64,000 nt of DNA from IMG/VR virus record IMGVR_UViG_3300013426_000025, positions 1 to 64,000 of that record; one strand, 5' to 3'. The notes under the pieces were generated by a model, which saw nothing but the letters and a program-made list of their open reading frames with translations, did no database searches and was not told the DNA's origin. The translations under genes were made by a program, and so were the position numbers. Shown in pieces: positions 1 to 64,000 of this stretch; positions within the stretch are counted from its first letter, which is position 1; every line of letters starts with the position of its first letter. Origin of the DNA: a virus. Its lineage: Duplodnaviria > Caudoviricetes.

Positions 1-35
1 CATTTTGTAGACCCATTTAACAATTTGTATTAATT

Positions 36-980
36 ATGGCATTTTCAACAGGTAAACAATCAACAGAAGCATCTTCTGTAAGTATTAAGCGTTTTAAAGG
101 TGTAGCATCAGTAAAAGTATTGGCAGTTAATCCTAATAAGGATCAATGGAATAAAATCTTTAATACTAATCGTGAGGAAGAGTTTGACTATACTTCAGTA
201 AAGGATGATGTAAAGACAGTAAGAATTACATTCATTTGTGAAATTGATGCTAATCGTAGTCATAATAATTGTACTGGCATTATACCTTTGACCTTCTGGC
301 TTAGGAAGGCACAAATTAAAGGTAGTCAGTCAGGTAAAATTAAGATTATTGATAAGTATGGTAGAACTGCTTGGGCTACACAAGAAGATATTGATGCTAA
401 ACGTATTCCACAATATAGTAATGGTCCAGCACAAATAGATGCTGATTATCGTAAATGTATTAGTGGTGAAGAGGAACTTACATTGTTCTTGAAGAACCTC
501 ATGTGTATTCCTGATGTACAGTTCTATAATAGAACTTCAGGTAAATGGGAGAATAATCCTAATCCTGCTGATTGTCAAGCAAGACTTGATAATATTATGC
601 AGTATTTTGATGGTAAAGTTGATGAAATTAAACAAATTCTTAAAGCATTTCCTAACAATCAAGTAAGAGTGTTGCTTGGTGTTAGAAATAATGAAGGCAA
701 AGAATATCAAGATTTCTTCAATCAATGGTTTGTACAAAACAGTAATCCAAGTAATTTGAGTTTTGCTAAGAAACTTAATGAAGCAAAATCTCTTGGTAGA
801 TATACTACTACTGATTTTGGTGAGAGCAATGTAAATGGTAATCTTATACTCAAGGAAGTAACCGAATGTTCCGTTACTCCTACTGAGTATAAAGACAGTA
901 ATAATGAGGTCCCTGCTACAGAAGTAAGTAGTGTTACTGATAATGTTGGTCAATTGAAGGATGATGACTTGCCATTCTAA
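36..980 (+). CDS. Single-stranded DNA-binding protein (crAss-type)
   Basis: 314 aa with an acidic SSB-like C-terminal tail (DDDLPF); lies directly upstream of the primase. Confidence 0.65.
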   Translation: MAFSTGKQSTEASSVSIKRFKGVASVKVLAVNPNKDQWNKIFNTNREEEFDYTSVKDDVKTVRITFICEIDANRSHNNCTGIIPLTFWLRKAQIKGSQSGKIKIIDKYGRTAWATQEDIDAKRIPQYSNGPAQIDADYRKCISGEEELTLFLKNLMCIPDVQFYNRTSGKWENNPNPADCQARLDNIMQYFDGKVDEIKQILKAFPNNQVRVLLGVRNNEGKEYQDFFNQWFVQNSNPSNLSFAKKLNEAKSLGRYTTTDFGESNVNGNLILKEVTECSVTPTEYKDSNNEVPATEVSSVTDNVGQLKDDDLPF

Positions 981-986
981 TGAATT

Positions 987-1964
987 ATGTTTAGTAAAGG
1001 TACTGATTCAAAAGTACTTGAAATTAAGCATAAAACATCAGAATTAGACATCTTAAGTTATTACTTGAATGTAAATAAATTACCAACAAGAATATGTAGC
1101 CCTTTAAGACAAGACAGAAAACCATCTTTTGGTTTGTTTACATTAGATGGTGAGCATGTTCATTGGATTGATTTTGCTACAAAAGACAGGGGTAACATTA
1201 CAGATTTATTAATGAAACTTTGGGGGTTAAGTTATGAAGAAACATGGCTTAAAATATATTCAGAAATGAATTGTAAGGGAAGTGTTAGGGTGCAAAAAAC
1301 CCTAACACACCCCAAAGTTACATTATTATCAGAGGGTAAAGCACAAATTGAAACTCAACAAAGACCTTGGGAAAGTTGGGATATTGAATATTGGAAATCT
1401 TATGGTATCAATAAGAAATGGCTTGAATTTGCTAATGTACATCCTATTTCTTATATAATTATCATTAAGAACGACAATAGAATTGTTATGCCAGCAGATA
1501 AACTTGCTTATGCTTACTTGGAGTTTAAAGAAGGAGTAACAACTACAAAAGTTTACCAACCATTAAATAAAAAAGGTTTTAAATGGTTGAGTTCACATGA
1601 CAGGTCTGTTATTAGTTTATGGACAAAAGTGCCTAAAGAAGGAGAAAAAATAGTAATATGTTCTTCTCTTAAAGATGCTTTATGCCTATGGGCTAATACA
1701 GGCATACCTGCCATAGCACCTCAAGGAGAAGGATATGGTATGTCAGATACAGCAGTAAATGAATTAAAAAAAAGATTTAAAAACATTTATGTATTGTTCG
1801 ATAATGACAAACCAGGTCTCATAGATGGTAAATCCTTAGCAGAAAAAACAGGATTTACTAATATAATATTACCTCAGTTTACTGGAGGCAAAGATGTTTC
1901 TGATGCTTATAAAGTACTTGGAAAAAACAAATTTATAAAATTAATTTTATCTTTAATAAAATGA
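987..1964 (+). CDS. DnaG-like DNA primase (TOPRIM)
   Basis: N-terminal SPLRQDRKPSF/WIDFA degenerate zinc-binding region; TOPRIM motifs SSLKDA, FDND..G and KDVSD. Confidence 0.85.
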   Translation: MFSKGTDSKVLEIKHKTSELDILSYYLNVNKLPTRICSPLRQDRKPSFGLFTLDGEHVHWIDFATKDRGNITDLLMKLWGLSYEETWLKIYSEMNCKGSVRVQKTLTHPKVTLLSEGKAQIETQQRPWESWDIEYWKSYGINKKWLEFANVHPISYIIIIKNDNRIVMPADKLAYAYLEFKEGVTTTKVYQPLNKKGFKWLSSHDRSVISLWTKVPKEGEKIVICSSLKDALCLWANTGIPAIAPQGEGYGMSDTAVNELKKRFKNIYVLFDNDKPGLIDGKSLAEKTGFTNIILPQFTGGKDVSDAYKVLGKNKFIKLILSLIK

Positions 1965-2155
1965 ATCGTAAAGAATTATTTGCTTGGTTTAAGGAAAATC
2001 CTCATGTGGCACAAGAAGTATTTGAAGAGACACATTGGCCATATCAAAATTGTCCTACTGCATTACTACTTTTCTATTATGATATAGAACAGATGAGCAA
2101 GGAAACACCAAAACTTACACTATGGCAAAAAATTAAAAACATATTCGCATGGTAA
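1961..2155 (+). CDS. Hypothetical protein
   Basis: 64-aa ORF with an ATGA overlap on the primase stop codon. Confidence 0.6.
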   Translation: MNRKELFAWFKENPHVAQEVFEETHWPYQNCPTALLLFYYDIEQMSKETPKLTLWQKIKNIFAW

Positions 2156-4485
2156 TTGAAAATAATAAAAATGATGTAGTAATTACAGGAGATGTAAAAG
2201 AGAATGAAGTAAGAATTGATAATGAAAATCTTGACCATATTCTTACTTTATTATCCTCAAATCTGTATTCAAACCCACAAGAATCTTTCATCCGAGAGAT
2301 TGTCTCTAATGGTATTGATGCTACTATAGAAGCAGGCAATAATGAGCCTGTAATTGTAAAATTCTCTTATGATAACAACTCGTATAAATACATTGTTACC
2401 ATAAGAGATTATGGTACAGGCATATCTCCAGAGAGATTTCAAGAAATATATCTCAGTATTGGTGCAAGTACTAAACGATTGAGTAATAAGTATATAGGAG
2501 CGTTTGGTCTAGGGAAATATTCCTGCCTTGCATGTTCAAGTTCTGCTACGATTAAGTCTTACTATAACGGCATTGAATACTGTTATCTTATGATTAAGAA
2601 TAACAATAAAATCAATATAGACTTGCTTTATCAACATGAAACTACAGAGAGAAATGGTGTAGAAATATCAATATTGCAGGATAGACTATATTCTTACTGT
2701 GCAGCCATAAAGAAATTATTGTATTTTCCTAATGTATATGTAGATAGTCTGGATAGTTCTTCAGTTCATAATGATGACTTAAGAAATACTATTGAGTGGT
2801 TACATAATAGAAAAATTGTAAAAGCAAAGAATTTCTATCTTGGTTATACAGACAGGACTACTAATGTTACTATAGACACATCAAGTTATAATCCTTACTT
2901 GGTTCTTGGAAATGTCATTTATGCGTATGATTGTGAATACATAAAAAATAATGCTATACACGATTTAAAGAAAATAAGCTCTAACATTGATGGGTATGAT
3001 GTAGAAAGATTGCTTAGAAGCATTAATCTTAGGTTTGATATTGGAGAATTGGATATTACACCTAATAGGGAGCAATTACTTTATTCAGATAAAACCAACA
3101 AGGCATTATTAAACAGATTCTGGGATGCTTATGATGAATTAAAAGAAACCCTAAAGAAATCTGAAGACTGTAATTATGATAATTTAATCGAGTATTATCA
3201 TAAAATAGTATCTTTAGGTTCGATTAAATTTGATAGGTACTCTGTACCATCACTTATAATTAGTGGTAGTAATAATAGAACTGAATTTAAGTTTAAAGGA
3301 AAACAAAGGTCAGAACAGTTTAATCAAAATTTAAGGTCTCTATTTAACTTTCCTATGTATTATAATGTTATCAGGGATAATAAATTTTACAATGGTGGAA
3401 AAGTAAAAAAGAGTGAGACTCTCACTCCTTATGAAATATTTGTAGGTAAGAAACTTGGAGACAATGTGAAAATTTATCTTTGTTCTTCTGAAGACCTTAA
3501 GAGTCCTTCATTTAAGAACTATATTAGTTGTACTTTACATAACGGTATCATAATTACTCCCATTACTATAAGACAATTATTTAGTCACTCAAGGGTTTTT
3601 GATATAGAAGTTTTAAAGGAGATATGGAGATACCTCAAAGACCATGCTATTAGAGTTACTAAAGATGAGTACTATAATGATTATCTCAAAGCAAGAAAAA
3701 ATTATAAGACCGCATTGAAGAATGTAAATGCTAATAATAATGTAAACATTCGAGTAACTATTGCTTTGTATCGTTATAATGGTTATAGAGAATCTACAAA
3801 TACTTATCCTTTGAATAAATTTACAAATTATGTAAATGAGTATAAAATAAGGAATAAGAGTAATAAAGATGGCATTATTATTTATTGCTGCTTGGAGGAT
3901 GAGTGTTTTAAGGTACTTAGAATCTTAAGCAGAGATATTTTAGGTAATAATGTTCATGTTGTTGCTATACCAAAAGCTCATTATAAGTATGTAGAAAATA
4001 ACAAACCTAAGAATTGGGTGCATTTGAGTAAGATAATCAACCCTAATAACAAGAAAATAGTTAAAACTTTCACTTATATAAAATATGGTATTGCAGAGAA
4101 AATGATGTGCCTTAATGAGAATTTGTACCATATGTTCTTGAATTATGTAAATTTCAGTGACCAGTCTGTACTAAATACTCTTACCAAGAAGGATATGATA
4201 TTTCATAAAACAGATATTGACAATAATGAAATACTGCACAATTGGTATCAGTATTTCTTAGAGAATGGAACTGATGATATTGAAGTCTTAGAACAGAAAG
4301 AGATAATAGATAAATACGTTAAAATAGCAAGAAAACTTGGTTCTCTTAGAAATTTGTTTACTGATGGAAGTATTATGCTTGCTTACATAGCAATGAAAAA
4401 TGGATTACTTAGATTAAACTATGATGCATATAAAAAAATTAAAGACAATCTTAAAATAGACAAAGATGAAGATAATAAAGAATAA
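2149..4485 (+). CDS. rIIA: rIIA-like protein (N-terminal GHKL/Hsp90-type ATPase)
   Basis: LYSNP..SFIREIVSNGIDA, IRDYGTG, IGAFGLG and FDIGELDITPNREQL motifs; followed by rIIB. Confidence 0.85.
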   Translation: MVIENNKNDVVITGDVKENEVRIDNENLDHILTLLSSNLYSNPQESFIREIVSNGIDATIEAGNNEPVIVKFSYDNNSYKYIVTIRDYGTGISPERFQEIYLSIGASTKRLSNKYIGAFGLGKYSCLACSSSATIKSYYNGIEYCYLMIKNNNKINIDLLYQHETTERNGVEISILQDRLYSYCAAIKKLLYFPNVYVDSLDSSSVHNDDLRNTIEWLHNRKIVKAKNFYLGYTDRTTNVTIDTSSYNPYLVLGNVIYAYDCEYIKNNAIHDLKKISSNIDGYDVERLLRSINLRFDIGELDITPNREQLLYSDKTNKALLNRFWDAYDELKETLKKSEDCNYDNLIEYYHKIVSLGSIKFDRYSVPSLIISGSNNRTEFKFKGKQRSEQFNQNLRSLFNFPMYYNVIRDNKFYNGGKVKKSETLTPYEIFVGKKLGDNVKIYLCSSEDLKSPSFKNYISCTLHNGIIITPITIRQLFSHSRVFDIEVLKEIWRYLKDHAIRVTKDEYYNDYLKARKNYKTALKNVNANNNVNIRVTIALYRYNGYRESTNTYPLNKFTNYVNEYKIRNKSNKDGIIIYCCLEDECFKVLRILSRDILGNNVHVVAIPKAHYKYVENNKPKNWVHLSKIINPNNKKIVKTFTYIKYGIAEKMMCLNENLYHMFLNYVNFSDQSVLNTLTKKDMIFHKTDIDNNEILHNWYQYFLENGTDDIEVLEQKEIIDKYVKIARKLGSLRNLFTDGSIMLAYIAMKNGLLRLNYDAYKKIKDNLKIDKDEDNKE

Positions 4486-5680
4486 CTCATTGGTTCTTGT
4501 AGTATTAGATAATGGAGTTATATTTCAGAAAGATAATTGTTCTGAACTAGAATATAATAAAATTATAAATGCTACTGAAAATGAAATAGTTAGAATATTC
4601 AATCCTGGTGTTGAAGAAGTAATACAACAAAAGGAAAAGGCTGAAACAATACTCGATAAAGTAGAAAAATCTCATATCCTTACTAAATTTGGGGACAGTA
4701 TTTATTGGAAAGAAGTATCAGAACTTTCTATGCCCGAAGATTTTATTCTTAAGGTACTTGAAGCAGAAAAAAATAATAATGAAGATGCTTTGGAAGCATA
4801 TAAGAATTTCTGGACCCTACTTTCTCTTAATCCTGATAGTAGATGTAGAGCAAATCTATTCTGGTATCTTAATCATTGGGGTATGAAAATTTCAAAAACA
4901 GGATTGTTTATTGGTTACAGAAATGTAGATATTAAGAAACAAGGAAATAATAATTATTATTCTCCTGCTCTTTGTGAATATACTATCTGTGAGTATAAGA
5001 GAATAAAAAATCAAAAGAAAGGACCTGCTAATTATTATATTTACCTTCAACCTAATTGTGGTGGAAGACCTGATTATTACACTTGTAAAGCAGGAAGTGA
5101 CTTGTTTAATGAAGTATGTAATGATACTCAAATTTGGAATTTGAAGGAATTATATAATACATTTGAACAAGTTAATTTTGATGTTACAAGACTAGGCGGA
5201 GATACCATCTATACTGATGTACACACACATACTTTTAGTATTCAAATTGGTAAGATGGTAACTATGCCAAGAAGTCAATGTGATGATAATCAGGATGTTA
5301 CATGTTCATCTGGTTTGCATTTGAGTAACAGTGATTGGCTCACACAAGGCTATTATGGTACTGTAGGACTTACTTGTTTATGTAATCCTGCTGATGTAGT
5401 GTGTGTACCAAGAAATAGTGATTATGGTAAATTAAGAACTTGTGCTTACTTACCTATTGCTATTACAGAATATAATGGTGAAGGTAAAGTAATTCCTTTC
5501 AATGTAGAAGATGGATTTGAATCATCTTGGGTAAAAACAGTTCTTTATGATGGTATTAAATCTATAGAAAATAATCCTGAATATAGAATTGTAATACCAC
5601 AAACACCAGAAATTAAACAACAACAAATTACAGATAATATTCTGGATATTGCCAGAAAATTTATTAACAACAAACAATAA
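4466..5680 (+). CDS. rIIB: rIIB-like protein
   Basis: NFW..L.LNPD, MPR..CDD....CSSGLH, NPADVV.VP and KLRTC.Y motifs typical of rIIB; overlaps rIIA. Confidence 0.85.
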   Translation: MKIIKNNSLVLVVLDNGVIFQKDNCSELEYNKIINATENEIVRIFNPGVEEVIQQKEKAETILDKVEKSHILTKFGDSIYWKEVSELSMPEDFILKVLEAEKNNNEDALEAYKNFWTLLSLNPDSRCRANLFWYLNHWGMKISKTGLFIGYRNVDIKKQGNNNYYSPALCEYTICEYKRIKNQKKGPANYYIYLQPNCGGRPDYYTCKAGSDLFNEVCNDTQIWNLKELYNTFEQVNFDVTRLGGDTIYTDVHTHTFSIQIGKMVTMPRSQCDDNQDVTCSSGLHLSNSDWLTQGYYGTVGLTCLCNPADVVCVPRNSDYGKLRTCAYLPIAITEYNGEGKVIPFNVEDGFESSWVKTVLYDGIKSIENNPEYRIVIPQTPEIKQQQITDNILDIARKFINNKQ

Positions 5681-5693
5681 AATTTAATTTAAT

Positions 5694-6287
5694 ATGAGTA
5701 GTAAAAAGCAAATGACAGTAGCAGAGTTGGCTAACATTGTAGAGCAACAAGGAAAGTGTATCACAGAACTTACAGAGGCTTATGCTGATAATAGTAAACT
5801 GATTGCACAAGTAGTTAAAACACTTAAAGCAATTAATGATGAGCATAAGCGTTTTGATGACACTTTGAATACATTGAAAGATAATTTTTGTAAGTGTGAG
5901 TGCTGCAATGAGGAGCCTATAGAACCCAATGATGTAGATTATTGGATTGAGGAATTGCAACAATGGTATCATACAGACAAGGCAACTCTTATCTATATGA
6001 TGAAAACTATGCAAATGTATGCTCCTGGTGCATTTGTGTCTTTTATTATCAATCCTCTTGCAAGAATTATTGATGAGGAATATGATGGCAAGATTCAAGA
6101 TTGTGATACTGTTTATTGTGTAAGTACATGCAATGGTAATGTGTGTGTACTACCTAAGAATAATATTAAGTCTTGGCGTTATTTTGGAGCATTTAGAACA
6201 CAAGAAGATGGTGTTTATGCCCTTAAAGTATGGCTGAATTTGAAGAGCTTCATCAATAAACTTATTGATAGTGAAAGTCAGTGCTAA
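5694..6287 (+). CDS. Hypothetical protein (N-terminal coiled coil, CKCECC cluster)
   Basis: 197-aa ORF within the operon. Confidence 0.7.
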   Translation: MSSKKQMTVAELANIVEQQGKCITELTEAYADNSKLIAQVVKTLKAINDEHKRFDDTLNTLKDNFCKCECCNEEPIEPNDVDYWIEELQQWYHTDKATLIYMMKTMQMYAPGAFVSFIINPLARIIDEEYDGKIQDCDTVYCVSTCNGNVCVLPKNNIKSWRYFGAFRTQEDGVYALKVWLNLKSFINKLIDSESQC

Positions 6288-6999
6288 TAAAAAGATACTT
6301 AATGCTTCTCCACTTGAGTGGGGAGGCATTAAGTTTAAATCTAAACTTGAGATGATGGTTTATAGAACCTTACTGGATAATGGTATTATTGCTCAGTATG
6401 AACCTACAAAATACATTATTTGGGAAGGCTATAAACCAAAAGCCAAGTTCTATGACAAAGACAAATCAGGAGCCTTAAGGTTAAATGATAAAAAAATAAT
6501 ATCTATAACCTATACTCCTGATTTTGTTTTTGACTTAGGTGTACTGAGAGTATTTATTGAAGTAAAAGGTATGGAGAATGATGTCTTCTATATTAAAAAG
6601 AAGATGTTTAGAAAGTACCTTGAAGAACTTACAGACTGCATACCTTTATATTTTGAGATTTATTCTAAGAGACAACTAATACAAGCAATACAATTAATAC
6701 AAGCTTATAATAAAGATTGTATGGGAAGAATTGAAACAATAAAAAATCTATTAAGTAGCCTTATTATAAAAGGAGATACAAAATTGGCAAGTACTTTTCT
6801 TGAGAAAAGAGACTTTCTATCATTAAAAGAAATAGTAGATGCTAATGTGTATAAAGCAGAGAAAACAATGCCTGGATTGTTTAATTCTGAGATTAAGACT
6901 ACAGAAGAGGAAGAAAATGTTTACAATAAATTGAAATCATTACAAGAACTTGTAAATAATTTCGCTAATGATTTTATTGACCCTGAAATAAATGAGTAA
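6265..6999 (+). CDS. PD-(D/E)xK endonuclease with C-terminal extension (start uncertain)
   Basis: GIKFKSKLE, YTPDF and IEVKG motifs (DUF1064/T7 endonuclease I-like). Confidence 0.75.
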   Translation: MIVKVSANKKILNASPLEWGGIKFKSKLEMMVYRTLLDNGIIAQYEPTKYIIWEGYKPKAKFYDKDKSGALRLNDKKIISITYTPDFVFDLGVLRVFIEVKGMENDVFYIKKKMFRKYLEELTDCIPLYFEIYSKRQLIQAIQLIQAYNKDCMGRIETIKNLLSSLIIKGDTKLASTFLEKRDFLSLKEIVDANVYKAEKTMPGLFNSEIKTTEEEENVYNKLKSLQELVNNFANDFIDPEINE

Positions 7000-8023
7000 T
7001 TTAGATATTACAAATCTTTCTTGGAATGTAGAAGAAGAAGAATATAGGAAACACCCTGCTTTATCCTACAGTTTACTTGCTAAATATGAAAAGTCAGGGT
7101 TTGCAGGATTAAAAGCCTTATTTGAACCACAAGAAAGTGAGGCACTTACTTTTGGTTCTATGGTTGATACTCTAATGACCCAACCAAAAGGTACATTTGA
7201 AAAAATGTATTATGTTAGTAAAGATGTACCTTCAGTATTTATACAATTTGTTATCAATAATGTATATAAGACTTTTCCTGATGAAAACAGTCTTAATGAT
7301 ATTAGTGATAGTGCTATTGTAACATTTGCTCCTGACTATCAAACTAATTGGAAAGAAGAGACAAGAGCAAAGAAAATAAGAGAGGCAGGAGAAGAGTATT
7401 ACCAAATTTTAAAAGAAGCAAAGGGTAGGACTATAGTAGATTACAATACATTTAAAGATGCTAAAGCAGTAGAAAATATCTTACTTAATTCTCCTCTTAC
7501 AAGAAAGTATTTTGAAGCATCTGGGGAAGTACAAAAGTACAATCAAATAAAGTTTAAGACTCATCTTAACAACATAGAGTATAAATGTATGTTTGACTTA
7601 CTCTGTGTTAACTATGATAAAAAATGGATATTACCTGTAGATTTAAAAACTACAAGTTTTCCTGAGTATGAATTTTATAGAAGATATTTGGAAAGAAGAT
7701 ATGATATTCAGAGTAAACTTTACTGGAGAATACTTAACAAATGCCTTAAAGAAAACCAGGATTTCAAAGATTTCAAATTGTATGATTTTCAATTTGTATG
7801 TGTTAACAAGGTATCATTAAATCCACTTGTATGGTATGATGATACTTGCAAATCAATAGTAGGCACAGAATATCTTACAAGTACAAATAAAAAGATTGTA
7901 TTAAGAGACCCAGAAATCATAGGTAAAGAATTAATGTACTATTTAAATAGTGACAGTAAAAACCCAAAAGAAATTGAACAAAATAAACCAAATAGTATTA
8001 CAGAATGGATAAAGAAAATGTAA
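6992..8023 (+). CDS. PD-(D/E)xK exonuclease (RecE/ExoVIII-like)
   Basis: LSYS, FGS.VD, KCMFD, VDLKTT and YDIQ..LY motifs. Confidence 0.8.
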   Translation: MSNLDITNLSWNVEEEEYRKHPALSYSLLAKYEKSGFAGLKALFEPQESEALTFGSMVDTLMTQPKGTFEKMYYVSKDVPSVFIQFVINNVYKTFPDENSLNDISDSAIVTFAPDYQTNWKEETRAKKIREAGEEYYQILKEAKGRTIVDYNTFKDAKAVENILLNSPLTRKYFEASGEVQKYNQIKFKTHLNNIEYKCMFDLLCVNYDKKWILPVDLKTTSFPEYEFYRRYLERRYDIQSKLYWRILNKCLKENQDFKDFKLYDFQFVCVNKVSLNPLVWYDDTCKSIVGTEYLTSTNKKIVLRDPEIIGKELMYYLNSDSKNPKEIEQNKPNSITEWIKKM

Positions 8024-8436
8024 CAATGAATAAGCCCTTTATGCAAGGCTTGAAAATGATTAAAGATGGGATTGACTTGATTTTGTCAGCAGAAGATTAT
8101 GTAAATAATATTGAGAAAACTCAAGAAATTGATTTTCCTGATAAAATTAATAACAAGAGCGTAGCAGTTAGAGTTGCTGAAACTTACAATACATTTAAAC
8201 CTGAGTTAGGTGCTGACAAATTGGCAAATGATATATTAAGAATGGCAGAAAATCCTGATAAAGTAGGTATCTTAATTAACTGGATGAGAAAGAAAGGTAC
8301 CTCAGGATTTGAGGAGTTCTTCAAGATGACAAGAACTAATCAGCAAAATTATATCATTAATGCTGTAACTGCATATAGAGAAGATGTAAAGAAAATTCTT
8401 AAAGAGAGATTTTCAAGACAAAATGATAATGAATAA
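8005..8436 (+). CDS. Hypothetical protein
   Basis: 143-aa ORF overlapping both neighbours. Confidence 0.65.
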   Translation: MDKENVTMNKPFMQGLKMIKDGIDLILSAEDYVNNIEKTQEIDFPDKINNKSVAVRVAETYNTFKPELGADKLANDILRMAENPDKVGILINWMRKKGTSGFEEFFKMTRTNQQNYIINAVTAYREDVKKILKERFSRQNDNE

Positions 8437-10615
8437 TAATACGTTATGTGTAATTAAAAGGAATGGTGAAATTGTTCCTTTTGATTTTTCAAAAATAAAA
8501 GCGGCTATTAATAAGGCAGCACAAAGTTGTAATGAAAAAATTACAGATACTTTACAAAAAGAAGACCTGTTATTTATAAAAGGAGTTATTACTGTAGAGC
8601 AAATACAAGATGCTGTAGAAAAATGGCTAATGCAACATAATTATTTCGATACTGCAAAGAGTTATATTCTTTATAGAGAGCAGCACAAACAAAGTAGATT
8701 TATCAAGGAACGTTTGGATTATATGAATAGTTATAGTAATTCAAACAATAATGCTGCTACTTCCAGCGAAACAGATGCAAATGCTAATGTAACTATGAAG
8801 AATGTAGCCAATCTTGAGGGAGAAGTATATAAAACTACTAATAGGGTTATTCAAAGACAAAGGATGAAGGATAAACTAAATGAACTGTTTCCTGAAGTCG
8901 CTAAACAATATGAAGAAGATTTAAATAATCATATAATTTATGTACATGATGAAGCAACTTCACCTTGTGCCAAATTTTATTGTTTAGCAGCATCATTATA
9001 TCCTTTAATGCTTGAGGGTACAGGAAATATTGATGGGGTTACACCTTCACCTCCTAATGATATACAATCTTTTAGTGGTCAAGTTACAAATCTTGTATTT
9101 TTATTGTCTTCTCAAGCAAAAGGGGCAGTAGCATTAGGTGGTTATATTATAGCATTAAATTATTATGTTATTAAGGAATTTGGAGAAACTTGGAGAACCC
9201 ACATTAATGATATTGTAACATCAAATTTATGTCTTAAACAAAGAACAATAAAGGACAATATTAGAAAAGGAATGAAGCAATTTATTTATGGTGTAAATCA
9301 GCCAGCAGGTAATAGAGCATACAATAGTCCTTTTTCTAATTTAAATTTCTTTGATAAGCCCTATTTTGAGGCTTTATTTAAGGATTTTTGTTATCCCGAT
9401 GGTACTAAACCTATGTGGGAAGATATTAATATGTTACAAAGAATATTTCTCGAATTACATAGAGAATTAAGATTAATCAAGCCATTAACTTTTCCTGTTA
9501 CTACAATGTGTATGTTACATGACAGTAAAGATTGTCTTGATTTAGAATATAAACAATTATGTGCAGACGAATGGGCTAAAGGAGGCAGTTTCTTTTGTTA
9601 TTTAAGTGATAATCCTAATAGTGTAAGTAGTTGTTGTAGAGTTTTGAATGAGATTCAAGATAATACATTTAGTTCCACTACTGGATTAACTGGTATTATG
9701 ACTGGTTCATGTAATGTGATTACATTGAATGTTAATAGAATTGTGCAAGATTGGTATAATTCTATGAAATGTGCTAATCCCAATTGGAGTAAAAAAGATG
9801 CTCAAGAAAGTTATGCAGACTTATATGAGTATCTTGTGGACATTCTTGATAGAGTATATAAATATCAGATAGCCTATAAAACTATTCTATACGATTTAGA
9901 AGATAAAGGTATGTTTTCTTCTTCTAATGCAGGGTATATTTATATGAAAAAGTTATATAGTACTACAGGACTTATAGGTTATTGTGAGGCAGCACAATTT
10001 TTAGGATATGAAATTTCTAATAATCAACCTTACAAGCAATTTCTGCAACTTATATTAGGCACTGTAAAGGAACAAAACAAAACTCACTCTATTAAAGACA
10101 GAAAAAGACCCTTCTTATTTAATAGTGAGGCAGTTCCAGGTGAAAATTTAGCCATTAAGTTCTATAATTGGGATAAAAAAGACGGGTATTATGTTCCCGA
10201 AGACCAAAATTTATATAGTAGTTACTTTTTTAAACAATGGGACAATAAAATCAGTATTTTAGATAAACTTAAATTACACAATAAAGATGTTAATAAATAT
10301 TGTGATGGTGGACAAGCATGTCATTTACATCTTGATGCACATTTGTCCTCTCAACAATACTCTAAAATTATTGATTTTTGTGTTAAAGAAGGAGTAAACT
10401 ATTTTACATTTAACATTCCTATTAGTGAATGTAAAGATTGTGGTCATGTTGTTAATGCTCCTGTTAAAGAATGCCCTCTATGTCATAGTACTAATATTGA
10501 TTATTGGGTAAGGATTATTGGTTTTTTAAGACCATTGTCTTCTTATAGTGAAGCAAGATTCAAAGAAGCAACTAAACGTGTTTATTCTAATGGTAGAGAA
10601 GAGATTAAAGAATGA
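8423..10615 (+). CDS. nrdD: Anaerobic (class III) ribonucleoside-triphosphate reductase
   Basis: N-terminal ATP cone (VIKRNG...FD.SKI..AI), finger loop SSCCR, C-terminal CxxC...CxxC zinc site and glycyl-radical motif RIIGF. Confidence 0.95.
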   Translation: MIMNNNTLCVIKRNGEIVPFDFSKIKAAINKAAQSCNEKITDTLQKEDLLFIKGVITVEQIQDAVEKWLMQHNYFDTAKSYILYREQHKQSRFIKERLDYMNSYSNSNNNAATSSETDANANVTMKNVANLEGEVYKTTNRVIQRQRMKDKLNELFPEVAKQYEEDLNNHIIYVHDEATSPCAKFYCLAASLYPLMLEGTGNIDGVTPSPPNDIQSFSGQVTNLVFLLSSQAKGAVALGGYIIALNYYVIKEFGETWRTHINDIVTSNLCLKQRTIKDNIRKGMKQFIYGVNQPAGNRAYNSPFSNLNFFDKPYFEALFKDFCYPDGTKPMWEDINMLQRIFLELHRELRLIKPLTFPVTTMCMLHDSKDCLDLEYKQLCADEWAKGGSFFCYLSDNPNSVSSCCRVLNEIQDNTFSSTTGLTGIMTGSCNVITLNVNRIVQDWYNSMKCANPNWSKKDAQESYADLYEYLVDILDRVYKYQIAYKTILYDLEDKGMFSSSNAGYIYMKKLYSTTGLIGYCEAAQFLGYEISNNQPYKQFLQLILGTVKEQNKTHSIKDRKRPFLFNSEAVPGENLAIKFYNWDKKDGYYVPEDQNLYSSYFFKQWDNKISILDKLKLHNKDVNKYCDGGQACHLHLDAHLSSQQYSKIIDFCVKEGVNYFTFNIPISECKDCGHVVNAPVKECPLCHSTNIDYWVRIIGFLRPLSSYSEARFKEATKRVYSNGREEIKE

Positions 10616-10815
10616 TTACAATATGTCGTAAATCTGGTTGGCAACTTAACCCTGAAGATAAAATTGTCAATGCTATTTTTAAAAGAATAGAAAAATGTAA
10701 TGGGGAGTGTCCTTGTGATAATCCAGGACAAAACCATGAAGACAGACTATGTCCTTGTAAAGAATATAGAGAAAATAATGTGTGTCATTGTCAATTATAT
10801 ATAAAAAATGGTTAA
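10612..10815 (+). CDS. Minimal ferredoxin-thioredoxin reductase catalytic-subunit-like protein
   Basis: 67 aa with LNP, CPC, CPC and CHC.LY: the complete FTR 4Fe-4S/disulfide cysteine signature. Confidence 0.85.
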   Translation: MITICRKSGWQLNPEDKIVNAIFKRIEKCNGECPCDNPGQNHEDRLCPCKEYRENNVCHCQLYIKNG

Positions 10816-11296
10816 ATTTACAGATGTTATGATTACATTCAGAGAAGTTCCTAATGAGATTTCTCTATGTATAAACATATCAAATTGTCCTAATAATTGT
10901 CCAGGATGTCACTCTAAAGAACTTCAAAAAGATATTGGGGAAGAACTTACTACTGAGAAACTATATTCTTTAATTAAAAAGAATGAAGGAATAACCTGTG
11001 TATGTTTTATGGGTGGGGATGCAACACCTTTAGAGATACAAGAATTATGTCGTGCAGTAAAAGTTAAATTTCCCAATCTTCTTACTTGTTGGTATTCAGG
11101 TAAAGATAGATTACCTAAAAATTTTGATTTGAGCGTTTTTGATTATATTAAAATAGGTTCTTATAAAGAAAACTATGGTGGATTAGATAGTCGTAAAACA
11201 AATCAAAGATTCTATGAAGTACAAATGACAAAAACTATTATTGATGATGTTGTTATGTATGGTTTAGAGGATATAACTAATAAATTTTGGCAATAA
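10808..11296 (+). CDS. nrdG: Anaerobic RNR activase (radical SAM)
   Basis: CPNNCPGCHS radical SAM motif, FMGGD, TNQRFY; adjacent to nrdD. Confidence 0.92.
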   Translation: MVKFTDVMITFREVPNEISLCINISNCPNNCPGCHSKELQKDIGEELTTEKLYSLIKKNEGITCVCFMGGDATPLEIQELCRAVKVKFPNLLTCWYSGKDRLPKNFDLSVFDYIKIGSYKENYGGLDSRKTNQRFYEVQMTKTIIDDVVMYGLEDITNKFWQ

Positions 11297-11329
11297 CGAA
11301 GAATATTATAAGGATTTATAGAGAATTAT

Positions 11330-11545
11330 ATGATAACAAAAGATAGTCTTAGGAAAGATATTTTTGAAGCATTAAAGAACAAACCTAAAGAATGGAGAGA
11401 CGGTCAATTTATATTTAATTGGGTTTATGATAATTTAGGTGTTGCTGTAAATGCACAAAATAGAGGTGTTGATTGCTATTACGATGACAGTAAAATAGAT
11501 GATTTTATTGATTGTTGCTATAATATATTAACTGGTGTACAATAA
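11330..11545 (+). CDS. Hypothetical phage protein
   Basis: 71 aa with WRDGQ..FN and DCYYDD motifs. Confidence 0.65.
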   Translation: MITKDSLRKDIFEALKNKPKEWRDGQFIFNWVYDNLGVAVNAQNRGVDCYYDDSKIDDFIDCCYNILTGVQ

Positions 11546-11546
11546 T

Positions 11547-11729
11547 ATGGAATGGAACTCTAATGGTAATAAATGGGTAAATAAGTGGATTGATACTCTT
11601 ATTGAATTTAATCAAAGTATTGGTTTAGCATGTCCTTTTAGTAAGAAAGCAAAAGAAGGTTTACATAGATGTGTTGAAGGTATAAATATCATTTTTAACG
11701 AAGAATATTATAATGAAATTAAAAATTAA
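11547..11729 (+). CDS. Hypothetical protein
   Basis: Small ORF filling the operon gap; ATG at 11547 preferred. Confidence 0.5.
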   Translation: MEWNSNGNKWVNKWIDTLIEFNQSIGLACPFSKKAKEGLHRCVEGINIIFNEEYYNEIKN

Positions 11730-12276
11730 AGTAAAAACAATTAGTGGGCAAAAGATGCCTAAAATTATAGGTAAAGGTGAGTGGATAGACCTTAGAGCAA
11801 ATGAGACTGTAGAACTTCATGCACCTGCTATCAAAAAGGTTATTCCCAATAAAAAGAGTAAGAGTGAAGAAGGTAAACAAAATATGCCTCCAGTTCAAAA
11901 CCCTTATAGGTATGTAAATGAAGTTGTATATATTTCTCTTGGTGTTGCTATGAAACTTCCTGATGGTTTTGAAGCAATTATTGCACCAAGAAGTAGTTCA
12001 CCTAAGAATTTTGGGTTTATTGTTCCTAACTCTTTTGGTGTGATAGACAGTAGTTATTGTGGTAATGAAGATGAGTGGAAACTTATTGCATTACCCTTCA
12101 GAGATGCTACTATTTCTAGGGAAGACAGAGTGTGTCAATTTAGGATTCAATTATCTCAAAAAGCAACTTTTTGGCAAAAACTTAAATGGTTTTTCAGTAA
12201 TGGCATAGAATTTGTACAGGTAGAAGATTTAGAAGGAACTGCAAGAGGTGGTTTTGGTTCTACAGGTACTAATTGA
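11713..12276 (+). CDS. dut: Trimeric dUTPase
   Basis: WIDL, PRSS, GVIDSSYCG, RVCQ and RGGFGSTG motifs. Confidence 0.93.
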   Translation: MKLKIKVKTISGQKMPKIIGKGEWIDLRANETVELHAPAIKKVIPNKKSKSEEGKQNMPPVQNPYRYVNEVVYISLGVAMKLPDGFEAIIAPRSSSPKNFGFIVPNSFGVIDSSYCGNEDEWKLIALPFRDATISREDRVCQFRIQLSQKATFWQKLKWFFSNGIEFVQVEDLEGTARGGFGSTGTN

Positions 12277-12277
12277 T

Positions 12278-12568
12278 ATGGAAATAATAACATTAAAAAG
12301 TAATATAAATAGGTATAAACATCTACTTTACCCCTTAAAATCTTTGAGTAGTGATACTATAGCATACAAATACTATACCGAATATCCTCCTAAGATTTTA
12401 AGGAATAAAGTAGGTAATATAAACGGAATAGAATTTCATTGTGGTCCTACTCTTATGTTTGGTGTAGAAGACTATCAATGCCATAAGATACTAAAGGAAA
12501 TATCACCAGCCTTTAGACAAAATGGGCAAGCACGTGAATACCTATTTGATGTATTAATATTTGAATGA
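12278..12568 (+). CDS. Hypothetical protein
   Basis: ATG 1 nt after the dut stop; ATGA overlap with polA. Confidence 0.6.
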   Translation: MEIITLKSNINRYKHLLYPLKSLSSDTIAYKYYTEYPPKILRNKVGNINGIEFHCGPTLMFGVEDYQCHKILKEISPAFRQNGQAREYLFDVLIFE

Positions 12569-14222
12569 TTTATCTAGTTACTAAAAAAACAGAACTATTT
12601 AAATCTGAATATTATACTATAATTGATGCAGAGAAATCATTAGATATGATGCAGAGTTGGGATTTAATTCAATTAGATTCAGAAACTACTGGAAGAGACC
12701 CTCATATCTGTGATTTTCTCTGTGTTCAATTTGGTAATGATAAGGCAGACACAAGAATAGTTTTGGACTGTGAATCTTACAGGATAGAATTGTATAAGGA
12801 GTTACTGGAGAGTAAATTACTTATTCTTCAAAATGCTAAATTTGATATACAATTTCTGTTTAAGCATCATATTATACCAAGAAAAATTTATGATACAATG
12901 ATTGTAGAACAATTGTTGCATCTAGGTTATCCTTCAGGACAAATAAGTTATAGTCTTAAGGCGATAGCAGAAAGGAGACTTGGTATAGATATTGATAAAA
13001 CTGTACGAGGAGAGATTATTTGGAGAGGTCTTGATACTTCTGTTATTTTATATGCTGCTGGTGATGTAACATATCTAGAAAAGATAATGTTATCTCAAAT
13101 TGAAGATTTGAAGAAGCAAGATTTAATTAAAGCTGCTCAGTTAGAAAACAGAACGGTAATAGCAATAGCATATATAGAATGGTGCGGGATTCATCTTAAT
13201 CAAACCAAATGGAAAGAAAAGATGAAGAAAGACCAAGCTAATTTACAAAATGCTATTACTGCCCTTAATTCTTTTATAGAAGAAAAGGCAGGAACTGATG
13301 GTTATACTGTAGAACAGGATTTTGTTATCAGAAGAGCTAGAATAGTTCCTGGTGTTTCTCCATTACAAATTGAAACTTTTGAATTTCCAGAAAATTCTAT
13401 TGAAATCCCTAATAGCAGAAGAAAAGTACACTCCGTACAAGAAGCGTGTAATAACGAACCTGAAGTTGTAACTGATGACATTGTTACTAGAATAAAACGT
13501 AAATTTCCTTTTTGCGAAGTTAATTTACAAGGGGATCTATTCTCTGGATTTAACACTAAGCCTAAATGTATAATTAATTGGTCTAGTTCAAAACAGGTTA
13601 TTCAAGTAGCTAAATGGTTAGGATTTGATACAACAGTTCAAGATAAAAAAACAGGAGAAAACAAAGATAGTGTTCTTGAAAAATCATTATCTATACAAAA
13701 AGGTATAAATGATGAGTTTCTTAAATTGTATTTTACTTATCAAGAGTATGCTAAAGTAGTTTCTTCTTTTGGTCAAGGACATCTTAATGCTATAAATCCT
13801 ATTACAGGAAGGCTCCATACAATATTTAAACAACTTGGTGCAGCGTCAGGTAGGTTGTCATGTGGTTCTCAACAACCTAATACTGATTTGGCAAAACTCA
13901 AGGGTTTGAACCCAAAAGAGTGTACTTATCCTAACATACAGCAATTACCAGCAGATGATAAAACAAGAGGGGCATTTAAAGCACCTAATGATAATTATCT
14001 GTTTGTTAGTGCTGATTTTAGTGCTGAAGAATCAAGATTAGGTGCTGATATATATCAAGACAAGGCTTTCTTAGATGAGTTCATACATGGTTCAAAAGAT
14101 ACTCATAATATGTTTGCATGGATTGTATACAGAAAAGAGTGTGAAGAATTAGGTTGTACTTGTGCAGCAGATGTAAAAAAGAAGGCTCCCCAATGGAGAA
14201 AAAAAGTAAAGGGGTTTGAGTT
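12565..14222 (+). CDS. polA: DNA polymerase family A, exon 1 (3'-5' exonuclease and polymerase up to motif B)
   Basis: Exo motifs DSETTG, QNAKFD, YAAGD; SGRLS, PNIQQLP, motif A DFSAEESR; ends at RKKVKGFE+TT. Confidence 0.93.
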
Positions 14223-15127
14223 AAACTAGTCGGACTCCTTACATAGAAATATGTAAGTAAAAATGCAAATTACGGTGAATACTTAAACGCCGTGATGGTA
14301 CTTTTTAGTACCTTCCTAGAGACTACTAATGCAGACCTAAGTAATGATAGTTGTACATCATTATATGGTTAAGGAATAGTCCAATATTTATTTTATATAT
14401 TAAACTTATGAAAGAAAGATATTTTTGTAAACAATGTGGTAGAGAATTTTTTACTAATAAACATGGTTCTATATATTGTAGAAAACATGGCTACCAAATT
14501 GAAAAATATGGTTATTGCTTGGATAGTAATCCAAGAAATAAATTTGACCCTAATGAGTTCAGATTTATAGGTAATGATGTAGTAGAATTTGACACATATA
14601 AAGAGCCTTCTTGGTGTGTTGACAAAACTTATACTATTGATGCTGAAGACTATCCTTTAGTATCAAAATATCATTGGGTTTCTGATATAAATGGCTATGC
14701 TAGAACAAGACTAAGTAATGGAAAGATTATACTATTACATAGATTAATTACGGATGCAAAGTTAGGACAACAAGTTGACCATATTAATTTGAATGTTATT
14801 GATAATAGGAAAGAAAACTTAAGAATTTGCAGTAATTCTTTAAATTCTTCTAATAGAAAACCTTATAACAAATTAGGTGTAAAAGGCGTAGAGTATCATA
14901 GAAAAGAGAATAAATACTCTGCTTATTTTAGAATTGACAATAAACAATATCATTCCCCTTGTTATAAGACTATTGAAGAAGCAGCATTTGCAAGATTTAT
15001 ATTAGAGCAATTATTTAGAGAGGAGCAATTAACACAATTTAATGATTCTTATATAAATAATCTTACAATTGAGCAAAAAGAGAATATTATTGATAATATA
15101 AAAAGGAAGTTTAATATTAAATAGATG
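14223..15127 (+). mobile_element. Group I self-splicing intron in polA (905 nt)
   Basis: The 5' exon ends in U and the intron ends in G. P1 GAGUU/GACUC has a U.G at the splice site; P10 UAGUCG/CGGCUA; P7 GACUA/UAGUC. Removal restores motif B KGFEFGYMFGG in frame. Confidence 0.93.
14408..15124 (+). CDS. Intron-encoded HNH homing endonuclease (Zn finger + HNH + AP2-like domain)
   Basis: CKQC...CRKH; LHRLI, VDHINLNVIDNRKENLR; KGVEYHRKENKYSA...YKTIEEAAFAR; ATG at 14408 lies just after the ribozyme core. Confidence 0.9.
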   Translation: MKERYFCKQCGREFFTNKHGSIYCRKHGYQIEKYGYCLDSNPRNKFDPNEFRFIGNDVVEFDTYKEPSWCVDKTYTIDAEDYPLVSKYHWVSDINGYARTRLSNGKIILLHRLITDAKLGQQVDHINLNVIDNRKENLRICSNSLNSSNRKPYNKLGVKGVEYHRKENKYSAYFRIDNKQYHSPCYKTIEEAAFARFILEQLFREEQLTQFNDSYINNLTIEQKENIIDNIKRKFNIK

Positions 15128-15740
15128 CGGCTACATGTTTGGAGGTTCAGCACCAACATTAGCAAAAACAGCAGGATGTTCTGTTGAAGAAGCACAATCT
15201 GTAATAGACACTCTTGATAAGGCGTTCTCTGGCATGACAAATTATGCTAAAAAAGGTTCAAGATTTGTAAAAAATAATGGTTATATTGTAATCAACCCAA
15301 TAACAAAACATAAAATGTATTGGTGGGATTGGAAATATTGGAAAGAGCAAGAAGTAAAATTTAATTCTCCTGGCTTTTGGGATGAATATAAATTACATCA
15401 TAAAGGTACAGGAGATTCAATTGCTATGGAGGTAAGAGAACATTTTCAAGCAGGTTCTAAGTGGGATAGAATGGCTAGAAATGCAGTAACACAGGGCACT
15501 GGGGCTGTAATTATGAAAACTGCTCTTATCAACTTATTCTGGTGGATTGTAAACAACAATCTTTTTAATATAGTGCATATATGTGCTTCTGTACATGATG
15601 AAATATGTTGCGATTTTCCAAAAACATTATCCAATTTTCCACAAACACTTGAAAAAATAATGGAAGATGCTGCTGCTGAATATTGTAAGTCATTACCTAT
15701 ACCAGCAGAAGCAGCAGTAGGTGACCATTGGATTCATTAA
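15128..15740 (+). CDS. polA: DNA polymerase family A, exon 2
   Basis: GYMFGG (end of motif B), RMARNAVTQGTGA, motif C VHDEI; spliced product is 756 aa. Confidence 0.93.
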
Positions 15741-15747
15741 AAAAAGT

Positions 15748-16041
15748 ATGAAAAATAGTGATGTAATAAAAGCATTTCTTTTGGGAAATATAGCAAGCAG
15801 TAACAATTTGTTTAGTAGTGGAGATAAACTAATATCTTACTCTACTACTATTGCACAATTCAATAGAGAAGATTGTAACTATTATATAAACAATACAAAA
15901 TATAGTGTTACTACCAGTAAGGCACATAATGAGGTTGCTAGGTTACTGGATGGACATCCTAATATAATAATGTTAGATGATGTCCCTAAAAATACTTATG
16001 ATTTAGTTGAATTTTATAAGAATGGACAATGTAAAAACTAA
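15748..16041 (+). CDS. Hypothetical phage protein
   Basis: LISYSTTIA...KYSVTTSK motif of a common small phage protein family. Confidence 0.65.
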   Translation: MKNSDVIKAFLLGNIASSNNLFSSGDKLISYSTTIAQFNREDCNYYINNTKYSVTTSKAHNEVARLLDGHPNIIMLDDVPKNTYDLVEFYKNGQCKN

Positions 16042-16254
16042 TGTAGTTGACCATCCTGATCATTATAATAATGGCAATATCGAATGTATTGATGCTATGA
16101 CATCAGCATTTGGTATAGTTGTAACTCAAGATTTTTGTAAATTAAATGCTTTCAAATATATTTGGAGGAGTGAATTAAAAGGTAATGAAAACCAAGATAT
16201 TAAGAAAGCAATTTGGTATCTCAATAAATTCTTGGAATTAGACAGTAAGAGATA

Positions 16255-16255
<1 letters not shown>
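16022..16255 (+). CDS. DUF3310 family protein (T7 gp1.7-like nucleotide kinase)
   Basis: VDHPDHY...IECID...NAFKYIWR...K....DIKKAIWYL. Confidence 0.85.
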
Positions 16256-18014
<1,759 letters not shown>

Positions 18015-18016
18015 TT

Positions 18017-18418
18017 ATGGGATGGGGAACAACTTTAACAACTGATATATATTATAGTAGAAAAACTTACAATAGTAAATATGAAGTAGAGAGTGATTTG
18101 CAAGAGTGTGAAGAAATCCTTAATACTATTAAGGGAGACATCAAGGCTCTTGTAGTATGTACAGAACCTGCTAAAATGATGCCACAAGATGAAGGCTGGG
18201 AGCCTTTAGAATGGCTAGTAAGAACAATTGAAATTAAACTTAAGGATTTAGAGGAACAAATAGCAGAAAGAGACAATCTTGCCTTTTTATTAGATAAATG
18301 GGATGAGTGCCATAATAAAGAAGGTTATGCAATACCTTGTCCTGATGAACATTACGGTAAATCTTATTTGGATGGTGATTTTGTAAGAACAACAGAAAAT
18401 AAAGATGGAAGCATTTAG
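18017..18418 (+). CDS. Hypothetical protein
   Basis: Acidic ORF within the operon. Confidence 0.7.
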   Translation: MGWGTTLTTDIYYSRKTYNSKYEVESDLQECEEILNTIKGDIKALVVCTEPAKMMPQDEGWEPLEWLVRTIEIKLKDLEEQIAERDNLAFLLDKWDECHNKEGYAIPCPDEHYGKSYLDGDFVRTTENKDGSI

Positions 18419-18806
18419 AATAGAAAATATTGAGTTCAGGAAGACAACTTCTTTAAAGGATGAAGATGTTTGGGAGATTGTAAAATGGGAAAAGAATCCT
18501 TATTATGGTAAAGAGAAAGAGTATGTCTTAGATGAGGGTGAAGATTTTTATCATCCTAGAAATAGTAAGAATGTACATATTGCAAAAAGTCTATTCCATA
18601 CACCAGAGACATGTTACACTTTAGGTTGGATTGAAGGTAAATGGGACCCTGATGAAAGTAGATTTGACGAAGAACCTGATTTTAGGAGTTGTGGTGTAAG
18701 ACCTTTCTTACTTACAGGTAAAGAAGAGAAAATCTTTTGGGAAGTAGTAAGACAGGTTTACATAAATTTTGGTTATGATGTATGGAAATTACCCGATGGG
18801 AAGTGA
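18405..18806 (+). CDS. Hypothetical protein
   Basis: 133-aa ORF overlapping both neighbours. Confidence 0.7.
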   Translation: MEAFRIENIEFRKTTSLKDEDVWEIVKWEKNPYYGKEKEYVLDEGEDFYHPRNSKNVHIAKSLFHTPETCYTLGWIEGKWDPDESRFDEEPDFRSCGVRPFLLTGKEEKIFWEVVRQVYINFGYDVWKLPDGK

Positions 18807-19101
18807 TGTAAGTAATGCTCCTTGGTGGGAAGATTATAAAGTACCACAAGTAACAGTAAATGCTTGTGTAAGTGAAACCTTACATAAAGGAATTAAAGTT
18901 ACTATGGATGAGAATGATGACCTTGAAAAAGTTGTAAATAAAGAGAACTGGTCTCTTGAAGAAACTCTTAAGGAAGCAATAAATGCACTTGAATTGATGC
19001 TTAATACTTGCAATGGGGGTGATTGTGACCATATTAAGAATATTATTAATGCTTTAAGAGGATGGATTCAAGATGAAAGAGAAGTAGTGCAAGATGATTA
19101 A
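18775..19101 (+). CDS. Hypothetical protein
   Basis: N-terminal NYPMG....APW motif; within the operon. Confidence 0.65.
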   Translation: MMYGNYPMGSDVSNAPWWEDYKVPQVTVNACVSETLHKGIKVTMDENDDLEKVVNKENWSLEETLKEAINALELMLNTCNGGDCDHIKNIINALRGWIQDEREVVQDD

Positions 19102-19324
19102 TTATGTTAATTTTGAATGTTCTACATTAAAGGTGCCTACAAAAGGAATATTACATAATGGTAGTATTCCTTTTGTAGTATGTCCTAAATGTGGTGCTAC
19201 ACATATTCTTGTTGACCAAAGAATGACAAATGTAAGGGTTAATATATCTAAGAAACAATACCCACAAGAAGAACCCAAGAAAGAAGAAGAAAAGAAAGAG
19301 GATAAAGATGAAAGTAACAGTTGA
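19094..19324 (+). CDS. Small Zn-ribbon-like protein with charged tail
   Basis: FEC...CPKCG motif and an E/K-rich C-terminus. Confidence 0.55.
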   Translation: MINYVNFECSTLKVPTKGILHNGSIPFVVCPKCGATHILVDQRMTNVRVNISKKQYPQEEPKKEEEKKEDKDESNS

Positions 19325-19862
19325 AAGAGTAACTTCTTGGAAAAGAGCATTAAATGCAGCAAGAGAAACTGTAGGTAAAGAACCCATTGATAAAGAGCCT
19401 TCAGATAAATGGATTGATTCTATCCTTTATGCAGAACATTCTCCTATTAGATTAGTAGAGTATGATATTCATTTTGAAGGTATTCCTAATTTTGTAGCAG
19501 GTCATCTTGTAAGACATTTTATGGGTACTGAGAAGTTTGTACAATCTAACAGGCAAGATAGAAGTGGTAATGACCCTACTACTATTAATAGGCTTACTCC
19601 TGTTAATATGAGTATGACTTGTAATGCTCAAGCACTTATTAATATATCACGAAAGAGGTTATGTTATTGTGCTTCAAAAGAAACAAGAGAAGTGTGGCAA
19701 GAAGTAAAGAACCAAATTGCTAAGATAGACCCAATAATGGCTAAACACATGATTCGTGAGTGCACTTATCGGGGGTTTTGTCCTGAGTTACACTCTTGTG
19801 GTTATGTTACTAATGCTATTAGTGTGTGTGAAAGAAATAATTATTTAAATAAGAAACAATGA
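19308..19862 (+). CDS. thyX: Flavin-dependent thymidylate synthase (phage ThyX-like)
   Basis: AEHSPIR, HLVRH...QSNR, NAQALINISRKRLC..AS.ETR, C.YRGFCPE. Confidence 0.85.
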   Translation: MKVTVERVTSWKRALNAARETVGKEPIDKEPSDKWIDSILYAEHSPIRLVEYDIHFEGIPNFVAGHLVRHFMGTEKFVQSNRQDRSGNDPTTINRLTPVNMSMTCNAQALINISRKRLCYCASKETREVWQEVKNQIAKIDPIMAKHMIRECTYRGFCPELHSCGYVTNAISVCERNNYLNKKQ

Positions 19863-20107
19863 AAGGACATCCTAAATATAAAGTAGGAGATAAAGTAATA
19901 ATAAATCTACATTACTTTGAAGAGAATGTAAATGAGGGAGAACATATAGGAGAAATTTATATCATTGATGAGAATGGTACTTATGAAAATCCTTCAGATG
20001 TATCTTATGATGTAATGATACATGATTTTAAGTGCTTGAATAATCAAGTTACTGATTGTCTATGTAAGCATTTTACAGAAAGTACTGTAAGACCTTATAC
20101 AGAATAA
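19859..20107 (+). CDS. Hypothetical protein (SH3/KOW-like, KYKVGDKV)
   Basis: Last ORF of the + strand operon; ATGA overlap with thyX. Confidence 0.65.
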   Translation: MKGHPKYKVGDKVIINLHYFEENVNEGEHIGEIYIIDENGTYENPSDVSYDVMIHDFKCLNNQVTDCLCKHFTESTVRPYTE

Positions 20108-20114
20108 TACAATA

Positions 20115-20158
20115 AAAGCCAGCAAGGAGTTTTTCTTCCTGCTGGCTTTCTTTTTTTT
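20115..20158. terminator. Bidirectional intrinsic terminator between the convergent arms
   Basis: AAAGCCAGC.AGGA / TCCT-GCTGGCTTT stem with a T-run on + and an A-run upstream (T-run on -). Confidence 0.85.
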
Positions 20159-20172
20159 CTTAAATACAAGTT

Positions 20173-23100
20173 TTATCTTGTTAACTGATAATTTGGGTCA
20201 AACCATTTCACTAAAGTGTTATCACCTTCCATAAAGTTTCCAACATATCTATAATCTTTATACCATGGTACCGTTTTATATAGTACTTTATGTACATAAA
20301 CGTTTTCCCCAGCATACTTACCCGTTTCGTATTCTTTATCTAAATCACCTAAGCCTATAATAGGATATAATAATCCAGATGCAGTAGTAAGAGATGCTAC
20401 AGGGTTCTTTACAATATTTTTAGCCTCTGTAATAACACCCACAGGAGTTGCAGCAATTGCTTCAGTAGTTAATCTCTTTATAAGATATATATTAAATCTT
20501 GTAAACCAATCTTCATCTTCATAGTCATCTGAACCTCCTATTATAAGACTTGATAATGCTAATAACAATGCTAAAGTACCTAATTCATTCCAGAATTTTC
20601 TAATGTTTGCTCTTCTCATTCTTGCTAACTGAGCCTGCTGTTCTAATGACTTAAAGGCACTATCTGATAATGTTCTGTGCTCTTTTTCTCTGTTGTACTC
20701 ATCAATAACATCTTTCATTGCTCTAAAGGTAATTCTTGCTTTTGCACTCATCTTTTCAGCATCGTTAAATGTACCTTTAATGTAGTTCTTATAGGCAGTA
20801 ACCCACCATCCTTCTCTCCAAGTATCTGAAGTACCATCATAATGTAATGTTCTGTATCTTCTGGAGTAGTGCTCTACCATCCATTGCCTCATTTGCATAA
20901 CTAACCTACCAGTCATGTATTGAGATATGGCACCTCTTTCTTCTTGAGACATTGCGCCATGACACTCTTGGTTAGCCTGTCTTATTTTTCTTTTTACACC
21001 ATCAAAAAATTCATCATGTATATCTGTTAGTGGTTTACCCTCTAATGTTGTAACACCATCTACAAGTTCAAGTTCATTATTTCCGTCTACTTTATCTGAC
21101 TTTTTTAATGCTTTATATAAGGACTGCTCCTTACCATTAATGAGTACTTTTTCGTGATGAAGTATAGCATACATTACAGTATAGTGAATAAGATTTTCAC
21201 CCATTCCATACAATGCAAAAGCATTACTTTCTCTAAATAATTTTCTTGCTGGGTTATAATCAAATCTTTTTCTTCCTAAATCCTCATACTTATCACTAAT
21301 AGGGTCAAATCTGTTAGCAAGTAATGTCTCAAAAGAAGTAGTATTATTAAGTATTACATCCATCATCTTACCTGGAGCATTTGTTACTTTATTTCCAAAC
21401 ATAACACCTTGTGCCCATAATAAATCCCCTACATTCATATTCTCTCTTCCTAATGCTTCAAGTAACATCTGGTATTCACCTGCCATAGCATTAGAGGCAG
21501 CACCAAATACATTTGTAGACAATGTCCTTAGAGAAGTATAATTCATAAGAGATTTCAAATATTTAATATACCACTTATTAGCATTTTTTAATTTTATATT
21601 AAAATATTGAGTATCTAAAAGCCCTTCAACCAAACTTTGAGTGTTAGTGCCTTTAGCATGTTTGAAGAGTCTTTGTATGATAGTAGTTTTATAACTATTG
21701 ACTGTCTCTCCTGTACCTACATCAAATCTTTGCTCACTAATAGGTGTACTTGCTACAAAATCACCCATAAATCTTACTACATCTAATACCTTATTCATAC
21801 AATAGTAGTTTGTAGCAGTCCTAGCAAGATTTGATAGAGCACCTGAAAAATCTAAAAGTAACTCATCTTGGTTTACTTTTTTAGTATAGAATATAGGAAT
21901 TTGTTTTTTTACTGTATCATCTGCAACTCCTTCTACAGGCATAAACTTTTCATCATTAGCAAAGATTACATTTTTTGTAAGTACTTCCTCATCACCTTCT
22001 CTTTTCCAGTAGTTTTTAAACCTCTCCCAAATACTTTTAGGTAATTCTTTTAATGGAACATCTGATAATTCCCTTCTTACTTGAGGAGGCAGATACTGGT
22101 CTTGTGCATATTCAGGCAGTAAGGAACCAAGTTCTGCTTTAATTTGCATAATAGTATCGTAGTATTCTTTTTGTGCTTCATCCAAATGTGTAAAAGGATT
22201 ACCTTCTTCCCCATCTTCATATCTAAAATCATCAATAGGTACTCTCTCGGTTCTACCAGTCTTTTCATCAACTACAACTTCTTGAGTCATATTTTTATAA
22301 TCTTCTTCCATAGCGTCTTTTAACGCTTGACCATGTATTCCTCTTTTCATACATTCTTTTTTAAATGCTATTCTTGCTGCATTAAATGCTCCCCAATTAT
22401 AAGGACTTATAATAGTAGCATTACCGTCTTCATCCCAAGAATACATCCATTTAGTGTTAAAATGTCCTGCTTTTCTCAATTTATCTGTAGCCTTTTGTAT
22501 TCTTGCAGAGTAATCAGCCATCATTTGGTTTCTTTCATCTTGGGCTTTTCTTGTGATACCACCCATTGCTGCAATTATTGGGTTAGAACATCTTGAATAA
22601 GCAAATAAAAAATCCATTATAGAAGCGTCTTGTCTTGCTGCTGTAAGTAGAGTTGTAACATCTCTGCCATCAGGCATATTATCACCAAATATATCAGTAA
22701 GAATACCAAGCATTGTTGACTCTTTCATTACTTCAACATCTGCAACTTTCTTTCTAAGTTCATCGTATAAAGATTTTGCTTGATTGATGATACCTTCTTT
22801 CATATCAGGATTAATATCTTCATCTATAACTTTACTATCAAGAACTGACAATTCATCTAGTAACGATGAATAAGATTCAATGATAGAAGTTGCTTTCATA
22901 ACAGCAGCAGCCATATTGTAGTTATATTCTTTAGTTCCTTCTACGCCTTCTATATTATTAAGAACATCATCAATACTATTGATTTCATCAAGAACAGAAC
23001 CTAAAAATTTAAGTACACTACTTGCATATCTGTTTCCATTAATTTCATCTACCATTTCTTTAATGGTTTCCTTTAATTTATCAGTTTGCTCTTTGTCTAC

Positions 23101-24144
23101 TTTTGATTTAGACTCTAAATCTTTTAATTTCCTATTTAGTATAACAACTGCTTTGGCAGCAGCATCTGAAAGGCTTTTTATCTTTTGTCCTAACACAATA
23201 GTGCTTGTACTGTTAATACCATACTTTTTGTGTAATTCATTGATGGTTTTTAGTATACCTTTAGTTTCAGTATCTTCTTGGTTATTTTCAATATCCTTAT
23301 TTATCTCTGCTATTTTAGCACCATTATATTTTTTACCAGTATTAATAGAAGAGTCTAACAAAGACAGTGCTTGTGCTGTTAGAGGAGTTCCAATACCTTT
23401 AATATGATTATAATAAGCCTCTGCTGCACTCTTTAAAGAACCATACTTACTTATAAGTCTTGATTTTTGTTCATCTGATGCAAAGTTTAATAAAAGCTCT
23501 ACATCACCTTGCATTAATAAAAAGTTCTTTGTTTTTGCAAGAGATTCCATCCATGACAGAGATGATTTGATATTGGTAATATCAAACAAAGATGGGAAGT
23601 TTTGGATTAAGTCTTCAAAATCAATACCATATTTATTAAATGCTGCTTTAAGGTATTCAAGCGTTGATTTGGCTTTTTCCATAGACCTGTTTTTATAAAC
23701 AGTTTGAGAGTTTCTGTCTACTACACTAATACTATAACCAGTACCATTTTTATAAGCAAATGCTATAAATCCTTTTGAGTTACTATTATAGTCATTAACT
23801 CTATCTAATACTTCTTTACCGTCATCATATATGATTGTATTTCCACTTGTATCTTTTGCTCCTGCAAGTCTTTCTTGAGTATTTTTATTAACTCTTTCGT
23901 GAAGTATCTTTGATACTTCAAAAAATTTATAGACGTCTTGGGGAGAGTGTTCCCCAAGACTGTCTCTTTTATATCCAAGTGAGTCCATTTTCTCAGCAAC
24001 TCCTGGTTGAAGATATGCTGCATAAATATAATTCACTGTGTTTCTGTCACCCTTTAAGTTAGGATTATTAGCCAAGCCTTTATACAGATTACTTGGTTTG
24101 TTAGTATCTTTAACTTTGGGCCATAAAATACAACTATCTGCCAT
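20173..24144 (-). CDS. Large virion cargo/ejection protein (third of three giant genes)
   Basis: About 1323 aa, coiled coils and C-terminal hydrophobic helices; follows the vRNAP as in crAss-like phages; ATG 24144 (MADSC) preferred. Confidence 0.7.
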   Translation of the reverse strand: MADSCILWPKVKDTNKPSNLYKGLANNPNLKGDRNTVNYIYAAYLQPGVAEKMDSLGYKRDSLGEHSPQDVYKFFEVSKILHERVNKNTQERLAGAKDTSGNTIIYDDGKEVLDRVNDYNSNSKGFIAFAYKNGTGYSISVVDRNSQTVYKNRSMEKAKSTLEYLKAAFNKYGIDFEDLIQNFPSLFDITNIKSSLSWMESLAKTKNFLLMQGDVELLLNFASDEQKSRLISKYGSLKSAAEAYYNHIKGIGTPLTAQALSLLDSSINTGKKYNGAKIAEINKDIENNQEDTETKGILKTINELHKKYGINSTSTIVLGQKIKSLSDAAAKAVVILNRKLKDLESKSKVDKEQTDKLKETIKEMVDEINGNRYASSVLKFLGSVLDEINSIDDVLNNIEGVEGTKEYNYNMAAAVMKATSIIESYSSLLDELSVLDSKVIDEDINPDMKEGIINQAKSLYDELRKKVADVEVMKESTMLGILTDIFGDNMPDGRDVTTLLTAARQDASIMDFLFAYSRCSNPIIAAMGGITRKAQDERNQMMADYSARIQKATDKLRKAGHFNTKWMYSWDEDGNATIISPYNWGAFNAARIAFKKECMKRGIHGQALKDAMEEDYKNMTQEVVVDEKTGRTERVPIDDFRYEDGEEGNPFTHLDEAQKEYYDTIMQIKAELGSLLPEYAQDQYLPPQVRRELSDVPLKELPKSIWERFKNYWKREGDEEVLTKNVIFANDEKFMPVEGVADDTVKKQIPIFYTKKVNQDELLLDFSGALSNLARTATNYYCMNKVLDVVRFMGDFVASTPISEQRFDVGTGETVNSYKTTIIQRLFKHAKGTNTQSLVEGLLDTQYFNIKLKNANKWYIKYLKSLMNYTSLRTLSTNVFGAASNAMAGEYQMLLEALGRENMNVGDLLWAQGVMFGNKVTNAPGKMMDVILNNTTSFETLLANRFDPISDKYEDLGRKRFDYNPARKLFRESNAFALYGMGENLIHYTVMYAILHHEKVLINGKEQSLYKALKKSDKVDGNNELELVDGVTTLEGKPLTDIHDEFFDGVKRKIRQANQECHGAMSQEERGAISQYMTGRLVMQMRQWMVEHYSRRYRTLHYDGTSDTWREGWWVTAYKNYIKGTFNDAEKMSAKARITFRAMKDVIDEYNREKEHRTLSDSAFKSLEQQAQLARMRRANIRKFWNELGTLALLLALSSLIIGGSDDYEDEDWFTRFNIYLIKRLTTEAIAATPVGVITEAKNIVKNPVASLTTASGLLYPIIGLGDLDKEYETGKYAGENVYVHKVLYKTVPWYKDYRYVGNFMEGDNTLVKWFDPNYQLTR

Positions 24145-24146
24145 AA

Positions 24147-27100
24147 TTAACAATATTTTTTAGCCTGTTTTCTAATAGTAGCATCTGATATTTCCAGACC
24201 TTGCTCCTTTGCTATATTTTGAATCGTATCTAATATTTCTTTTTCTCTTTTTCCACTTTCTTTTGAAAGATTACTTTTTAAATCAATCATACCAATATCT
24301 TCCAAAGTTTTTAGTATTTTTGAGATTTGTGTTTCTTCATTTGTTTCTGCAACATTTTCAGAGTTGTCAATATCTTCAACTTCAGCATTTTGCTTATTTA
24401 TAATACCTGTTGGCTGTTCTTCTTCAGCAAAGTGTTCCCATGCTTCTTCCTCTTTCAGTACTTCAGCATCTTTTTCTTTAAGTGCAGAATTTTTAATTTC
24501 GTCTACACTCATTTCCATAAACTCTCCTTTATTACCTAGTTTTGTAAGAGGTGCAAATATTGCTCCTGTAATTCTTCTATTACTATAAACATCAGAGATT
24601 TTTTTCCACAAAGTATCATCGGCACTATTCACAAAGTATGGTAATTTATAATTAGCATGAAATAGCAAACCTTTTTCATCAGGTTCTGTTTTTACTTTCA
24701 CTCTTGGTACTATTGATTTGTCATGCCAATTATTTTGTACAAATTGGTCTAACATCACTGTATCGTCATATAATGAAAAATCGCCCCTAAAAGTAGTAAC
24801 ATATCCAGGTATCATCTCTTTAAGTTGTACAGGAAGCAAATTCATAAAGGTTTTAGGTGAAAATCCTATACCTCCTTTAAAGAAATTATATTTGAACAAA
24901 CTAATTGCAAGTTTTTTCCCTTCTTCTCCTGACTTGTACAAATCAATCCAAGCACTGCTAAGTTTATCCTTAACTGACTGGTCAAGACCTGTAGTATCAA
25001 TCCTTAAGAAAGGTCTACCACTATTACTGTCAGTATTTACTCTCATAGATTGTATAAGAAAGTTATCTTTAAATTTGTCCTTATACCCTCTCTTGATGAA
25101 GTATTTTGGAAATTGTTCTACAAAGGCACCACATTCACTATAATCAATGCATCCAGATTGTACAAGTAAATACGATTGGAAGAAATCACTAAGTTTACCA
25201 AATGCTTTTCTGTCTCTTAGTAACCTCTTCTTAAATGAATCTGGTATTCTATTAAACATTCTTCTGAAGGTATTACTATTGGCAGGCAATTTATTTCCAA
25301 ATAAATTCCTTGCTATACCAAGAGTTCTCATAAAATTATTTAATATAGGATGCATTTCTGCTACAGAATCTGCTGTTATAACAGTTTTACCATCCCCAAG
25401 TGTAACATAATCAGATGTATCTAATAATTTTTCTTCTGTAATAAGATTATCAAGAATCAATGGTCCTACAGCACTACTGATGGAATTAAACCTTGTAACA
25501 AATGAAGGCATTTTTAATTGCTGAGCCACTTTACTAAGTCTTGAATAAGCAAGTAAAATTTTGTAATTAATTTTATCATCTCCTTCTTTAATACTTTGTA
25601 TAATCTCTTCCCTTGTAAGAGGTTCATTGTCTATCTTTGAAGTGTCTCCTATTTTCTCAGCATATTTTTGTAACATTATATCTACAATGTTATTAAAATA
25701 AAGACTGGGGTTTTCAAGAGATTTAATACTATAGTTTTTTAGTGCTCTTGTTATAACATTAGAAGATAATAGTAAAGCAGCATCTTCAAATGGTAAACCC
25801 ATTCTGATAGCAGCATTTAGTACATTTACTGTATTAACGTTAATGTTCATAAGGTTTAGTATAGGGTCTTTTACAGCATCAGCCGCACTTGCTACCAAAC
25901 TACCTAATATCTTTCCTATATATTCTCCATTAATATTCTTCTGAGCATCAATCTCCATACCATTAATAAACTCAAGACCACAAATACTATATTTAATAGG
26001 ATTTTGATAGTCTAAATCGAATAATGCTTCAGCATTAAGCCTCAGGTAATTACTTTCAAGAGTTGCATGTGCTACTTTTGCTACAGCAAAAATAGATAGA
26101 ATAGAGCCTGCCACACTATTTTGTTTATAGAATTGAACGTGGGTATCTATGAAACTAAGGTTTTTCTCAGTGTAACAAGCCTCCTTTAAATCATAAATAC
26201 TCATTTTCTGTAAAGTGTCCCAATCATACCCCATTCTATATGCTTGTACCATATAGCCTGTTCTCTTCTGTTGGTCAAAACCTCCTGGATTAAGAAGTTT
26301 ATCGGTAGTGTCTTCATGTGTTAGTACACTTAAAGACATATCTATTATTTTATTATTTCTGTATCTTCTACCTTCTGTTGGTTTTTTAACTTCAAAAGCA
26401 ATTTTTCTATACTCTCTTGCTATATCAGGAAAAGTTGTCACTGCCTTTCTTTCATCTGTACCTATTTGATTTAAAAACATCTTAATATCATCACGTTTAG
26501 ACTTACCTAATTTGTCTATCAAAATGTCAGCAATTTCTTTATTTTTCTTTCTAAATATAGGTAAATCTTTACGCATAATATACATTTTGTCCACATCGTA
26601 GTCACTACCTGTAATTGTAGTAATCTCATAGGGCATCATAATACCCTCACCAGCTTCTCTTGGCATAAATCCTACGATCTTACAAGGAGCACAACTATAT
26701 TTATCCTCAGTAGGGATTCTATAAGTAACCAAATCAAGTAATTCTGGGCTTGTTGCTTCTACTGCTTTAATATCAATATTGCCATTTTCATCCATAAATT
26801 GTAACAATTCGTCACTATATATAGGAGCAAACACTTCATAATAAGCAACCCCTGCTTGGTTCTCTTTTACATATTCTTCATAAGACTGATTCTGTTTTGT
26901 TAATTCAGATAAAATATTGTCCCTAAAATTAAGTGCGTCATCATAACCTGTTTCCCCATCAAATTCCTTTACAGAACTTAATTCTATTGAATCAAATTTT
27001 CCAAAGTTTTCTATTGAATTGTCTGTCTTTAAAGACATAGCTGCAACTCCTTTTACTGATAGGTTAGGATTATTTTCTTTCCATTCCTTATATTCAGTTG

Positions 27101-30100
27101 GAGCATAATCTGCGTTAAAAGGTGTTACAGCATCAGCAGTAAAACCAAAATCTGCATACAAGACAGGAAGACCTCCCAATACTGTACCACTATCATTGCT
27201 ATAGGAGATATAGTAACAATCTAATTTCTTACCACCAGCCGCAATTGCCATCTGCATTAATTTATTAAGTCTGTGGTCATGTTTAACAGCACTAAACACA
27301 GATATAATATCTCCATCTTTAGTGATGGCAATTCCTGCTTTACCATCTTCAGTCAATAAACACAAATCATTTTCATAATCAGCTGCTTCATGTACATCTA
27401 CTATCCAACCATTTTGATTCTCTTTTTTACAAGATTTAATAGCATTATGAAAATCAACAGCAGATGCTTTTTTTACAGGTTGTTTTGTTGAGGGTATGCC
27501 TCTCTTGGAGAGTTCTTTATCTAAAGCATCACTAACTAAATCCACCTGTCTTGATACATCAGAATCTGCTTTATCATCTGATTCTATAATATCTTTAACT
27601 ATCTCACTAACAATTGGCTTTAGATAGTCTGGAGTATAACTTAATAATGTATAAGCCAAATCACCAAATTCTATAATATCCACACCAGCATAGTCATTTA
27701 AAAGATTTAAGGCTTCACTTACTGCATAAGTTGTAAGAAAGTTATCTCTTTTCGCTTTGTCTTTATTCTGCAAAAGAGCACGTTGATTCTCACTAAGGTC
27801 TACAAGCTTTACTTGTACCCTATCAACATTAATAAGATGTTTGTATCTTTGTACAAGTTCATCTGATAATTTCGGAATAACAACTTGATTATATGTTCCT
27901 TCTTTTTTGACTATATTTTTTTGCCAATTAATTTTAAAGGGATTAGGCTTACTTGCTTTCTTAAGAGATGTTTTCTTTTTTTCTTTTTCAAATTGACTTC
28001 TGGTCTTAAGAAGTTTGCCATTTTTATCCTTAAAAACAATATTAAGTTGTCTTGATGTACCAAAGTTACTGACTTGTACTACAGGACCGCCTGCTATTTT
28101 TTGCTTATTAATTCTATTTTTTATTATAGAGTTAATAAGTTGCTCTACTCTCTTGGATTGTACTGGGTCTCCTAATGGTATTCTAAATTCACCATCTTCA
28201 TTTAAAGAACAAGCCAAAAGCAAATCTACACCATATCTTGGAGAAGATAGTATTTCTCTCTTTAATACAGCAGATAATGCTTGGTTTCTTTCCAAAGGTG
28301 TGCCTGTAAGGTTCAACTCTCTTGCTAATTGGTCTATACTATCTTGTATATTCTCTGCAATGGTTTCCTCGTATTCTCTTCTAAATTCTTCTGCTGATAA
28401 ATTTCTGCCTTCTACACTATAAGTAGTATTTGGATTTAAATCTGATGGTATAATCATTCTTATTTGAGAACCATGTGCTTGCTCATGGTTTTTAAAATGC
28501 TCAGGTACCTCTTGTTGTATGCAATAATCTGTAAAGTCTGATTCGTGTACATAAATGTCATTGTACTTACCATCTTTATATATCCTATCATTAATATAAT
28601 CAATTGCTGCTCTTGTACCATCTTTCATGTTTAAGAAGGGTACTAAATCTAATGGGGCAGACAATCCTGCTTTAGTAGTAGACTCAAATTGTATAGTATC
28701 AATACCTTTGTCATACCCACCTTTTGTCATACTTTGTTCCATGACTGCATATAAAGCACCAAGAAGATTAGGTTTACCTGTATTTTCTCCACTAATAATT
28801 GCATCAGCCATCATAAGTAGGTACTCAGAATTTTTATACTGATAGTTTACTTTCATATTCTGTAAAGGAGCATCCTCTACTCTTGTAGAAACCACTGTAC
28901 TGGAGAATACAAAAGGTTTAAGAGGCTGAAAAGCAAACTGTAAGTCTTGATACTTATAATCACCACTCCTTAATTTTTTGTAAATCTCTTCAGAATGTCT
29001 ATCCCATTTACCAAACATAAACATCTTTTTTCTTAAAGAAGATGGACTAGAATAACCTTCAGCATCTGCAACATTAACTTCTTCGTAACTTTCGATAATC
29101 TTATCAAAAGTTTCCTTGGCTGCAATATAGTTAGGGTCATCCCCATCCATTTCAGCAAGTTTTCTATCAAAGATAACTCTAAGGTTATCTATAATATTTG
29201 ATTTATAACTATCAAAATCTTTAAGAATAATAGTTCTAAATCTACCATCAGAAACTCTTTTACCATCAAAGTCTGTTGCTTCTATATTTGCTCTAATACC
29301 AGGAGAATGAACTTGAGCCATTCTCTTTTGTTCATCCTCTGTGTCTTCGTAATAAGCCTTATCTGTAATAAGCAATTCAGATATATTAGTTGTGGCAAGG
29401 AAGTCATTCCAAATGAAGTTTCTAAGACTTTCTTCTATGTTTGCAACATCAATGTTTTTAATTCTCTTTGCTGCCTCCATAGTACCATTAGTCTTCCACT
29501 CCTTTAATATAGAGTCTGCTCTAAGGTCCATTTCCTTTGCAATAGTCTCTAAAGCAAGTTTGTTAAGTTTTGCTTCATTTACTTCTTTACCTTCAACTTT
29601 ATCATTTATCAATTTACCTAATTCACTACCGTTATTTCTATACTTTTCTATAAAATCCAAGAAACAGAATTTGTCTCCTCTCTTTGTATCAAAATTTTTA
29701 ATAAGAACATCTGAACCCTTGCTGTAGTTTTCCTTTCTAAGTTTTACTGTTTGTATTCTGCTTAACTCCTGGTCAAATACAAGTTTTAAAGCCTTAGTGA
29801 TATTATTCTTATAATTTGCACCTCTGTAACTATAGAATTTAATAAACTCAGAAGAAGGTTTGTTAGATAGCATGGGCACTCTAAACCAAGCAGGTACTAA
29901 TGACTCCGATTGTTTAGTAGTTTCTCTCCAGTATTCAGTAAGAATAGATAAAGTACATTCAATATCATCCATTGCTTTATCTCCTTTGCTGTGCATATAT
30001 CCATGACCATTGAAAGTAAGATTTACTTTATGTTCAAATATTCTTGCTGCTTCAGGGTCAGTAGCAAGCAATTGTAACATTGAGTTTCTCCAACCTCTTG

Positions 30101-33100
30101 TTAGATTATCATTACCATTTGCACCATCTCTGTCTTTATATCTAAACCAATCTATTTGCCCATACTCATCATTTAACCATTTATTAAAATCAGATAATTT
30201 TGTTGGGTCATTAGGGTCAATATTCCTTGATTTTCTAAAATTCTGAAACAACTTAGTAAGATATGAAGGTATTGTATAGGTTTGATACATTTTACCATTA
30301 GTATAGAACGAGGAAGGTATTGTATTCTCTATTTTATCTGTTATTGGTGTTATTAACTTTCCTATATTACCAATAATACCATTATCTGAAACTTTACCTG
30401 AAAAAGGATTCCATTTTTCATTCTTCTTATTCTTCTCTAATGCTTTTATAATATAACCTATAAGGTTGTTACTATTATGGAATACATCTTTATCAAGTAC
30501 TGATAGAACATCTTCTTTTACTGTAGGGTAACCCATACCAGATATTACCTGAGCAAGTTTATCTGCTATTTCTTCAGCAGTATCTGCTGAATATGTAGTA
30601 TGAGTAAGTTCATCATGCAGTTTTATAATCTCTTGTAAGGTTGCTTCATTAACAGAACCACTAGAAGTAAATAAAGGATGTTCTCCTATATTATATAATG
30701 CTGTAATAGCCCTTTTTGCATCACTTAAAGCAGGGGCTGAGTTAGCAGGAATACTTACTAAAGAACCGTCTGCATTTTTGATTATATCATATAATTGCAC
30801 ATATTTACTAAATACACCAAAGAACTGAGATTGAAATACTGTTTCATCTCCTGTTTTATCTTTTAATCTTGGAAGTATCTGTTTTAACCATGGGTTTTTA
30901 TCTGCCTGTGCTTCAAGTTTTTCTATCATAGTAGAAAGGTTAACACTTCCTTGTACCCATTTAAGAATACTATTTGTGCACTCTCTTGCATCAAGTCTGT
31001 CATATAAGCCCCATCTGTCAACTTTAAAAGAACCATCGGGGTTTGTTTTGTAACATTGCAATAATGCTTGTTTTACAATTTGAGACATACTTTGAAGTAC
31101 ATCTAAAGTTCTACTATCTACTTGCCAAGATTCTTGTGTATCTCCCTCAAGTTCTGCTACTGCATCTTTGTCTTCCTTATCTTCGTTAGGATTAAGTTCA
31201 GACATGTCTACTTCTTCTGCTTTAGCATTACCATTACTATCTATTTTAATTCCAAATCCTTCTACAGCAGCAAATTCTACTATACCTAATTGTATTAAAG
31301 CATCAAAATTATCATAGAGTAAGTCTGCTACATCATAGTCATCTTCTGTTATATTAGGATTTCTACCTTCTCCTGTTTCCTCATCTAATTCATAACTAAA
31401 TAACTCATCTCTACAAAAATTGATAACATTCCTAATACCTAATTTTTGAAGTAATTCAAGTCTTGACATACTATCTATATCTTCAAGGTCTTTTTCTGTA
31501 ACAAGACCATTAGTTACAGTAGCAGCAAGTCTTGGGTTCTGTTGTATTTGAGTTAAGGTATCAGATAATTTATATGTTACTTTTCTTGACAATTCATTTA
31601 CTTCAGAAGAAGTAATTGGAGAATTAGTATCAGTAAGACTATTTATCTGTTGTGTTAATCTGTCTTCTACAACTCCCTCATTAAATGTATCAAATTTTTG
31701 TTCCTCTTCATAATCAATCTTACTATCTTGTTCTTGTAAAGCATTATCTGATATAATATCTGCTTTCGTTCTATTATTAATGTAATTAATAGTGTTTAGC
31801 TGTTCTCTAGTAAAAGGTTTTCTTTCCTGTTTAAAAGCAACTGGAATAGTTTTTCTTACACTTATAAAAGCATGTTTTTGATTTGTTACGGGATAATGAA
31901 TACTAAAATTAGATATATCATCATCATTAGCAGCAATCAAAGGTCTAAAATCTTCTCTTATAAGGTTTTCAATATCCTTATGAGATAATTCACTTTTATA
32001 AATACTGACAGGAATTTCTATCTTGTATTCCCCATCTTCTTTTTTGAGGGTAAATCTCCTTAATCCTCTGTCCTTACTAATTCTGATTTGTTCTAATATA
32101 GATTCACGCCTTTTAACTAGAGCTTCTTCTATTTTTTCTCTTCCTTTTGTATAAGAAGAAGCATTGGATTCACCTATTTCACCCTTATCTATATGTAAAC
32201 TGATTGTAGATATTGCTTTTTCAAGGTAAGTACCATTAATGTCTTTACCCAAGTATTTAGATAAAAATTGCTTAAGTTTATTATACAACTTAGAAAGAAT
32301 TGAAGTCTTTTTATCTGTTTTTATATTAGACAAAGTGTCTTGTAATATAGGATTAGTCATCACATTGGCGATAAACTCTTTTACATGCTTTGCTCTCCCT
32401 TCTAAAGTATCAATGTTATAGCCGTAATCAATAAACAGATTATGGTTATTATTTAAATCTGTTATTATATCCCAAACATCATTTACAAATTTAGTTTCTT
32501 CTTTACTTCCTTTGTTTAATATAACATTATCTACAGCATTTGCTGTTACTGTATGTACTAATTCGTGTGCTATAATATAATCGATTCTCTTACTATCTAT
32601 AGATACAAGTTTAGGATTATAATTGAGATATACCACCTTACCTTGTATTCCCACATTCATTGTACTTTCAAGATTATCTACAGGAGTTATAGTAATTGAA
32701 TATCCTGTTTTCTCTAACTTATTAATAATTTGCTGAGACAATTCATTGACATAAGATTTCCTGTCAGTATTATCTTCAATGTTTGTAGTTATTTTTGAGG
32801 TAGGTTTTGTTTCTACACCACTATCAACATGATGTTTATTGTTGTACTCTTTTATAGAATTTTTGATTGCCTGCTTGAAATTATTAATACTTTGTGATAC
32901 AGAGCCTTTGTCTGTACTATAATTAGTATTTATATTTCTTCCTTGTAAAGTAGTTATCTCACTTTCGTAAAAATCCCTGTTAGCACTAATTTTTTCAGTA
33001 TTCAATACAGGTCTTGTGACAAGTACTTGATATTTGCCATCTTTAGTTTCTTTTATTATTACTGACCTTTTATCAAACCATTGTAGTGCTTCTGTATATT

Positions 33101-33395
33101 CTTTCTGTGCTTCTTGTAATGTGTCTTTTATAATAGGTTTGCTATAATTTTTATCCCAAAACTCAACAACTGTATTATCATAAACAGTAGATGCGGGGGC
33201 AAAATAATGCCCCTGCACATACTGTTCTGATGGGAAAGGTAGTTCACCTCTTTCAAATAATTCTTGATTTTCTGGTAAACTCTGATATTCTTGTAATATC
33301 AACTCTAAATCTCCAGAAGTCATATTAAACATATCAAGCATATCTTGATATTCTTTAGACTTCTTTTGTAAAGATGTTACACAATTTGTCTTCAT
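24147..33395 (-). CDS. Virion-packaged DNA-dependent RNA polymerase (crAss-type) with zincin and GNAT-like domains
   Basis: RIPTEDKYS and catalytic GSDYDVDK (DxDxD at 26589-26603); HELVH at 32553-32567; about 3082 aa from ATG 33395. Confidence 0.9.
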   Translation of the reverse strand: MKTNCVTSLQKKSKEYQDMLDMFNMTSGDLELILQEYQSLPENQELFERGELPFPSEQYVQGHYFAPASTVYDNTVVEFWDKNYSKPIIKDTLQEAQKEYTEALQWFDKRSVIIKETKDGKYQVLVTRPVLNTEKISANRDFYESEITTLQGRNINTNYSTDKGSVSQSINNFKQAIKNSIKEYNNKHHVDSGVETKPTSKITTNIEDNTDRKSYVNELSQQIINKLEKTGYSITITPVDNLESTMNVGIQGKVVYLNYNPKLVSIDSKRIDYIIAHELVHTVTANAVDNVILNKGSKEETKFVNDVWDIITDLNNNHNLFIDYGYNIDTLEGRAKHVKEFIANVMTNPILQDTLSNIKTDKKTSILSKLYNKLKQFLSKYLGKDINGTYLEKAISTISLHIDKGEIGESNASSYTKGREKIEEALVKRRESILEQIRISKDRGLRRFTLKKEDGEYKIEIPVSIYKSELSHKDIENLIREDFRPLIAANDDDISNFSIHYPVTNQKHAFISVRKTIPVAFKQERKPFTREQLNTINYINNRTKADIISDNALQEQDSKIDYEEEQKFDTFNEGVVEDRLTQQINSLTDTNSPITSSEVNELSRKVTYKLSDTLTQIQQNPRLAATVTNGLVTEKDLEDIDSMSRLELLQKLGIRNVINFCRDELFSYELDEETGEGRNPNITEDDYDVADLLYDNFDALIQLGIVEFAAVEGFGIKIDSNGNAKAEEVDMSELNPNEDKEDKDAVAELEGDTQESWQVDSRTLDVLQSMSQIVKQALLQCYKTNPDGSFKVDRWGLYDRLDARECTNSILKWVQGSVNLSTMIEKLEAQADKNPWLKQILPRLKDKTGDETVFQSQFFGVFSKYVQLYDIIKNADGSLVSIPANSAPALSDAKRAITALYNIGEHPLFTSSGSVNEATLQEIIKLHDELTHTTYSADTAEEIADKLAQVISGMGYPTVKEDVLSVLDKDVFHNSNNLIGYIIKALEKNKKNEKWNPFSGKVSDNGIIGNIGKLITPITDKIENTIPSSFYTNGKMYQTYTIPSYLTKLFQNFRKSRNIDPNDPTKLSDFNKWLNDEYGQIDWFRYKDRDGANGNDNLTRGWRNSMLQLLATDPEAARIFEHKVNLTFNGHGYMHSKGDKAMDDIECTLSILTEYWRETTKQSESLVPAWFRVPMLSNKPSSEFIKFYSYRGANYKNNITKALKLVFDQELSRIQTVKLRKENYSKGSDVLIKNFDTKRGDKFCFLDFIEKYRNNGSELGKLINDKVEGKEVNEAKLNKLALETIAKEMDLRADSILKEWKTNGTMEAAKRIKNIDVANIEESLRNFIWNDFLATTNISELLITDKAYYEDTEDEQKRMAQVHSPGIRANIEATDFDGKRVSDGRFRTIILKDFDSYKSNIIDNLRVIFDRKLAEMDGDDPNYIAAKETFDKIIESYEEVNVADAEGYSSPSSLRKKMFMFGKWDRHSEEIYKKLRSGDYKYQDLQFAFQPLKPFVFSSTVVSTRVEDAPLQNMKVNYQYKNSEYLLMMADAIISGENTGKPNLLGALYAVMEQSMTKGGYDKGIDTIQFESTTKAGLSAPLDLVPFLNMKDGTRAAIDYINDRIYKDGKYNDIYVHESDFTDYCIQQEVPEHFKNHEQAHGSQIRMIIPSDLNPNTTYSVEGRNLSAEEFRREYEETIAENIQDSIDQLARELNLTGTPLERNQALSAVLKREILSSPRYGVDLLLACSLNEDGEFRIPLGDPVQSKRVEQLINSIIKNRINKQKIAGGPVVQVSNFGTSRQLNIVFKDKNGKLLKTRSQFEKEKKKTSLKKASKPNPFKINWQKNIVKKEGTYNQVVIPKLSDELVQRYKHLINVDRVQVKLVDLSENQRALLQNKDKAKRDNFLTTYAVSEALNLLNDYAGVDIIEFGDLAYTLLSYTPDYLKPIVSEIVKDIIESDDKADSDVSRQVDLVSDALDKELSKRGIPSTKQPVKKASAVDFHNAIKSCKKENQNGWIVDVHEAADYENDLCLLTEDGKAGIAITKDGDIISVFSAVKHDHRLNKLMQMAIAAGGKKLDCYYISYSNDSGTVLGGLPVLYADFGFTADAVTPFNADYAPTEYKEWKENNPNLSVKGVAAMSLKTDNSIENFGKFDSIELSSVKEFDGETGYDDALNFRDNILSELTKQNQSYEEYVKENQAGVAYYEVFAPIYSDELLQFMDENGNIDIKAVEATSPELLDLVTYRIPTEDKYSCAPCKIVGFMPREAGEGIMMPYEITTITGSDYDVDKMYIMRKDLPIFRKKNKEIADILIDKLGKSKRDDIKMFLNQIGTDERKAVTTFPDIAREYRKIAFEVKKPTEGRRYRNNKIIDMSLSVLTHEDTTDKLLNPGGFDQQKRTGYMVQAYRMGYDWDTLQKMSIYDLKEACYTEKNLSFIDTHVQFYKQNSVAGSILSIFAVAKVAHATLESNYLRLNAEALFDLDYQNPIKYSICGLEFINGMEIDAQKNINGEYIGKILGSLVASAADAVKDPILNLMNINVNTVNVLNAAIRMGLPFEDAALLLSSNVITRALKNYSIKSLENPSLYFNNIVDIMLQKYAEKIGDTSKIDNEPLTREEIIQSIKEGDDKINYKILLAYSRLSKVAQQLKMPSFVTRFNSISSAVGPLILDNLITEEKLLDTSDYVTLGDGKTVITADSVAEMHPILNNFMRTLGIARNLFGNKLPANSNTFRRMFNRIPDSFKKRLLRDRKAFGKLSDFFQSYLLVQSGCIDYSECGAFVEQFPKYFIKRGYKDKFKDNFLIQSMRVNTDSNSGRPFLRIDTTGLDQSVKDKLSSAWIDLYKSGEEGKKLAISLFKYNFFKGGIGFSPKTFMNLLPVQLKEMIPGYVTTFRGDFSLYDDTVMLDQFVQNNWHDKSIVPRVKVKTEPDEKGLLFHANYKLPYFVNSADDTLWKKISDVYSNRRITGAIFAPLTKLGNKGEFMEMSVDEIKNSALKEKDAEVLKEEEAWEHFAEEEQPTGIINKQNAEVEDIDNSENVAETNEETQISKILKTLEDIGMIDLKSNLSKESGKREKEILDTIQNIAKEQGLEISDATIRKQAKKYC

Positions 33396-33397
33396 AT

Positions 33398-36300
33398 TTA
33401 TCTGCAATTTTCAATCATTTCTAACCACGTATCAATATTATTAATACCTTGTGTAAGAATTTTTTTACTTCTTAAAAAGGCTTCTTGGTCTTCCTGTTCT
33501 TTAGGTAAAGCATCTCCAAATTTTTTAGTTAAAACCTCTTTGACTCTCTTCCTATTTTCTTTATTTCTTATTATTCCTGCAAAGGTATGTAAATTATCTG
33601 AATTATGCAAGGTAGGAGATGATTTTTCTTCTATTTCATTAACATTTTTCTTAGATTTCCTCACTCTTTTAGGTTTTGGTTGTTCAGGCTCTTCTTCAAA
33701 AGATACAGAAGTTTGTACTGGAGCAGGTTTTTTATTATTATCCCTACTTTCTTTTGCATTAGGCTCTACAGTAGGTTCTGTTGTAGTATTTGAATTATTA
33801 TTTTCTTCAAAATCAAAATCCAATTGCTCCTTCTTACCTTCTGCCTCTATTTTTTCTTTTGCTTTTTCTGCTTGTTTTTTCTTTTCAATTCTATCTATAA
33901 CCTTCAAAGCATCTTCCCCTTTTAGTACTTTAACATGATTACCTTGGTCAAACTCTAAAACAAGAGGATTATTACTATCGGTATTCACAACATAAGCATC
34001 GTATACACCGTCTTTAATATCTGGTTTAATAGCAGGATTATCATTATATTGAACTACATAATCTACTCTTTGTATAGTTTCACTATCTGTAATTACTTTA
34101 TCATTTTCATCATAATAAACATTATCTATAATCCTATAAGTTTTACCATCAAGCAGTACTGTCTTACCTACTTTCTCTACTAATGCAGAACCTCTTCTTG
34201 CTTCTATTGGTCTTGCTTGTTGTACATTAATAGGTTTACCATCAGTATCTACATTATAAATATCAAAATAACTTCCTGCTGTACCAAGTAATGCTGCATC
34301 TGTTTGTAAAGCACCTGCTTCATCCATCATTTTCATTTCGTCAACATTCTTTATTGTTGAAGCAGTAAAATTCACTCTAAAACCGTTATCTACATTAAAG
34401 ATAGCATTTATCAGTGATTGTACTTCAGCACTTTGGTCGGCACTTGGTTTATCAAGATTTAACCTAAATACATCAACACCGTTTGCTCTGATAGTAATAT
34501 TATTTCTGTCCTTAGTACCAATAAATATGTTATTTGTATTGTCAAGGTTTATCCAGTGGCACAACTCTCTAACAGCATTATATCTTACAGCATGGTCAGT
34601 ATTATATAGCATTCTTATGGTTTCTATAAGATGGTCTTTGAGAGGACTGTCTTTAAGTTCACCGACTTTAGTAGGCTTAATTGCTATAGGGATATAGTCA
34701 CCATTGGAACTCTTAACGAGCATGAATAAGTTACCAGCATTACCTATATCGTCTCTTACAAGATTTACAGAGGCGTTGAGTGCTTTAGACATAACGTATT
34801 TAGTGGTCATCTGTATCATCCAAGGTATCTCATCAAACTGTACACCTAAAGGATTCCTTGTAGCATCATTAATAAGTTCTGACACACTTCTTATTGAGCT
34901 TTCTTCATCTGTTGCAAGTCTTTTAACAAGATTACCTGTAGCAATAAATTTAATCTTGCTCTTAAAGTAAGGGTATACCGTAAATCTATCATTTGCTCTA
35001 TCACCAACAAATGTGTGCATACCATGAGTATAGAAGGCAGGCAAAAATCTATTTCTAAATTCTTTTTCTTGGGCTGTAGGATTGTTTCTATCCTTACTAG
35101 ATATATAACCCATACTACCTATAACCAAGTAGTTTTTACCATCTGCTGTAATAACTCCTCCTTTTTTTCCACCATGTATCTTCTTTACAGCATCTGTATA
35201 TTCTACTACAAGTAATGGAATCTTTTCAAGACACGCATCATCTAACTCATTTGCCACAGGGTTTGTAATTACTACTTGTACATCAGGGTTTAATTCTCTA
35301 ATCCTTGCAAGTTCATAATCTACAATTTCCTGCATATTAATGCCCATATTATCACACCATTTAAAAAATCTACCCATTATATCTGTTTCACTTCTTGATT
35401 TTCTCAGAACTATAGTTTTAAATTTTCTAAGTGGTTCAATAACATATCTATAAAAAGGAAGCCCTAAGAAGGAACTTGCTTTATCTGCTTGAGAAGTTTC
35501 TCTATCAACATCTTCAATAGATGTAGGAAGATTAGTAGGCATACTTTGGACTTCTACACCTTTTGTTTGTACTTCCTCTTCTTCTGTAGGACTATTTACA
35601 CTTTCAGTAGTTTCAGTATGATTACTCTCTTCTACAGACTCAGATGTAGTTTCAGGTGTAGTAGGATCTTCTTTTGTAGGTTCTTCATTAGATTTAGTAC
35701 TTTCTTCTGGTTTTGTTTCATTAGATTTCTCAGTAGTTTTTATACTATTATCTTCATCACTAAAATCTATACTTTCTTGTTGTCCTTCTTTAACTGCTTT
35801 TTCTTTTTCTTCTTGAGTAGGCTCATATTCATCAACTTTAGGTTTTTCCTCTATTTGCTTCTTTTCCTCTTGTTTAGCCTTCTCTTCTTTTGCTTTATTT
35901 TCTTCTCTCTTTCTTTTTGCTTCTCTCTTCTGAACTTTTGTTGCACTTCTTTGATACCCTACTTGGTCAATACTATTAAGAATGTTATCAATCCAACTTT
36001 TAGTATTATTGTCTACATTAGGGTCATCAATTGCTCTTTCCAATGCAAGAATTGCATCTTTAGTTGTTTTTGCTGACTCTGTAATAATCATAACATTTCT
36101 TTTAATATTATCCTTACCTTGTTTTAGTATATCCCAAGTATCAATTATTTTATTAACTTCATCAAAAAATTTATTGTTTTCTATAGCATTGTATAATACA
36201 GTATTTCTTTTTGTATCTGCTGTACCATCAGGGTTAACAAAACCTATTTTAGATAGTTCTTCAAGTACACCTCTTGAAGCAGAGTTGAGTTTTTTATAAA

Positions 36301-39300
36301 AGTCAGCATTAATGGGAGTGGTAGATAGAACACTATGTAAAGTATTCGCCTGGTTTGATATTACCTTATCCCATAAAGAACGTAGCATTGCTTTCTTGTT
36401 ATAATCATTCAATTGCTCCAACTCTTGAGGTTTGCTAAGTATATACTTATAAGCCTCATTATTATATTCTATTTTATCTTGTAAGGTCTCAATATCTTCT
36501 AATTTACTTAAGTACTCAGGGTCTTTTTGTGCAAGCATATTTTCTGCTTTTTCTATTTCTTCCTCTTGTTCATAAGTATAGTTACTCTTTTTATGATGAA
36601 ACATATTATTTCTTTCATTTGCTGAAAGATTTAATATTTCTTCAGCAGTAAGTAGGGCAGGATTGTCGAGCATCTTTAAGGACTCTTGTAGCTCTTTTTT
36701 CTTTTTCTTAAAGTACTTTTCTCTTAAACCAGTTACTTTTTTGTTTTGTAATATGTCATCTATTTCTTTAATTCTTTCTCTAACTTGTTGCTCTCTTTCT
36801 TGTATACCTCTTTCAGTTAAAGCACCAACACCAGTATTAGTAGCATTGCCAGCAACACCCAGTTCTTTCTGCATCTGTTGTAATCTTTCTTGCCACTGTT
36901 GTCCCATTAAAGACATATAAGTAAGTTGGTTTTTTGCTTCCTTACTCATAGAATCTCCATATACAGAATTTAACATAGAAGACATTGACTTATAAGCTTC
37001 ATGTAACTTTAACATTTCTTGAGCATTTTTTTGTATTTGCTCTCTTGCTTCACTTACATTTGCTTCATTGGTGCCTTTCTTTAATCTCTTCTCATTAGCA
37101 GCAATATATTGTTGTATCTCTTCTTCTGTAATATTACCTTGTGCAGCCTCTTGGAGTTCTTGCATATATTGCTCTACAACTTCAGGGTGTTCTTGAGAAA
37201 GTTCTTCAGTATTGATTAAGAACTGAAATCCCATAGTAAAATGGTCATCTTTAGTGTTTTTCTTATCTCTTACTGCTTTATCATTTTCCATAGCAGACAA
37301 CATACTGAAAGCAGTCATAAGATTTTTATAATCTCCTGCATGCTCCTGCATGATTTTCTCTATTCTTGCTTGCTCTTCATTATGTTTTTTTCTTTCATTG
37401 TAAACTTCACCTATATCACTAAGAATAGGATTAAACAACATCTTATTGAGATTATCAATGGTACTGTTCTGTCTCCAATTTTTATATGTAGATGGGTCAA
37501 ACATGCCTACTTTAGGAGATGCTTGTAATAACGGTGCAACACCTCCAACAAATGCTTGTTGCCAAGTAGATGGGTCCATAGTAGCACCAGAAGCACCTTC
37601 TATATAAGATGTACTGAAATCAAATATGTTTTTAAAAACACTACTAACAGGACCAATAGTGCCTGTATTATAGAGATGTTGTAGATAATTATTACCCACA
37701 TCAAGACCTAACTGTTGAGAACCCTGGTTAACCATTTCATCAGTAAATTCATCTAATGCGCCACCAAATATAGAACCTCCTATCTTTTTAGTATAGTCAA
37801 ACCATGCAGCATGTTTACCTGCTTCTCCTAACTTAGAGAAAGGAGATTTATAGTATTTCCAGCCTGCCATTAATCTATCAGTAGGTAGATTCTTAAGCAT
37901 GTGAGATGCAAAAGTAGTATTAAAAGCAGTAAAAGCTGCTTCCTTTGCTGCCTCTTCTACTTTCTTTTTAACAAAGTTCTGATAATCTTTTGTATATTGC
38001 TGCCTTAACTCTTCTCTTCTTGCTGATGTAACATTAACTAAAGCATTAGTGTCTTCCCCAACTCTTTTCAAAACATCCCCATCAGGAAATTCTTTCCTAA
38101 TTTGTTCTTCTACAGCAGACTCAATTACGTTTCTTGCAAATTCTGGGTTACTAAATGCTTCTTCCATTCCTTTACTATAGACTTCATCATAAACAGCATC
38201 CCAGGCACTTCTTGCTTCTGATGCAGCCATAGGTATAGTATGTAGAGCATAATTACTTGCTTTAGCAACACCTTCTCCTGCTTCTGCTGCTAATTTTACT
38301 GCTTTTTGCGCTTTTACTCCTGCTTTTCCTGCTTGAGTAACAAGTTTTCTTTGCATTGCTTTCATAGGAGCACTTGCAGACTTGGTTACTGCCATTTCAA
38401 CAAGGGTTGGCATTAAATAACCAAGCATTTGAACACCTTCACCAAGTGTTTCTTTTGTGAACCATTTATATTCTTCACCAGCAGGTCTTATATGAGTATT
38501 AGCATTAACTAATCCCATTGTTTTTATTCTCTGTTGCTTTACAGGGTCAAATGTACCAGTATTTTGCCAATCTCCTATAAATTCTTGATTTAAAAGTAAA
38601 GGTGCTTTACTACCGTCTTTTTTTAGTCCCATGTGCCAATTTATGGCTTGTTGTTTTATATCATCATCAAATGCTGCTCCTAAATCAAGAGCAACTCCCC
38701 ATAAATCACTGGGTAATGCAACCACCATAGTTGCAGCATTTATTGCAATATTACTGGCATTAATTTCAAATCTTCTCCAACTAGTTCTTGTGTCATATAT
38801 ATTCCTTTTAACAGCATTTTCTACAAACTCAGCACCCATAGCATAATAGTAGGATGCCATTCTGTCATCCCCCTTTTCATGGGCTTCTTCTGCTAAAGAA
38901 GCAAATGAAGCATATTGAGACATTAGTTTAATTTTCTCAGAATCAGATAGTTTTAATTCACCATTTTCAGAAAATGTAGCATAATTAGGAAACAATACTT
39001 GACCAGTATCTTCATCTGTCCTAGTGAAGAAATCATCAATTTCATTAATGGTTTTTCTAGCACCATTAACTATATCACTATTCATTTGGTCAATATAGTA
39101 GTTCTCAAAAGATTCTGTAATCTGTTTATTTATAGGATTTTCTGCTTGTGTCTCAGCCTCAATAACTCTTGCATCTTGCATAAGCCTTTCCCTTTTTTTA
39201 TCTACAGCACCCAAGAAAGCAGCATCTGCATCTTCTTGAGACCGGTTAGCTACAGAAACACCACGACTCTGACTTAAAGACTGACCAATCCTTCCTAAAA

Positions 39301-39694
39301 GAGTAGGTTGTTCTTTTCTCTGTTCTTCTAATAACCTTTCTTTATCTTTTGCAAGTTCTTCTCTCTCTTTAGAAGTCATGTAGTCATTTTCTAAGAGATA
39401 TTTTATTGCCTCTGGTGTATACAGATCCTCAAAGTCACTTATATCTTCTTTGTATCTTCTATCAAATGCTTCTGCTATTGCTTGATTATTATAATAAGTA
39501 TCTCTTTGCTCAGCATCCATAGAGTTAAATACATCTTTTCCAAATTTATTTACAAATTGTTGGTTTTTGTAAACTCTATCTAACTGTTTGAAAGATTTAC
39601 TCCCTTTATAACCACTATCAAGTAAATGCTGTCTCCAGATAGAGTAATCCTCATTACTCATATCATTAACACCTTTTAAATATTCAATTCCCAT
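33398..39694 (-). CDS. Large virion cargo/ejection protein
   Basis: 2098 aa; Ala/Gly-rich hydrophobic N-terminal third, coiled coils and acidic linkers; precedes the vRNAP. Confidence 0.7.
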   Translation of the reverse strand: MGIEYLKGVNDMSNEDYSIWRQHLLDSGYKGSKSFKQLDRVYKNQQFVNKFGKDVFNSMDAEQRDTYYNNQAIAEAFDRRYKEDISDFEDLYTPEAIKYLLENDYMTSKEREELAKDKERLLEEQRKEQPTLLGRIGQSLSQSRGVSVANRSQEDADAAFLGAVDKKRERLMQDARVIEAETQAENPINKQITESFENYYIDQMNSDIVNGARKTINEIDDFFTRTDEDTGQVLFPNYATFSENGELKLSDSEKIKLMSQYASFASLAEEAHEKGDDRMASYYYAMGAEFVENAVKRNIYDTRTSWRRFEINASNIAINAATMVVALPSDLWGVALDLGAAFDDDIKQQAINWHMGLKKDGSKAPLLLNQEFIGDWQNTGTFDPVKQQRIKTMGLVNANTHIRPAGEEYKWFTKETLGEGVQMLGYLMPTLVEMAVTKSASAPMKAMQRKLVTQAGKAGVKAQKAVKLAAEAGEGVAKASNYALHTIPMAASEARSAWDAVYDEVYSKGMEEAFSNPEFARNVIESAVEEQIRKEFPDGDVLKRVGEDTNALVNVTSARREELRQQYTKDYQNFVKKKVEEAAKEAAFTAFNTTFASHMLKNLPTDRLMAGWKYYKSPFSKLGEAGKHAAWFDYTKKIGGSIFGGALDEFTDEMVNQGSQQLGLDVGNNYLQHLYNTGTIGPVSSVFKNIFDFSTSYIEGASGATMDPSTWQQAFVGGVAPLLQASPKVGMFDPSTYKNWRQNSTIDNLNKMLFNPILSDIGEVYNERKKHNEEQARIEKIMQEHAGDYKNLMTAFSMLSAMENDKAVRDKKNTKDDHFTMGFQFLINTEELSQEHPEVVEQYMQELQEAAQGNITEEEIQQYIAANEKRLKKGTNEANVSEAREQIQKNAQEMLKLHEAYKSMSSMLNSVYGDSMSKEAKNQLTYMSLMGQQWQERLQQMQKELGVAGNATNTGVGALTERGIQEREQQVRERIKEIDDILQNKKVTGLREKYFKKKKKELQESLKMLDNPALLTAEEILNLSANERNNMFHHKKSNYTYEQEEEIEKAENMLAQKDPEYLSKLEDIETLQDKIEYNNEAYKYILSKPQELEQLNDYNKKAMLRSLWDKVISNQANTLHSVLSTTPINADFYKKLNSASRGVLEELSKIGFVNPDGTADTKRNTVLYNAIENNKFFDEVNKIIDTWDILKQGKDNIKRNVMIITESAKTTKDAILALERAIDDPNVDNNTKSWIDNILNSIDQVGYQRSATKVQKREAKRKREENKAKEEKAKQEEKKQIEEKPKVDEYEPTQEEKEKAVKEGQQESIDFSDEDNSIKTTEKSNETKPEESTKSNEEPTKEDPTTPETTSESVEESNHTETTESVNSPTEEEEVQTKGVEVQSMPTNLPTSIEDVDRETSQADKASSFLGLPFYRYVIEPLRKFKTIVLRKSRSETDIMGRFFKWCDNMGINMQEIVDYELARIRELNPDVQVVITNPVANELDDACLEKIPLLVVEYTDAVKKIHGGKKGGVITADGKNYLVIGSMGYISSKDRNNPTAQEKEFRNRFLPAFYTHGMHTFVGDRANDRFTVYPYFKSKIKFIATGNLVKRLATDEESSIRSVSELINDATRNPLGVQFDEIPWMIQMTTKYVMSKALNASVNLVRDDIGNAGNLFMLVKSSNGDYIPIAIKPTKVGELKDSPLKDHLIETIRMLYNTDHAVRYNAVRELCHWINLDNTNNIFIGTKDRNNITIRANGVDVFRLNLDKPSADQSAEVQSLINAIFNVDNGFRVNFTASTIKNVDEMKMMDEAGALQTDAALLGTAGSYFDIYNVDTDGKPINVQQARPIEARRGSALVEKVGKTVLLDGKTYRIIDNVYYDENDKVITDSETIQRVDYVVQYNDNPAIKPDIKDGVYDAYVVNTDSNNPLVLEFDQGNHVKVLKGEDALKVIDRIEKKKQAEKAKEKIEAEGKKEQLDFDFEENNNSNTTTEPTVEPNAKESRDNNKKPAPVQTSVSFEEEPEQPKPKRVRKSKKNVNEIEEKSSPTLHNSDNLHTFAGIIRNKENRKRVKEVLTKKFGDALPKEQEDQEAFLRSKKILTQGINNIDTWLEMIENCR
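33580..33611 (-). promoter_or_regulatory. Bacteroidota-type promoter inside the upstream gene, ahead of the vRNAP
   Basis: CTTG-N20-TACCTTTG on the - strand. Confidence 0.65.
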
Positions 39695-39708
39695 ACTTAA
39701 TTTTTAAT

Positions 39709-41358
39709 TTATACTCCAGCGTCTGGGTCATAAAAATCTTCTTCAGTTTGTGTTACATCAGAAGCCAGAGTAGATTTTGTTGAACTCTTAGGTACTATTG
39801 CAATCTCATATTCACTCATATCACTATTGTAATACATATAATATTCAAAGTCATGTGGATTAGCCTCGCCAATTTGAGACTTAATGTATTTCTTAACATC
39901 TTCAGACTCTTCGTTCATTGTCTGTAATGTTAAATTAGTACTAGTTTTACCATTACTTATGGCCACATCATCCAATTTTCCACTTGTCAAATCCTCATAA
40001 GAAGTAATAATAGGATGTTCATCACGTTTAAATATCCAACCATGTGATTTTTTCAAATCTTTGGATTTTTCCACCACTCTTACAGAACCTTTCTTATCTC
40101 CACCTCTAACTGTAATAATTACAGCATTTTTAGAGAGTAAAGCAGCAGATGGTTTCTTCCTTTTTCTTCCTGTTACAGAATTAATATCATCACTTTTATC
40201 GTAAGTAACAATGTTATTATTTTCATCGAGTATTGGAACTCTTGTATATGGATTGTTTGTTATATAGTCTTTACCATTCTTGTTTTGAACAACATAAAGA
40301 TTATGCATTACAGGTTGTCCATTATCATCTCTTTGTAGTTTAGGAACAGTTTTTTCAACCCCATTTTCATCAGTATAAGTTTCAGTTTGCATATCGCTTT
40401 CTCTGCTGCCTGGTGTATCATCATAAGTGTATTCCCCAGTGTCAGGATTAATTGCTATATACACATCTTTACCGTCTTTATTTTTAGCAAGTACTCTATA
40501 AGAAAGAATTTGTAAGTCATCGTCTGTACCACTACCTGCAAGTTGTTTTTTATAATTAGCCTCATACAAATCCCAATTCTTGTTGCTTACAAGACTTGCA
40601 TCATCTACAATACCTTCTAAGATACCAGTTACAATTCTATCTCTAAGTTGGTCTTTTTGTGTATCTGTATATTGTCCATTGTTTATACCATAACTATCAT
40701 ACACTTGGTCAACTATTTGTGATAAGTTAGAACCTTCAGTACCTAAAGCAGTTAAAGCATCTTGAGTAGATGCACCTAATCTTCTCATCTCTAAGTATTG
40801 ACTACCAAATGCTTGTGCTTGTTGTAAAGTAATAGGCAATCTACTTGCATAAGCTTTACCTTCTTTAAAACCCGTATCTTCCAATTCTGATTGACTTACT
40901 GCTTTGTAAGTAGGATTAGGATTTTTCAGGAAGAAGTCTACACCAGCATTACTGAAATCGGTATCATAAACAAGGTCTCCTTTAGGATTATTTTTCCTTT
41001 GTTCGTCTGCCATACTTTTCCAAGTATTATATGCTTCTTTAATAGGAACAATATCTTCTGCAAATTGTCTTCTTAAATCCATAGCAGATTGTATATCTCT
41101 ATCTCTATTCCAACCTGTTGTTGCAAGATTATTAGCAGCCTCCTTTAATTGTTTTTGATAAGCATCATAAGTAGCATAGGCTTGCTCACTACCTTCCATT
41201 TCTGCTAATTTCTTTAAATCAGCAGTAGCATCTATCATATCTTGATACCTTTTCTCATAATCTTTATATGTCTGCACATAAGCAAGTCCTGGTCTTAAGT
41301 AATCTTCTACAGATGTAGGATTAAAAGTAGAACCTACATGAAATCCATATTTAGGCAT
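39709..41358 (-). CDS. Virion cargo protein (C2-like)
   Basis: N-terminal STFNP.S.EDYLRP motif; position between the C1-like gene and the giant cargo genes. Confidence 0.6.
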   Translation of the reverse strand: MPKYGFHVGSTFNPTSVEDYLRPGLAYVQTYKDYEKRYQDMIDATADLKKLAEMEGSEQAYATYDAYQKQLKEAANNLATTGWNRDRDIQSAMDLRRQFAEDIVPIKEAYNTWKSMADEQRKNNPKGDLVYDTDFSNAGVDFFLKNPNPTYKAVSQSELEDTGFKEGKAYASRLPITLQQAQAFGSQYLEMRRLGASTQDALTALGTEGSNLSQIVDQVYDSYGINNGQYTDTQKDQLRDRIVTGILEGIVDDASLVSNKNWDLYEANYKKQLAGSGTDDDLQILSYRVLAKNKDGKDVYIAINPDTGEYTYDDTPGSRESDMQTETYTDENGVEKTVPKLQRDDNGQPVMHNLYVVQNKNGKDYITNNPYTRVPILDENNNIVTYDKSDDINSVTGRKRKKPSAALLSKNAVIITVRGGDKKGSVRVVEKSKDLKKSHGWIFKRDEHPIITSYEDLTSGKLDDVAISNGKTSTNLTLQTMNEESEDVKKYIKSQIGEANPHDFEYYMYYNSDMSEYEIAIVPKSSTKSTLASDVTQTEEDFYDPDAGV

Positions 41359-43195
41359 GTTTACCTCCTTTCTTCTTTGTTTTTAAATTACCACCAAATG
41401 CTTTCTTATTTGTTGCATTCCATAAGTCATAAAACGCTGCAATAACATCATTTAAGGGAACACCTGAATTTGCAGTTGTAACTCCTGCAATATCTTTATT
41501 TTGTCTATCCTTACCAAAGTTACCAATACTATCAAACAAACTTGTAAACGCAGCACTTCTACCTTGTTGTGTAGCATCTCTTTCAGCATTTCTCATACCA
41601 GCAATATATTTATAGGCATCAGCAATTCGAGCATCCCTACCTTGATTTAATTGTTGTGCTTTCATATTCATATCAGCATTTGTACTATCTGTGTCTCTAT
41701 TAAATGCTAATACTCTACCAAGTAACTCATCATTATATTGCCTTGCTGCTTGTGCTGCTTGACCTTGATTTACTTGGTCTGTGTAAGCATCTGCCATTAC
41801 AGCATTAGTCATAGCACCAGGTGTAGCACCATTTTCAATTATTGCTCTTCTATTACCTAATGCTATATTGTTTGCTTGATTAATTACAGAGTAAGGGTCA
41901 ATAGGATTATAAGTCATCTTCTGAGTAATATACTTAGGAGACACTTCTCTAATACTATCTACTTTATTTTGAAAACTATTTATATTACTATAATCAGGAC
42001 TATCTATAGCAGACATTAAAGCAGCACTAGCATTACCAAATATAGGTGCGCTTCTTAAAATGTTATTCCAAGATTCTTGTCTTTTTATATCCCATGCTTC
42101 TCTTGTCAAAATATCTTTCTTATTATCAGGATGTCTTTTATTATAATCCGTTTGTCTATCTACGTATTTATCATATAACCTATCTCCTAAACCGTATTTA
42201 TGTCCTAACAAACCACCTTTTGCAAACTGTCTAAGCAGTCTTTGTTCTTCTTTTTTCTGCTTTAATGTTTCTTGTTCTTGTTGTAATCTTCCCATTAAAG
42301 CCTTTAAACCATTATTACTAATCATATCATTAGGTCTTTCTTCAGATTCTTTTTGTATCTTCTTTGCAGCATCTGCAAATGTTAAATTCTTACCTGTAAG
42401 TTTCATATCTTGTTTTACTTTCTCAGGAACTTTTAATCTGTTACTGAATACATAATCATCATATATTACTTCATCTTCTTCTACAAGATTAGGTAATCCA
42501 TCACTTGCAATTCCTTGAGGTACACCTCCTAAAGGATTTTGCTCATGGGTACCTCCACCATCTATGGTTCTAACTCCATTAGTAAAGTTACTATCTATAT
42601 TACCACCAAATGCTTTTAGGTTTCTCAAAGCATTAAAACTATCTTGATAATTAAGGTTTAGTGCTGCATTTTCAATCTTCCTATCCATTAACTCATTAGC
42701 AGCCTTTGCTTCTTGATTTAATTGGGCAGCAAGATTATTTGCTTTAACTCTTTGAGAAGCAGCAAGTAAACCTGCACCAGCAGTTCCTCCAACTCCCATG
42801 GCAGCAGAAGATATTAATTTACTAAATATACCTCCACCACCTGACATGCCTTGTATAATACCATTAGCACCTGCACCAGCAATACCTACTCCAAGTTCTG
42901 CATCAGACATCATAAAGTCTTTGTAGGAATTATTTTGATTCAGTTTCTTTCTATCATTATACAATTTATCAAAGTCATCCCAGTTATTTACATCTACTGT
43001 CTGAGCATTTAAGGAATCTATTTGGTCCCACTGTTCAGAACCATCATTTTTCAATTGAGCAAGGCTTGGGTCTGCAAGACCGCCTGCTAAAGTAGTACCT
43101 AAAATAGCCAAAGCATCACTACCTGCTGTATTACCACCCCTATCAAACCTATGATTAGGGTATTGAATTAACATTTTATTTTTCTTCTTATTCAT
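41351..43195 (-). CDS. Virion cargo protein (C1-like, Gly/Ala-rich membrane segment)
   Basis: GGTHEQNPLGGVPQG...NLVEE.EVI.DDYVFSNRL crAss motif; repeated F/YxxGG; follows the muzzle genes. Confidence 0.7.
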   Translation of the reverse strand: MNKKKNKMLIQYPNHRFDRGGNTAGSDALAILGTTLAGGLADPSLAQLKNDGSEQWDQIDSLNAQTVDVNNWDDFDKLYNDRKKLNQNNSYKDFMMSDAELGVGIAGAGANGIIQGMSGGGGIFSKLISSAAMGVGGTAGAGLLAASQRVKANNLAAQLNQEAKAANELMDRKIENAALNLNYQDSFNALRNLKAFGGNIDSNFTNGVRTIDGGGTHEQNPLGGVPQGIASDGLPNLVEEDEVIYDDYVFSNRLKVPEKVKQDMKLTGKNLTFADAAKKIQKESEERPNDMISNNGLKALMGRLQQEQETLKQKKEEQRLLRQFAKGGLLGHKYGLGDRLYDKYVDRQTDYNKRHPDNKKDILTREAWDIKRQESWNNILRSAPIFGNASAALMSAIDSPDYSNINSFQNKVDSIREVSPKYITQKMTYNPIDPYSVINQANNIALGNRRAIIENGATPGAMTNAVMADAYTDQVNQGQAAQAARQYNDELLGRVLAFNRDTDSTNADMNMKAQQLNQGRDARIADAYKYIAGMRNAERDATQQGRSAAFTSLFDSIGNFGKDRQNKDIAGVTTANSGVPLNDVIAAFYDLWNATNKKAFGGNLKTKKKGGKHA

Positions 43196-43217
43196 AGTAC
43201 TATGTATGTAATAAATA

Positions 43218-43249
43218 CAAAGGTATAAAAATTATTTCATTTATGCAAT
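43218..43249 (-). promoter_or_regulatory. Bacteroidota-type promoter for the cargo operon
   Basis: ATTG-N20-TACCTTTG, intergenic, directly after a terminator. Confidence 0.75.
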
Positions 43250-43256
43250 AGTATAA

Positions 43257-43302
43257 TAAAAAAACTGACTAAGAGAATTAATTTATTATTCTTAGTCAGT
43301 TT
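43257..43302 (-). terminator. Intrinsic terminator after the muzzle genes
   Basis: 13-bp stem AAACTGACTAAGA/TCTTAGTCAGTTT followed by a T-run on -. Confidence 0.8.
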
Positions 43303-43307
43303 AATTA

Positions 43308-45143
43308 TTATTCGTAGTAATTCATTACTATATTATGTAGTTCAAGTTTAGTGTTCGCTTTGGGATTACCTTCTAAATAAAGATGTACCCAAGGATTTCT
43401 AATCCTATCTCTACTATTCTGATTTCTTGGTACGGTAGTTCTCCATATTCTAAACTTCTGTTGTAAATTATTAGTAACTTTACCTAAAACTCTATCTCTA
43501 TCATATATAAGAGGCTGAACCCCAGTATCTTGATACTCATCCCATACTCTTATTTTATCAAAAGGCTGTACATCAGATTTAGTACTATTATCTTTACTTA
43601 CACCTAAGTCAGCAAGGAACTCCACATTAGTAAATACTTTATCTGTATATGTACCAGGATTTACTCTGTACTCTATAGAGTATGGAACATAATTGTTGTC
43701 AAATATCTTATTGTACTCACCATCAAACATTCTGTAACATTGTACTTGAGCAAGGTTGTTACTAGAAGTATCTAATGCACTGAAAGCATAAGATTCTCCG
43801 CCATAAGAAAACATCATACTGATGTAAGGAGCATCTATAAAGGAAGTAAACGCTTGTAATATCTCATTATACACAATACACTCAGAAGCATTCTCATAAG
43901 GATTATTTATAATAATGTATACATCTTTATGTATATTGTCATAATAGAACCTTGAAGAATCTAACTTATTACTTTCACTGGATATTGTGATAGCATTTTT
44001 AAAGTATGATTCCATTGTAGTATAAGGAAGTTCTTTACAATTACCATCATGTCCTATACATACAATTGTATTCTTATTATCATCTACAAAGTAAACACCT
44101 ACATCTGTAATGAGAACATTAGAACAATGAGTACCATAATTAGGATTAGCAAGTAGTGTATTGACTTTGTCATTAAAGTCTACATTAATCTGCATGCCTG
44201 AAGTAGTATTAATAAGGTTTCTCTCCTTGAAGTTAATTGTTTCTATACAATTAGTTTCAAGAGCATATAATGTTTCTCTGCCTGCATTAATTATCTTGGT
44301 AATTTCATTCCTTGTTCTCTCACTTGAGTTAGTAGAAAGATTGGTCCACGTATCAACTCTTCCTGCATAATTTTTATTCAATGACCAAACATAAGTACTC
44401 TTGAAAGCAGATTGATTAACTAACTCAGGTAGTACACTTCCTGTAAAGATATTATTCTTCTGATTGTAAGCATCATTATATAAACCAAAGTTATCAGGTC
44501 TTGCCATAATGTTAAAATTCTTTCTATTTACATCAGTTCTTGCGTCAAGATTATGATGGGTTTCAATCATTACTGAAGCAAGTTCTGTAACTTGATTTAT
44601 ATTGGTACTATCATCATCGGGATAAGTCTTTAAGCAATCATATCTTTGAAAATAAGTATCGCCTGTAGTTTGAAATACAACCTTATTTATAGGAGTATAA
44701 TTACTTGCAGGAAGCCATGTTAGATTTTCTATAGCACTGTCAGAGTAGCCACCATATAAAACATTATGTGGTAGATTTCTTCTCAACTCTCCTATATAAA
44801 GCATTGTTGCTTTACTATCAAGAGAAGAATCACACACATCATTCTTATATATAGGCTTTGCTTCTTTACTAAGTATTGTTACTTCTGACATACTTTTAAC
44901 CAAAGTTCTTATAGAATAATAAGTTTGATTTCTTAACAAAATCAATAAAGCTTCTGCTGCCTTTTTCTTTTCATCGTCATCTTCTGTGGGTTTATTTGGA
45001 TTTGGACCTGGTTCATCTCCATCCCAATCTATAGGGTCATCAAAACCCCAAACCCATGGTTTATCAGGGTCTTGATACTTAGTAGGGTCTCTCCATATTT
45101 CAAGAGAGTCTGCAAATGAATTGTCTGTATTTATATTACTCAT
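43308..45143 (-). CDS. Muzzle/tail stabilization protein, C-terminal part
   Basis: LYIGEL...YGG, GDTYFQRYDCLKTYP, ETHHNLDAR.D, DKVFTNVEFLAD, KFRIWR, DRIRNPW motifs. Confidence 0.75.
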   Translation of the reverse strand: MSNINTDNSFADSLEIWRDPTKYQDPDKPWVWGFDDPIDWDGDEPGPNPNKPTEDDDEKKKAAEALLILLRNQTYYSIRTLVKSMSEVTILSKEAKPIYKNDVCDSSLDSKATMLYIGELRRNLPHNVLYGGYSDSAIENLTWLPASNYTPINKVVFQTTGDTYFQRYDCLKTYPDDDSTNINQVTELASVMIETHHNLDARTDVNRKNFNIMARPDNFGLYNDAYNQKNNIFTGSVLPELVNQSAFKSTYVWSLNKNYAGRVDTWTNLSTNSSERTRNEITKIINAGRETLYALETNCIETINFKERNLINTTSGMQINVDFNDKVNTLLANPNYGTHCSNVLITDVGVYFVDDNKNTIVCIGHDGNCKELPYTTMESYFKNAITISSESNKLDSSRFYYDNIHKDVYIIINNPYENASECIVYNEILQAFTSFIDAPYISMMFSYGGESYAFSALDTSSNNLAQVQCYRMFDGEYNKIFDNNYVPYSIEYRVNPGTYTDKVFTNVEFLADLGVSKDNSTKSDVQPFDKIRVWDEYQDTGVQPLIYDRDRVLGKVTNNLQQKFRIWRTTVPRNQNSRDRIRNPWVHLYLEGNPKANTKLELHNIVMNYYE

Positions 45144-45153
45144 AATTTATCAT

Positions 45154-48100
45154 TTAAGTATGAATTGTAAAAGTTATAGTTTTACCACTTTTATTTTTAA
45201 AAGTTAACGTTCCTTCTTCATTACCTTGTGAAATGTTTTTATATGCTACTATAGCATGTCCTGTATCATCAATATGAATAGTACCATAGTTTTCGTCCTG
45301 GTCTATCTGGATGCTTACTCCTTTTACTTCCCACTCAACATCGCTTGTACTTTCTATATACCAATCATCATTTTCTTGGTCTTGCATTTGTATATATGTA
45401 CCATCAACCAGTTCTCTACCGTTTGAATCACGTTCTTGTATTTTTAAGAAAGGTACATCCTCAAATTTACCAAAACTTGGTAGAACATCTTCCGCAGTAT
45501 TATATAAATTTTCAAAAGTGGCTTTAGCCCATTTTTGGGTTCTTGATACTTCTTTTAATTCACTACCATAATACCAAGTAAACAAGTCTTGTCCATTTCT
45601 ATAATATTGTTTTGATGTTATCAAAGAATATTCTATGTTATAACCTTTAATACCATAAGAACAATGTTTTAGCCTTATTGGAAATTTAACACCTTTTACT
45701 TTAAAATCATAAGTGTTGTCTTTATTATCTACTACTTTATATTTGTATAAGATTGTAATTAATAAATCAATTGCTGGAGATTCTGTTATATTGCCGTCTT
45801 CATCTTCATTGTATATTTTTACAACCCTGTCTTTTGCTATTAGTTTAAAAATAGATGGAAATTCATTTACTAATTCTTTACGATATGTTTGTAAAAACAT
45901 ACTTATTATAGAGCTAACACCATTTACCTCTAAAAAAGATTTAATAGAGGTCGTAGAATAGTCTGAAACAAACAGAGAGTCTGTAATCCAACCATTGTTT
46001 TCATTGGCTTTCAATGATGTGTGTACCTGATTATTTAGTTTATCCCAGTAATATTTCAAATTATTATATAATGACACTAGTTCACTATAATTACTTACCA
46101 TAGATAAATCTACAGGTGTGTTAAAATCAACACCACCACTTGATTCATAAATAGAATTAAAAGATGCAATATCACAAAGACATCCTTCAAATACATTAGT
46201 ATTTATTTTATCTCTAATTAAATCCCAATAATTAAACCCATTCACAGTAGCCCAAGGATAATTTAAATAAGTAGAATTGATAGAATCAGAGAAGAAAGTA
46301 TCATTACTATAACCACAAAAATAAGTATTATTACTAAATGAATCTGATGAAGTTGAAGCAGGTAAAGTTTGAAATTGGTCTCCAGATAACCCTAATGAGA
46401 ATACAAGATGAGGAGAAGAATTATAAGTAATCCTTACTGTATCTTGTTTATCTACATTGGATTGATAAGAACTTTCTACTTTTTTTGTTTCTGTTGTTAC
46501 TGTGTCTCCCTCCTTCTTTGTTTCATCGTAAAAGAAATCATTAGCATATTCATTCTTTGCTAATAAAGCATTATCAATTTGCAATAAAGATGCTGAGGTA
46601 AGTCCAGTTGCCTTTATCTCATCCAACAATTTGTTGTCTATAATAAAATTTGAAAATGTTGCTTTGCCAGTAGTTTTAATATCTGATTCAGGATTTCTAA
46701 TATCATCTCTTTCATCTCCTATTTGCTCCTCAATATATTTTTTATATATATTTATATCAGGATAAACATCTGGTGTGTTACTTGTAAGATACTTAAGATT
46801 TGACTTAGCATATAACAACTTTTCTATATGTTTAGGATAGGAGAATACATTAAAGTATTGAGTATCTAAGAAACTATCCTCAGCAGAATATGTTATAGGA
46901 CCAGTTAAATAAGAGTTTTCGCTATTACCTATAACATACTGTGTTTGTTCTGCTATCTTATAATTATAAGTTTTATTTGACTTTATCTTACCGTACCCTT
47001 CAGGTATAGGATGTTCCAAAGTATTGTATGGATAGTACAATCCGGTAATATCAAGTCTTCCTGTCACAGCAGTATTATTTGAAGATATACCTGTAATAGA
47101 ACCTGAAGACTCCCATGGGTGTATCATAAAGTAGGCAAGTTTTGTAGTATCTACAACTATTGAAGTTTTATTCTCGGCATTTTTTACAAAGTTTTCAGCA
47201 GATAACCCTTCTTTAGTATCTTTATTTAAGAAAGAACCTTGTACTTCTGTAAGGAAATGGTCCAAGTAACTGTATTCTGCTGTCATTGACATTAGAGGTT
47301 TGTCTCCTTTATATTGTTTAGTAATGTACTTATTTGAGTTAACCTCAACAACACCTCCAGAATTACTCATTGATGTTCCAGCCTCCAAGAGATTTCTCTT
47401 ACCATAGTTAGAGTTAATGTATGCTGCACCAACAATATTCATTTTAAGGTTTGACCCATGTACTTGTTGAAAATTATTTTCTTCAGGAGAATTAAAGGTA
47501 ACAATTGAATCATCTACAAACAAGGCATCATTCTTCATATACATGCTAACTTGTTTTCTTTCTCCTAATTCTGCATTTATTTCTGAACTATTGTACTGGG
47601 TTTCCTTAATGTTAATAATTACTCCATTAGGAAGAGCCCAAGAAAACTTTATTCCTGCTGCATCAAAAAAACATTTTAGATTAGGTAATGTAGGAAGTCC
47701 TTTATCAAAATAATTGTACATGTTCCCACATTTAATCGCCTCATCTGAGTAAATAGGAGGATTAAATTCAGGTAAGAACAACCATCCTTTTTGTAATAAT
47801 TCTCTCCATGCTCTAAATGGTTTTCTAGTACCACTACTTTCATTTATATCTGAAGTAAAGGCTTTCTCTTTATTTACACCAGAGTTTGTGCCCTTACCCA
47901 TCCAAGCATCTTTGAATTTATCATTAAATTCCTGTTCGGAATAAGCGTCTGCAAGGTCACTATAGGTACTACTATAAGTATGCTCAAAAATAGTTTTATA
48001 ATTAAATGCTTCTGATACTTTTGCTTTATCCTTGTCTCCTTTTAATTCTTCAAGCCAATATCTACAATAAGCCAAGAATAATAATTGAGCAAAACATCCT

Positions 48101-50589
48101 GCATCATCTACTGATTGTGCTGTACTATCATTAGGAAAACAATATTTTATGTGGTCTTTATATGTAATTTCAGGTCTTTCAAAATCAAAACTAAACTGGT
48201 CAAATTTAGTTTGCTGCATTTGTATATACAGGTCGCTCAACTCATTGGGTACTGCATTATATGCATCAGTGACTTTCTTACTTACTCCTTTACATTCTAC
48301 AAAAGCTTTTTTCCGCTGCTCTTCATCTAATTTGCTCCAATCATACCCACTCTCATAAAATTCTTGAGACACTCTTGCAGCAATCATATATACCCAAGTT
48401 TCTTTATTTGTAGTATTTGATGGTATAATTACAGTAAGTAATACTTTCCTACCATTAATTAATTTTTCAGCCGAGTCTTGTGTTTTTGCTGTCTCTTCTT
48501 TTAATTGCTCAATAAGCTTCAACCCATTATTAGGTCTACTGTATATAGACTCATATCCTGCTATATTACTTACTTCTGCTGTTCTTTCCCAATAAGAAGC
48601 AAGTCTTTGAAAATGATGATAAGGCAAGTCACCATTAACAGGTCTAAATGACCAAGAAGGTAGGGCCCAACTTGTTTTCATATACCTATTAAGAGGAGAG
48701 AATACAGTAGGGTTCAATATACCTTGTGCTATAATATTTCTGCCATTATGCAATTCAGGGTCAGCAAACACTAATCTGTAATTAACATAATCAAAGTCTT
48801 TGCATATACTGATTAACTTCTCTGGTAATTTAACTATAGCGTTAGTGTAGTATATGTTTTTATTTACTGTATCTACTGCTGGAGAACATCTACATTCACC
48901 GTCTCCTATATATACAACCTCAGTCCACTGGCCTGTTTTATCTTGAAACTGTAAGCCAAATCTATATATCTCACCAAACTTAAAACCTGTGTATCTTATA
49001 GAAGAATCATTAGTAGGAGTATAAGGATAAATACTGTCTCCATCTATTACATAATCTGTTTGTTTATACACTGTTTGATAATCATTATCATATAATGTAC
49101 TTGATTTCAAGTCAGCACTCAAAATATCATCTTCTATATTATCCATCCATGTAGCACCTTTACCACAATATTCTGAAGTAAAGTAATTAATCATTGCACC
49201 ACCATTCTTTTTTACTTGCTCAATTTCATCCCACCACAACAAAGAGTGTAAATCTTGTTCTGTTTTATCAGGTTTTTTTGAATCAGTGATAATATCATTT
49301 TTGAGATATTGTTGTCCTCTTCTTACAAACTTTACAAGTTTAGTCCACTTATCTACTATCTCTCCTGGATTTTCTTTAGTACCTTCTCTAACTATAGTGA
49401 CATAAGGATTTTCTACACCTGTTTCCTCATCTACATACCCTTCTTCAAACAGGTCTTTTATTACTTGAGGTAACGTAATGTGTGAAGTGTGTATATTACC
49501 TGCAAACAAAGTACCCATCTTCTGGTCTATTGTCTTAGCAGCAATAGGAGTACCACCAATAAAGTAAAGTTGGTTTGCTTCAATTTGTTCTTGGTTCCTG
49601 TAAGTGTCTATAAAGGTAAGAGGCTGCAATGCTTCTCCTTCTTTAGGTTTTGTTATATTCAAGTCTCCTACAATATGTACAGCCATAGCACCATCTAATG
49701 AACTTCTTACAGCAGAATAAATCCTAATGTAATCAAAGTCTGTGCTGTAGTTATATATCTTTATAGATACAGAACAAGAAGCCTTTTCATCAACTTTACC
49801 ACCTCTGTCTTTCTTTGTAAGTGTAATAAGAGGAGAGTCTTGGCATATCTTAGTCTCAGCACCATTTATGTTATAATAAGTAAAGAAGTACTGAACAGTA
49901 CCAGAAGGAAAGTCTACATCTTGGTCATACTTCTTCTGCACTTTAATTCTTGGTGCTTTACCTATTGCAGGATAGAACTCAAATTCATTATTCATATAAG
50001 GTGTGAAAGTATTATTGCCAAATCTTTCTCCTTCAGTAATAATGTTAATGAATCTAAGATTATTATTATCTTCATTACCATTATTACCACCTTCTCTCCA
50101 ATCTTCGCACCAATATACTTTCTTTATATTTGCATTTTCTTCATAGTATAAAGTATCATAAGTCCTGTCAACATGGAAATTCAAATTTCCTCTATACAGA
50201 ACTCTTGCTTGATGTGTTCCATATTTAGTTAAGTCTTGCAAACTTATTCTATAAATAACATCAAGAGTATTGGCAGCAAATTTATTGTCTGCTGGTAATT
50301 TTGCAAAGACAACAAGATATTCTGGAGTAATACAATAAGTAAGTAAAGTGCCCCATAAGAAACCTGGCGTAGGAGACTCAAACCAAGTAGTCCCATTACT
50401 TATTTTCTCTCTTACTTGAAAGTTGAGTGACTTACCTCCTTTATAGTTAGTGATAGATAACAATGTACCATCTTCTGATGCAGTAATTCTTATATTCTTA
50501 TTTTTATAAGCAAACTTATTACTCTCTTTACTTATAGACTTATCTTGAGACATTCCTGTATTCTCAAGAGGTGACTTTTTCAATTCCAT
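45154..50589 (-). CDS. Muzzle/tail stabilization protein, N-terminal part with large insertions
   Basis: GMSQD.S.SK...FAY.NKNIRI, YYEE...IKKVYW, F.SGTVQY.FTYYN, FKFGEIYRFGLQFQ, QGILNPTVF. Confidence 0.75.
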   Translation of the reverse strand: MELKKSPLENTGMSQDKSISKESNKFAYKNKNIRITASEDGTLLSITNYKGGKSLNFQVREKISNGTTWFESPTPGFLWGTLLTYCITPEYLVVFAKLPADNKFAANTLDVIYRISLQDLTKYGTHQARVLYRGNLNFHVDRTYDTLYYEENANIKKVYWCEDWREGGNNGNEDNNNLRFINIITEGERFGNNTFTPYMNNEFEFYPAIGKAPRIKVQKKYDQDVDFPSGTVQYFFTYYNINGAETKICQDSPLITLTKKDRGGKVDEKASCSVSIKIYNYSTDFDYIRIYSAVRSSLDGAMAVHIVGDLNITKPKEGEALQPLTFIDTYRNQEQIEANQLYFIGGTPIAAKTIDQKMGTLFAGNIHTSHITLPQVIKDLFEEGYVDEETGVENPYVTIVREGTKENPGEIVDKWTKLVKFVRRGQQYLKNDIITDSKKPDKTEQDLHSLLWWDEIEQVKKNGGAMINYFTSEYCGKGATWMDNIEDDILSADLKSSTLYDNDYQTVYKQTDYVIDGDSIYPYTPTNDSSIRYTGFKFGEIYRFGLQFQDKTGQWTEVVYIGDGECRCSPAVDTVNKNIYYTNAIVKLPEKLISICKDFDYVNYRLVFADPELHNGRNIIAQGILNPTVFSPLNRYMKTSWALPSWSFRPVNGDLPYHHFQRLASYWERTAEVSNIAGYESIYSRPNNGLKLIEQLKEETAKTQDSAEKLINGRKVLLTVIIPSNTTNKETWVYMIAARVSQEFYESGYDWSKLDEEQRKKAFVECKGVSKKVTDAYNAVPNELSDLYIQMQQTKFDQFSFDFERPEITYKDHIKYCFPNDSTAQSVDDAGCFAQLLFLAYCRYWLEELKGDKDKAKVSEAFNYKTIFEHTYSSTYSDLADAYSEQEFNDKFKDAWMGKGTNSGVNKEKAFTSDINESSGTRKPFRAWRELLQKGWLFLPEFNPPIYSDEAIKCGNMYNYFDKGLPTLPNLKCFFDAAGIKFSWALPNGVIINIKETQYNSSEINAELGERKQVSMYMKNDALFVDDSIVTFNSPEENNFQQVHGSNLKMNIVGAAYINSNYGKRNLLEAGTSMSNSGGVVEVNSNKYITKQYKGDKPLMSMTAEYSYLDHFLTEVQGSFLNKDTKEGLSAENFVKNAENKTSIVVDTTKLAYFMIHPWESSGSITGISSNNTAVTGRLDITGLYYPYNTLEHPIPEGYGKIKSNKTYNYKIAEQTQYVIGNSENSYLTGPITYSAEDSFLDTQYFNVFSYPKHIEKLLYAKSNLKYLTSNTPDVYPDINIYKKYIEEQIGDERDDIRNPESDIKTTGKATFSNFIIDNKLLDEIKATGLTSASLLQIDNALLAKNEYANDFFYDETKKEGDTVTTETKKVESSYQSNVDKQDTVRITYNSSPHLVFSLGLSGDQFQTLPASTSSDSFSNNTYFCGYSNDTFFSDSINSTYLNYPWATVNGFNYWDLIRDKINTNVFEGCLCDIASFNSIYESSGGVDFNTPVDLSMVSNYSELVSLYNNLKYYWDKLNNQVHTSLKANENNGWITDSLFVSDYSTTSIKSFLEVNGVSSIISMFLQTYRKELVNEFPSIFKLIAKDRVVKIYNEDEDGNITESPAIDLLITILYKYKVVDNKDNTYDFKVKGVKFPIRLKHCSYGIKGYNIEYSLITSKQYYRNGQDLFTWYYGSELKEVSRTQKWAKATFENLYNTAEDVLPSFGKFEDVPFLKIQERDSNGRELVDGTYIQMQDQENDDWYIESTSDVEWEVKGVSIQIDQDENYGTIHIDDTGHAIVAYKNISQGNEEGTLTFKNKSGKTITFTIHT

Positions 50590-50591
50590 AA

Positions 50592-51263
50592 TCAATGTAT
50601 GTTAAAATGTTGCTGACTCCCTAAACTATTAAATCCATCTTCAAACTGTCTATTATTCATCAACAGTGTATTATGAGCATTTGAGATACTTTGCATCTCT
50701 GATAGAGAAGGAGTATTAAGTTCTTCCTGTAATTGTCCTACAGCCCAAGCATATTCTTGTTGTGAGTTCTGTAGTACATTACCATTAAGTTTACCTACTT
50801 CAAATAATGTAGTAAATGTTTTTACCTTGATATACTCATATAAAGCATTTATGTACCTTTCATTATCCAATATCATAGGATAACCTTCTTCATCAAGAGG
50901 TATTGCCCTGTAAGCAATCTCTAAGTCACATTCAGGAACATTTGTATAGATAATTGAATTTTGTGTTTTGAATACAAGTTCTGTATCATCCATAAAATTG
51001 CTTGACATATATTTTATACACTTTCCTGTATCACAATCCTTAACTTGTATAATAGAAACCAAATCACAAGGTAATACTGCCCTGTATTCATGTATGTGCA
51101 TTATTTCATATTTGGTTGTATACAAATTAGGCATATTAAGAATACCATTAAAAGAAGAGACATATTGTAGTATCTGCTCCAATGTAATATCCTGCATTAA
51201 TGGGTGTTGTAAACATTTATCCCACACAGGTATTACACTTGTAAATTTAACTTCATTAACCAT
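50592..51263 (-). CDS. Tail ring (tubular/adaptor) protein
   Basis: YRAVLPCDL, IAYRAIPLDEEGYPMI.D, QQEYAWAVGQ; precedes the muzzle. Confidence 0.7.
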   Translation of the reverse strand: MVNEVKFTSVIPVWDKCLQHPLMQDITLEQILQYVSSFNGILNMPNLYTTKYEIMHIHEYRAVLPCDLVSIIQVKDCDTGKCIKYMSSNFMDDTELVFKTQNSIIYTNVPECDLEIAYRAIPLDEEGYPMILDNERYINALYEYIKVKTFTTLFEVGKLNGNVLQNSQQEYAWAVGQLQEELNTPSLSEMQSISNAHNTLLMNNRQFEDGFNSLGSQQHFNIH

Positions 51264-51268
51264 ATTTA

Positions 51269-51790
51269 TTATATTTTATAAGTACTTATGTTGTTATTTT
51301 CTATAGAGTGTGCAACAATACTATGAAAACTCCTATTGGGTCTAAATCTCATAAAAGTGCAATTCTCATAGTTAGTATTACGTTTATTGTAAAATATAAA
51401 ATACCTTACATTTCTTTCCTTCCTTACAAGAGTTTTATTTTGTAGGGCTTCTTCATCCTCATGCCATAATTTTAGAGTTTCTCCCCAATCAATAGCCCTA
51501 TTAGTTTTAACTTTACCCTCTTCAAATTTTATGTAAGTATCTGCTTGTCTTACTTCAAGTTTACCCATTCTATAGGGAAATTTAAATTCTTTACCTTCCG
51601 ATAGATCTTTGATTGCTTCTTTATGTACAGTAGAAACTATTTTATAAAATTCAGACTCATTAGAAGTTATCATTTTATTTTTCTTTAACCATCTATATGC
51701 TTCTCTAACTCCAGCAGAATTTGTTATTTTATGAACTCTCTTTCCTGTTACTTTAAGTACTTTCTTTCTAAACTCTTTCAAATCTTCCAT
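51269..51790 (-). CDS. IHF/HU-like DNA-binding protein (crAss tail-module gene)
   Basis: Basic 173 aa; L.EG.EFKFPYRMGKLEVR, IDWGET.KLW, RFRPNR. Confidence 0.65.
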   Translation of the reverse strand: MEDLKEFRKKVLKVTGKRVHKITNSAGVREAYRWLKKNKMITSNESEFYKIVSTVHKEAIKDLSEGKEFKFPYRMGKLEVRQADTYIKFEEGKVKTNRAIDWGETLKLWHEDEEALQNKTLVRKERNVRYFIFYNKRNTNYENCTFMRFRPNRSFHSIVAHSIENNNISTYKI

Positions 51791-52512
51791 TACTCGTCTC
51801 CTTCTAATTGCTTTTGTAAAGGCTTCTTCATATTTTGTCTAATGAAATACATCAAATCAGATAAATCATCAGAAGCATTATTAGTATTATCCTTGGGTCT
51901 ATATGCAGTACCAAGTATTTCTTTTACAATGTAAGCAATTAATTCAGGTACCAATGCAGGTTCTATAGGAAATTCTGTGTCAAGAACATCACAAGTCTTC
52001 TCAGTACCATTACAATTTAATTCATAAGCCTTCTCATAATCTTCAAATATTGCTTTGAGTTTTATCTTCTTCAAGTAAGAAGACTCAAAATTATTTGATT
52101 TAAAATATAAATGCTTATCTTCCCCTAAAGCGCAATAAATAAAGTTCTTACTATATTTACCTGCTCCCACTGCTTTTAGCCTTTTGAATGAAGTGAAAAT
52201 AATATTCTCACTTTCCATACCATTATAAAGAAGAATTGTAGGTGTAACAATATCAAGCATTACAGGAATTTCCTGTGTACTTCTCATAATATTACCTGTA
52301 CTACAAATAGACCGAGAATACTTTTCAATATCTAAACATATAGTCTGATAATTACTCTCTGATAATCCTTTCTTACCTTCTCCATACTTCTTTAATAGTA
52401 ATGCTCTGTATTTACCTACAAGGTATAATACATGTTCCTCATTAATAGAGGAGTCATCACTAAATGCTTTTATAGCATCTAAACAATAATAAACGATATG
52501 TCTTACATCCAT
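51790..52512 (-). CDS. Tail ring protein
   Basis: SDDS, YRALLLK, SNYQTICLD, AIFED, CDVLD.EFPIE, PKD..NNA.DD; the true start is ATG 52512, downstream of the promoter. Confidence 0.7.
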   Translation of the reverse strand: MDVRHIVYYCLDAIKAFSDDSSINEEHVLYLVGKYRALLLKKYGEGKKGLSESNYQTICLDIEKYSRSICSTGNIMRSTQEIPVMLDIVTPTILLYNGMESENIIFTSFKRLKAVGAGKYSKNFIYCALGEDKHLYFKSNNFESSYLKKIKLKAIFEDYEKAYELNCNGTEKTCDVLDTEFPIEPALVPELIAYIVKEILGTAYRPKDNTNNASDDLSDLMYFIRQNMKKPLQKQLEGDE

Positions 52513-52530
52513 AATATGTACATATATAAA

Positions 52531-52578
52531 AATCCACTTGCAAAGATACGAAAAATATTTCATATTTGCAAGTGGATT
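52531..52578 (-). promoter_or_regulatory. Bacteroidota-type promoter (52541-52572) embedded in a 14-bp inverted repeat / terminator
   Basis: CTTG-N20-TATCTTTG; arms AATCCACTTGCAAA (52531-52544) and TTTGCAAGTGGATT (52565-52578); T-run follows on -. Confidence 0.75.
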
Positions 52579-52605
52579 AATTATTTTTTATAGGTAATAA
52601 AAAAA

Positions 52606-55600
52606 TTAATATAATATTATATTGGCTGTTGTTATATTATTTATGTTACTATTTATACTTCCTATAAAATCATCAGAAAAAGTATTATCTGATGTATTAG
52701 GTAAATATATTTTACAAGCAGCATCTGGCTCAAATAAATGACACCCTAATTCAGCACCTGTACAGTTAGTAACTTTAAATAATAATACTTTAGTGATAAT
52801 ACTAAAGAATACATACGAATTATCATAAGGAGCAAATGTATCAACAATATTTCCAACACCAAGTGCTGTTTTTACTTTAGTGGCAAAAGCCCCTTCTTTT
52901 AATATATAATTACTATCTGAAAATTGAACGTCTGTATACCAAATACCAGAACTTGATAATTTAGATGTTATAGTACAAGAACTATCGCTTATGTTATTTT
53001 TTTGTAAATTTAAATCGCTCTGGTTATTATTACCTACAAGTCTTATGCAGTTATCTGGAGTGTTTTTAAGTAAATCCACTAATTGTTGCTCTGTAATTTT
53101 ATTGACATCCTGCACTTGTGCAAGAATAGGAAGTTCTTTTATTGTTATTTGGTTTGTTAACACATCCATAGTAACAATTGTAGAAAACCCTTTCTTAAAT
53201 GTATATAGAGAGTTATCCTTACTATATATTGAATTATTATAATAGACTACATTTGTAGCATCACTCCAAATATTCAGACTTATGACAGCAGTAGACGTAT
53301 CTGCTAAGTTCACTATTAAAGTGAATGTACCAGCAGTTTTATAGGCTGCATTAGGATTTATGTAAATAAAACTACTTGTATCACTTAATTTTGTGCCGTT
53401 TATAGTATATACAACACTGTTATTTGGTTTTGGTACAATTGTAATATCTGGTGAAGAAATAGAAACAACATTGTCAGGGTCACTATTATTTTTTACAACC
53501 ATATAATTATTTGACGTAACAGCTTCTACAGAAAGATTTATAACAGACGCAGTTGTGACATTAGCAATTTTTGAATTAATGTTATCAATTTTAACTCCTA
53601 AATCGGTAACTTTACTATCTACCTGTGTTGAAGTATAATAACTGTTTAAAGTAGTAGTAGTAACCAAATTCTTACTTGTAACAATATCATTTATTTTAGT
53701 ATTTAAAGTAGTTTCATCTATTGTTGCTTCAATAATTTGATTATCTACATAATCCTTACTAGCTAATGTATATTCATCCATGCTATTAAGTAGAGCATCT
53801 CCTGATATTTTACCATCTCCATCAACATAGCAAAATACTGTATCAGAAGTTATGAAATTATTATCACAATCAGTCTTTGTATAATAATTACTTAAATCTA
53901 CAGAGGTACTGCCAGTATTTAAGTTTTTAAGTTTATTATCAATATCTGTTTTGGTATAGAAGTTAGTACCAAAGTCTGTGAGACTACTGTTGGTAACATA
54001 AGTGTTTTGAGCCGCTGTTTTAGTTAAATAGTTAGTTAATGCACTATTAGTAACATATCCTTTGCTGTCTAAAATATTACTAAGTGCAGTTGTAGTAACA
54101 TATCCTGAAAGATAACTGCTCATTGCTGTATTTGTTACGTAGCTTTTTAATGTATCAGTCAGTGAGGTTTTACTTGTATAATTATCAAGAGATGTTTTTG
54201 TAGCATAAGTATTAGCAGCATCAGTTTTCTTCAAATATAAGTTGATAGCACTTAATGTGTTCAAGGGTACAAGTTGTTTATCAGTATCATGTGCAATCAT
54301 TTGAATACTACATGTTTGGAGGAAAGTATCAATTGTAATAACAGCTGTAACTTCCTCATCAACAGCAACGCCTCTAGAAACATTATAAGGAGCATTAACA
54401 ACGTTGTCTATTAAAGTACCAAGTTCAGAGTTCATTTTATTAGTAAATGAAAACGTATACCCCTCAGCCTTACGGGTACCTTTAATAACTAAAACACACT
54501 TAGTAGAACCTCTATATTGTTCTTCTTTTGGTGCATTAATATTTATATTAAATGGTCTTCCTGCTTCCGAATTTGCTTCTGTACCATCTATAATAAACAT
54601 AAAGCCTGGTCTAGGTGTAAAATCAAATTCAGTACCTTCTTCTGAATCACCACTTAACCAATTAGGAATTTCTATAGCCACATCTCCTTTAATATCGAAT
54701 GTAATAGTTTTCTTAATATATTCAGGAAAAGCAATTACATTATTTATTGCTTTATTATCACAAATTATAGTATTTTCATCAGTACTAATACTTAAAAAAT
54801 TAACTAATTCGTTTGTTCCATTTGAATTTCCTTGATATATTTTTAATTTAAATTGTTCTGAAAAACTACTATTAACATAATTCTTACTTGCGTATGTACT
54901 TTCTGCCTCTGTTTTCTTCAAATACCCATCTAAATCAACACTGCCCCCAGTAGAAATATTTGCTAATTTAGTATCTATTTCTGATTTGTTGTAGAAGTTA
55001 CTTAAAGCTCTTATATCTACCAATACATAATCTGACAAACCGTTAAAATCACAGTCTTTATGGTCATCTGCAATACCAGTATCGTTTATAAGGAACTCCC
55101 AATCAGTTGTAACATAATTAACTAATATATCACCAATATTATCTTCTGTTAGCCACCCCCCATCTGCATTAATGGGCATATACTTATTATCACTCTCTGT
55201 CTTATTATAGAAATTAGGAAGAGTAGTTACTGACTTTTCTACTAATACAACATCATGGTTACCTTGACCTATCGAGCCATCATTGGTAATCTTGTTAGTT
55301 ATTGTTGAAAATGGTATTTTAGCATCACCCTTACTACCAGCAATATAAAAAAAGTCCTGTTTTACTAGTGCCTGCTGCTGAACAAATGGTATCATTTGTT
55401 CTACTTGCCACCTTTGTATATCAGCCATTGCAGATTGATTATTTGTTACTGTAGAACTTAACTCACTAAATTGAGTATTAGTTACATAATTACTGAGGCT
55501 ATTGTCTATAAGGGTTTGTACATCTTGTTCTGTCATAGTTTCTCCTCCTGGATTTGGGTTAGGGTTATAATTTTTTAATAATTTATCAATTTCACTTTTA

Positions 55601-55863
55601 GTGTAATAATTTTTGAATAAGTCTTTTACCTCATCGTTTGTTGGGTAATTATTTAATTCTTCTTTTTTTACAAAAGTATCATCTGCCTCATCTTTAGTAT
55701 AATGGGTAGCATCCTTTGCATCTACTTCTTGTTTAGTGTAGTAATTATCTATAAGATAATCTCTTACACTTCTAAGTTCTTCCAGTGCTCCTTGCAGCAT
55801 ACTGTTAATACTTCTATTAAATATAGAAGTAGCAGTACACCACATACCTTTTTTCTGTATCAT
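52606..55863 (-). CDS. Tail fibre-like protein
   Basis: 1085 aa, Thr/Ser/Asn-rich, with many (N/S)YYTK.E.D and Y(V/L)T/K shaft repeats; adjacent to the tail hub genes. Confidence 0.65.
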   Translation of the reverse strand: MIQKKGMWCTATSIFNRSINSMLQGALEELRSVRDYLIDNYYTKQEVDAKDATHYTKDEADDTFVKKEELNNYPTNDEVKDLFKNYYTKSEIDKLLKNYNPNPNPGGETMTEQDVQTLIDNSLSNYVTNTQFSELSSTVTNNQSAMADIQRWQVEQMIPFVQQQALVKQDFFYIAGSKGDAKIPFSTITNKITNDGSIGQGNHDVVLVEKSVTTLPNFYNKTESDNKYMPINADGGWLTEDNIGDILVNYVTTDWEFLINDTGIADDHKDCDFNGLSDYVLVDIRALSNFYNKSEIDTKLANISTGGSVDLDGYLKKTEAESTYASKNYVNSSFSEQFKLKIYQGNSNGTNELVNFLSISTDENTIICDNKAINNVIAFPEYIKKTITFDIKGDVAIEIPNWLSGDSEEGTEFDFTPRPGFMFIIDGTEANSEAGRPFNININAPKEEQYRGSTKCVLVIKGTRKAEGYTFSFTNKMNSELGTLIDNVVNAPYNVSRGVAVDEEVTAVITIDTFLQTCSIQMIAHDTDKQLVPLNTLSAINLYLKKTDAANTYATKTSLDNYTSKTSLTDTLKSYVTNTAMSSYLSGYVTTTALSNILDSKGYVTNSALTNYLTKTAAQNTYVTNSSLTDFGTNFYTKTDIDNKLKNLNTGSTSVDLSNYYTKTDCDNNFITSDTVFCYVDGDGKISGDALLNSMDEYTLASKDYVDNQIIEATIDETTLNTKINDIVTSKNLVTTTTLNSYYTSTQVDSKVTDLGVKIDNINSKIANVTTASVINLSVEAVTSNNYMVVKNNSDPDNVVSISSPDITIVPKPNNSVVYTINGTKLSDTSSFIYINPNAAYKTAGTFTLIVNLADTSTAVISLNIWSDATNVVYYNNSIYSKDNSLYTFKKGFSTIVTMDVLTNQITIKELPILAQVQDVNKITEQQLVDLLKNTPDNCIRLVGNNNQSDLNLQKNNISDSSCTITSKLSSSGIWYTDVQFSDSNYILKEGAFATKVKTALGVGNIVDTFAPYDNSYVFFSIITKVLLFKVTNCTGAELGCHLFEPDAACKIYLPNTSDNTFSDDFIGSINSNINNITTANIILY

Positions 55864-55866
55864 ATA

Positions 55867-56088
55867 TTATATATTTTGAGTATTTAAACAGTTATTAAAG
55901 CATTTAATATATTTATCCAAATAAATAAGGTCATCATCTTCCAAATAAGCAAGCACATCTTCATTATTAGATACTTCATTTATAAAATCAAGTACAATAA
56001 GAAGATTAAGTAAGCCTTTATTTATATGACCTCCTTCTTCTAATGCTTTAAAATAGTTCTCATACATAGTTAAAATAACATCATCCAT
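55867..56088 (-). CDS. Tail hub protein B-like
   Basis: YFKALE..G....LL..L.FI pattern; synteny with crAss tail hub genes. Confidence 0.5.
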   Translation of the reverse strand: MDDVILTMYENYFKALEEGGHINKGLLNLLIVLDFINEVSNNEDVLAYLEDDDLIYLDKYIKCFNNCLNTQNI

Positions 56089-56761
56089 TGCAATTACATT
56101 TACCTGTTAGTGTGTAAGAAACACTTGTACCTGGCTGACTATCTTGGTAGAACTTATTAAACAAATTCTTTGCTAATGTCCAATCTTGTACAGTAAGTGC
56201 AGCATTAAACATTCTATATTCTATTACTTTTTGTAATAATGCGTCAGGTACTTTATTACAAGATACACAATCATCACCTAAATATCTACCATACCTTACA
56301 ATATCAGCCATCATTTTCTCTTTATCATATACTGCAAAAGTAAGAGTAGAATCAGAACAATCCGCTTGATATTTTGCTTCTGTCAGTGGGTCTAACTTAA
56401 GAGTAATGAAAATAATATCATTGCTGTCAAGTTCTATACCATTCAAATAAGAACTGTCAAAACCATTCGTCCAACTAAAATTTGTTTTAAGTTGGTAAGT
56501 AATCATTTTATCATTTTCATACAATTTATTAAAGGCAATGTCAATCCAGTCTGCATAATCACTTTCTCCAATAGCAACAGAATAATCTATTATATCATAT
56601 AAAGAATCTGTTATTTGAGGATTGGTGCTTAAATTTTTTCCATGCGCAATACATATACTTTGAAAATACGAATTTTTTGGTATAGTCACTGTAAAAGTTA
56701 CAATTGGTTTATTATTTTCATTAGGTACAAATGATATATTATTAAGTGTTATTAAATTCAT
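56081..56761 (-). CDS. Tail hub protein A-like
   Basis: C..C..VP and C-terminal CNCNG; follows the auxiliary capsid gene. Confidence 0.55.
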   Translation of the reverse strand: MNLITLNNISFVPNENNKPIVTFTVTIPKNSYFQSICIAHGKNLSTNPQITDSLYDIIDYSVAIGESDYADWIDIAFNKLYENDKMITYQLKTNFSWTNGFDSSYLNGIELDSNDIIFITLKLDPLTEAKYQADCSDSTLTFAVYDKEKMMADIVRYGRYLGDDCVSCNKVPDALLQKVIEYRMFNAALTVQDWTLAKNLFNKFYQDSQPGTSVSYTLTGKCNCNG

Positions 56762-56771
56762 AACATTTAAA

Positions 56772-56810
56772 AAATAAAAGGGAGAACACTATAAAAGTAA
56801 TGCTCTCCCT
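56772..56810 (-). terminator. Intrinsic terminator after the auxiliary capsid gene
   Basis: AGGGAGA/TCTCCCT stem followed by TTTTATTTTT on -. Confidence 0.7.
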
Positions 56811-56826
56811 ATAATTAGTAATCTAA

Positions 56827-57810
56827 TTAAACTGTAGGTTTATCAACAGTAAGGCCAGCACCCTCAAGTGCAGTGACAATACTTGCAGTTACACCTGTTG
56901 CAGTAGTAGGAATTGCAATCAAGATGTCTTTCTCAGACTGCTTGTAATCTACACCTCTACCAAGATAGTTATGATGAATTTCAATAACATCATAAGATGC
57001 TTCCTCATCAATCATATACTTAGTAGGAATTACATTAGGATAACCCATCATTCTCAGTCTGTCACCTCTTTCACCCATGCAGAAGTACTCAGTATCAGCA
57101 AGGTCATAGCCATTACCTACTACAGTAGCAGTATCTTGAAGAACTACTTCCTCAATAGCAGGAACCTCATCATTATTATACATGATGTCATCTGCATAAA
57201 CTTTAAAGTAAACAGGTTTCATAGGAGTAAGACCTCTTACCCAATCTTGCTTCAATTCAGTAAGTTTAACACCAGTATAAGTACCAGTAAAGTCATCTAC
57301 CTTCTTGTCAGCAGTAACCTCAGTATTAGCAGAAGCACCTACCAACTCAATCTTGAAGAACTTATTAATCTCTCTAGAGAAATTCTTAGCAAGACTTACT
57401 GCAAGAGTAGCATAGAACTTACTCTCAGTCATACCAATAGTAGCAGCAACTACACCATACTTAGTGTAAATACTCTCATCCGAAATGTCAATATACTGAC
57501 TAATTGCTACTCTGATAATATAGTTCTGACCAGGTACAGGAACTACTTTACCACCCTCTTTAATGTTCTGATTCAACTTAATAGTTGCAGACTTCAAAGG
57601 TCTGTTCATCATTGCTGCTGTATATTTTGCAGCCTTTACACCATTAGCAGGGATGATATAATCACTTGTAATAGGACCAGCAGGACCTTGATACAAAAGC
57701 CATACTCTATCACCATTACTTTTTACTTCAATGTTACCAAGAGTGGTAGCATCTGCTGTGTTTGTTTTAGCCACATACATGTGTCTAACTTGGTTTGTTT
57801 GTACACCCAT
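56827..57810 (-). CDS. Auxiliary capsid protein (crAss fold)
   Basis: NQVRHMYVA, EYFCMGERGD.R..GYP, YDVIEIH, SEKDI motifs; codon bias like the MCP. Confidence 0.75.
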   Translation of the reverse strand: MGVQTNQVRHMYVAKTNTADATTLGNIEVKSNGDRVWLLYQGPAGPITSDYIIPANGVKAAKYTAAMMNRPLKSATIKLNQNIKEGGKVVPVPGQNYIIRVAISQYIDISDESIYTKYGVVAATIGMTESKFYATLAVSLAKNFSREINKFFKIELVGASANTEVTADKKVDDFTGTYTGVKLTELKQDWVRGLTPMKPVYFKVYADDIMYNNDEVPAIEEVVLQDTATVVGNGYDLADTEYFCMGERGDRLRMMGYPNVIPTKYMIDEEASYDVIEIHHNYLGRGVDYKQSEKDILIAIPTTATGVTASIVTALEGAGLTVDKPTV

Positions 57811-57827
57811 TTTTCAAAAAAATTAAA

Positions 57828-58550
57828 TTAAACATTAGATTGTCCTGCTTTCTTAGGCATCTTACTTTGTATAGCAAGATTTACTGCTCTTTCTAATATT
57901 GTTCTATGCAGTATAGGACTAACTTTACATTCTGTCTTTTTATTTATATTATCTATAGATAAACCAGTTGGTAAATCTGTTAGAATAATTGGAGTTGGTT
58001 TAGATAGGTATCTTACTAAGTATCTACCTATATTGTATTTAGAAATTAACTCTACTGCATCAGTACCTACATCAAGTCTGAGTACTCTCCTATTACTTGC
58101 TCCTTGAAAAGGATTTTTAGCAATTCTATAATATTCATCTTGTGTTACAGGAACAACAGGAATATCTTCCCCATTAAAACACATATCTTTATCATCTATA
58201 GTAACAGATTCATAAGTAATGAAAAGTAAGTCAGATGGAAGTTTATAGAAACTTGAGTTCTTAGATAATCCTATATAAGAACTTGAATTAAGTTTAGTAT
58301 TTACAGTATATGTTTTAACAAGACCGCTTAAATATCTTCTCAGTTCTTCTGACTTTTCAAAGGATTCTCCAGAAAGTCTTCCTGTATACAAACTTATTAA
58401 GATTGCTTCTTGAGCATTAGAGAGGAATACTGATTTTTCGTATTCATCCAATTCTATAGTAGTAGTGGTGGTAGTAGTACCAAAATCAAATTGTTTTGAA
58501 TAACTATCTAATAGAGAATCAAACTCATTGGAAAATTCTTCTGTTGTCAT
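57828..58550 (-). CDS. Tail ring protein (paralog 2)
   Basis: MTTEEFSNEFD, LDEYEKSVFL..AQ, P.PIILTDL, LH..ILERAV. Confidence 0.75.
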   Translation of the reverse strand: MTTEEFSNEFDSLLDSYSKQFDFGTTTTTTTIELDEYEKSVFLSNAQEAILISLYTGRLSGESFEKSEELRRYLSGLVKTYTVNTKLNSSSYIGLSKNSSFYKLPSDLLFITYESVTIDDKDMCFNGEDIPVVPVTQDEYYRIAKNPFQGASNRRVLRLDVGTDAVELISKYNIGRYLVRYLSKPTPIILTDLPTGLSIDNINKKTECKVSPILHRTILERAVNLAIQSKMPKKAGQSNV

Positions 58551-58561
58551 AATAAATTATC

Positions 58562-59332
58562 TTATTCTGCTCTGGTTCCTAATTGTGTAACAGATGCTAC
58601 ATCTCCTTGATATGCAATTTTAGCAAGTTCTACTGCTCTTTGAAGAATATCAGCGTGAACTTCTTCTGTAAGTTCACATCCTGTTTCTATACTTGTATTA
58701 TGAATCGATAATCCTGTAGGCAAATCAGTAAGAACAATAGGCCGAGGATATTTTACATATCTGATTTCATAGCCTCTCGCTCCTTCAGCAAACGTATTTG
58801 GTCCAGTTTGAGCCTTAATAAAGTTATCATTGTTACCAACAATGATTTGCGCAATTCCAGGAGAAGAAATTAATCTCCACGCTTGGTTCTTAAGAGGAAA
58901 CTTATAAGGTTTTGAAATAAGTCTGTTATATTCAGTATAAGTAATAGGAACTACACTAAGTCTTATTGTGTTTCCTCCCCTATTAACAATCATGTATTCG
59001 TTTAAAATTGCTATAGTATCTTTAGGAAATTCATAAAATTTAGAATCACCTTCTGTAATATTATTACCTAATCTAGTATTTTGATTACTTGCTAGATTAG
59101 GAATACTTGTAACAATCAAATTTGAAAAATCAATTTGTCTTTTTGCAGTATCATCAAAACCTTTCTTAATAGTATTACCTGTACTCTCAGCAGTAAAATA
59201 GTTCTTTACAATTTCATTCTGTGCTTTTGTAAGAAATACTGATTTCTCATATTCATCTAAACCAGGAGCCTGATTACTACTGATGTTATTATAGAGAACA
59301 TCAAACTCATTAGAGAACTCACTAGTTGTCAT
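58562..59332 (-). CDS. Tail ring protein (paralog 1)
   Basis: MTTSEFSNEFD, SNQAPGLDEYEKSVFLTKAQ, P.PIVLTDL, H..ILQRAVE. Confidence 0.75.
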   Translation of the reverse strand: MTTSEFSNEFDVLYNNISSNQAPGLDEYEKSVFLTKAQNEIVKNYFTAESTGNTIKKGFDDTAKRQIDFSNLIVTSIPNLASNQNTRLGNNITEGDSKFYEFPKDTIAILNEYMIVNRGGNTIRLSVVPITYTEYNRLISKPYKFPLKNQAWRLISSPGIAQIIVGNNDNFIKAQTGPNTFAEGARGYEIRYVKYPRPIVLTDLPTGLSIHNTSIETGCELTEEVHADILQRAVELAKIAYQGDVASVTQLGTRAE

Positions 59333-59338
59333 AGTATT

Positions 59339-60214
59339 TTATTTTTTCAGTTGAGCCTCAAGAGCAAATTTCATCTCTTGATTTTTAGGATTAAGCAAGA
59401 ACTTGATTGCATTATCCATTGTTGGGTCTTCACCTTCTCTACACATTGGTACTTTAGTCTTATCATTCTTATAATAATAGAAATCACCATTCTTAACAAC
59501 AAGACCATTACCAACAGATTTTTGCAACAAAATCATAATAGGCAATTTATCATTATTGATAATATCATATACCTTTTGTGCATCTTCCTCAATCTTCTTA
59601 TCAATCTCATTCTGAATAAACTCAATACTTGCATCATCAGATACTGCCCTACCATCAAGCATCTCCAATACTGTCTTAAGCATTGCAAAATCATCAGAGT
59701 TCTTACCTGCCCATTTAATACACTCAACTTTAATGTTTCTTTTCTTAGTCGCTCTTTTAAGTTCTGCTTGGTCTGATGTGATTACATAAAGATACGTAGC
59801 CAAAGGTCTCTCATCATAATCCTCTTGTGAAGGACAAATAAGGTTCTTATTAGCAAGCAAAACTTTATATTTAATATAATCATCAGGGTCAGTGAGGTGC
59901 AATACATTGTCTCCTTTGGACAGTTCTACCTTATAGTTATCCCAAAAGTTTACACCATTCTTTCTATAAGCACCCATATCTACATCATAGATACTTTCAA
60001 AATATGCTTTTTCTTCATTTGTAAGCACATTAACATAAGTACCTGTAGATTCCAAAATAGGTACAGTAAAAGTCTTTTTAGCACCCTCAGCCATACCACC
60101 ATACAATACATGATGGGGTTCCATAATAGAGCCTGGCTTTACTATAAATCTGATGATTAAAGTTTCATTTCTCAAGGGATTTACAATCCCATTTTCTTGT
60201 TCTCTTTCTTTCAT
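59339..60214 (-). CDS. Conserved crAss protein downstream of the MCP
   Basis: LYGGMAE, FW, L.L.DP.DYIKYK.LLAN motifs; conserved position. Confidence 0.65.
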   Translation of the reverse strand: MKEREQENGIVNPLRNETLIIRFIVKPGSIMEPHHVLYGGMAEGAKKTFTVPILESTGTYVNVLTNEEKAYFESIYDVDMGAYRKNGVNFWDNYKVELSKGDNVLHLTDPDDYIKYKVLLANKNLICPSQEDYDERPLATYLYVITSDQAELKRATKKRNIKVECIKWAGKNSDDFAMLKTVLEMLDGRAVSDDASIEFIQNEIDKKIEEDAQKVYDIINNDKLPIMILLQKSVGNGLVVKNGDFYYYKNDKTKVPMCREGEDPTMDNAIKFLLNPKNQEMKFALEAQLKK

Positions 60215-60227
60215 TTTATCTTCTCCT

Positions 60228-60271
60228 AAAAAGTGAGCATAAGGAGAGCCATTTATACTCTCCTTATACCC
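60228..60271 (-). terminator. Hairpin/terminator after the major capsid gene
   Basis: ATAAGGAGAG/CTCTCCTTAT stem, extendable by G.U pairs, followed by ACTTTTT on -. Confidence 0.7.
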
Positions 60272-60287
60272 TATGTTATTAAATTAA

Positions 60288-61805
60288 TTAACCTTGCAAT
60301 ACAGCAGGAATCAATGATACAGTTCTAGTTGGGTCAAGAACACAAGCACCCAAACTTGTCATAATATGTACTGTAGCACTATCCTCAGCATGGCTCATAT
60401 TAGGATTACCATACTCACCTGTATAAGGATTGTAAAGACCCCACTCATAACCTCTTGCCTCGGGTTTATTCTTTACAGTACACTTGAAGATATTAGCCTC
60501 TCTAGAGGTACCCATATCAAAGATGTCAAATCTGCTAGACATTGCAGGCTTACCTTGCAACATAATCTTATTTCTAACATTGTCATCATAAGATGGGTCA
60601 ACATCCAACTTAACATTAATTCCATTAGGAGCAATCCACTCTGTAAACTGATAACCAGCCTTCAAAGCATTAGGATGCAACTTAGATGTAGTCTTAGAAA
60701 CTGCACCAAGAGCAGCAGCATCCAACTCCATATTAAACCAACCACTTGTCTCTTCTTTTACTGCCTTATGGAACTTAATAGCACCAACTTGGCCAGTCTT
60801 CAAAACAAAGGTTCTCTGCTCCATACCAATAACATTTGTAGTCAAATCATACAAAATGTCATCCAACAAGTCCAGAGTAAACTTATTGTAATACTGAGTA
60901 TTTGCTACTTCAATCTGTCTGTAAATACCATCACCCATTCTGATGACTTCACCACCCTTATCGTAGTTAGTGTACTCACCATTCATATTTCTGTTACTTA
61001 CACCATAAGCCAATACATTAGACTTATACTCAGACCAAGTTTTCTCAAACTCCCAGTTCTCAATATGCATCCACATAGTCTCAGTGGTCTCTTGCATCCT
61101 ACCAGATTCCATTTGTCTTACCATAGGAATACCAAATGCAATCTTCTCATTGAACATATCACCAGAGAGTTTATCTTTCAATCTGATAGTAGTAAACTCA
61201 TTTCTCATAGAAGCAGGTGCTACATGTCTCACCCCGCCCACCTCTCTTGAGAGGCCACGTGCAACAGGTGCATAGTCATAAGAAAATTTCTTACCAGGAA
61301 GCAATTGTTTGGGGTCCATACCTCCCATTACATTACCCATCAATTCTACAGTATAAGAAACTGTAGTTCCTCTATACTTAGCAGGACCCAAAATTCTCAA
61401 AGGATAAACCTCATTAAGTTCACCCATGATTACCTCACCATCAAAGAACCAATCCTCACCAAATACAACCTCAAAAGGTGCTTTACCTTTACCTACCATA
61501 GTTGTAGTAGAGGTTGTTACTTTATTACCATTCTCATCAATAGCATAGAGCAATGGAATGTTTCTTCTAGACGAGCCAATAATATCCCATGTATAATCAT
61601 GGTCATTTTCAAACTCTTTAACAGAGAATTGAGAGAGGAAAGCATCCAAAGTCTTACCTCTATTTACAGCCAAAAGTTGTACCATTATATTGGTAGCCTT
61701 TTGGGGGTGGAGTTGCATAAAATACCCCAAGTGGTTTTGTTTAGTAACCTCTGAAGCCCAGCCTTGAAAAGCTGCTGCTTGAAATTTACCTAATTTTCCA
61801 GCCAT
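60288..61805 (-). CDS. Major capsid protein (crAss-type HK97 fold)
   Basis: 505 aa; GKLGKFQ, IGSSRRNIPL, FGEDWF.DGEVI.G, MRNEFTTIR, G.G...Q, TG..G...FH, G.CVLDPTRT; strong codon bias. Confidence 0.88.
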   Translation of the reverse strand: MAGKLGKFQAAAFQGWASEVTKQNHLGYFMQLHPQKATNIMVQLLAVNRGKTLDAFLSQFSVKEFENDHDYTWDIIGSSRRNIPLLYAIDENGNKVTTSTTTMVGKGKAPFEVVFGEDWFFDGEVIMGELNEVYPLRILGPAKYRGTTVSYTVELMGNVMGGMDPKQLLPGKKFSYDYAPVARGLSREVGGVRHVAPASMRNEFTTIRLKDKLSGDMFNEKIAFGIPMVRQMESGRMQETTETMWMHIENWEFEKTWSEYKSNVLAYGVSNRNMNGEYTNYDKGGEVIRMGDGIYRQIEVANTQYYNKFTLDLLDDILYDLTTNVIGMEQRTFVLKTGQVGAIKFHKAVKEETSGWFNMELDAAALGAVSKTTSKLHPNALKAGYQFTEWIAPNGINVKLDVDPSYDDNVRNKIMLQGKPAMSSRFDIFDMGTSREANIFKCTVKNKPEARGYEWGLYNPYTGEYGNPNMSHAEDSATVHIMTSLGACVLDPTRTVSLIPAVLQG

Positions 61806-61832
61806 TTTATTTCTAATTTAAAAGTTAAAGTC

Positions 61833-62960
61833 TTAAACATCTGCAAAGTCCCATCCCTTAAAATTAGCATTTGAATCTTTTGAGAATCCCAAATCAAGTA
61901 CACCTGCACTATTTCTTTGAGTGTTTTGAATAGCAGTTTCTAATTCAGAGATAGCCTTTTTCTTTTCTTTCTTTACAGCACCCTTAAACAGACTTCCAAC
62001 TTCTTTAAATCCATTTGTCATTTGGTAAATCAGACCTATAGTTTCTTGGAACTCCAAAGGATGCTCATTAATGTATTTATTCACAGCAGTAAGGTAATTA
62101 CCATCCTTACCTCTATAAGTAGGTTTAGTTAAAGCGTCAAAAGCCTTTTGTCTTGTAACATTATCAATCTCTAATTCACCAAACAGTTTTCTTTTACTAT
62201 CAAGCATATTAGTTTTCAATGTTTCAACATTCTTTTTAGTTTCAGCCTCTGCTTCTTCTTGTGCCTTCTTCTGTGTGTCAATTTCTTTTTGATACGAGTC
62301 CTTATAATAATTCTTCAGATTCTCAAGATACTCTTTTGCATCTTCTATATCAGTACCAGCACTAAAAGATTTGGTTGCTTCTTTCTCTGCCCTTTCCCTA
62401 CTGAATCCTTTATTAGTGAACTCTAACATAATAAGATTCTTTCTTAATGCTTCTCCATTATCATCTTCAGCAATAAGTTGTTCCTCAGTAATGGAACTTA
62501 AAGAATCTATTGCGTTTTGATATTGTTGTATTACAGAAGGTTCTACACCCGCATTAAGTGCTTCATCTGCTTTTCTAATTCTATCTTCCATACTAGCAGT
62601 AATTTGTTTATTTACTGCTGCATAAAGAGTTTCAGCATCTGTAATACCATCAATTTCTTCATCAGTAAGGTCAGGAAGAGTACCATCCTCTCTCATAAGG
62701 CTGGCAATGGAAGAGTATATTTTTGGAGAAGAACCACCCTTAATATCCTTAGGTTGGTCTTCTTCCTTTCCTTCTGTATCTTGCTCTTCATTACCTACGC
62801 TCTCTGGATGTTGTTCATCCTCAGTAATTACTTCATTTTCATCTGGTTCTTGTTCCTGTGTTTCTTCAACATCAGGATTTTCAATATCAGGAGAGCCCTT
62901 AAACAAATCTGCAATGGCTTCTTGTCCTGATAATATTCCTTCAACTTGATAACTTGCCAT
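61833..62960 (-). CDS. Acidic scaffold-like protein upstream of the MCP
   Basis: Very acidic N-terminus and coiled coils; conserved position before the MCP. Confidence 0.6.
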   Translation of the reverse strand: MASYQVEGILSGQEAIADLFKGSPDIENPDVEETQEQEPDENEVITEDEQHPESVGNEEQDTEGKEEDQPKDIKGGSSPKIYSSIASLMREDGTLPDLTDEEIDGITDAETLYAAVNKQITASMEDRIRKADEALNAGVEPSVIQQYQNAIDSLSSITEEQLIAEDDNGEALRKNLIMLEFTNKGFSRERAEKEATKSFSAGTDIEDAKEYLENLKNYYKDSYQKEIDTQKKAQEEAEAETKKNVETLKTNMLDSKRKLFGELEIDNVTRQKAFDALTKPTYRGKDGNYLTAVNKYINEHPLEFQETIGLIYQMTNGFKEVGSLFKGAVKKEKKKAISELETAIQNTQRNSAGVLDLGFSKDSNANFKGWDFADV

Positions 62961-62984
62961 ATTTACTTCTCCTTAAAATTTTCA

Positions 62985-63016
62985 CAAAGTTATATAAAAA
63001 GATTGAATCCTACAAG
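62985..63016 (-). promoter_or_regulatory. Bacteroidota-type promoter for the capsid operon
   Basis: CTTG-N20-TAACTTTG, intergenic. Confidence 0.75.
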
Positions 63017-63056
63017 TTGATTATAATTTTTATTATAAACACATAATAAAATTGTA

Positions 63057-63482
63057 TTATTCAATTCCTAAATATCCTTGTCTACAATGTTTACACAGAA
63101 ACTGCTTTGATTTCTTAAACAATATTTTACTAACATTTCCTGATAAATACTGTATTTCTTCTCCATAAGGATTTAGTTCATAATATTTTCCTATATGTGT
63201 TATAAGATGACCTTTTTCATGTTCTAATACATCTTGAAATTCATCAGGAGACGATGTAAGACCTATAACAATAAGCGTTCTCTTTAAAGAATAGTTTGTG
63301 TATGTAAATCCTTCATTATATCTACATTCATCAAGTAATCTCTTTGCCTTAAAGTATTCACTTGCACTTGGGTCTAACTCAAGTAAATCTGAAAGAATAT
63401 CATCAGTATAGTAAGTATCTACAGCATAATAAATCTTAACTGACCAATCATATTCTTTCAGATAAAACTCTTGAGTAATCAT
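63057..63482 (-). CDS. Zincin-like (HExxH) small protein
   Basis: GFTYTN, EHEKGHL and GEEIQYL motifs; ATGA overlap with the upstream gene. Confidence 0.65.
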   Translation of the reverse strand: MITQEFYLKEYDWSVKIYYAVDTYYTDDILSDLLELDPSASEYFKAKRLLDECRYNEGFTYTNYSLKRTLIVIGLTSSPDEFQDVLEHEKGHLITHIGKYYELNPYGEEIQYLSGNVSKILFKKSKQFLCKHCRQGYLGIE

Positions 63483-63877
63483 AGCATATCTTCCCAATCT
63501 ATAACAACACCTTTACCTATAACATCAGCAAAGTATCTAGTCATAGGAAGTCCATCATAGCCATCTGGGTCATCTATGTAGTCTTTAATAAATCTTACAA
63601 GATAATCTTCACTTGGTATTGAAGAGCCATAGTAATCTGCTTTAGCCATATTTGCTACAAATACAGCATCATAGCCTTTACACTTCTCTAATACAATACC
63701 ATATCTATCAAGCATTTGTTCTATACTTTCTTTAGTAATTGCTTCTACTTTAGCACCATCACTAATAGTCATGTGTTTCACAGCAAAGTCACAAAGTTTC
63801 TTATTAAAGTGCCAACCATAAAAGTTTAAATAATCTTTCATTCCTGAAGGCATTTTTTCATTACTATCCAGTCTCAT
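63479..63877 (-). CDS. Conserved hypothetical phage protein
   Basis: YL.FYGWHFNKKLC.FAV, YD.VFVANM.KADYYGSS, DDPDGY; start ATG 63877 lies after the terminator. Confidence 0.7.
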   Translation of the reverse strand: MRLDSNEKMPSGMKDYLNFYGWHFNKKLCDFAVKHMTISDGAKVEAITKESIEQMLDRYGIVLEKCKGYDAVFVANMAKADYYGSSIPSEDYLVRFIKDYIDDPDGYDGLPMTRYFADVIGKGVVIDWEDML

Positions 63878-63884
63878 ATTATAA

Positions 63885-63923
63885 TAAAATAAAAGGGGAA
63901 TAAAGTACAATACTTTACTCCCC
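63885..63923 (-). terminator. Intrinsic terminator
   Basis: GGGGAGTAAAGTA/TACTTTATTCCCC stem followed by TTTTATTTT on -. Confidence 0.75.
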
Positions 63924-63932
63924 AAGTTAAAC

Positions 63933-64000
63933 TTATCTACCCATTCTTCTTTCACCATAATCAGAAACTGACATTCTACCTTCTTTGTAGCCCTTTTCAT
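63933..64000 (-). CDS. 3' end of a gene truncated by the window edge (...EKGYKEGRMSVSDYGERRMGR*)
   Basis: Open frame ending in TAA at 63933-63935, directly before the terminator. Confidence 0.55.
   Translation of the reverse strand, partial: EKGYKEGRMSVSDYGERRMGR

What the first reader, a model, noticed from the sequence alone, without database searches (positions are those of the whole stretch)
14223..14390. Unusually small group I ribozyme core, with almost no P5 and P9 occupied by the endonuclease ORF
Seen: P1 to P7' spans only about 160 nt. P2 is CUUACAUA-GAAA-UAUGUAAG (14238-14257); P3 UGCA/UGCA; P4 UACGGU/GCCGUG with only 12 nt between the strands (GAAUACUUAAAC), leaving no room for a real P5 helix; P6a GGUACU/AGUACC; P7 14321-14325/14377-14381; P8 14334-14370. 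The HNH stop codon ends 3 nt before the terminal G, so 3' structure must overlap coding sequence (candidate pairing UAUUUA 14385-14390 with UAAAUA 15118-15123). Established: the Azoarcus intron (about 205 nt) is the standard small model and keeps P5. Inference: this is a minimal natural ribozyme, or one that needs a protein cofactor.
Basis: partly seen in the sequence, partly recalled or inferred. Interest (0 to 1): 0.7.

Follow-up and report, generated by a model that had tools for sequence, protein, structure and literature searches.

The report
Compact group I intron, stub P5
A gut crAss-like phage splits its DNA polymerase gene with a genuine self-splicing-type (group I) intron whose catalytic RNA is stripped almost to the minimum, making it a useful natural "mini-ribozyme" variant but not a new kind of element.

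Summary
Window 14223-15127 is a 905-nt group I intron in the motif B Phe codon of a crAss-like phage polA gene. It carries a 238-aa HNH endonuclease ORF.

- **Family:** I found 19 same-site copies in gut and animal phage contigs; the 17 distinct cores aligned give strong covariation for P2, P3, P4, P6 and P8. P10 changes with the exon 2 sequence.
- **P5:** only 12 nt lie between the P4 strands, read as G-C, tandem AA/AA, then a 1-bp, 4-nt-loop stub. Relatives have 14-20 nt, with 2-4 bp.
- **P9:** no local hairpin is conserved after P7'. Instead, the 20 nt after P7' pair with the last 17 nt of the intron, so the ORF fills "L9" (cognate vs non-cognate test, p<1e-5).
- **Clamp:** the only evident tertiary clamp is an L2 GAAA loop with a textbook 11-nt receptor in P8.
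- **Detection:** Rfam's group I model does not detect this intron or its relatives at other polA sites, although it scores T4 sunY at 105 bits.

The design is closest to T4 sunY (small P5, core-ORF-remote 3' splice site) but lacks P7.1/P7.2 and the L9-P5 contact. At 160 nt to P7' it is comparable to Azoarcus, not far smaller.

Self-splicing and any need for a cofactor are untested. Unchecked notes from this scan describe other compact phage group I introns on other DNA.

The parts
12565..14222 (+). polA exon 1 (3'-5' exonuclease domain plus the N-terminal part of the family A polymerase domain). It ends with the first two bases (UU) of the motif B Phe codon.
   Evidence: Pfam DNA_pol_A_exo1 and DNA_pol_A, profile positions 30-201. 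Intron-less homologues have exactly one codon between the two exon matches. Intron-less L060 reads gagtt^cgggtacatg, against the window's exon ends gagtt^cggctacatg.
14218..14237 (+). P1: exon GAGUU (14218-14222) pairs with the guide GACUC (14233-14237). The splice-site wobble is U14222.G14233. An in-frame UAG at 14227-14229 lies in the P1 loop.
   Evidence: Read directly from the sequence. All 5 pairs are invariant in 17/17 homologues.
14228..14232 (+). P10 part of the guide sequence, AGUCG. It pairs with the first bases of exon 2, CGGCU (15128-15132).
   Evidence: The guide changes with exon 2 in homologues: GUGAG/CUCAC, GGCUG/CAGCC, AAGCAG/CUGCUU, CAAAAUAG/CUGUUUUG, UGCG/CGCA.
14238..14257 (+). 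P2, an 8-bp hairpin capped by a GAAA tetraloop (14246-14249).
   Evidence: 5 of 8 pairs show compensatory changes. The loop is GAAA in nearly all members.
14264..14267 (+). P3 5' strand (UGCA). It pairs with 14330-14333. J3/4 (AAUU) follows at 14268-14271.
   Evidence: 4 of 5 P3 pairs have compensatory changes, for example CG:8 UA:5 GC:4.
14272..14293 (+). P4 (ACGGUG 14272-77 with CGCCGU 14288-93) enclosing the P5 remnant. The remnant is J4/5 AA 14278-79, the stub U14280-ACUU-A14285, and J5/4 AA 14286-87.
   Evidence: The P4 pairs are invariant or covary (UG:10, AU:1; CG:16, UA:1). GAA and AC of the frame are invariant. The stub pair is U-A, C-G, U.G or U.U in the 12-nt forms. Relatives carry 14-20 nt with 2-4 bp here.
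14294..14315 (+). P6/P6a: GA-U-GGUACU, loop UUUU, AGUACC-U-UC. J6/7 (CUA) follows at 14316-14318.
   Evidence: The basal pair covaries GC:9 / AU:8.
14319..14325 (+). P7 5' strand G[A]GACUA, part of the classical R element. It pairs with UAGUCC at 14377-14382. The bulged A14320 next to G14321-C14381 is the expected guanosine-binding site.
   Evidence: The sequence is nearly invariant across the family, with 96% of cells paired. The assignment of the G-binding site is inference from established group I structure.
14326..14333 (+). J7/3 (CUAA, only 4 nt, so no P7.1/P7.2) followed by the P3 3' strand UGCA (14330-14333).
14335..14369 (+). P8. Its base is the 11-nt GAAA-tetraloop receptor (CCUAAG 14336-41 with UAUGG 14364-68). 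A 7-bp upper stem and the conserved loop AGUUGUAC sit above it.
   Evidence: 7 of 8 upper-stem pairs have compensatory changes. The receptor motif is conserved in the family and in distant relatives. Docking of L2 into this receptor is inferred from the known motif.
14370..14382 (+). J8/7 (UAAGGAA) and the P7 3' strand UAGUCC, the classical S element.
14385..14405 (+). 5' strand of a long-range P9 / P9.0-like helix. It covers the leader just upstream of the HNH start codon.
   Evidence: It pairs with 15110-15126 (16 bp, -6.6 kcal/mol). Across 12 distinct homologues, cognate ends average -6.9 against -3.0 kcal/mol for non-cognate ends. None of 100000 permutations did as well, and the terminal segment beats every internal ORF window in 7/12.
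14408..15124 (+). HNH homing-endonuclease ORF (238 aa). It fills the loop closed by the P9-like helix.
   Evidence: PHROG 99 HNH endonuclease, E=6e-30. Pfam HNH_3 scores 21.3 bits, below its 24.8 cut-off. Orthologues at 61-72% identity sit in the same place in five of the homologous loci examined. The stop codon lies 0-8 nt from the 3' splice site in 14/14 complete copies.
15110..15127 (+). 3' strand of the P9-like helix. It overlaps the last HNH codons and the stop codon, and is followed by the terminal guanosine G15127.
   Evidence: The terminal nucleotide is G in 13 of 14 complete homologues.
15128..15740 (+). polA exon 2. It starts with the third base of the Phe codon and continues GYMFGGS...
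   Evidence: Pfam DNA_pol_A, profile positions 216-379.

Best explanation
Window 14223-15127 is a mobile group I intron in the motif B Phe codon of the family A DNA polymerase gene of a crAss-like (Crassvirales) gut phage.

**Shown: the ribozyme anatomy.** It is a pared-down version of the canonical fold.
- P1 and P10 are formed by one guide sequence.
- P2 is capped by GAAA.
- The P3/P7 pseudoknot carries classical R and S sequences, with a bulged-A G-C site in P7.
- P4, P6 and P8 are present.
- P5 is cut to one base pair closing a 4-nt loop. The flanking frame G-AA...AA-C is invariant.
- There are no P7.1/P7.2 and no local P9 hairpin.
- The roughly 20 nt after P7' pair with the last roughly 17 nt of the intron. 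The whole HNH gene therefore sits in the loop, and the terminal G is brought next to P7.

**Inferred: how it works.**
- The tandem A.A pairs keep the usual J4/5 role of recognising the U.G wobble in P1.
- The L2 GAAA loop docked in the 11-nt receptor of P8 replaces the usual L9-P5 clamp as the main tertiary brace.
- Splicing can complete only after the whole ORF has been transcribed, because the 3' strand of the closing helix includes the HNH stop codon.
- That helix also covers the HNH translation-start leader. Splicing-competent folding and endonuclease translation probably compete.
- The HNH enzyme cuts intron-less polA alleles and drives homing.
For: **Gene context.**
- The gene is split polA with an HNH ORF between the halves.
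- Intron-less homologues fix the junction to the nucleotide.
- The nearest cultured polA relatives are Bacteroides crAss-like phages.

**Family.**
- 19 same-site copies (17 distinct cores aligned) were found in viral, metagenome and MAG contigs.

**Core structure.**
- Covariation statistics support the structure.
- P10 covaries with exon 2.
- The P5 segment is 12 nt in 9 members and 14-20 nt in 8, with the GAA / (A/G)AC frame kept throughout.

**3' domain.**
- RNAalifold finds zero conserved local pairs in the 90 nt after P7' or in the last 100 nt of the intron.
- The end-to-end helix is significant against non-cognate and internal controls.
- The minimum-energy fold of an ORF-deleted construct reproduces P2, P3, P4, P6, P8 and the closing helix.
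- Distant relatives at two other polA sites share the P2-GAAA/P8-receptor design. They have 3-4 bp P5 and only a 13-19 nt tail with a 3-4 bp P9.
Against: - There is no experimental or transcript evidence of splicing for this intron.
- Rfam RF00028 gives no hit even at E<=10, although it scores the T4 nrdD intron at 105 bits.
- The closing helix is AU-only in the window, so its register is ambiguous. It is weak in two members, L087 and L093 (-2.7 kcal/mol).
- The functional roles of the AA/AA frame, the L2-P8 contact and the translation coupling come from textbook group I structure, not from tests here.
- With one clamp and no P5, the RNA may not fold unaided.
Confidence: 0.8

Rival explanations
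1. The anatomy is the same, but the ribozyme is not self-sufficient. Having lost P5 and the L9-P5 clamp, it needs a protein to fold. The protein could be the intron's own HNH enzyme acting as a maturase, or a phage or host RNA chaperone.
For: - Only one long-range tertiary contact (L2-P8) is recognisable.
- P5 is a 1-bp stub and its length is evolutionarily labile.
- All 19 same-site copies keep an intact HNH ORF, and no ORF-less derivative was found.
- From my own knowledge, protein-dependent group I introns with weakened periphery are established: yeast bI3 with its maturase and Mrs1, and Neurospora CYT-18 clients.
Against: - No maturase activity is known to me for HNH enzymes.
- Intact ORFs are equally expected for an actively homing element.
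- The T4 sunY core, with a similarly small P5, self-splices in vitro (my own knowledge, not checked here).
- The core helices are regular and strongly conserved.
Confidence: 0.25
2. Conventional peripheral elements do exist but are hidden. A P9, P9.1 or P9.2 hairpin, or a partner for the P5 segment, is formed by HNH coding sequence. The ribozyme would then not be minimal.
For: - From my own knowledge, the 3' domains of some phage introns overlap ORF ends.
- The 3' strand of the closing helix already overlaps the HNH stop codon.
- The L8 loop AGUUGUAC is conserved without a known partner.
Against: - RNAalifold predicts no conserved pair in the first 90 nt or the last 100 nt beyond P7' in 12 diverse homologues.
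- The 3' ends differ in sequence between subfamilies except for complementarity to their own 5' segment.
- Relatives whose ORF lies in L1 have only 13-19 nt after P7', so this ribozyme lineage has a tiny P9 anyway.
- L5 varies while L8 is constant, so the two do not covary.
Confidence: 0.1
3. It is a decaying, non-splicing insertion, and the polA gene is dead or expressed as two polypeptides.
For: - The standard Rfam model gives no hit.
- One homologue (L105) appears to end in A rather than G.
Against: - Compensatory changes in P2, P3, P4, P6, P8 and P10 across 17 cores show selection on the RNA fold.
- The exons stay in frame and are conserved across motif B in every copy.
- The record is judged a complete phage genome with a single polA.
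Confidence: 0.03

Closest known systems
Phage T4 nrdD (sunY) group IA2 intron with I-TevII
   Same: - It is a phage group I intron with a compact catalytic core at the 5' end.
- The endonuclease ORF lies downstream of P7', and the 3' splice site is about 0.8-1 kb away, brought back by terminal pairings.
- P5 is very small. I read 18 nt between the P4 strands in the T4 record.
- The R/S-type sequences are similar (GACUA / AUAGUC).
   Different: - sunY has P7.1/P7.2 between P7 and P3'. It also has a P9 hairpin with a GUGA loop and a P9.1 hairpin before the ORF.
- It carries a GIY-YIG rather than an HNH enzyme.
- Rfam scores it at 105 bits.
- The window's intron has a 4-nt J7/3, no local P9, a 12-nt P5 segment and no Rfam hit.
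- My model R1 does not find any T4 intron.
Azoarcus pre-tRNA-Ile group IC3 intron (about 205 nt), the standard small group I ribozyme
   Same: - Overall size is similar once the ORF is removed.
- The periphery is minimal, with a P2 tetraloop docking on P8.
   Different: - From my own knowledge, Azoarcus keeps a full P5 that receives the L9 tetraloop and has a proper P9 hairpin. It sits in a tRNA anticodon loop and has no ORF.
- Here P5 is a 1-bp stub, there is no L9, and the core sequences are of the IA/IB type.
- Not compared by tools here.
Group I introns of crAss-like phages reported by Yutin et al. 2021 (PMC7886860)
   Same: - The phage order is the same.
- Core replication and structural genes are interrupted by introns carrying endonuclease genes.
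- One homologous copy lies on OFRY01000050 (L096), a genome that paper places in the Beta group.
   Different: - That paper found introns through endonuclease protein domains and described no RNA structures.
[quoted passage not shown]
- The ribozyme anatomy and the polA motif B site are not described there.
HNH-carrying group I introns in DNA polymerase genes of SPO1, Bastille and T7-like phages
   Same: - They are group I introns with an HNH-type endonuclease in a phage family A polymerase gene.
- Conserved polymerase motifs serve as homing sites.
   Different: - The SPO1 intron lies upstream of motif A and has its ORF before P8' and P7'.
- R1 finds nothing in SPO1.
- The insertion sites of the Bastille and T7-like introns could not be checked, because the papers are not held.

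Membership tests
Group I intron (self-splicing ribozyme) | P1 helix between the 5' exon end and an internal guide, with a U.G wobble at the 5' splice site | tested here: met
   GAGUU pairs with GACUC, with U14222.G14233. The helix is invariant in 17/17 homologues.
Group I intron (self-splicing ribozyme) | P10 pairing of the guide with the 3' exon, and a terminal guanosine | tested here: met
   AGUCG pairs with CGGCU. The guide covaries with exon 2 in the homologues. The last nucleotide is G in 13/14 complete copies.
Group I intron (self-splicing ribozyme) | Conserved core: P3/P7 pseudoknot, P4-P6 stack and P8, supported by covariation | tested here: met
   94.8% of cells are paired and 24 pairs have compensatory changes. 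No shuffle out of 500 reached this.
Group I intron (self-splicing ribozyme) | P5 helix continuing the P4-P6 domain | tested here: not met
   Only one candidate pair (U14280-A14285) lies inside a 12-nt segment. Relatives have 2-4 bp. The J4/5-type AA/AA frame is kept.
Group I intron (self-splicing ribozyme) | P9 hairpin after P7' | tested here: inconclusive
   No conserved local hairpin was found. A long-range helix closes the ORF and can be read either as P9 with the ORF in L9 or as an extended P9.0.
Group I intron (self-splicing ribozyme) | Match to the curated covariance model Rfam RF00028 | tested here: not met
   There is no hit at gathering score or at E<=10. The positive control, T4 nrdD, scores 105 bits.
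Group I intron (self-splicing ribozyme) | Guanosine-dependent self-splicing | not testable with these tools
   This needs in vitro transcription and splicing, or RNA-seq junction reads.
Subgroup IA2 (T4 td / nrdB / sunY, SPO1, Twort type) | P7.1 and P7.2 hairpins between P7 and the 3' strand of P3 | tested here: not met
   J7/3 is CUAA, 4 nt, in all 17 members.
Subgroup IC3 (Azoarcus / Anabaena tRNA intron type) | L9 GNRA loop docking into P5, and IC-type core sequences | tested here: not met
   There is no L9 and no P5 to receive it. RF00028 also gives no hit.
HNH homing endonuclease | HNH (His-Me finger) catalytic domain encoded inside the intron | tested here: met
   PHROG 99 E=6e-30. Pfam HNH_3 is weak at 21.3 bits against a 24.8 cut-off. 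The motif DH-N...N-NLR is visible in the translation. Cleavage activity was not tested.

The most novel reading that the evidence does not exclude
This would be a naturally self-sufficient group I ribozyme of about 180-200 nt that works with no P5 helix and no L9 clamp. Its only 3' domain is a long-range helix that pairs the endonuclease gene's translation-start leader with its stop-codon region. Ribozyme closure (3' splice-site docking) and endonuclease translation would then be mutually exclusive and timed by completion of ORF transcription. It would be a new minimal model system and a built-in splicing/homing switch.
Probability: 0.3. Interest if true: 0.6.

Novelty: new variant of a known kind. 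Interest (0 to 1): 0.45.

Why it matters
- **Minimal requirements.** This family shows, with covariation support, how far nature has trimmed the group I fold. The J4/5 wobble-receptor frame is kept while the P5 helix and the L9-P5 clamp are dropped, leaving one tetraloop-receptor brace.
- **A possible model ribozyme.** If the ORF-deleted RNA splices, it would be a compact model the size of Azoarcus or smaller, with a different set of stabilising contacts.
- **Intron censuses.** The family, and its relatives at other polA sites, are not detected by Rfam RF00028. Censuses that start from that model (for example the database in PMC11835236) probably under-count introns in the most abundant human gut phages.
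- **Annotation.** Recognising the intron restores an intact polA in genomes where the gene otherwise looks broken.

Tried and rejected
- **Rfam searches.** At gathering score and at E<=10 on the intron, only chance hits appeared (CRISPR-DR47, RT-6, a snoRNA). I rejected these.
- **blastn against cultured phages.** The core gave no match.
- **HNH relatives in cultured phages.** CrAssphage LMMB, an Enterocloster phage and S. thermophilus phages carry free-standing genes with no related ribozyme. I dropped this line.
- **PDB sequence search with the HNH protein.** No hit.
- **R1 against T4, Twort, SPO1 and CrAssphage LMMB.** Nothing significant, so there is no detectable kinship with the classical IA2 phage introns. 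The own genome holds only this one copy.
- **Pattern scan of bacterial genomes.** It mostly gave chance hits in coding DNA (L111-L115), which I discarded. Only L116, a Muribaculaceae MAG contig, is a real copy.
- **Tree of the cores.** I built it to ask whether the 12-nt P5 form is derived. The tree is poorly resolved and the two forms are interspersed, so no direction can be claimed.
- **Partners for L5 or L8.** I looked by eye for covarying partners. One 7-bp match of L8 to ORF sequence in the window is absent from the one homologue checked by eye (L070) and was rejected.
- **Literature phrase searches.** Searches for 'smallest group I intron' and 'lacks P5' returned nothing. The Bonocora & Shub and Landthaler & Shub papers are not held.
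- **Subgroup assignment (IA3 or IB).** I could not make one because the GISSD subtype models are not available here.

Full report
**What is at the site.** The window belongs to a 105.7-kb virus record judged complete. ORF listing shows a family A DNA polymerase broken into a 554-aa piece (12565-14229) and a 201-aa piece (15135-15740), with a 238-aa ORF between them. Pfam places exon 1 on DNA_pol_A profile positions 30-201 and exon 2 on positions 216-379. The middle ORF is an HNH endonuclease: PHROG 99 at E=6e-30, and Pfam HNH_3 just under its cut-off. The nearest cultured polA genes belong to Bacteroides crAss-like phages such as Kolpuevirus and PhiCrAssBcn. One homologous contig, OFRY01000050, is a Beta-group crAss genome discussed by Yutin et al. 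2021.

**Splice sites.** Intron-less relatives (L001, L002, L003, L053, L054, L060) have exactly one codon between the end of the exon 1 match and the start of the exon 2 match. L060 reads gagtt^cgggtacatg where the window's exon ends read gagtt^cggctacatg. The intron is therefore 14223-15127 (905 nt), lies inside the motif B Phe codon (UU|C), and ends in G15127. GAGUU (14218-22) pairs with GACUC (14233-37) with a U.G wobble at the splice site. AGUCG (14228-32) pairs with CGGCU at the start of exon 2. In the homologues the P10 part of the guide changes together with exon 2: GUGAG/CUCAC, GGCUG/CAGCC, AAGCAG/CUGCUU, CAAAAUAG/CUGUUUUG, UGCG/CGCA. This is strong comparative evidence for group I chemistry at these exact bonds.

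**A family, and covariation.** A blastn search of polA loci from IMG/VR and three pattern scans with the R...S elements gave 19 same-site copies. All lie at the same codon and all are followed by an orthologous HNH ORF. I aligned 17 distinct cores (A3) and scored a hand-drawn structure.

| Measure | Result |
|---|---|
| Cells forming standard pairs | 94.8% (shuffles: 83.6%) |
| Pairs with changes on both sides | 24 of 50 |
| Shuffles reaching the observed values | 0 of 500 |
| Pairing after sliding the register | 33-43% |

P2 (5 covarying pairs), P3 (4), P4 (2), P6 (3) and P8 (8) are individually supported. P1 is invariant and P7 nearly so.
- G14277-C14288 extends P4.
- G14294 and A14295 pair with U14314 and C14315 as the base of P6 (GC:9 / AU:8).
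- P7 has a sixth pair, G14319-C14382, with a bulged A14320. This is the usual setting of the guanosine site (inference).

J7/3 is 4 nt, so there are no P7.1/P7.2.

**P5.** Between the P4 strands the window has 12 nt, GAAUACUUAAAC. Across the family, GAA and AC are invariant and the position before AC is A or G. The middle six nt vary: UACUUA, UAGCUA, UAGUUA, UGCUAG, UGCAAU, CAGAUG. Their first and last bases form U-A, U.G, C-G or U.U. I read this as G-C, then tandem A.A/A.A (or A.G), then a 1-bp stub closing a 4-nt loop.

Eight other members have 14-20 nt here, with 2-4 bp stems in the same frame, for example GGAU-AAAA-AUCU in L099 and GUUU-UAAA-AGAC in L071. P5 is thus labile and, in the window's form, essentially gone, while the A-rich frame is fixed. 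That frame corresponds in position to J4/5, the receptor for the P1 wobble pair in solved group I structures; its function here is inference. A tree of the cores does not resolve which form is ancestral.

**P9.** The HNH start codon lies 25 nt after P7'. The stop codon lies 0-8 nt from the 3' splice site in all 14 complete copies; in L087 and L093 the stop codon's G is the terminal G itself. RNAalifold finds no conserved pair in the 90 nt after P7' or in the last 100 nt.

Instead, the segment right after P7' is complementary to the last 15-17 nt of its own intron. This gives 12-17 bp in two blocks in 12 of 14 copies, for example -11.4 kcal/mol in L089 and -10.5 in L082.
- Cognate pairs average -6.9 kcal/mol against -3.0 for non-cognate combinations.
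- None of 100000 permutations did as well.
- The true 3' end beats every internal ORF window in 7 of 12 introns (first test).

The sequences differ between subfamilies, so this is covariation rather than conservation. In the window the register is ambiguous because both strands are AU-only. The family favours 14386-93 + 14397-404 with 15110-17 + 15119-26, which ends directly at the terminal G.

**Tertiary brace.** L2 is GAAA in nearly all members. The base of P8 is the textbook 11-nt receptor, CCUAAG...UAUGG (14336-41 / 14364-68), with variants CCUAAA...CAUGG. With no L9 and no P5, this is the only recognisable long-range clamp; its docking is inferred.

**Wider kin.** A covariance model of the family (R1) finds weaker relatives at two other polA sites. 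They share the P2-GAAA/P8-receptor design and the R/S sequences, but have 3-4 bp P5 and a long P6. Only 13-19 nt follow P7', containing a 3-4 bp hairpin. Their guide sequence sits just before P2, so their ORF lies in L1. In L107 that ORF is a LAGLIDADG gene running into the core. Small P5 and tiny P9 are therefore traits of a crAss-phage polA intron lineage that has been invaded by different endonuclease genes in different loops.

**Comparison with known introns.**
- Rfam RF00028 gives nothing for the window intron or these relatives even at permissive thresholds, but scores the T4 nrdD (sunY) intron at 105 bits.
- Reading sunY from the T4 record shows 18 nt between its P4 strands and the same order of core, ORF and remote 3' splice site. 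It also has P7.1/P7.2, a GUGA-capped P9 and a P9.1.
- SPO1's polymerase intron lies upstream of motif A, with its ORF before P8'.
- R1 does not detect T4, Twort or SPO1 introns.
- Yutin et al. found crAss introns through endonuclease domains only.
- A 2025 intron database and the Jug-phage survey both rely on Infernal models derived from existing alignments.
- I found no description of this ribozyme architecture, but my literature search was limited to phrase matching.

**Size.** From the 5' splice site to the end of P7' is 160 nt (149-164 across the family). With the leader and the 3' strand, the non-ORF RNA is about 203 nt. With a short P9 like its relatives it would be about 175-180 nt. That is about the size of Azoarcus, not far below it.

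**Verdict.** This is a real, well-supported, compact variant of a known kind. Whether it self-splices unaided is the open question. Unchecked notes from this scan report other compact phage group I introns on other DNA, including one with a tiny P5 in a polymerase motif C and one lacking P9 in a capsid gene. Such trimmed ribozymes may be common in gut phages.

Noticed in passing
L105:8363-8470 (- strand; contig QWCI01001221): By homology of exon 2, this same-site intron ends in A rather than G (...UAAUGUAAGAA|CUCACAAC). That could be an omega-A intron, an assembly error or a decaying copy.
   Followed up: no
L107:8478-9525; also L007:5339-6130, L052:5528-6574, L063:5372-6429, L103:2709-3777 (-): A second, related compact group I intron sits about 65 codons upstream in polA. 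Its guide sequence lies just before P2, so the ORF is in L1. In L107 the ORF (8551-9504) is a LAGLIDADG gene whose last 200 nt or so run through the ribozyme core up to P7'. L103 and L107 carry both introns about 190 nt apart.
   Followed up: partly
L039:5153-5933: A third polA insertion site (about residue 430 of the exon 1 protein) holds another relative of the ribozyme (61 bits with R1). Only 14 nt follow P7', and a 93-aa ORF without a clear domain lies upstream of the core.
   Followed up: partly
window 14349-14356: The P8 loop AGUUGUAC is conserved through most of the family and even in the distant L039 intron, yet I found no complementary or covarying partner. It may be an unrecognised tertiary contact.
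   Followed up: partly
window 14336-14341 / 14364-14368 and homologues L070, L089, L096: The G.U pair of the 11-nt tetraloop receptor is replaced by A and C (CCUAAA...CAUGG or CAAGG) in several members. This is a concerted change inside the receptor motif.
   Followed up: no
window 14227-14229: The exon 1 reading frame stops at a UAG two codons into the intron, inside the P1 loop. Ribosomes translating exon 1 would therefore end next to the guide sequence.
   Followed up: no

Follow-up and report, generated by a model that had tools for sequence, protein, structure and literature searches.

The three giant cargo proteins of a crAss-like phage, here called A, B and C, carry a cysteine at each terminus that faces another protein of the set, and in their relatives such cysteine pairs strictly match the breaks between polypeptide chains, a pattern conserved across the order Crassvirales. 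Because relatives keep the cysteines where the proteins are separate and are without them where the proteins are fused, A, B and C are probably joined head to tail through disulfides. Judging from these sequence comparisons, we consider it likely that the facing cysteines form inter-protein disulfides linking the three proteins into a pseudo-polyprotein, which would be packaged and threaded together and released by reduction in the host.

Three cargo genes with cysteines at their facing ends

The window analyzed is the whole 64,000-nucleotide stretch, positions 1 to 64,000 of IMG/VR record IMGVR_UViG_3300013426_000025. Its relevant features, all on the minus strand, are as follows.

39709..43195, minus: cargo 2 (549 aa, PF25712) and cargo 1 (614 aa, PF25725), both without Cys (Pfam); upstream of the chain, context only
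33398..39694, minus: gene A, cargo protein, 2098 aa, 4 Cys; putative counterpart of crAss001 gp47 and phi14:2 gp67; follows the Pfam crAss cargo 2
33401..33589, minus: predicted helical mini-domain at the A C-terminus, last ~63 aa, ending ...WLEMIENCR (AF2)
33404..33406, minus: A Cys2097, second-last residue (...IENCR); proposed clasp partner B Cys5
24147..33395, minus: gene B, virion RNA polymerase, 3082 aa, 18 Cys; phmmer match to 6VR4, tblastn matches to crAss001 gp50 and others
33381..33383, minus: B Cys5 (MKTNC); B start ATG at 33395-33393
24150..24152, minus: B Cys3082, last residue (...KKYC); proposed clasp partner C Cys5
20173..24144, minus: gene C, cargo protein, 1323 aa, 5 Cys; counterpart of crAss001 gp49 and phi14:2 gp65 (alignment A1)
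24130..24132, minus: C Cys5 (MADSC), in the motif M-x(1-9)-C-x-[LIVM]-x-P; C start ATG at 24144-24142

The gaps between A and B and between B and C measure exactly 2 nt each (TAA-AT-ATG and TAA-TT-ATG), and the outer termini, MGIEYL... of A and ...YQLTR of C, hold zero cysteines. The first-pass annotation had pointed out the terminal cysteines, the gaps, the Cys totals of 4, 18 and 5 and the Cys-free outer ends, and all of these were confirmed on the sequence. The ATG starts were favored over the upstream TTGs of the mechanical ORF list because homologues begin with MSC, MAC, MGDSC and the like. With 3 interior cysteines in A, 16 in B and 4 in C, the window proteins are less clean than those of relatives. 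Arithmetic from the Cys counts gives p ~1.5e-7 for all four junction-facing 5-residue windows to hold a cysteine by chance, and a chance origin was dismissed because the cysteines are kept in relatives.

B matched phi14:2 gp66 (PDB 6VR4 chain A), a two-barrel virion RNA polymerase, by phmmer (E 5.9e-16), as well as annotated crAss RNA polymerases including crAss001 gp50 by tblastn. The structural module around the three genes comprises the major capsid, muzzle, cargo 1 and cargo 2 proteins (PF23898, PF25731/PF25729, PF25725 and PF25712 in Pfam, all above cut-offs). C aligned end to end with crAss001 gp49 and with gp048 of cr116_1 (alignment A1), the nearest named relative at 45-51% protein identity. 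A had no direct BLAST match to crAss001 gp47 or phi14:2 gp67 and is placed as a putative gp47/gp67-type protein on the strength of its location behind cargo 2 and of a shared C-terminal motif; in relatives' loci, A-type ORFs were identified by BLAST against a reference set of window A, crAss001 gp47 and phi14:2 gp67. In the phage collection, megablast found no match to the B region. PHROGs had no informative family for any of the three proteins, and their sole Pfam match was a sub-threshold one, in B, to a YgjP-like peptidase. The sets gp67-gp66-gp65 of phi14:2 and gp47-gp50-gp49 of crAss001 are orthologous and bear the same terminal cysteines. Since the crAss001 and phi14:2 orthologues were detected in virions by mass spectrometry (PMC10172136; bioRxiv 10.1101/2020.03.07.982082), we infer by orthology that A, B and C are packed into the virion and ejected in this phage as well.

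The terminal cysteines are kept across Crassvirales

Conservation was analyzed in two samples: 78 IMG/VR crAss loci, which form 24 clusters at 70% identity of C, and 150 representatives of 50%-identity clusters of C drawn from 1028 matches. The 78 loci hold 76 C ORFs whose N-terminus is complete, and every one has a cysteine at position 5-10 (76/76). Among the cluster representatives, 145/150 have one within the first 12 residues, most commonly at position 5, and the 5 exceptions are truncated or mis-started gene calls; only 2/150 have a cysteine within the last 12 residues. The N-terminal cysteine of C is also invariant in alignments A1 and A3. A cysteine lies at -1 to -4 in 51/52 A ORFs with a complete C-terminus, where the motif W[IL][DK][TM][IL]x[ND]C[RK] is conserved, the single exception being the upstream piece of the split A of locus L057. 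B has its N-terminal cysteine at position 3-7 in all orthologues with a complete N-terminus and its C-terminal cysteine at -1 to -9 in relatives; the latter is the sole invariant column within the last ~120 residues (alignment A2). In the 78 loci, each complete junction-facing terminus of A and B bears its cysteine, and none of the outer termini has one. The rule holds equally in reference phages of the Steigviridae, Intestiviridae and Suoliviridae and in Flavobacterium phage FpV4. Conservation in orthologs, which the first-pass annotation had proposed as a check, is thus seen across the order, and so is co-occurrence of the facing cysteines in adjacent proteins.

The conserved cysteines stand out from a depleted background. 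Interior cysteines make up 0.02% of A, 0.21% of B and 0.15% of C, versus ~1% for the remaining ORFs of these loci. In phi14:2 the depletion is complete: the only cysteines in 5398 aa are C1797 of gp67 (its last residue), C3 and C2179 of gp66 and C3 of gp65. It is near-complete in crAss001, whose gp47 and gp49 have a single cysteine each, the terminal one, and partial in the window.

Cysteine pairs vanish at fused junctions

The cargo block is known as a fused polyprotein in some phages (bioRxiv 10.1101/2020.03.07.982082; PMC10172136), and the cysteines follow the fusion state. Where A, B and C are separate, two Cys pairs are present. Where B and C are fused (p-crAssphage ZA, crAss002, cr271_1, cr3_1, cr11_1, ctbg_1 and P0019), only the A/B pair is found: A keeps its C-terminal cysteine, the fused protein keeps an MSC or MIC start, and the B/C junction has no Cys pair. 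Where A and B are fused (the Suoliviridae cr50_1 and cr113_1, and FpV4), only the B/C pair is found: the fused protein lacks an N-terminal cysteine and has one at -1 to -4, and C begins with MQC, MIC, MAC and similar starts. In the three fusions mapped (cr50_1, cr113_1 and FpV4), the 250 aa on either side of the estimated A/B junction are free of cysteine. The same end/start pairs occur in cr1_1, cr4_1, cr6_1, cr7_1, cr53_1 and cr56_1, in which the fused-gene starts lie outside the loci examined. Finally, the full A-B-C fusions of P0015 (4488 aa), whose N-terminus is homologous to that of phi14:2 gp67, and P0020 (4572 aa) contain zero cysteines. The facing cysteines hence vanish exactly at the fused junctions.

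Some observations count against this regularity. A lone cysteine is found near fused junctions in P0013/P0014 (Cys3385) and in crAss002 (~+209 aa from the estimated junction); the junction was located with an HMM of the N-terminal half of C in the P0013 fusion only, and the other junctions come from BLAST offsets with an accuracy of roughly 100-200 aa. Two apparent splits, of B in locus L018 and of A in locus L057, are without cysteines; these are probably frameshifts or introns. Group I introns that interrupt B (Rfam RF00028) were recognized in locus L056 at 54 bits and in cr116_1 as two sub-threshold halves of 35 and 32 bits. Such breaks are healed at the RNA level, and the intron-interrupted junctions, which serve as a negative control, show no Cys pair.

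The fusion series also bears on the nature of the link. Instead of forming a disulfide, the facing cysteines might hold a metal ion between them (Zn, Cu(I) or Fe), and the three-protein form might share one four-Cys site. Split forms do have exactly four terminal cysteines, the number for a tetrahedral Zn site, and a metal site would form in the reducing cytoplasm without an oxidation step. However, forms with one fusion keep exactly two cysteines and full fusions none, so that the unit is a pair per break and not a four-Cys cluster; a single shared four-Cys metal site was rejected on the two cysteines of the one-fusion architectures. Neither a conserved His or Asp nor a second Cys stands beside the terminal cysteines (alignments A2, A3 and A4), and the solved analogue in phage A4, described below, is a disulfide. 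We therefore regard a metal bridge as unlikely and a disulfide as the preferred chemistry.

The pattern follows the proteins rather than the gene layout

The first-pass annotation had envisaged pairwise joining of the three proteins in gene order. The sequence patterns fit the pairwise chain A-B-C, but what the chain follows is the identity of the proteins, whatever the order of their genes. Gene A runs convergent to B-C in crAss001 and cr116_1, and it follows C in loci of the L023 type; the Cys rule is kept in both arrangements. In the genome of locus L033, B is encoded on the opposite strand at a distance of ~20 kb, and its C-terminus is nevertheless ...HKYC. As the pattern holds with genes convergent or far apart, an artefact of translational coupling was rejected.

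The terminal cysteines could instead tie each protein to something other than its cargo neighbor, with the portal, the inner capsid, a different cargo protein or a second copy of itself as candidates. The pre-ejectosome of phage A4 is indeed a multi-layered assembly on the portal (PMC12002296), and in FpV4 an upstream 598-aa protein has its sole cysteine at position 5. Yet this reading leaves unexplained both the joint loss of the two facing cysteines on fusion while the other pair is kept and the Cys-free outer termini, and in the window cargo 1 and cargo 2 have no cysteine. We consider it less likely even than a metal bridge.

Least probable in our view is a role apart from linkage, with the cysteines acting as chemical modification sites, redox sensors or processing or degradation signals at free ends. 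Nothing specific favors such a role beyond the free terminus being the usual place of such signals, and if the cysteines were terminal signals, their restriction to facing ends and their absence from the outer ends would be unexpected. A lipoprotein was rejected: the N-terminal cysteines follow neither a lipobox nor a signal peptide and stand at position 3-10 after polar residues (MKTN, MADS, MS). A split intein was likewise rejected: cysteines 1-10 residues from the ends leave no room for a ~100-aa N-intein or a ~35-aa C-intein, and Pfam found no Hint or intein domain.

Structure models of the termini

The disulfide reading had been accompanied by the suggestion that short terminal helical domains dock pairwise. 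An AF2 model of the last 250 aa of A (alignment A4) fits this at one end: the C-terminal mini-domain is confident and helical on a disordered linker of ~65 aa, residues 188-248 reach a pLDDT of 91-96, and Cys249 follows directly after the last helix. It does not fit C, whose residues 1-600 were modeled by AF2 with a mean pLDDT of 81; residues 1-4 are disordered, and Cys5 is the first ordered residue of a large, confidently folded domain. When the last 150 aa of B (alignment A2) and the first 600 aa of C (alignment A3) were predicted as a complex, the score was 0.23 against a mark of 0.32, which argues neither for nor against binding. Searches with the C 1-600 model gave nothing at E <= 0.001 against the PDB in Foldseek and only generic helical bundles in a wide VIA-align search (CorA, spectrin; Z 7-9).

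Discussion

A, B and C make up the RNA-polymerase cargo set, which crAss-like phages store in the capsid and inject. Either side of a chain break bears one cysteine, 1-9 residues from the end of the upstream protein and at position 3-10 of the downstream one. We propose that A Cys2097 bonds with B Cys5, and that B Cys3082 does so with C Cys5. The three products would then act in the virion as one linear pseudo-polyprotein of ~6500 aa, and links placed at the very ends would keep the joined chain thread-like. It could be packaged as a 1:1:1 unit and threaded, unfolded, through the narrow channel of portal and tail, after which the reducing host cytoplasm would free the three proteins. For crAss phages we infer the disulfide chemistry, the docking and the roles in packaging, ejection and release. 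Since crAss phages infect anaerobes in a reducing gut, their cargo may become oxidized only after release or during purification, which counts against this proposal. Disulfides occur in crAss001 virions, at the tail and the portal vertex (PMC10172136).

A disulfide of this kind is already known in cyanopodophage A4. The first-pass annotation knew of no description of such a link, and this stands for Crassvirales, as the literature searched, including the phi14:2 study as a preprint, mentions neither terminal cysteines nor a covalent cargo link. It does not stand more widely, since the cryo-EM structure of A4 shows a disulfide from Cys(-3) to Cys5 between successive ejection proteins: the C-terminal helix of gp27 lies in a cleft of gp26 and is held by Cys1715-Cys5 (PNAS 2025, PMC12002296). 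In the Anabaena phage A-4L genome these two are the only cysteines of the 1717-aa and 1114-aa proteins. The likeness to crAss phages lies in a giant capsid-packed protein whose sole cysteine lies 3 residues from the C-terminus and a next gene's product whose sole cysteine is at position 5; gp26 starts with MSKHC, comparable to MSKRC, MAKKC and MADSC among the crAss proteins. Homology of gp27 or gp26 to crAss A, B and C was not detected by BLAST (E > 0.1), and no A4 chain was in the Foldseek or VIA-align lists for the one model searched (C 1-600). The systems also differ. In A4 a single clasp joins two proteins of a pentameric pre-ejectosome that lacks an RNA polymerase; in crAss phages two putative clasps flank the RNA polymerase, and split and fused forms, set side by side, show that a clasp can take the place of a peptide bond. 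The bond in A4 is described by its authors as stabilizing, not thread-forming (PMC12002296). N4-like phages (Schitoviridae) likewise eject a giant virion polymerase through the tail, and cysteine is strongly suppressed in their ejected proteins (PMC11445570, PMC13434306). In contrast to crAss phages, which usually have two or three chains with cysteines kept only at the breaks, N4-type proteins have essentially no cysteine, and their vRNAP is a single chain of 3500 aa.

A broader reading is plausible, though we would stop short of calling it probable. The clasps may rejoin the products of split genes post-translationally, making of two or three separately encoded giant proteins a thread that functions like the fused polyprotein or the N4 polymerase; it would be packed as a unit, leave the tail in fixed order and be cut by reduction rather than by a protease. 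With the same Cys pattern in the A4 proteins and in FpV4, this would be a general rule for the ejected proteins of podophages.

The crAss-like phages are the most abundant viruses of the human gut, and they store and deliver a polymerase cargo of ~700 kDa. The crAss001 atlas could not resolve these cargo proteins (PMC10172136), and a 2026 N4 study calls for structures of the crAss polymerase cargo proteins. As a practical matter, the rule of cysteines at facing termini finds true start codons (MSC in p-crAssphage and crAss002, with the annotated starts upstream) and true protein boundaries, and it separates protein-level splits from intron-interrupted genes. If true, an end-to-end tether would explain the fixed stoichiometry of the three packed proteins and the free tolerance of gene fusion and fission in the cargo block, and it would predict in which order the proteins are ejected and that a redox change triggers their release.

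Cysteines at the facing ends of the cargo proteins

The cargo block of the window consists of three genes for giant proteins, here called A, B and C:

20173-39694, minus strand: three long genes (A, B and C) whose junctions were read base by base

A comprises 2098 aa and ends ...IENCR. Its TAA stop codon and 2 further nt precede the ATG of B (3082 aa, start MKTNC), and the end of B (...KKYC) is separated in the same way, by TAA plus 2 nt, from the ATG of C (1323 aa, start MADSC). The two outer ends, namely the A start (MGIEYL...) and the C end (...YQLTR), are free of Cys. With totals of 4, 18 and 5 Cys in A, B and C, we calculated from the Cys frequencies of the window a chance of about 1.5e-7 of finding Cys in all four 5-residue windows that face a junction. 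The first-pass annotation had reported the same terminal Cys, Cys-free outer ends, 2-nt gaps and Cys counts.

According to Pfam, the surroundings represent a crAss-like structural module, in which the genes immediately upstream match the crAss profiles for major capsid protein, muzzle, cargo 1 and cargo 2. B matches gp66 of phage phi14:2 (PDB 6VR4) as well as annotated crAss polymerases and is, by sequence, the virion RNA polymerase. The nearest named relative is cr116_1 (Steigviridae), with 45-51% identity in B. Cargo 1 and cargo 2 contain no Cys, against an average of 2.25% Cys for genes on the plus strand of the window. The muzzle profile matches only via its C-terminal third in a 611-aa ORF that is preceded by an 1813-aa ORF (window:43308-50595), and this phage may have a split or extended muzzle protein. 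Residues 139-286 of B (window:32538-32981) show a weak, below cut-off match to a YgjP-like zincin metallopeptidase (PF01863, E 2e-4). In other crAss phages, annotation places a zincin protease domain in the protein of A type or C type, and this domain may sit on different sides of the A/B/C breaks across these phages.

Conservation of the terminal cysteines

We compared the termini with those of relatives (L-, P- and G-numbers denote the loci, proteins and genome fetched for comparison). Both cr116_1 and crAss001 carry Cys at the same four termini, and the terminal Cys is the sole Cys of crAss001 gp47 (2341 aa) and gp49 (1349 aa) and of cr116_1 gp047 (2556 aa). The crAss001 residues are C2339 of gp47, C5 and C2404 of gp50 and C5 of gp49, in proteins of 262.5, 276.9 and 154.5 kDa for gp47, gp50 and gp49, which would give a linked chain near 694 kDa. 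In phi14:2, an experimentally studied model, the 5398 aa of gp67, gp66 and gp65 contain exactly four Cys, which are C1797 of gp67 (its last residue), C3 and C2179 of gp66 and C3 of gp65.

Searching IMG/VR with a profile of C gave 78 loci, taken together with 10 kb on either side and representing 24 clusters at 70% identity of C, in which ORFs were called mechanically and classed by BLAST. Cys was found at position 5-10 in 76/76 C proteins with a complete N-terminus and at position 3-7 in every B with a complete N-terminus. At the C-termini it lies at -1 to -9 in B and at -1 to -4 in A, apart from two apparent splits that lack Cys, in the B of L018 and in the A of L057; B is intact in close relatives of L018. 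None of the outer termini of A and C in these loci has a Cys. Interior Cys account for 0.02% of A, 0.21% of B and 0.15% of C, versus about 1% in the remaining ORFs of these loci. When 1.84 billion cluster representatives were searched exhaustively with a profile of the N-terminal half of C, 1028 relatives emerged. The best 150 of these (50%-identity cluster representatives) include 145 with a Cys among their first 12 residues, most frequently at position 5, the other 5 being truncated or mis-started gene calls, and only 2 with one among their last 12. The expected conservation of the terminal Cys is thus borne out by the 78 loci and by 145/150 representatives of C. The Cys of C lies in a conserved motif C-x-[LIVM]-x-P and that of A near the end of the motif W[IL][DK][TM][IL]x[ND]C[RK], while in B the terminal Cys is the sole invariant column in the last ~120 residues. 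At the opposite end of A, the orthologues in L003-L080 share a G-L-[RK]-G-L motif within the first ~12 residues, a region that reads MGIEYLKGV in the window. This motif may serve the whole chain as a signal for packaging or for contact with the portal.

Cysteine pairs mark breaks in the peptide chain

The three proteins are fused in some phages according to the phi14:2 preprint (bioRxiv 10.1101/2020.03.07.982082). We found all four architectures: A|B|C, A|B-C, A-B|C and A-B-C. Where all three are separate, two Cys pairs are present. The forms with a single fusion are:

A separate, B-C fused: Intestiviridae p-crAssphage ZA, crAss002, cr271_1, cr3_1, cr11_1 and ctbg_1; metagenomic proteins P0016 to P0019
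A-B fused, C separate: Suoliviridae cr50_1, cr1_1, cr7_1, cr4_1, cr53_1, cr113_1, cr6_1 and cr56_1; Flavobacterium phage FpV4

In the A|B-C forms the terminal Cys of A lies at -1 to -3. The fusion opens with MSC, MKC or MIC and has no Cys pair near the estimated B/C junction. The MSC start corresponds to the first ATG in ZA and to an internal ATG in crAss002, in both cases downstream of the annotated start. These ATGs give the start typical of the family; the annotated ones (L086:9858 in p-crAssphage ZA, L087:10172 in crAss002) are probably too far upstream. In the A-B|C forms all fusions carry their C-terminal Cys at -1 to -4, and C begins with MQC, MIC, MFC, MAC, MYKC and the like. No N-terminal Cys was present in the A-B fusions whose gene start lies inside the fetched locus (cr50_1, cr113_1, FpV4), and no Cys was found within +-250 aa of the A/B junction mapped in the same three phages. 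The FpV4 fusion (4287 aa) has a single Cys, at -2. The fully fused A-B-C proteins P0015 (4488 aa), whose N-terminus is homologous to that of phi14:2 gp67, and P0020 (4572 aa) have zero Cys, and each comes after Cys-free proteins at the cargo 1 and cargo 2 positions.

In the sequences compared, a Cys pair is therefore found exactly at breaks of the peptide chain and nowhere else, and the proposed co-occurrence of Cys in facing pairs is supported by the split and fused forms. Residual exceptions are minor. They comprise the apparent splits in L018 and L057, a lone Cys in crAss002, some 209 aa away from the B/C junction as estimated, and a lone Cys in the B-C fusions P0013 and P0014, whose sequence (CNIQNI) resembles the N-terminal motif of C and is probably a vestige of recent fusion.

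P0013 and P0014 also differ from the otherwise Cys-poor family by a Cys-rich cluster (7 Cys within about 70 residues, ~900-975), and their N-terminal part carries a PF08902 domain. FpV4 encodes a further protein of 598 aa (L096:54-1850), two genes upstream of its A-B fusion, with its sole Cys at position 5 (MKKKC); the protein preceding it ends KVSER, with no Cys in these five residues. The giant cargo genes of Suoliviridae contain tens of in-frame stops under table 11 (L089, L098, L099, L100, L101, L102), for example 127 in cr7_1, a pattern that fits a reassigned stop codon in late genes; the rule of terminal Cys holds despite these stops.

Gene order and introns do not account for the cysteines

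Gene adjacency or translational coupling might be thought to cause the pattern, a possibility ruled out by rearranged layouts. A is convergent to B-C in crAss001 and cr116_1 and follows C on the same strand in L023-type loci. The L033 locus belongs to a complete genome with terminal repeats in which B is encoded on the opposite strand, about 20 kb distant from C; its end is nonetheless ...HKYC. Repeated rearrangement of the cargo block is seen among the relatives (L003-L080, G001), with A also found upstream on the other strand.

Many relatives have a group I intron within B (L001, which is cr116_1, L056, L014, L024, L049, L051, L059, L062, L072, L078), for example:

L056:5686-5929: group I intron in B (Rfam RF00028, 54 bits)
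L001:16100-16950: group I intron in B of cr116_1, two sub-threshold RF00028 halves (35 and 32 bits) flanking a homing endonuclease gene (215-aa ORF)

No Cys pair occurs at these breaks, which are healed in the RNA; in annotations the two exons appear as separate proteins.

A disulfide is the probable link

One Cys on each side of every break points to a pairwise link, most parsimoniously read as a disulfide. A metal site formed by all four Cys is excluded as a general solution, since only two of them remain in architectures with one fusion; the alignments of the B, C and A termini show neither a conserved His or Asp nor a second conserved Cys beside the terminal one. Split inteins and lipoboxes do not fit the Cys positions. 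Several observations are consistent with a disulfide. Structural disulfides occur in the tail and portal vertex of crAss001 virions (PMC10172136). AF2 predicts with confidence a helical mini-domain for the C-terminal ~63 residues of A, tethered by ~65 disordered residues; its last helix is immediately followed by the Cys. In the model of C, residues 1-4 lack order and Cys5 marks the beginning of an N-terminal domain with a confident fold. An acidic linker of low conservation also precedes the C-terminus of B. The disulfide reading is made less certain by the anaerobic conditions of host and gut, under which the Cys may not be oxidised. p-crAssphage ZA has two putative thioredoxin genes in its early region, beside the cargo block (L086:24305-25584), that may bear on thiol-disulfide chemistry during infection.

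A precedent exists in a cyanopodophage. A single such disulfide (Cys1715-Cys5) was described by cryo-EM between the A4 ejection proteins gp27 and gp26 (PMC12002296). In the A-4L genome these Cys are the only ones of the 1717-aa and 1114-aa proteins, and gp26 starts MSKHC. As BLAST showed no sequence similarity between gp27/gp26 and A/B/C (E > 0.1), the shared arrangement of terminal Cys is likely a likeness of design rather than of detectable descent. Neither terminal Cys nor a covalent link between A, B and C is mentioned in the crAss001 atlas (PMC10172136), the phi14:2 preprint (bioRxiv 10.1101/2020.03.07.982082), a review of Crassvirales from 2023 or the N4-type studies of 2024 and 2026, and full-text searches found no such mention.

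A proposed linked cargo chain

Since the Cys always lies within about 10 residues of a chain end, a disulfide-joined A-B-C product would stay essentially linear. Such a chain would suit the passage of unfolded cargo through the portal barrel of crAss001, which narrows to about 25 A (PMC10172136). An attractive proposal is therefore that the link may serve threading or an ordered ejection, and that reduction in the cytoplasm would then release the proteins; co-packaging of A, B and C in fixed stoichiometry would be an equally simple benefit. The polymerase of N4-like phages is a single, essentially Cys-free chain (PMC11445570, PMC13434306), and together with the fused crAss forms it shows that one continuous chain is a workable state for polymerase cargo. 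Whereas A4 has one such bond, the sequences suggest a chain with two clasps around the polymerase, conserved across the order, and these clasps appear able to stand in for peptide bonds.

Follow-up and report, generated by a model that had tools for sequence, protein, structure and literature searches.

The closest described relative of the polymerase considered here is gp66 of Cellulophaga phage phi14:2 (PDB 6VR4; Drobysheva et al. 2021), a self-inhibited enzyme that needs an activation step of unknown nature and in which a Connector domain (residues 1095–1238) precedes the catalytic motif DFDID (1361–1365); no inserted enzyme module has been described for it (bioRxiv 10.1101/2020.03.07.982082). 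Packaging and ejection of crAss polymerase proteins are described for phi14:2 (bioRxiv 10.1101/2020.03.07.982082) and for crAss001 (PMC10172136). RimI-like GNATs are known from phage polyvalent proteins, where they often stand beside ART, and Iyer, Burroughs, Anand, de Souza and Aravind (2017), who define two GNAT families in these proteins, make no mention of crAss-like phages or RNA polymerase hosts (PMC5512222).

The window analysed here, 64,000 nucleotides long, covers the first part of a complete 105.7-kb virus record whose nearest named phage is cr116_1 (Crassvirales, Steigviridae). It holds a polymerase gene whose catalytic half is interrupted by a 365-aa block ending in a predicted GNAT-fold module.

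The polymerase gene and its insertion

The gene and the landmarks around the insertion site are the following.

24147–33407, minus strand: virion RNA polymerase gene (gp66-like), 3086 codons, from the ORF list and translation
32553–32567, minus strand: zincin motif HELVH within the accessory region at the N-terminus, from a Pfam YgjP-like match and the motif position
27981–28046, minus strand: conserved left flank of the insertion site, aa 1788–1809, ...LNIVFKDKNGKLLKTRSQFEKE
27981–27995, minus strand: QFEKE, the end of the left flank, aa 1805–1809
26886–27980, minus strand: whole insertion, aa 1810–2174, 365 aa, from flank distances, homologue alignment and gp66 alignment
26856–26885, minus strand: conserved right flank SYEEYVKENQ, aa 2175–2184
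26709–26720, minus strand: RIPT, aa 2230–2233
26589–26603, minus strand: catalytic DxDxD motif DYDVD, aa 2269–2273, aligned to gp66 DFDID 1361–1365

The reading frame is continuous from TTG 33407, but the true start is likely ATG 33395, codon 5 of the ORF, because the database protein P0002 is 3082 aa long. A search found 2124 homologues of the product, which is collinear with gp66 over five stretches (phmmer against PDB, E 5.9e-16) and shares with it the connector and the DxDxD barrel; by homology, the gene encodes a crAss-type virion RNA polymerase of a gut crAss-like phage. Two giant ORFs of 2098 and 1326 aa flank it on the same strand, and the synteny of this giant-gene block is shared by relatives; a giant gene between two other giant genes is likewise the arrangement of phi14:2 gp66 and of the polymerase-associated cargo of crAss001. 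By analogy with these systems, the polymerase and its insert are most likely packed into the particle and injected. The N-terminal region of the polymerase matches the Pfam YgjP-like model PF01863 at E 2.1e-4 and 21.8 bits, under the cutoff of 26.

Two lines of alignment define the insertion. Residues 1626–1787 correspond to gp66 1109–1263 and residues 2205–2286 to gp66 1310–1392 (phmmer against PDB), and between these stretches the query has 417 residues where gp66 has 46. In 116 of 121 homologues the two conserved flanks lie 11–38 aa apart, compared with 374 aa in the query and in P0002, the identical protein in the database; the left flank is 69–86% identical in homologues without the insert. 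The same insert is found in P0003, P0004 and P0007 (283–295 aa from flank to flank), and P0021 carries 174 aa of unrelated sequence at this site. The alignments thus confirm aa 1810–2174 as a real insertion into a normally short, length-variable loop and place it just past the connector domain, where the second double-psi beta-barrel region, the one that bears DxDxD, begins; it ends 95 aa before DYDVD. The initial annotation had placed an inserted block of some 365 aa within the catalytic region of a crAss-type polymerase and had called for an alignment to other crAss polymerases, which bears the indel out; its borders, 26888–27985, lay close and are refined here to 26886–27980.

The first part of the insertion comprises two predicted segments.

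27864–27980, minus strand: probably disordered basic linker, low confidence, aa 1810–1848, from the AlphaFold2 model
27570–27863, minus strand: lineage-specific helical segment, aa 1849–1946, from the AlphaFold2 model and an alignment gap

In an AlphaFold2 model of the insert and its flanks (aa 1790–2185), pLDDT is 43–66 over model residues 21–60, the linker, and helices are predicted at residues 60–69, 84–90, 95–118, 125–135 and 138–179 (pLDDT 63–87). About 85 aa of the helical segment are missing from the alignment rows of the insert-bearing P0003, P0004 and P0007. Sequence searches with these N-terminal 137 aa, predicted to be a disordered linker followed by helices, found no relatives, and this part stays as unrecognised as it had been called before.

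The predicted GNAT-fold module and its family

The features of the second part are as follows.

26886–27569, minus strand: conserved mobile module (N-terminal helix, GNAT core, C-terminal helix), aa 1947–2174, 228 aa
27009–27488, minus strand: predicted GNAT-fold core, aa 1974–2133, from VIA-align and Foldseek
27270–27290, minus strand: beta4-alpha3 loop AVKHDHR, aa 2040–2046, from column counts and the clade alignment
27219–27221, minus strand: codon of Asp2063, candidate general base (KKLDCY, aa 2060–2065, strand beta5)
27156–27158, minus strand: codon of Tyr2084, candidate general acid (LYADFGF, aa 2083–2089, helix alpha4, GNAT motif B)
aa 2097–2103, minus strand: FNADYAP
26892–26948, minus strand: the module's C-terminal helix, which contains the family motif YD..L..RD, aa 2154–2172, residues 208–226 of the AlphaFold2 model

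AlphaFold2 models the module (aa 1947–2174) with a pLDDT of 94.6 as a mixed alpha/beta GNAT fold with the V-shaped beta4/beta5 core. All 50 of the 50 best VIA-align chains are GNAT acetyltransferases, led by the ribosomal protein S18 alanine N-acetyltransferase RimI (5isv_A; Z 10.6, rmsd 3.0 Å, 134 of 156 residues aligned, model range 28–187) and followed by many N-terminal acetyltransferases at Z 9.0–10.0. The Foldseek best-match list likewise consists of GNATs throughout, with probabilities up to 0.97, and the all-GNAT result was repeated with a longer model. These searches, Foldseek among them as had been proposed, support the GNAT fold claimed for the second half of the insertion, and the strings quoted for it are found in the translation, including DGKAGIAITKDGDIISVFS at aa 2021–2039; the conserved module, however, starts further upstream than the position of about 27475 given before, at 27569 (aa 1947). 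The last 228 aa of the insertion are modelled as a complete, self-contained GNAT-fold module. Its counterpart outside polymerases is an entire stand-alone protein of some 200 aa, and 40 such proteins were aligned with it (alignment A1).

At the sequence level the likeness is faint. The insert matches no Pfam GNAT model (Acetyltransf_1/7/10, GNAT_acetyltran) at the gathering threshold, just 2 of 41 family members reach E 0.03 with these models, a sequence search of the module against PDB gave no match, and identity to RimI and the archaeal and eukaryotic Nat catalytic subunits, its best structural matches, is 10–12%. Compared with these enzymes the module has additional helices at both ends and, following beta5, a beta-hairpin specific to its lineage. 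The insert does match PHROG 2563, of unknown function (E 3.7e-6).

With phmmer, the module retrieves 1094 family representatives at E<=1e-3, all matched within aa 1947–2174, and belongs to a large, so far unnamed family without a Pfam model. Among 156 family rows, 53 are solo proteins, 52 multidomain proteins and 51 either polymerases or proteins of at least 1500 aa. Giant multidomain phage proteins with the module bear domains of polyvalent type (LPD1, LPD3, LPD13, ART-PolyVal), and its BFVD matches are LPD-containing and crAss-like proteins with E down to 5e-16. The module thus shares with the GNATs of Iyer et al. (PMC5512222) the RimI-like fold, the solo and giant-protein versions and the LPD and ART-PolyVal neighbours; there the domain stands in a string of domains, whereas here it lies inside the catalytic half of an enzyme. 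A member of the same family also ends the minor capsid protein gp4 of Microbacterium phage Caron (hhalign 99.9%, E 8e-33), a MuF-slot protein with a C-terminal effector domain whose gene directly follows the portal gene. There the module is appended to the C-terminus of a head-internal protein of 525 aa; in the present case it is inserted within a polymerase roughly 3080 aa long. These co-occurrences and matches agree with the resemblance to polyvalent-protein GNATs noted in the initial annotation and support counting the module among the domains used by polyvalent and head-packaged proteins of phages.

GNATs carry a pyrophosphate-binding motif, Q/R-x-x-G-x-G/A (motif A), between beta4 and alpha3. 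This motif is absent from the corresponding loop of the query, AVKHDHR, which has no Gly; throughout the crAss clade the loop is (K/G)D(H/S)R, and in the wider family it is often x-G-K-G-A, with the register set by a weak match (8.8 bits) to one Pfam-recognised GNAT. CoA binding by the module can therefore not be assumed. Column counts over 161 diverse family rows, solo proteins included, give Asp at position 2063 (D117 in the module) in 157/159 rows, Tyr at 2084 (Y138) in 157/158 and Gly at 2088 (G142) in 157/157. In RimI, Glu103 acts as base and Tyr115 as acid (PMC3347575). The module has an acidic residue in beta5, where the AlphaFold2 secondary structure places Asp2063, and a Tyr in alpha4 within 'Y..GF'; motif pattern and predicted secondary structure suggest that these two are equivalent to the RimI pair. 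The GNAT part is under purifying selection, with dN/dS 0.078 over 83 codons at dS 0.68, as is the polymerase core (0.06–0.08). Selection and the conserved Asp/Tyr pair at the expected catalytic positions would strengthen the role proposed in the initial annotation, that of a co-injected acetyltransferase effector, which the missing Gly-rich loop weakens.

Cassette exchange between polymerases

The four insert-bearing polymerase cores sit at four places on the core tree, their monophyly is rejected (AU p=1.8e-8), and the nearest cores, P0011 (64%) and P0010 (57%), lack the insert. P0007 and P0066 are 92% identical in the flanking DNA, with an 823-nt cassette in the former and an 82-nt loop in the latter. 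Copies of the module are also found at the N-terminus of the sister polymerases P0005, P0006, P0008, P0009, P0029, P0033, P0037 and P0122, and together with the inserts they form one supported clade. The base composition of the insertion equals that of its flanks. Trees and alignments thus describe a mobile GNAT-fold cassette, gained or lost among related phages and exchanged between polymerase backbones; repeated precise loss instead of transfer could explain part of the patchy distribution. Neither the exchange nor the N-terminal copies had been foreseen earlier. In relatives, ORFs for homing endonucleases break up this gene region at a point only some 200 nt downstream of the slot.

Proposed role and competing explanations

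Our preferred reading, to which we give a probability of roughly 55%, is that of a 365-aa cassette with a RimI-like GNAT that is exchanged between polymerases, injected with them and acylates host proteins. A flexible basic linker and an orphan helical segment, whose last helix is about 40 residues long, would carry the RimI-like module, and the cassette would travel from one polymerase backbone to another through homologous recombination within the conserved flanking sequences, sister polymerases housing the module in their N-terminal accessory region instead. Ejected along with the rest of the polymerase, the module would refold inside the host and there, ahead of any phage gene expression, transfer the acyl group of acetyl- or acyl-CoA to amino groups of host proteins involved in defence, transcription or translation; Asp2063 would serve as the base and Tyr2084 as the acid. 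AcrVA5, a GNAT of a mobile element, acetylates Cas12a, and the proposed logic of covalently modifying host proteins would be shared as a functional analogy only. Of the same, purely functional kind is the likeness to other injected modifying enzymes such as T4 Alt, a packaged ADP-ribosyltransferase that is present at DNA entry and modifies host proteins (PMC5512222).

The module might instead be a GNAT-fold pseudoenzyme without CoA-dependent catalysis, whose role would be binding or structural, for example to tether the ejected polymerase to some partner from host or phage or to assist packaging or refolding; we consider this unlikely, if worth serious attention. It would suit the lack of the canonical Gly-rich CoA loop in the query copy and the whole crAss clade, the missing Pfam GNAT match and the long helix that wires the module into the polymerase, but the near-invariance of Asp2063, Tyr2084 and Gly2088 across the family looks active-site-like rather than interface-like. 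GNATs bind CoA mainly through backbone amides, so that the Gly loss is not decisive, and the module, found N-terminally in other polymerases and as a solo protein, is therefore independent of the polymerase context. GNAT toxins such as TacT, AtaT and ItaT target aminoacyl-tRNA. An active acyltransferase with such an acceptor, or with a polyamine, an antibiotic-like compound or a nucleotide immune signal, could halt translation in the host or silence a defence signal, which appears to us somewhat less probable again. The GNAT fold alone does not specify the acceptor, and acetyltransferases for tabtoxin resistance, polyamines, aminoglycosides and puromycin lie within 1–2 Z units of RimI; the best and most numerous structural neighbours are nevertheless protein N-terminal or lysine acetyltransferases (RimI, Ard1, NatA, NatB, NatC, NatE, Naa50, Naa60, PAT), an argument that weighs little since Z differences under 1 are ties, and Iyer et al. 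put the polyvalent-protein GNATs in a RimI-like clade (PMC5512222).

Adjoining the catalytic barrel, the module could also serve the polymerase itself and not the host, or act on other phage cargo, whether in the cell that produces the virions or following ejection. Acetylation of the polymerase or of the giant proteins encoded beside it might, for instance, regulate self-inhibition, packaging or activation. The self-inhibition of gp66 and its need for activation (bioRxiv 10.1101/2020.03.07.982082) and the N-terminal zincin-like domain of the same polymerase fit this quite improbable picture. The cores of P0011, P0010 and P0066 do without the module, which is therefore not part of the polymerase mechanism, and it often occurs outside polymerases, either attached to other proteins or as a gene of its own. 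A functionless passenger or selfish element, for example an intein or what is left of a mobile insertion, would go with the patchy distribution, the cassette exchange and the endonuclease ORFs of relatives, yet we judge it very improbable in view of the continuous reading frame, the flank-like base composition and above all the selection test (dN/dS 0.078), which largely refutes a passenger without function. An intein was rejected separately, as the junctions ...EKE/KKKT and ...KQNQ/SYEE are not intein-like and no Hint, intein or endonuclease domain appears among the Pfam and PHROG matches of the insertion.

A more speculative extension of the host-acylation reading, which we regard as doubtful, treats the loop where the DxDxD barrel begins as a second, internal cargo slot, into which enzyme cassettes such as a GNAT on a helical stalk would be swapped between co-infecting phages. 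Gene conversion driven by homing endonucleases may aid the exchange, given the position of their ORFs downstream of the slot. Owing to its place next to the active-site barrel, such a slot would keep the enzyme at the first transcription complex formed on the incoming genome, where the enzyme could act on whatever host factor meets this complex and not as a freely diffusing effector.

Site and borders of the insertion

The polymerase gene and its insert are located as follows.

24147-33407, minus strand: virion RNA polymerase, a single open reading frame (ORF) of 3086 codons
26886-27980, minus strand: insert, residues 1810-2174 of the polymerase, between ...QFEKE and SYEEYVKENQ

Residues are counted from the first codon of this ORF. 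Judged by its sequence, the ORF product is a crAss-type virion RNA polymerase. Its sole match in a phmmer search of all PDB sequences was gp66, the virion RNA polymerase of Cellulophaga phage phi14:2 (6VR4, E 5.9e-16, five collinear stretches), and its DYDVD (residues 2269-2273) aligns with the catalytic DFDID of gp66. The source genome is a complete virus record of 105.7 kb, with cr116_1 (Crassvirales, Steigviridae, Pamirivirus) as nearest named phage, 42 % identical over the C-terminal third; megablast of the whole polymerase gene against GenBank phages gave no match. While the listed ORF starts with TTG at 33407, the database twin P0002 (3082 aa, MKTNC...) starts at an ATG four codons into the ORF (window 33393-33407). 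A 2098-aa gene upstream ends at 33398 and hence either overlaps the polymerase gene by a few bases or adjoins it.

Residues 1626-1787 of this query polymerase align with gp66 1109-1263 and residues 2205-2286 with gp66 1310-1392, the two blocks being separated by 417 residues in the query versus 46 in gp66. As the gp66 Connector spans 1095-1238 and its catalytic motif 1361-1365 (bioRxiv 10.1101/2020.03.07.982082), the insertion site lies just past the connector, where the barrel region with the DxDxD motif begins, with 95 aa between the insert end and the catalytic motif of the query. Loop length was taken in 121 homologues as the number of residues that separate two flanks of strong conservation (65-86 % identical). 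It amounts to 11-38 aa in 116 of these homologues, to 374 aa in both the query and the identical P0002, and to 283-295 aa in the polymerases P0003, P0004 and P0007, all three with the same insert as the query. The initial annotation had proposed an insertion in the polymerase at 26888-27985; the homologue alignment and the comparison to gp66 bear this out, with the refined borders only a few bases apart. An intein or intron origin was ruled out by the continuous reading frame and the lack of a Hint or endonuclease domain.

Another homologue, P0021, measures 174 aa from flank to flank and holds at exactly the same loop (aa ~2761-2936) a helix-rich 174-aa insert that has no Pfam match and is unrelated in sequence to that of the query, showing that the loop takes more than one kind of cargo.

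Composition of the insert

When 1.84 billion cluster representatives were scanned in full by HMMER with the insert, 1094 of them matched at E<=1e-3, and every match listed covers residues ~1947-2172. Many are stand-alone proteins (~200 aa) that match this C-terminal module (residues 1947-2174) from one end to the other, sharing its N-terminal helix and its C-terminal 'YD..L..RD' helix, which implies that an entire small protein was inserted. An AlphaFold2 model of the module, built with the family alignment as input, reached a pLDDT of 94.6 and a pTM of 0.89. In an exhaustive comparison to 48,161 PDB representatives, all of the 50 top structural matches were GNAT acetyltransferases, led by E. 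coli RimI (5isv_A, Z 10.6, rmsd 3.0 Å, 134 of 156 residues) with PA4794 in second place and Ard1, NatB, NatA and further GNATs behind it at Z 9-10. The top Foldseek matches were likewise all GNATs, with probabilities up to 0.97 and E values of only ~1e-3. The GNAT-like domain first suggested from a sequence pattern is thus supported by the structural comparisons, and the second half of the insert is predicted to be a complete GNAT-fold module.

At sequence level, the sole library match of the module is PHROG 2563, whose function is listed as unknown. Searches with the insert gave no match in Pfam, only noise far under the cutoffs in NCBIfam, nothing relevant among PDB sequences with either the single sequence or a profile, and only unnamed viral clusters in the ESM Atlas. 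A match to MTase_III in PADLOC (18 bits) was judged to be chance.

The first half of the insert (residues 1810-1946), described as unrecognised in the initial annotation, stayed without relatives among the matches listed by phmmer (1.8 billion representatives), in a word-indexed search for longer proteins, in the ESM Atlas (no usable match) and in BLAST against all fetched proteins and the six frames of the window. Because of these results, a duplication from elsewhere in the gene was rejected as its origin. About 85 aa of it are absent even in the other insert-bearing polymerases. In a model of residues 1790-2185 (pLDDT 85), residues ~1810-1848 are of low confidence and followed by helices, the final one of which (1927-1968) continues directly into the module. 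From this model, computed without homologues, we read the first half as a linker and stalk rather than a second enzyme.

Domain company and exchange of the cassette

Elsewhere, the module co-occurs with LPD1, LPD3, LPD13 and ART-PolyVal, which are signature domains of polyvalent proteins, and an LPD-containing protein as well as a crAss-like giant protein are among its structural matches in BFVD. Microbacterium phage Caron, which is cultured, encodes directly after its portal gene a minor capsid protein whose C-terminus consists of this module (hhalign 99.9 %, E 8e-33). RimI-like GNATs in polyvalent proteins, often located beside ART, were described by Iyer et al., who proposed their delivery with the DNA but did not mention crAss phages in the text (Iyer et al. 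2017, PMC5512222). The relatives of the query polymerase are themselves polyvalent, as their N-terminal accessory domains comprise NADAR, cpYpsA/SLOG, ART-PolyVal and Kinase-PolyVal together with a PIF1-type helicase, and the module itself lies N-terminal of the core in P0005, P0006, P0008, P0009, P0029, P0033, P0037 and P0122. The query carries a zincin-like HELVH domain at this accessory position. This zincin/YgjP-like metallopeptidase region (aa ~143-290, HELVH at window 32553-32567) matches Pfam PF01863 with E 2.1e-4 and 21.8 bits, under the cutoff of 26; the polymerase or other cargo could be its substrate.

The module-bearing giant proteins P0124, P0126 and others were rejected as polymerases, since they lack the polymerase flanks and a polymerase-type DxDxD; the only D-x-D-x-D string of P0124 falls inside its own GNAT module. 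Among the giant polyvalent proteins P0164, P0196, P0155 and P0161, some hold two module copies (P0164, 1264-1455 and 1626-1818; P0196, 962-1134 and 2097-2269) and others the module plus a Pfam-recognised GNAT. A 3126-aa hypothetical protein with the module is also encoded in the 39-kb record of Limnohabitans phage DC33 (PQ492659.1), whose assignment to Inoviridae appears questionable in view of this gene.

The module tree unites the internal copies and those located N-terminally in polymerases in a single supported clade. The tree of the polymerase core (1217 columns), which replaced an earlier one built from ~500 flank columns with long branches, places the four insert-bearing proteins in four separate, well-supported positions. 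Forcing their cores into monophyly costs 673 log-likelihood units (AU p=1.8e-8), so a single vertical origin of the insert is ruled out. The nearest cores to the query, P0011 (64 % identity) and P0010 (57 %), are without the insert, their loops measuring 11-13 aa. Exchange is seen most directly between P0007 and P0066, which share 92 % identity across the 1320 aa that precede the junction. Their DNA is 92.3 % identical over 3.8 kb before the junction and 92.6 % after it, and the junction itself holds an 823-nt cassette in P0007 versus an unrelated 82-nt loop in P0066. The first ~470 residues of the two proteins (aa 1-472) are just 38 % identical, which indicates that the N-terminal accessory region was swapped too.

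Module identity is 57-65 % where core identity is 42-52 %, and no recent cassette donor was found among the sampled sequences. A recent foreign origin in the window was rejected on composition, the insert having a GC content of 0.30-0.34 versus 0.32-0.33 in the flanks and a similar GC3. In two related loci, the polymerase ORF breaks off near RIPT/DxDxD, and the next ORF encodes a homing endonuclease (L003:10412-10934; L004:9405-10052). The former matches HNH_3 (E 1.4e-7), ~30 nt past the end of homology to the uninterrupted gene and ~200 nt downstream of the GNAT cassette, and the latter, gp050 of cr116_1, matches LAGLIDADG_2 (E 8.7e-25). Both probably stem from intron-type insertions, which might drive co-conversion of the cassette beside them. 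At L007 and L008, the loci of P0125, many very short ORFs surround the insert-bearing polymerase fragment, suggesting stop-codon reassignment or heavy fragmentation in this phage.

Proposed delivery with the polymerase and possible activity of the module

Crassvirales are the most abundant human-gut phages, and the early steps of their infection are poorly understood. In phi14:2 and crAss001, the polymerase proteins are virion cargo that is ejected before or with the DNA and must partly unfold and then refold (bioRxiv 10.1101/2020.03.07.982082; PMC10172136). In the most likely reading, by analogy, the cassette would enter the host cell as part of the polymerase, with the surface loop between connector and barrel presumably tolerating it, and the GNAT, once refolded, would acylate host proteins at time zero. 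The injected polymerase would then double as a delivery vehicle for an exchangeable enzyme, both at its N-terminus and inside its catalytic half. While gp66-type polymerases, GNATs on polyvalent proteins and injected modifying enzymes are already known, our literature search found no paper on a GNAT insertion in crAss polymerases; the module family as such, its placement in the catalytic half, its alternation with the N-terminal position and its cassette-like exchange are absent from the literature searched. The analysis defines a large GNAT-fold family of >1000 sequence clusters that is missed by Pfam and NCBIfam and listed with unknown function in PHROGs. Natural near-isogenic polymerase pairs with and without the cassette make a role in host takeover or counter-defence directly testable, and the insertion site is a candidate permissive position for cargo engineering in crAss-like polymerases of laboratory phage-host systems.

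Across 161 distinct family rows, F40, V57, G79, A81, G86, S90, A108, G112, D117, L134, Y138 and G142 (module numbering) are near-invariant. D117 is Asp2063 within KKLDCY on the predicted strand beta5, and Y138 is Tyr2084 within LYADFGF on helix alpha4, a stretch that resembles the classic GNAT motif B. In RimI, Glu103 lies in beta5 and Tyr115 in the 'LYESLGF' helix. These two residues serve as base and acid, respectively (PMC3347575). It is plausible that Asp2063 and Tyr2084 are their equivalents.

In GNATs, the usual sequence of the beta4-alpha3 loop is Q/R-x-x-G-x-G/A. Much of the family has x-G-K-G-A there, whereas the query has AVKHDHR and all of the crAss clade (K/G)D(H/S)R, in a register set by a weak alignment (8.8 bits) to a Pfam-recognised GNAT of the same polyvalent protein. 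This departure counts against activity, and the module may, with lower probability, be a pseudoenzyme or docking module; as an active enzyme, it may also acylate a non-protein acceptor or act in cis on phage cargo instead of on host proteins. A functionless passenger, by contrast, is essentially excluded, being contradicted by the selection test: the dN/dS of the GNAT part is 0.078 against the close relative L006 (83 codons, dS 0.68), at the same level as the polymerase core (0.06-0.08), which argues for function. Constraint is relaxed in the final 40 codons of the module, at a dN/dS of 0.86 in this small sample. In the L006 contig (1-71), which comes from the closest relative, the first ~50 nt, upstream of the HRLNKL codons in the GNAT domain, are non-homologous to the window and contain in-frame stops; either this contig end is chimeric, or the module copy has been rearranged and truncated.
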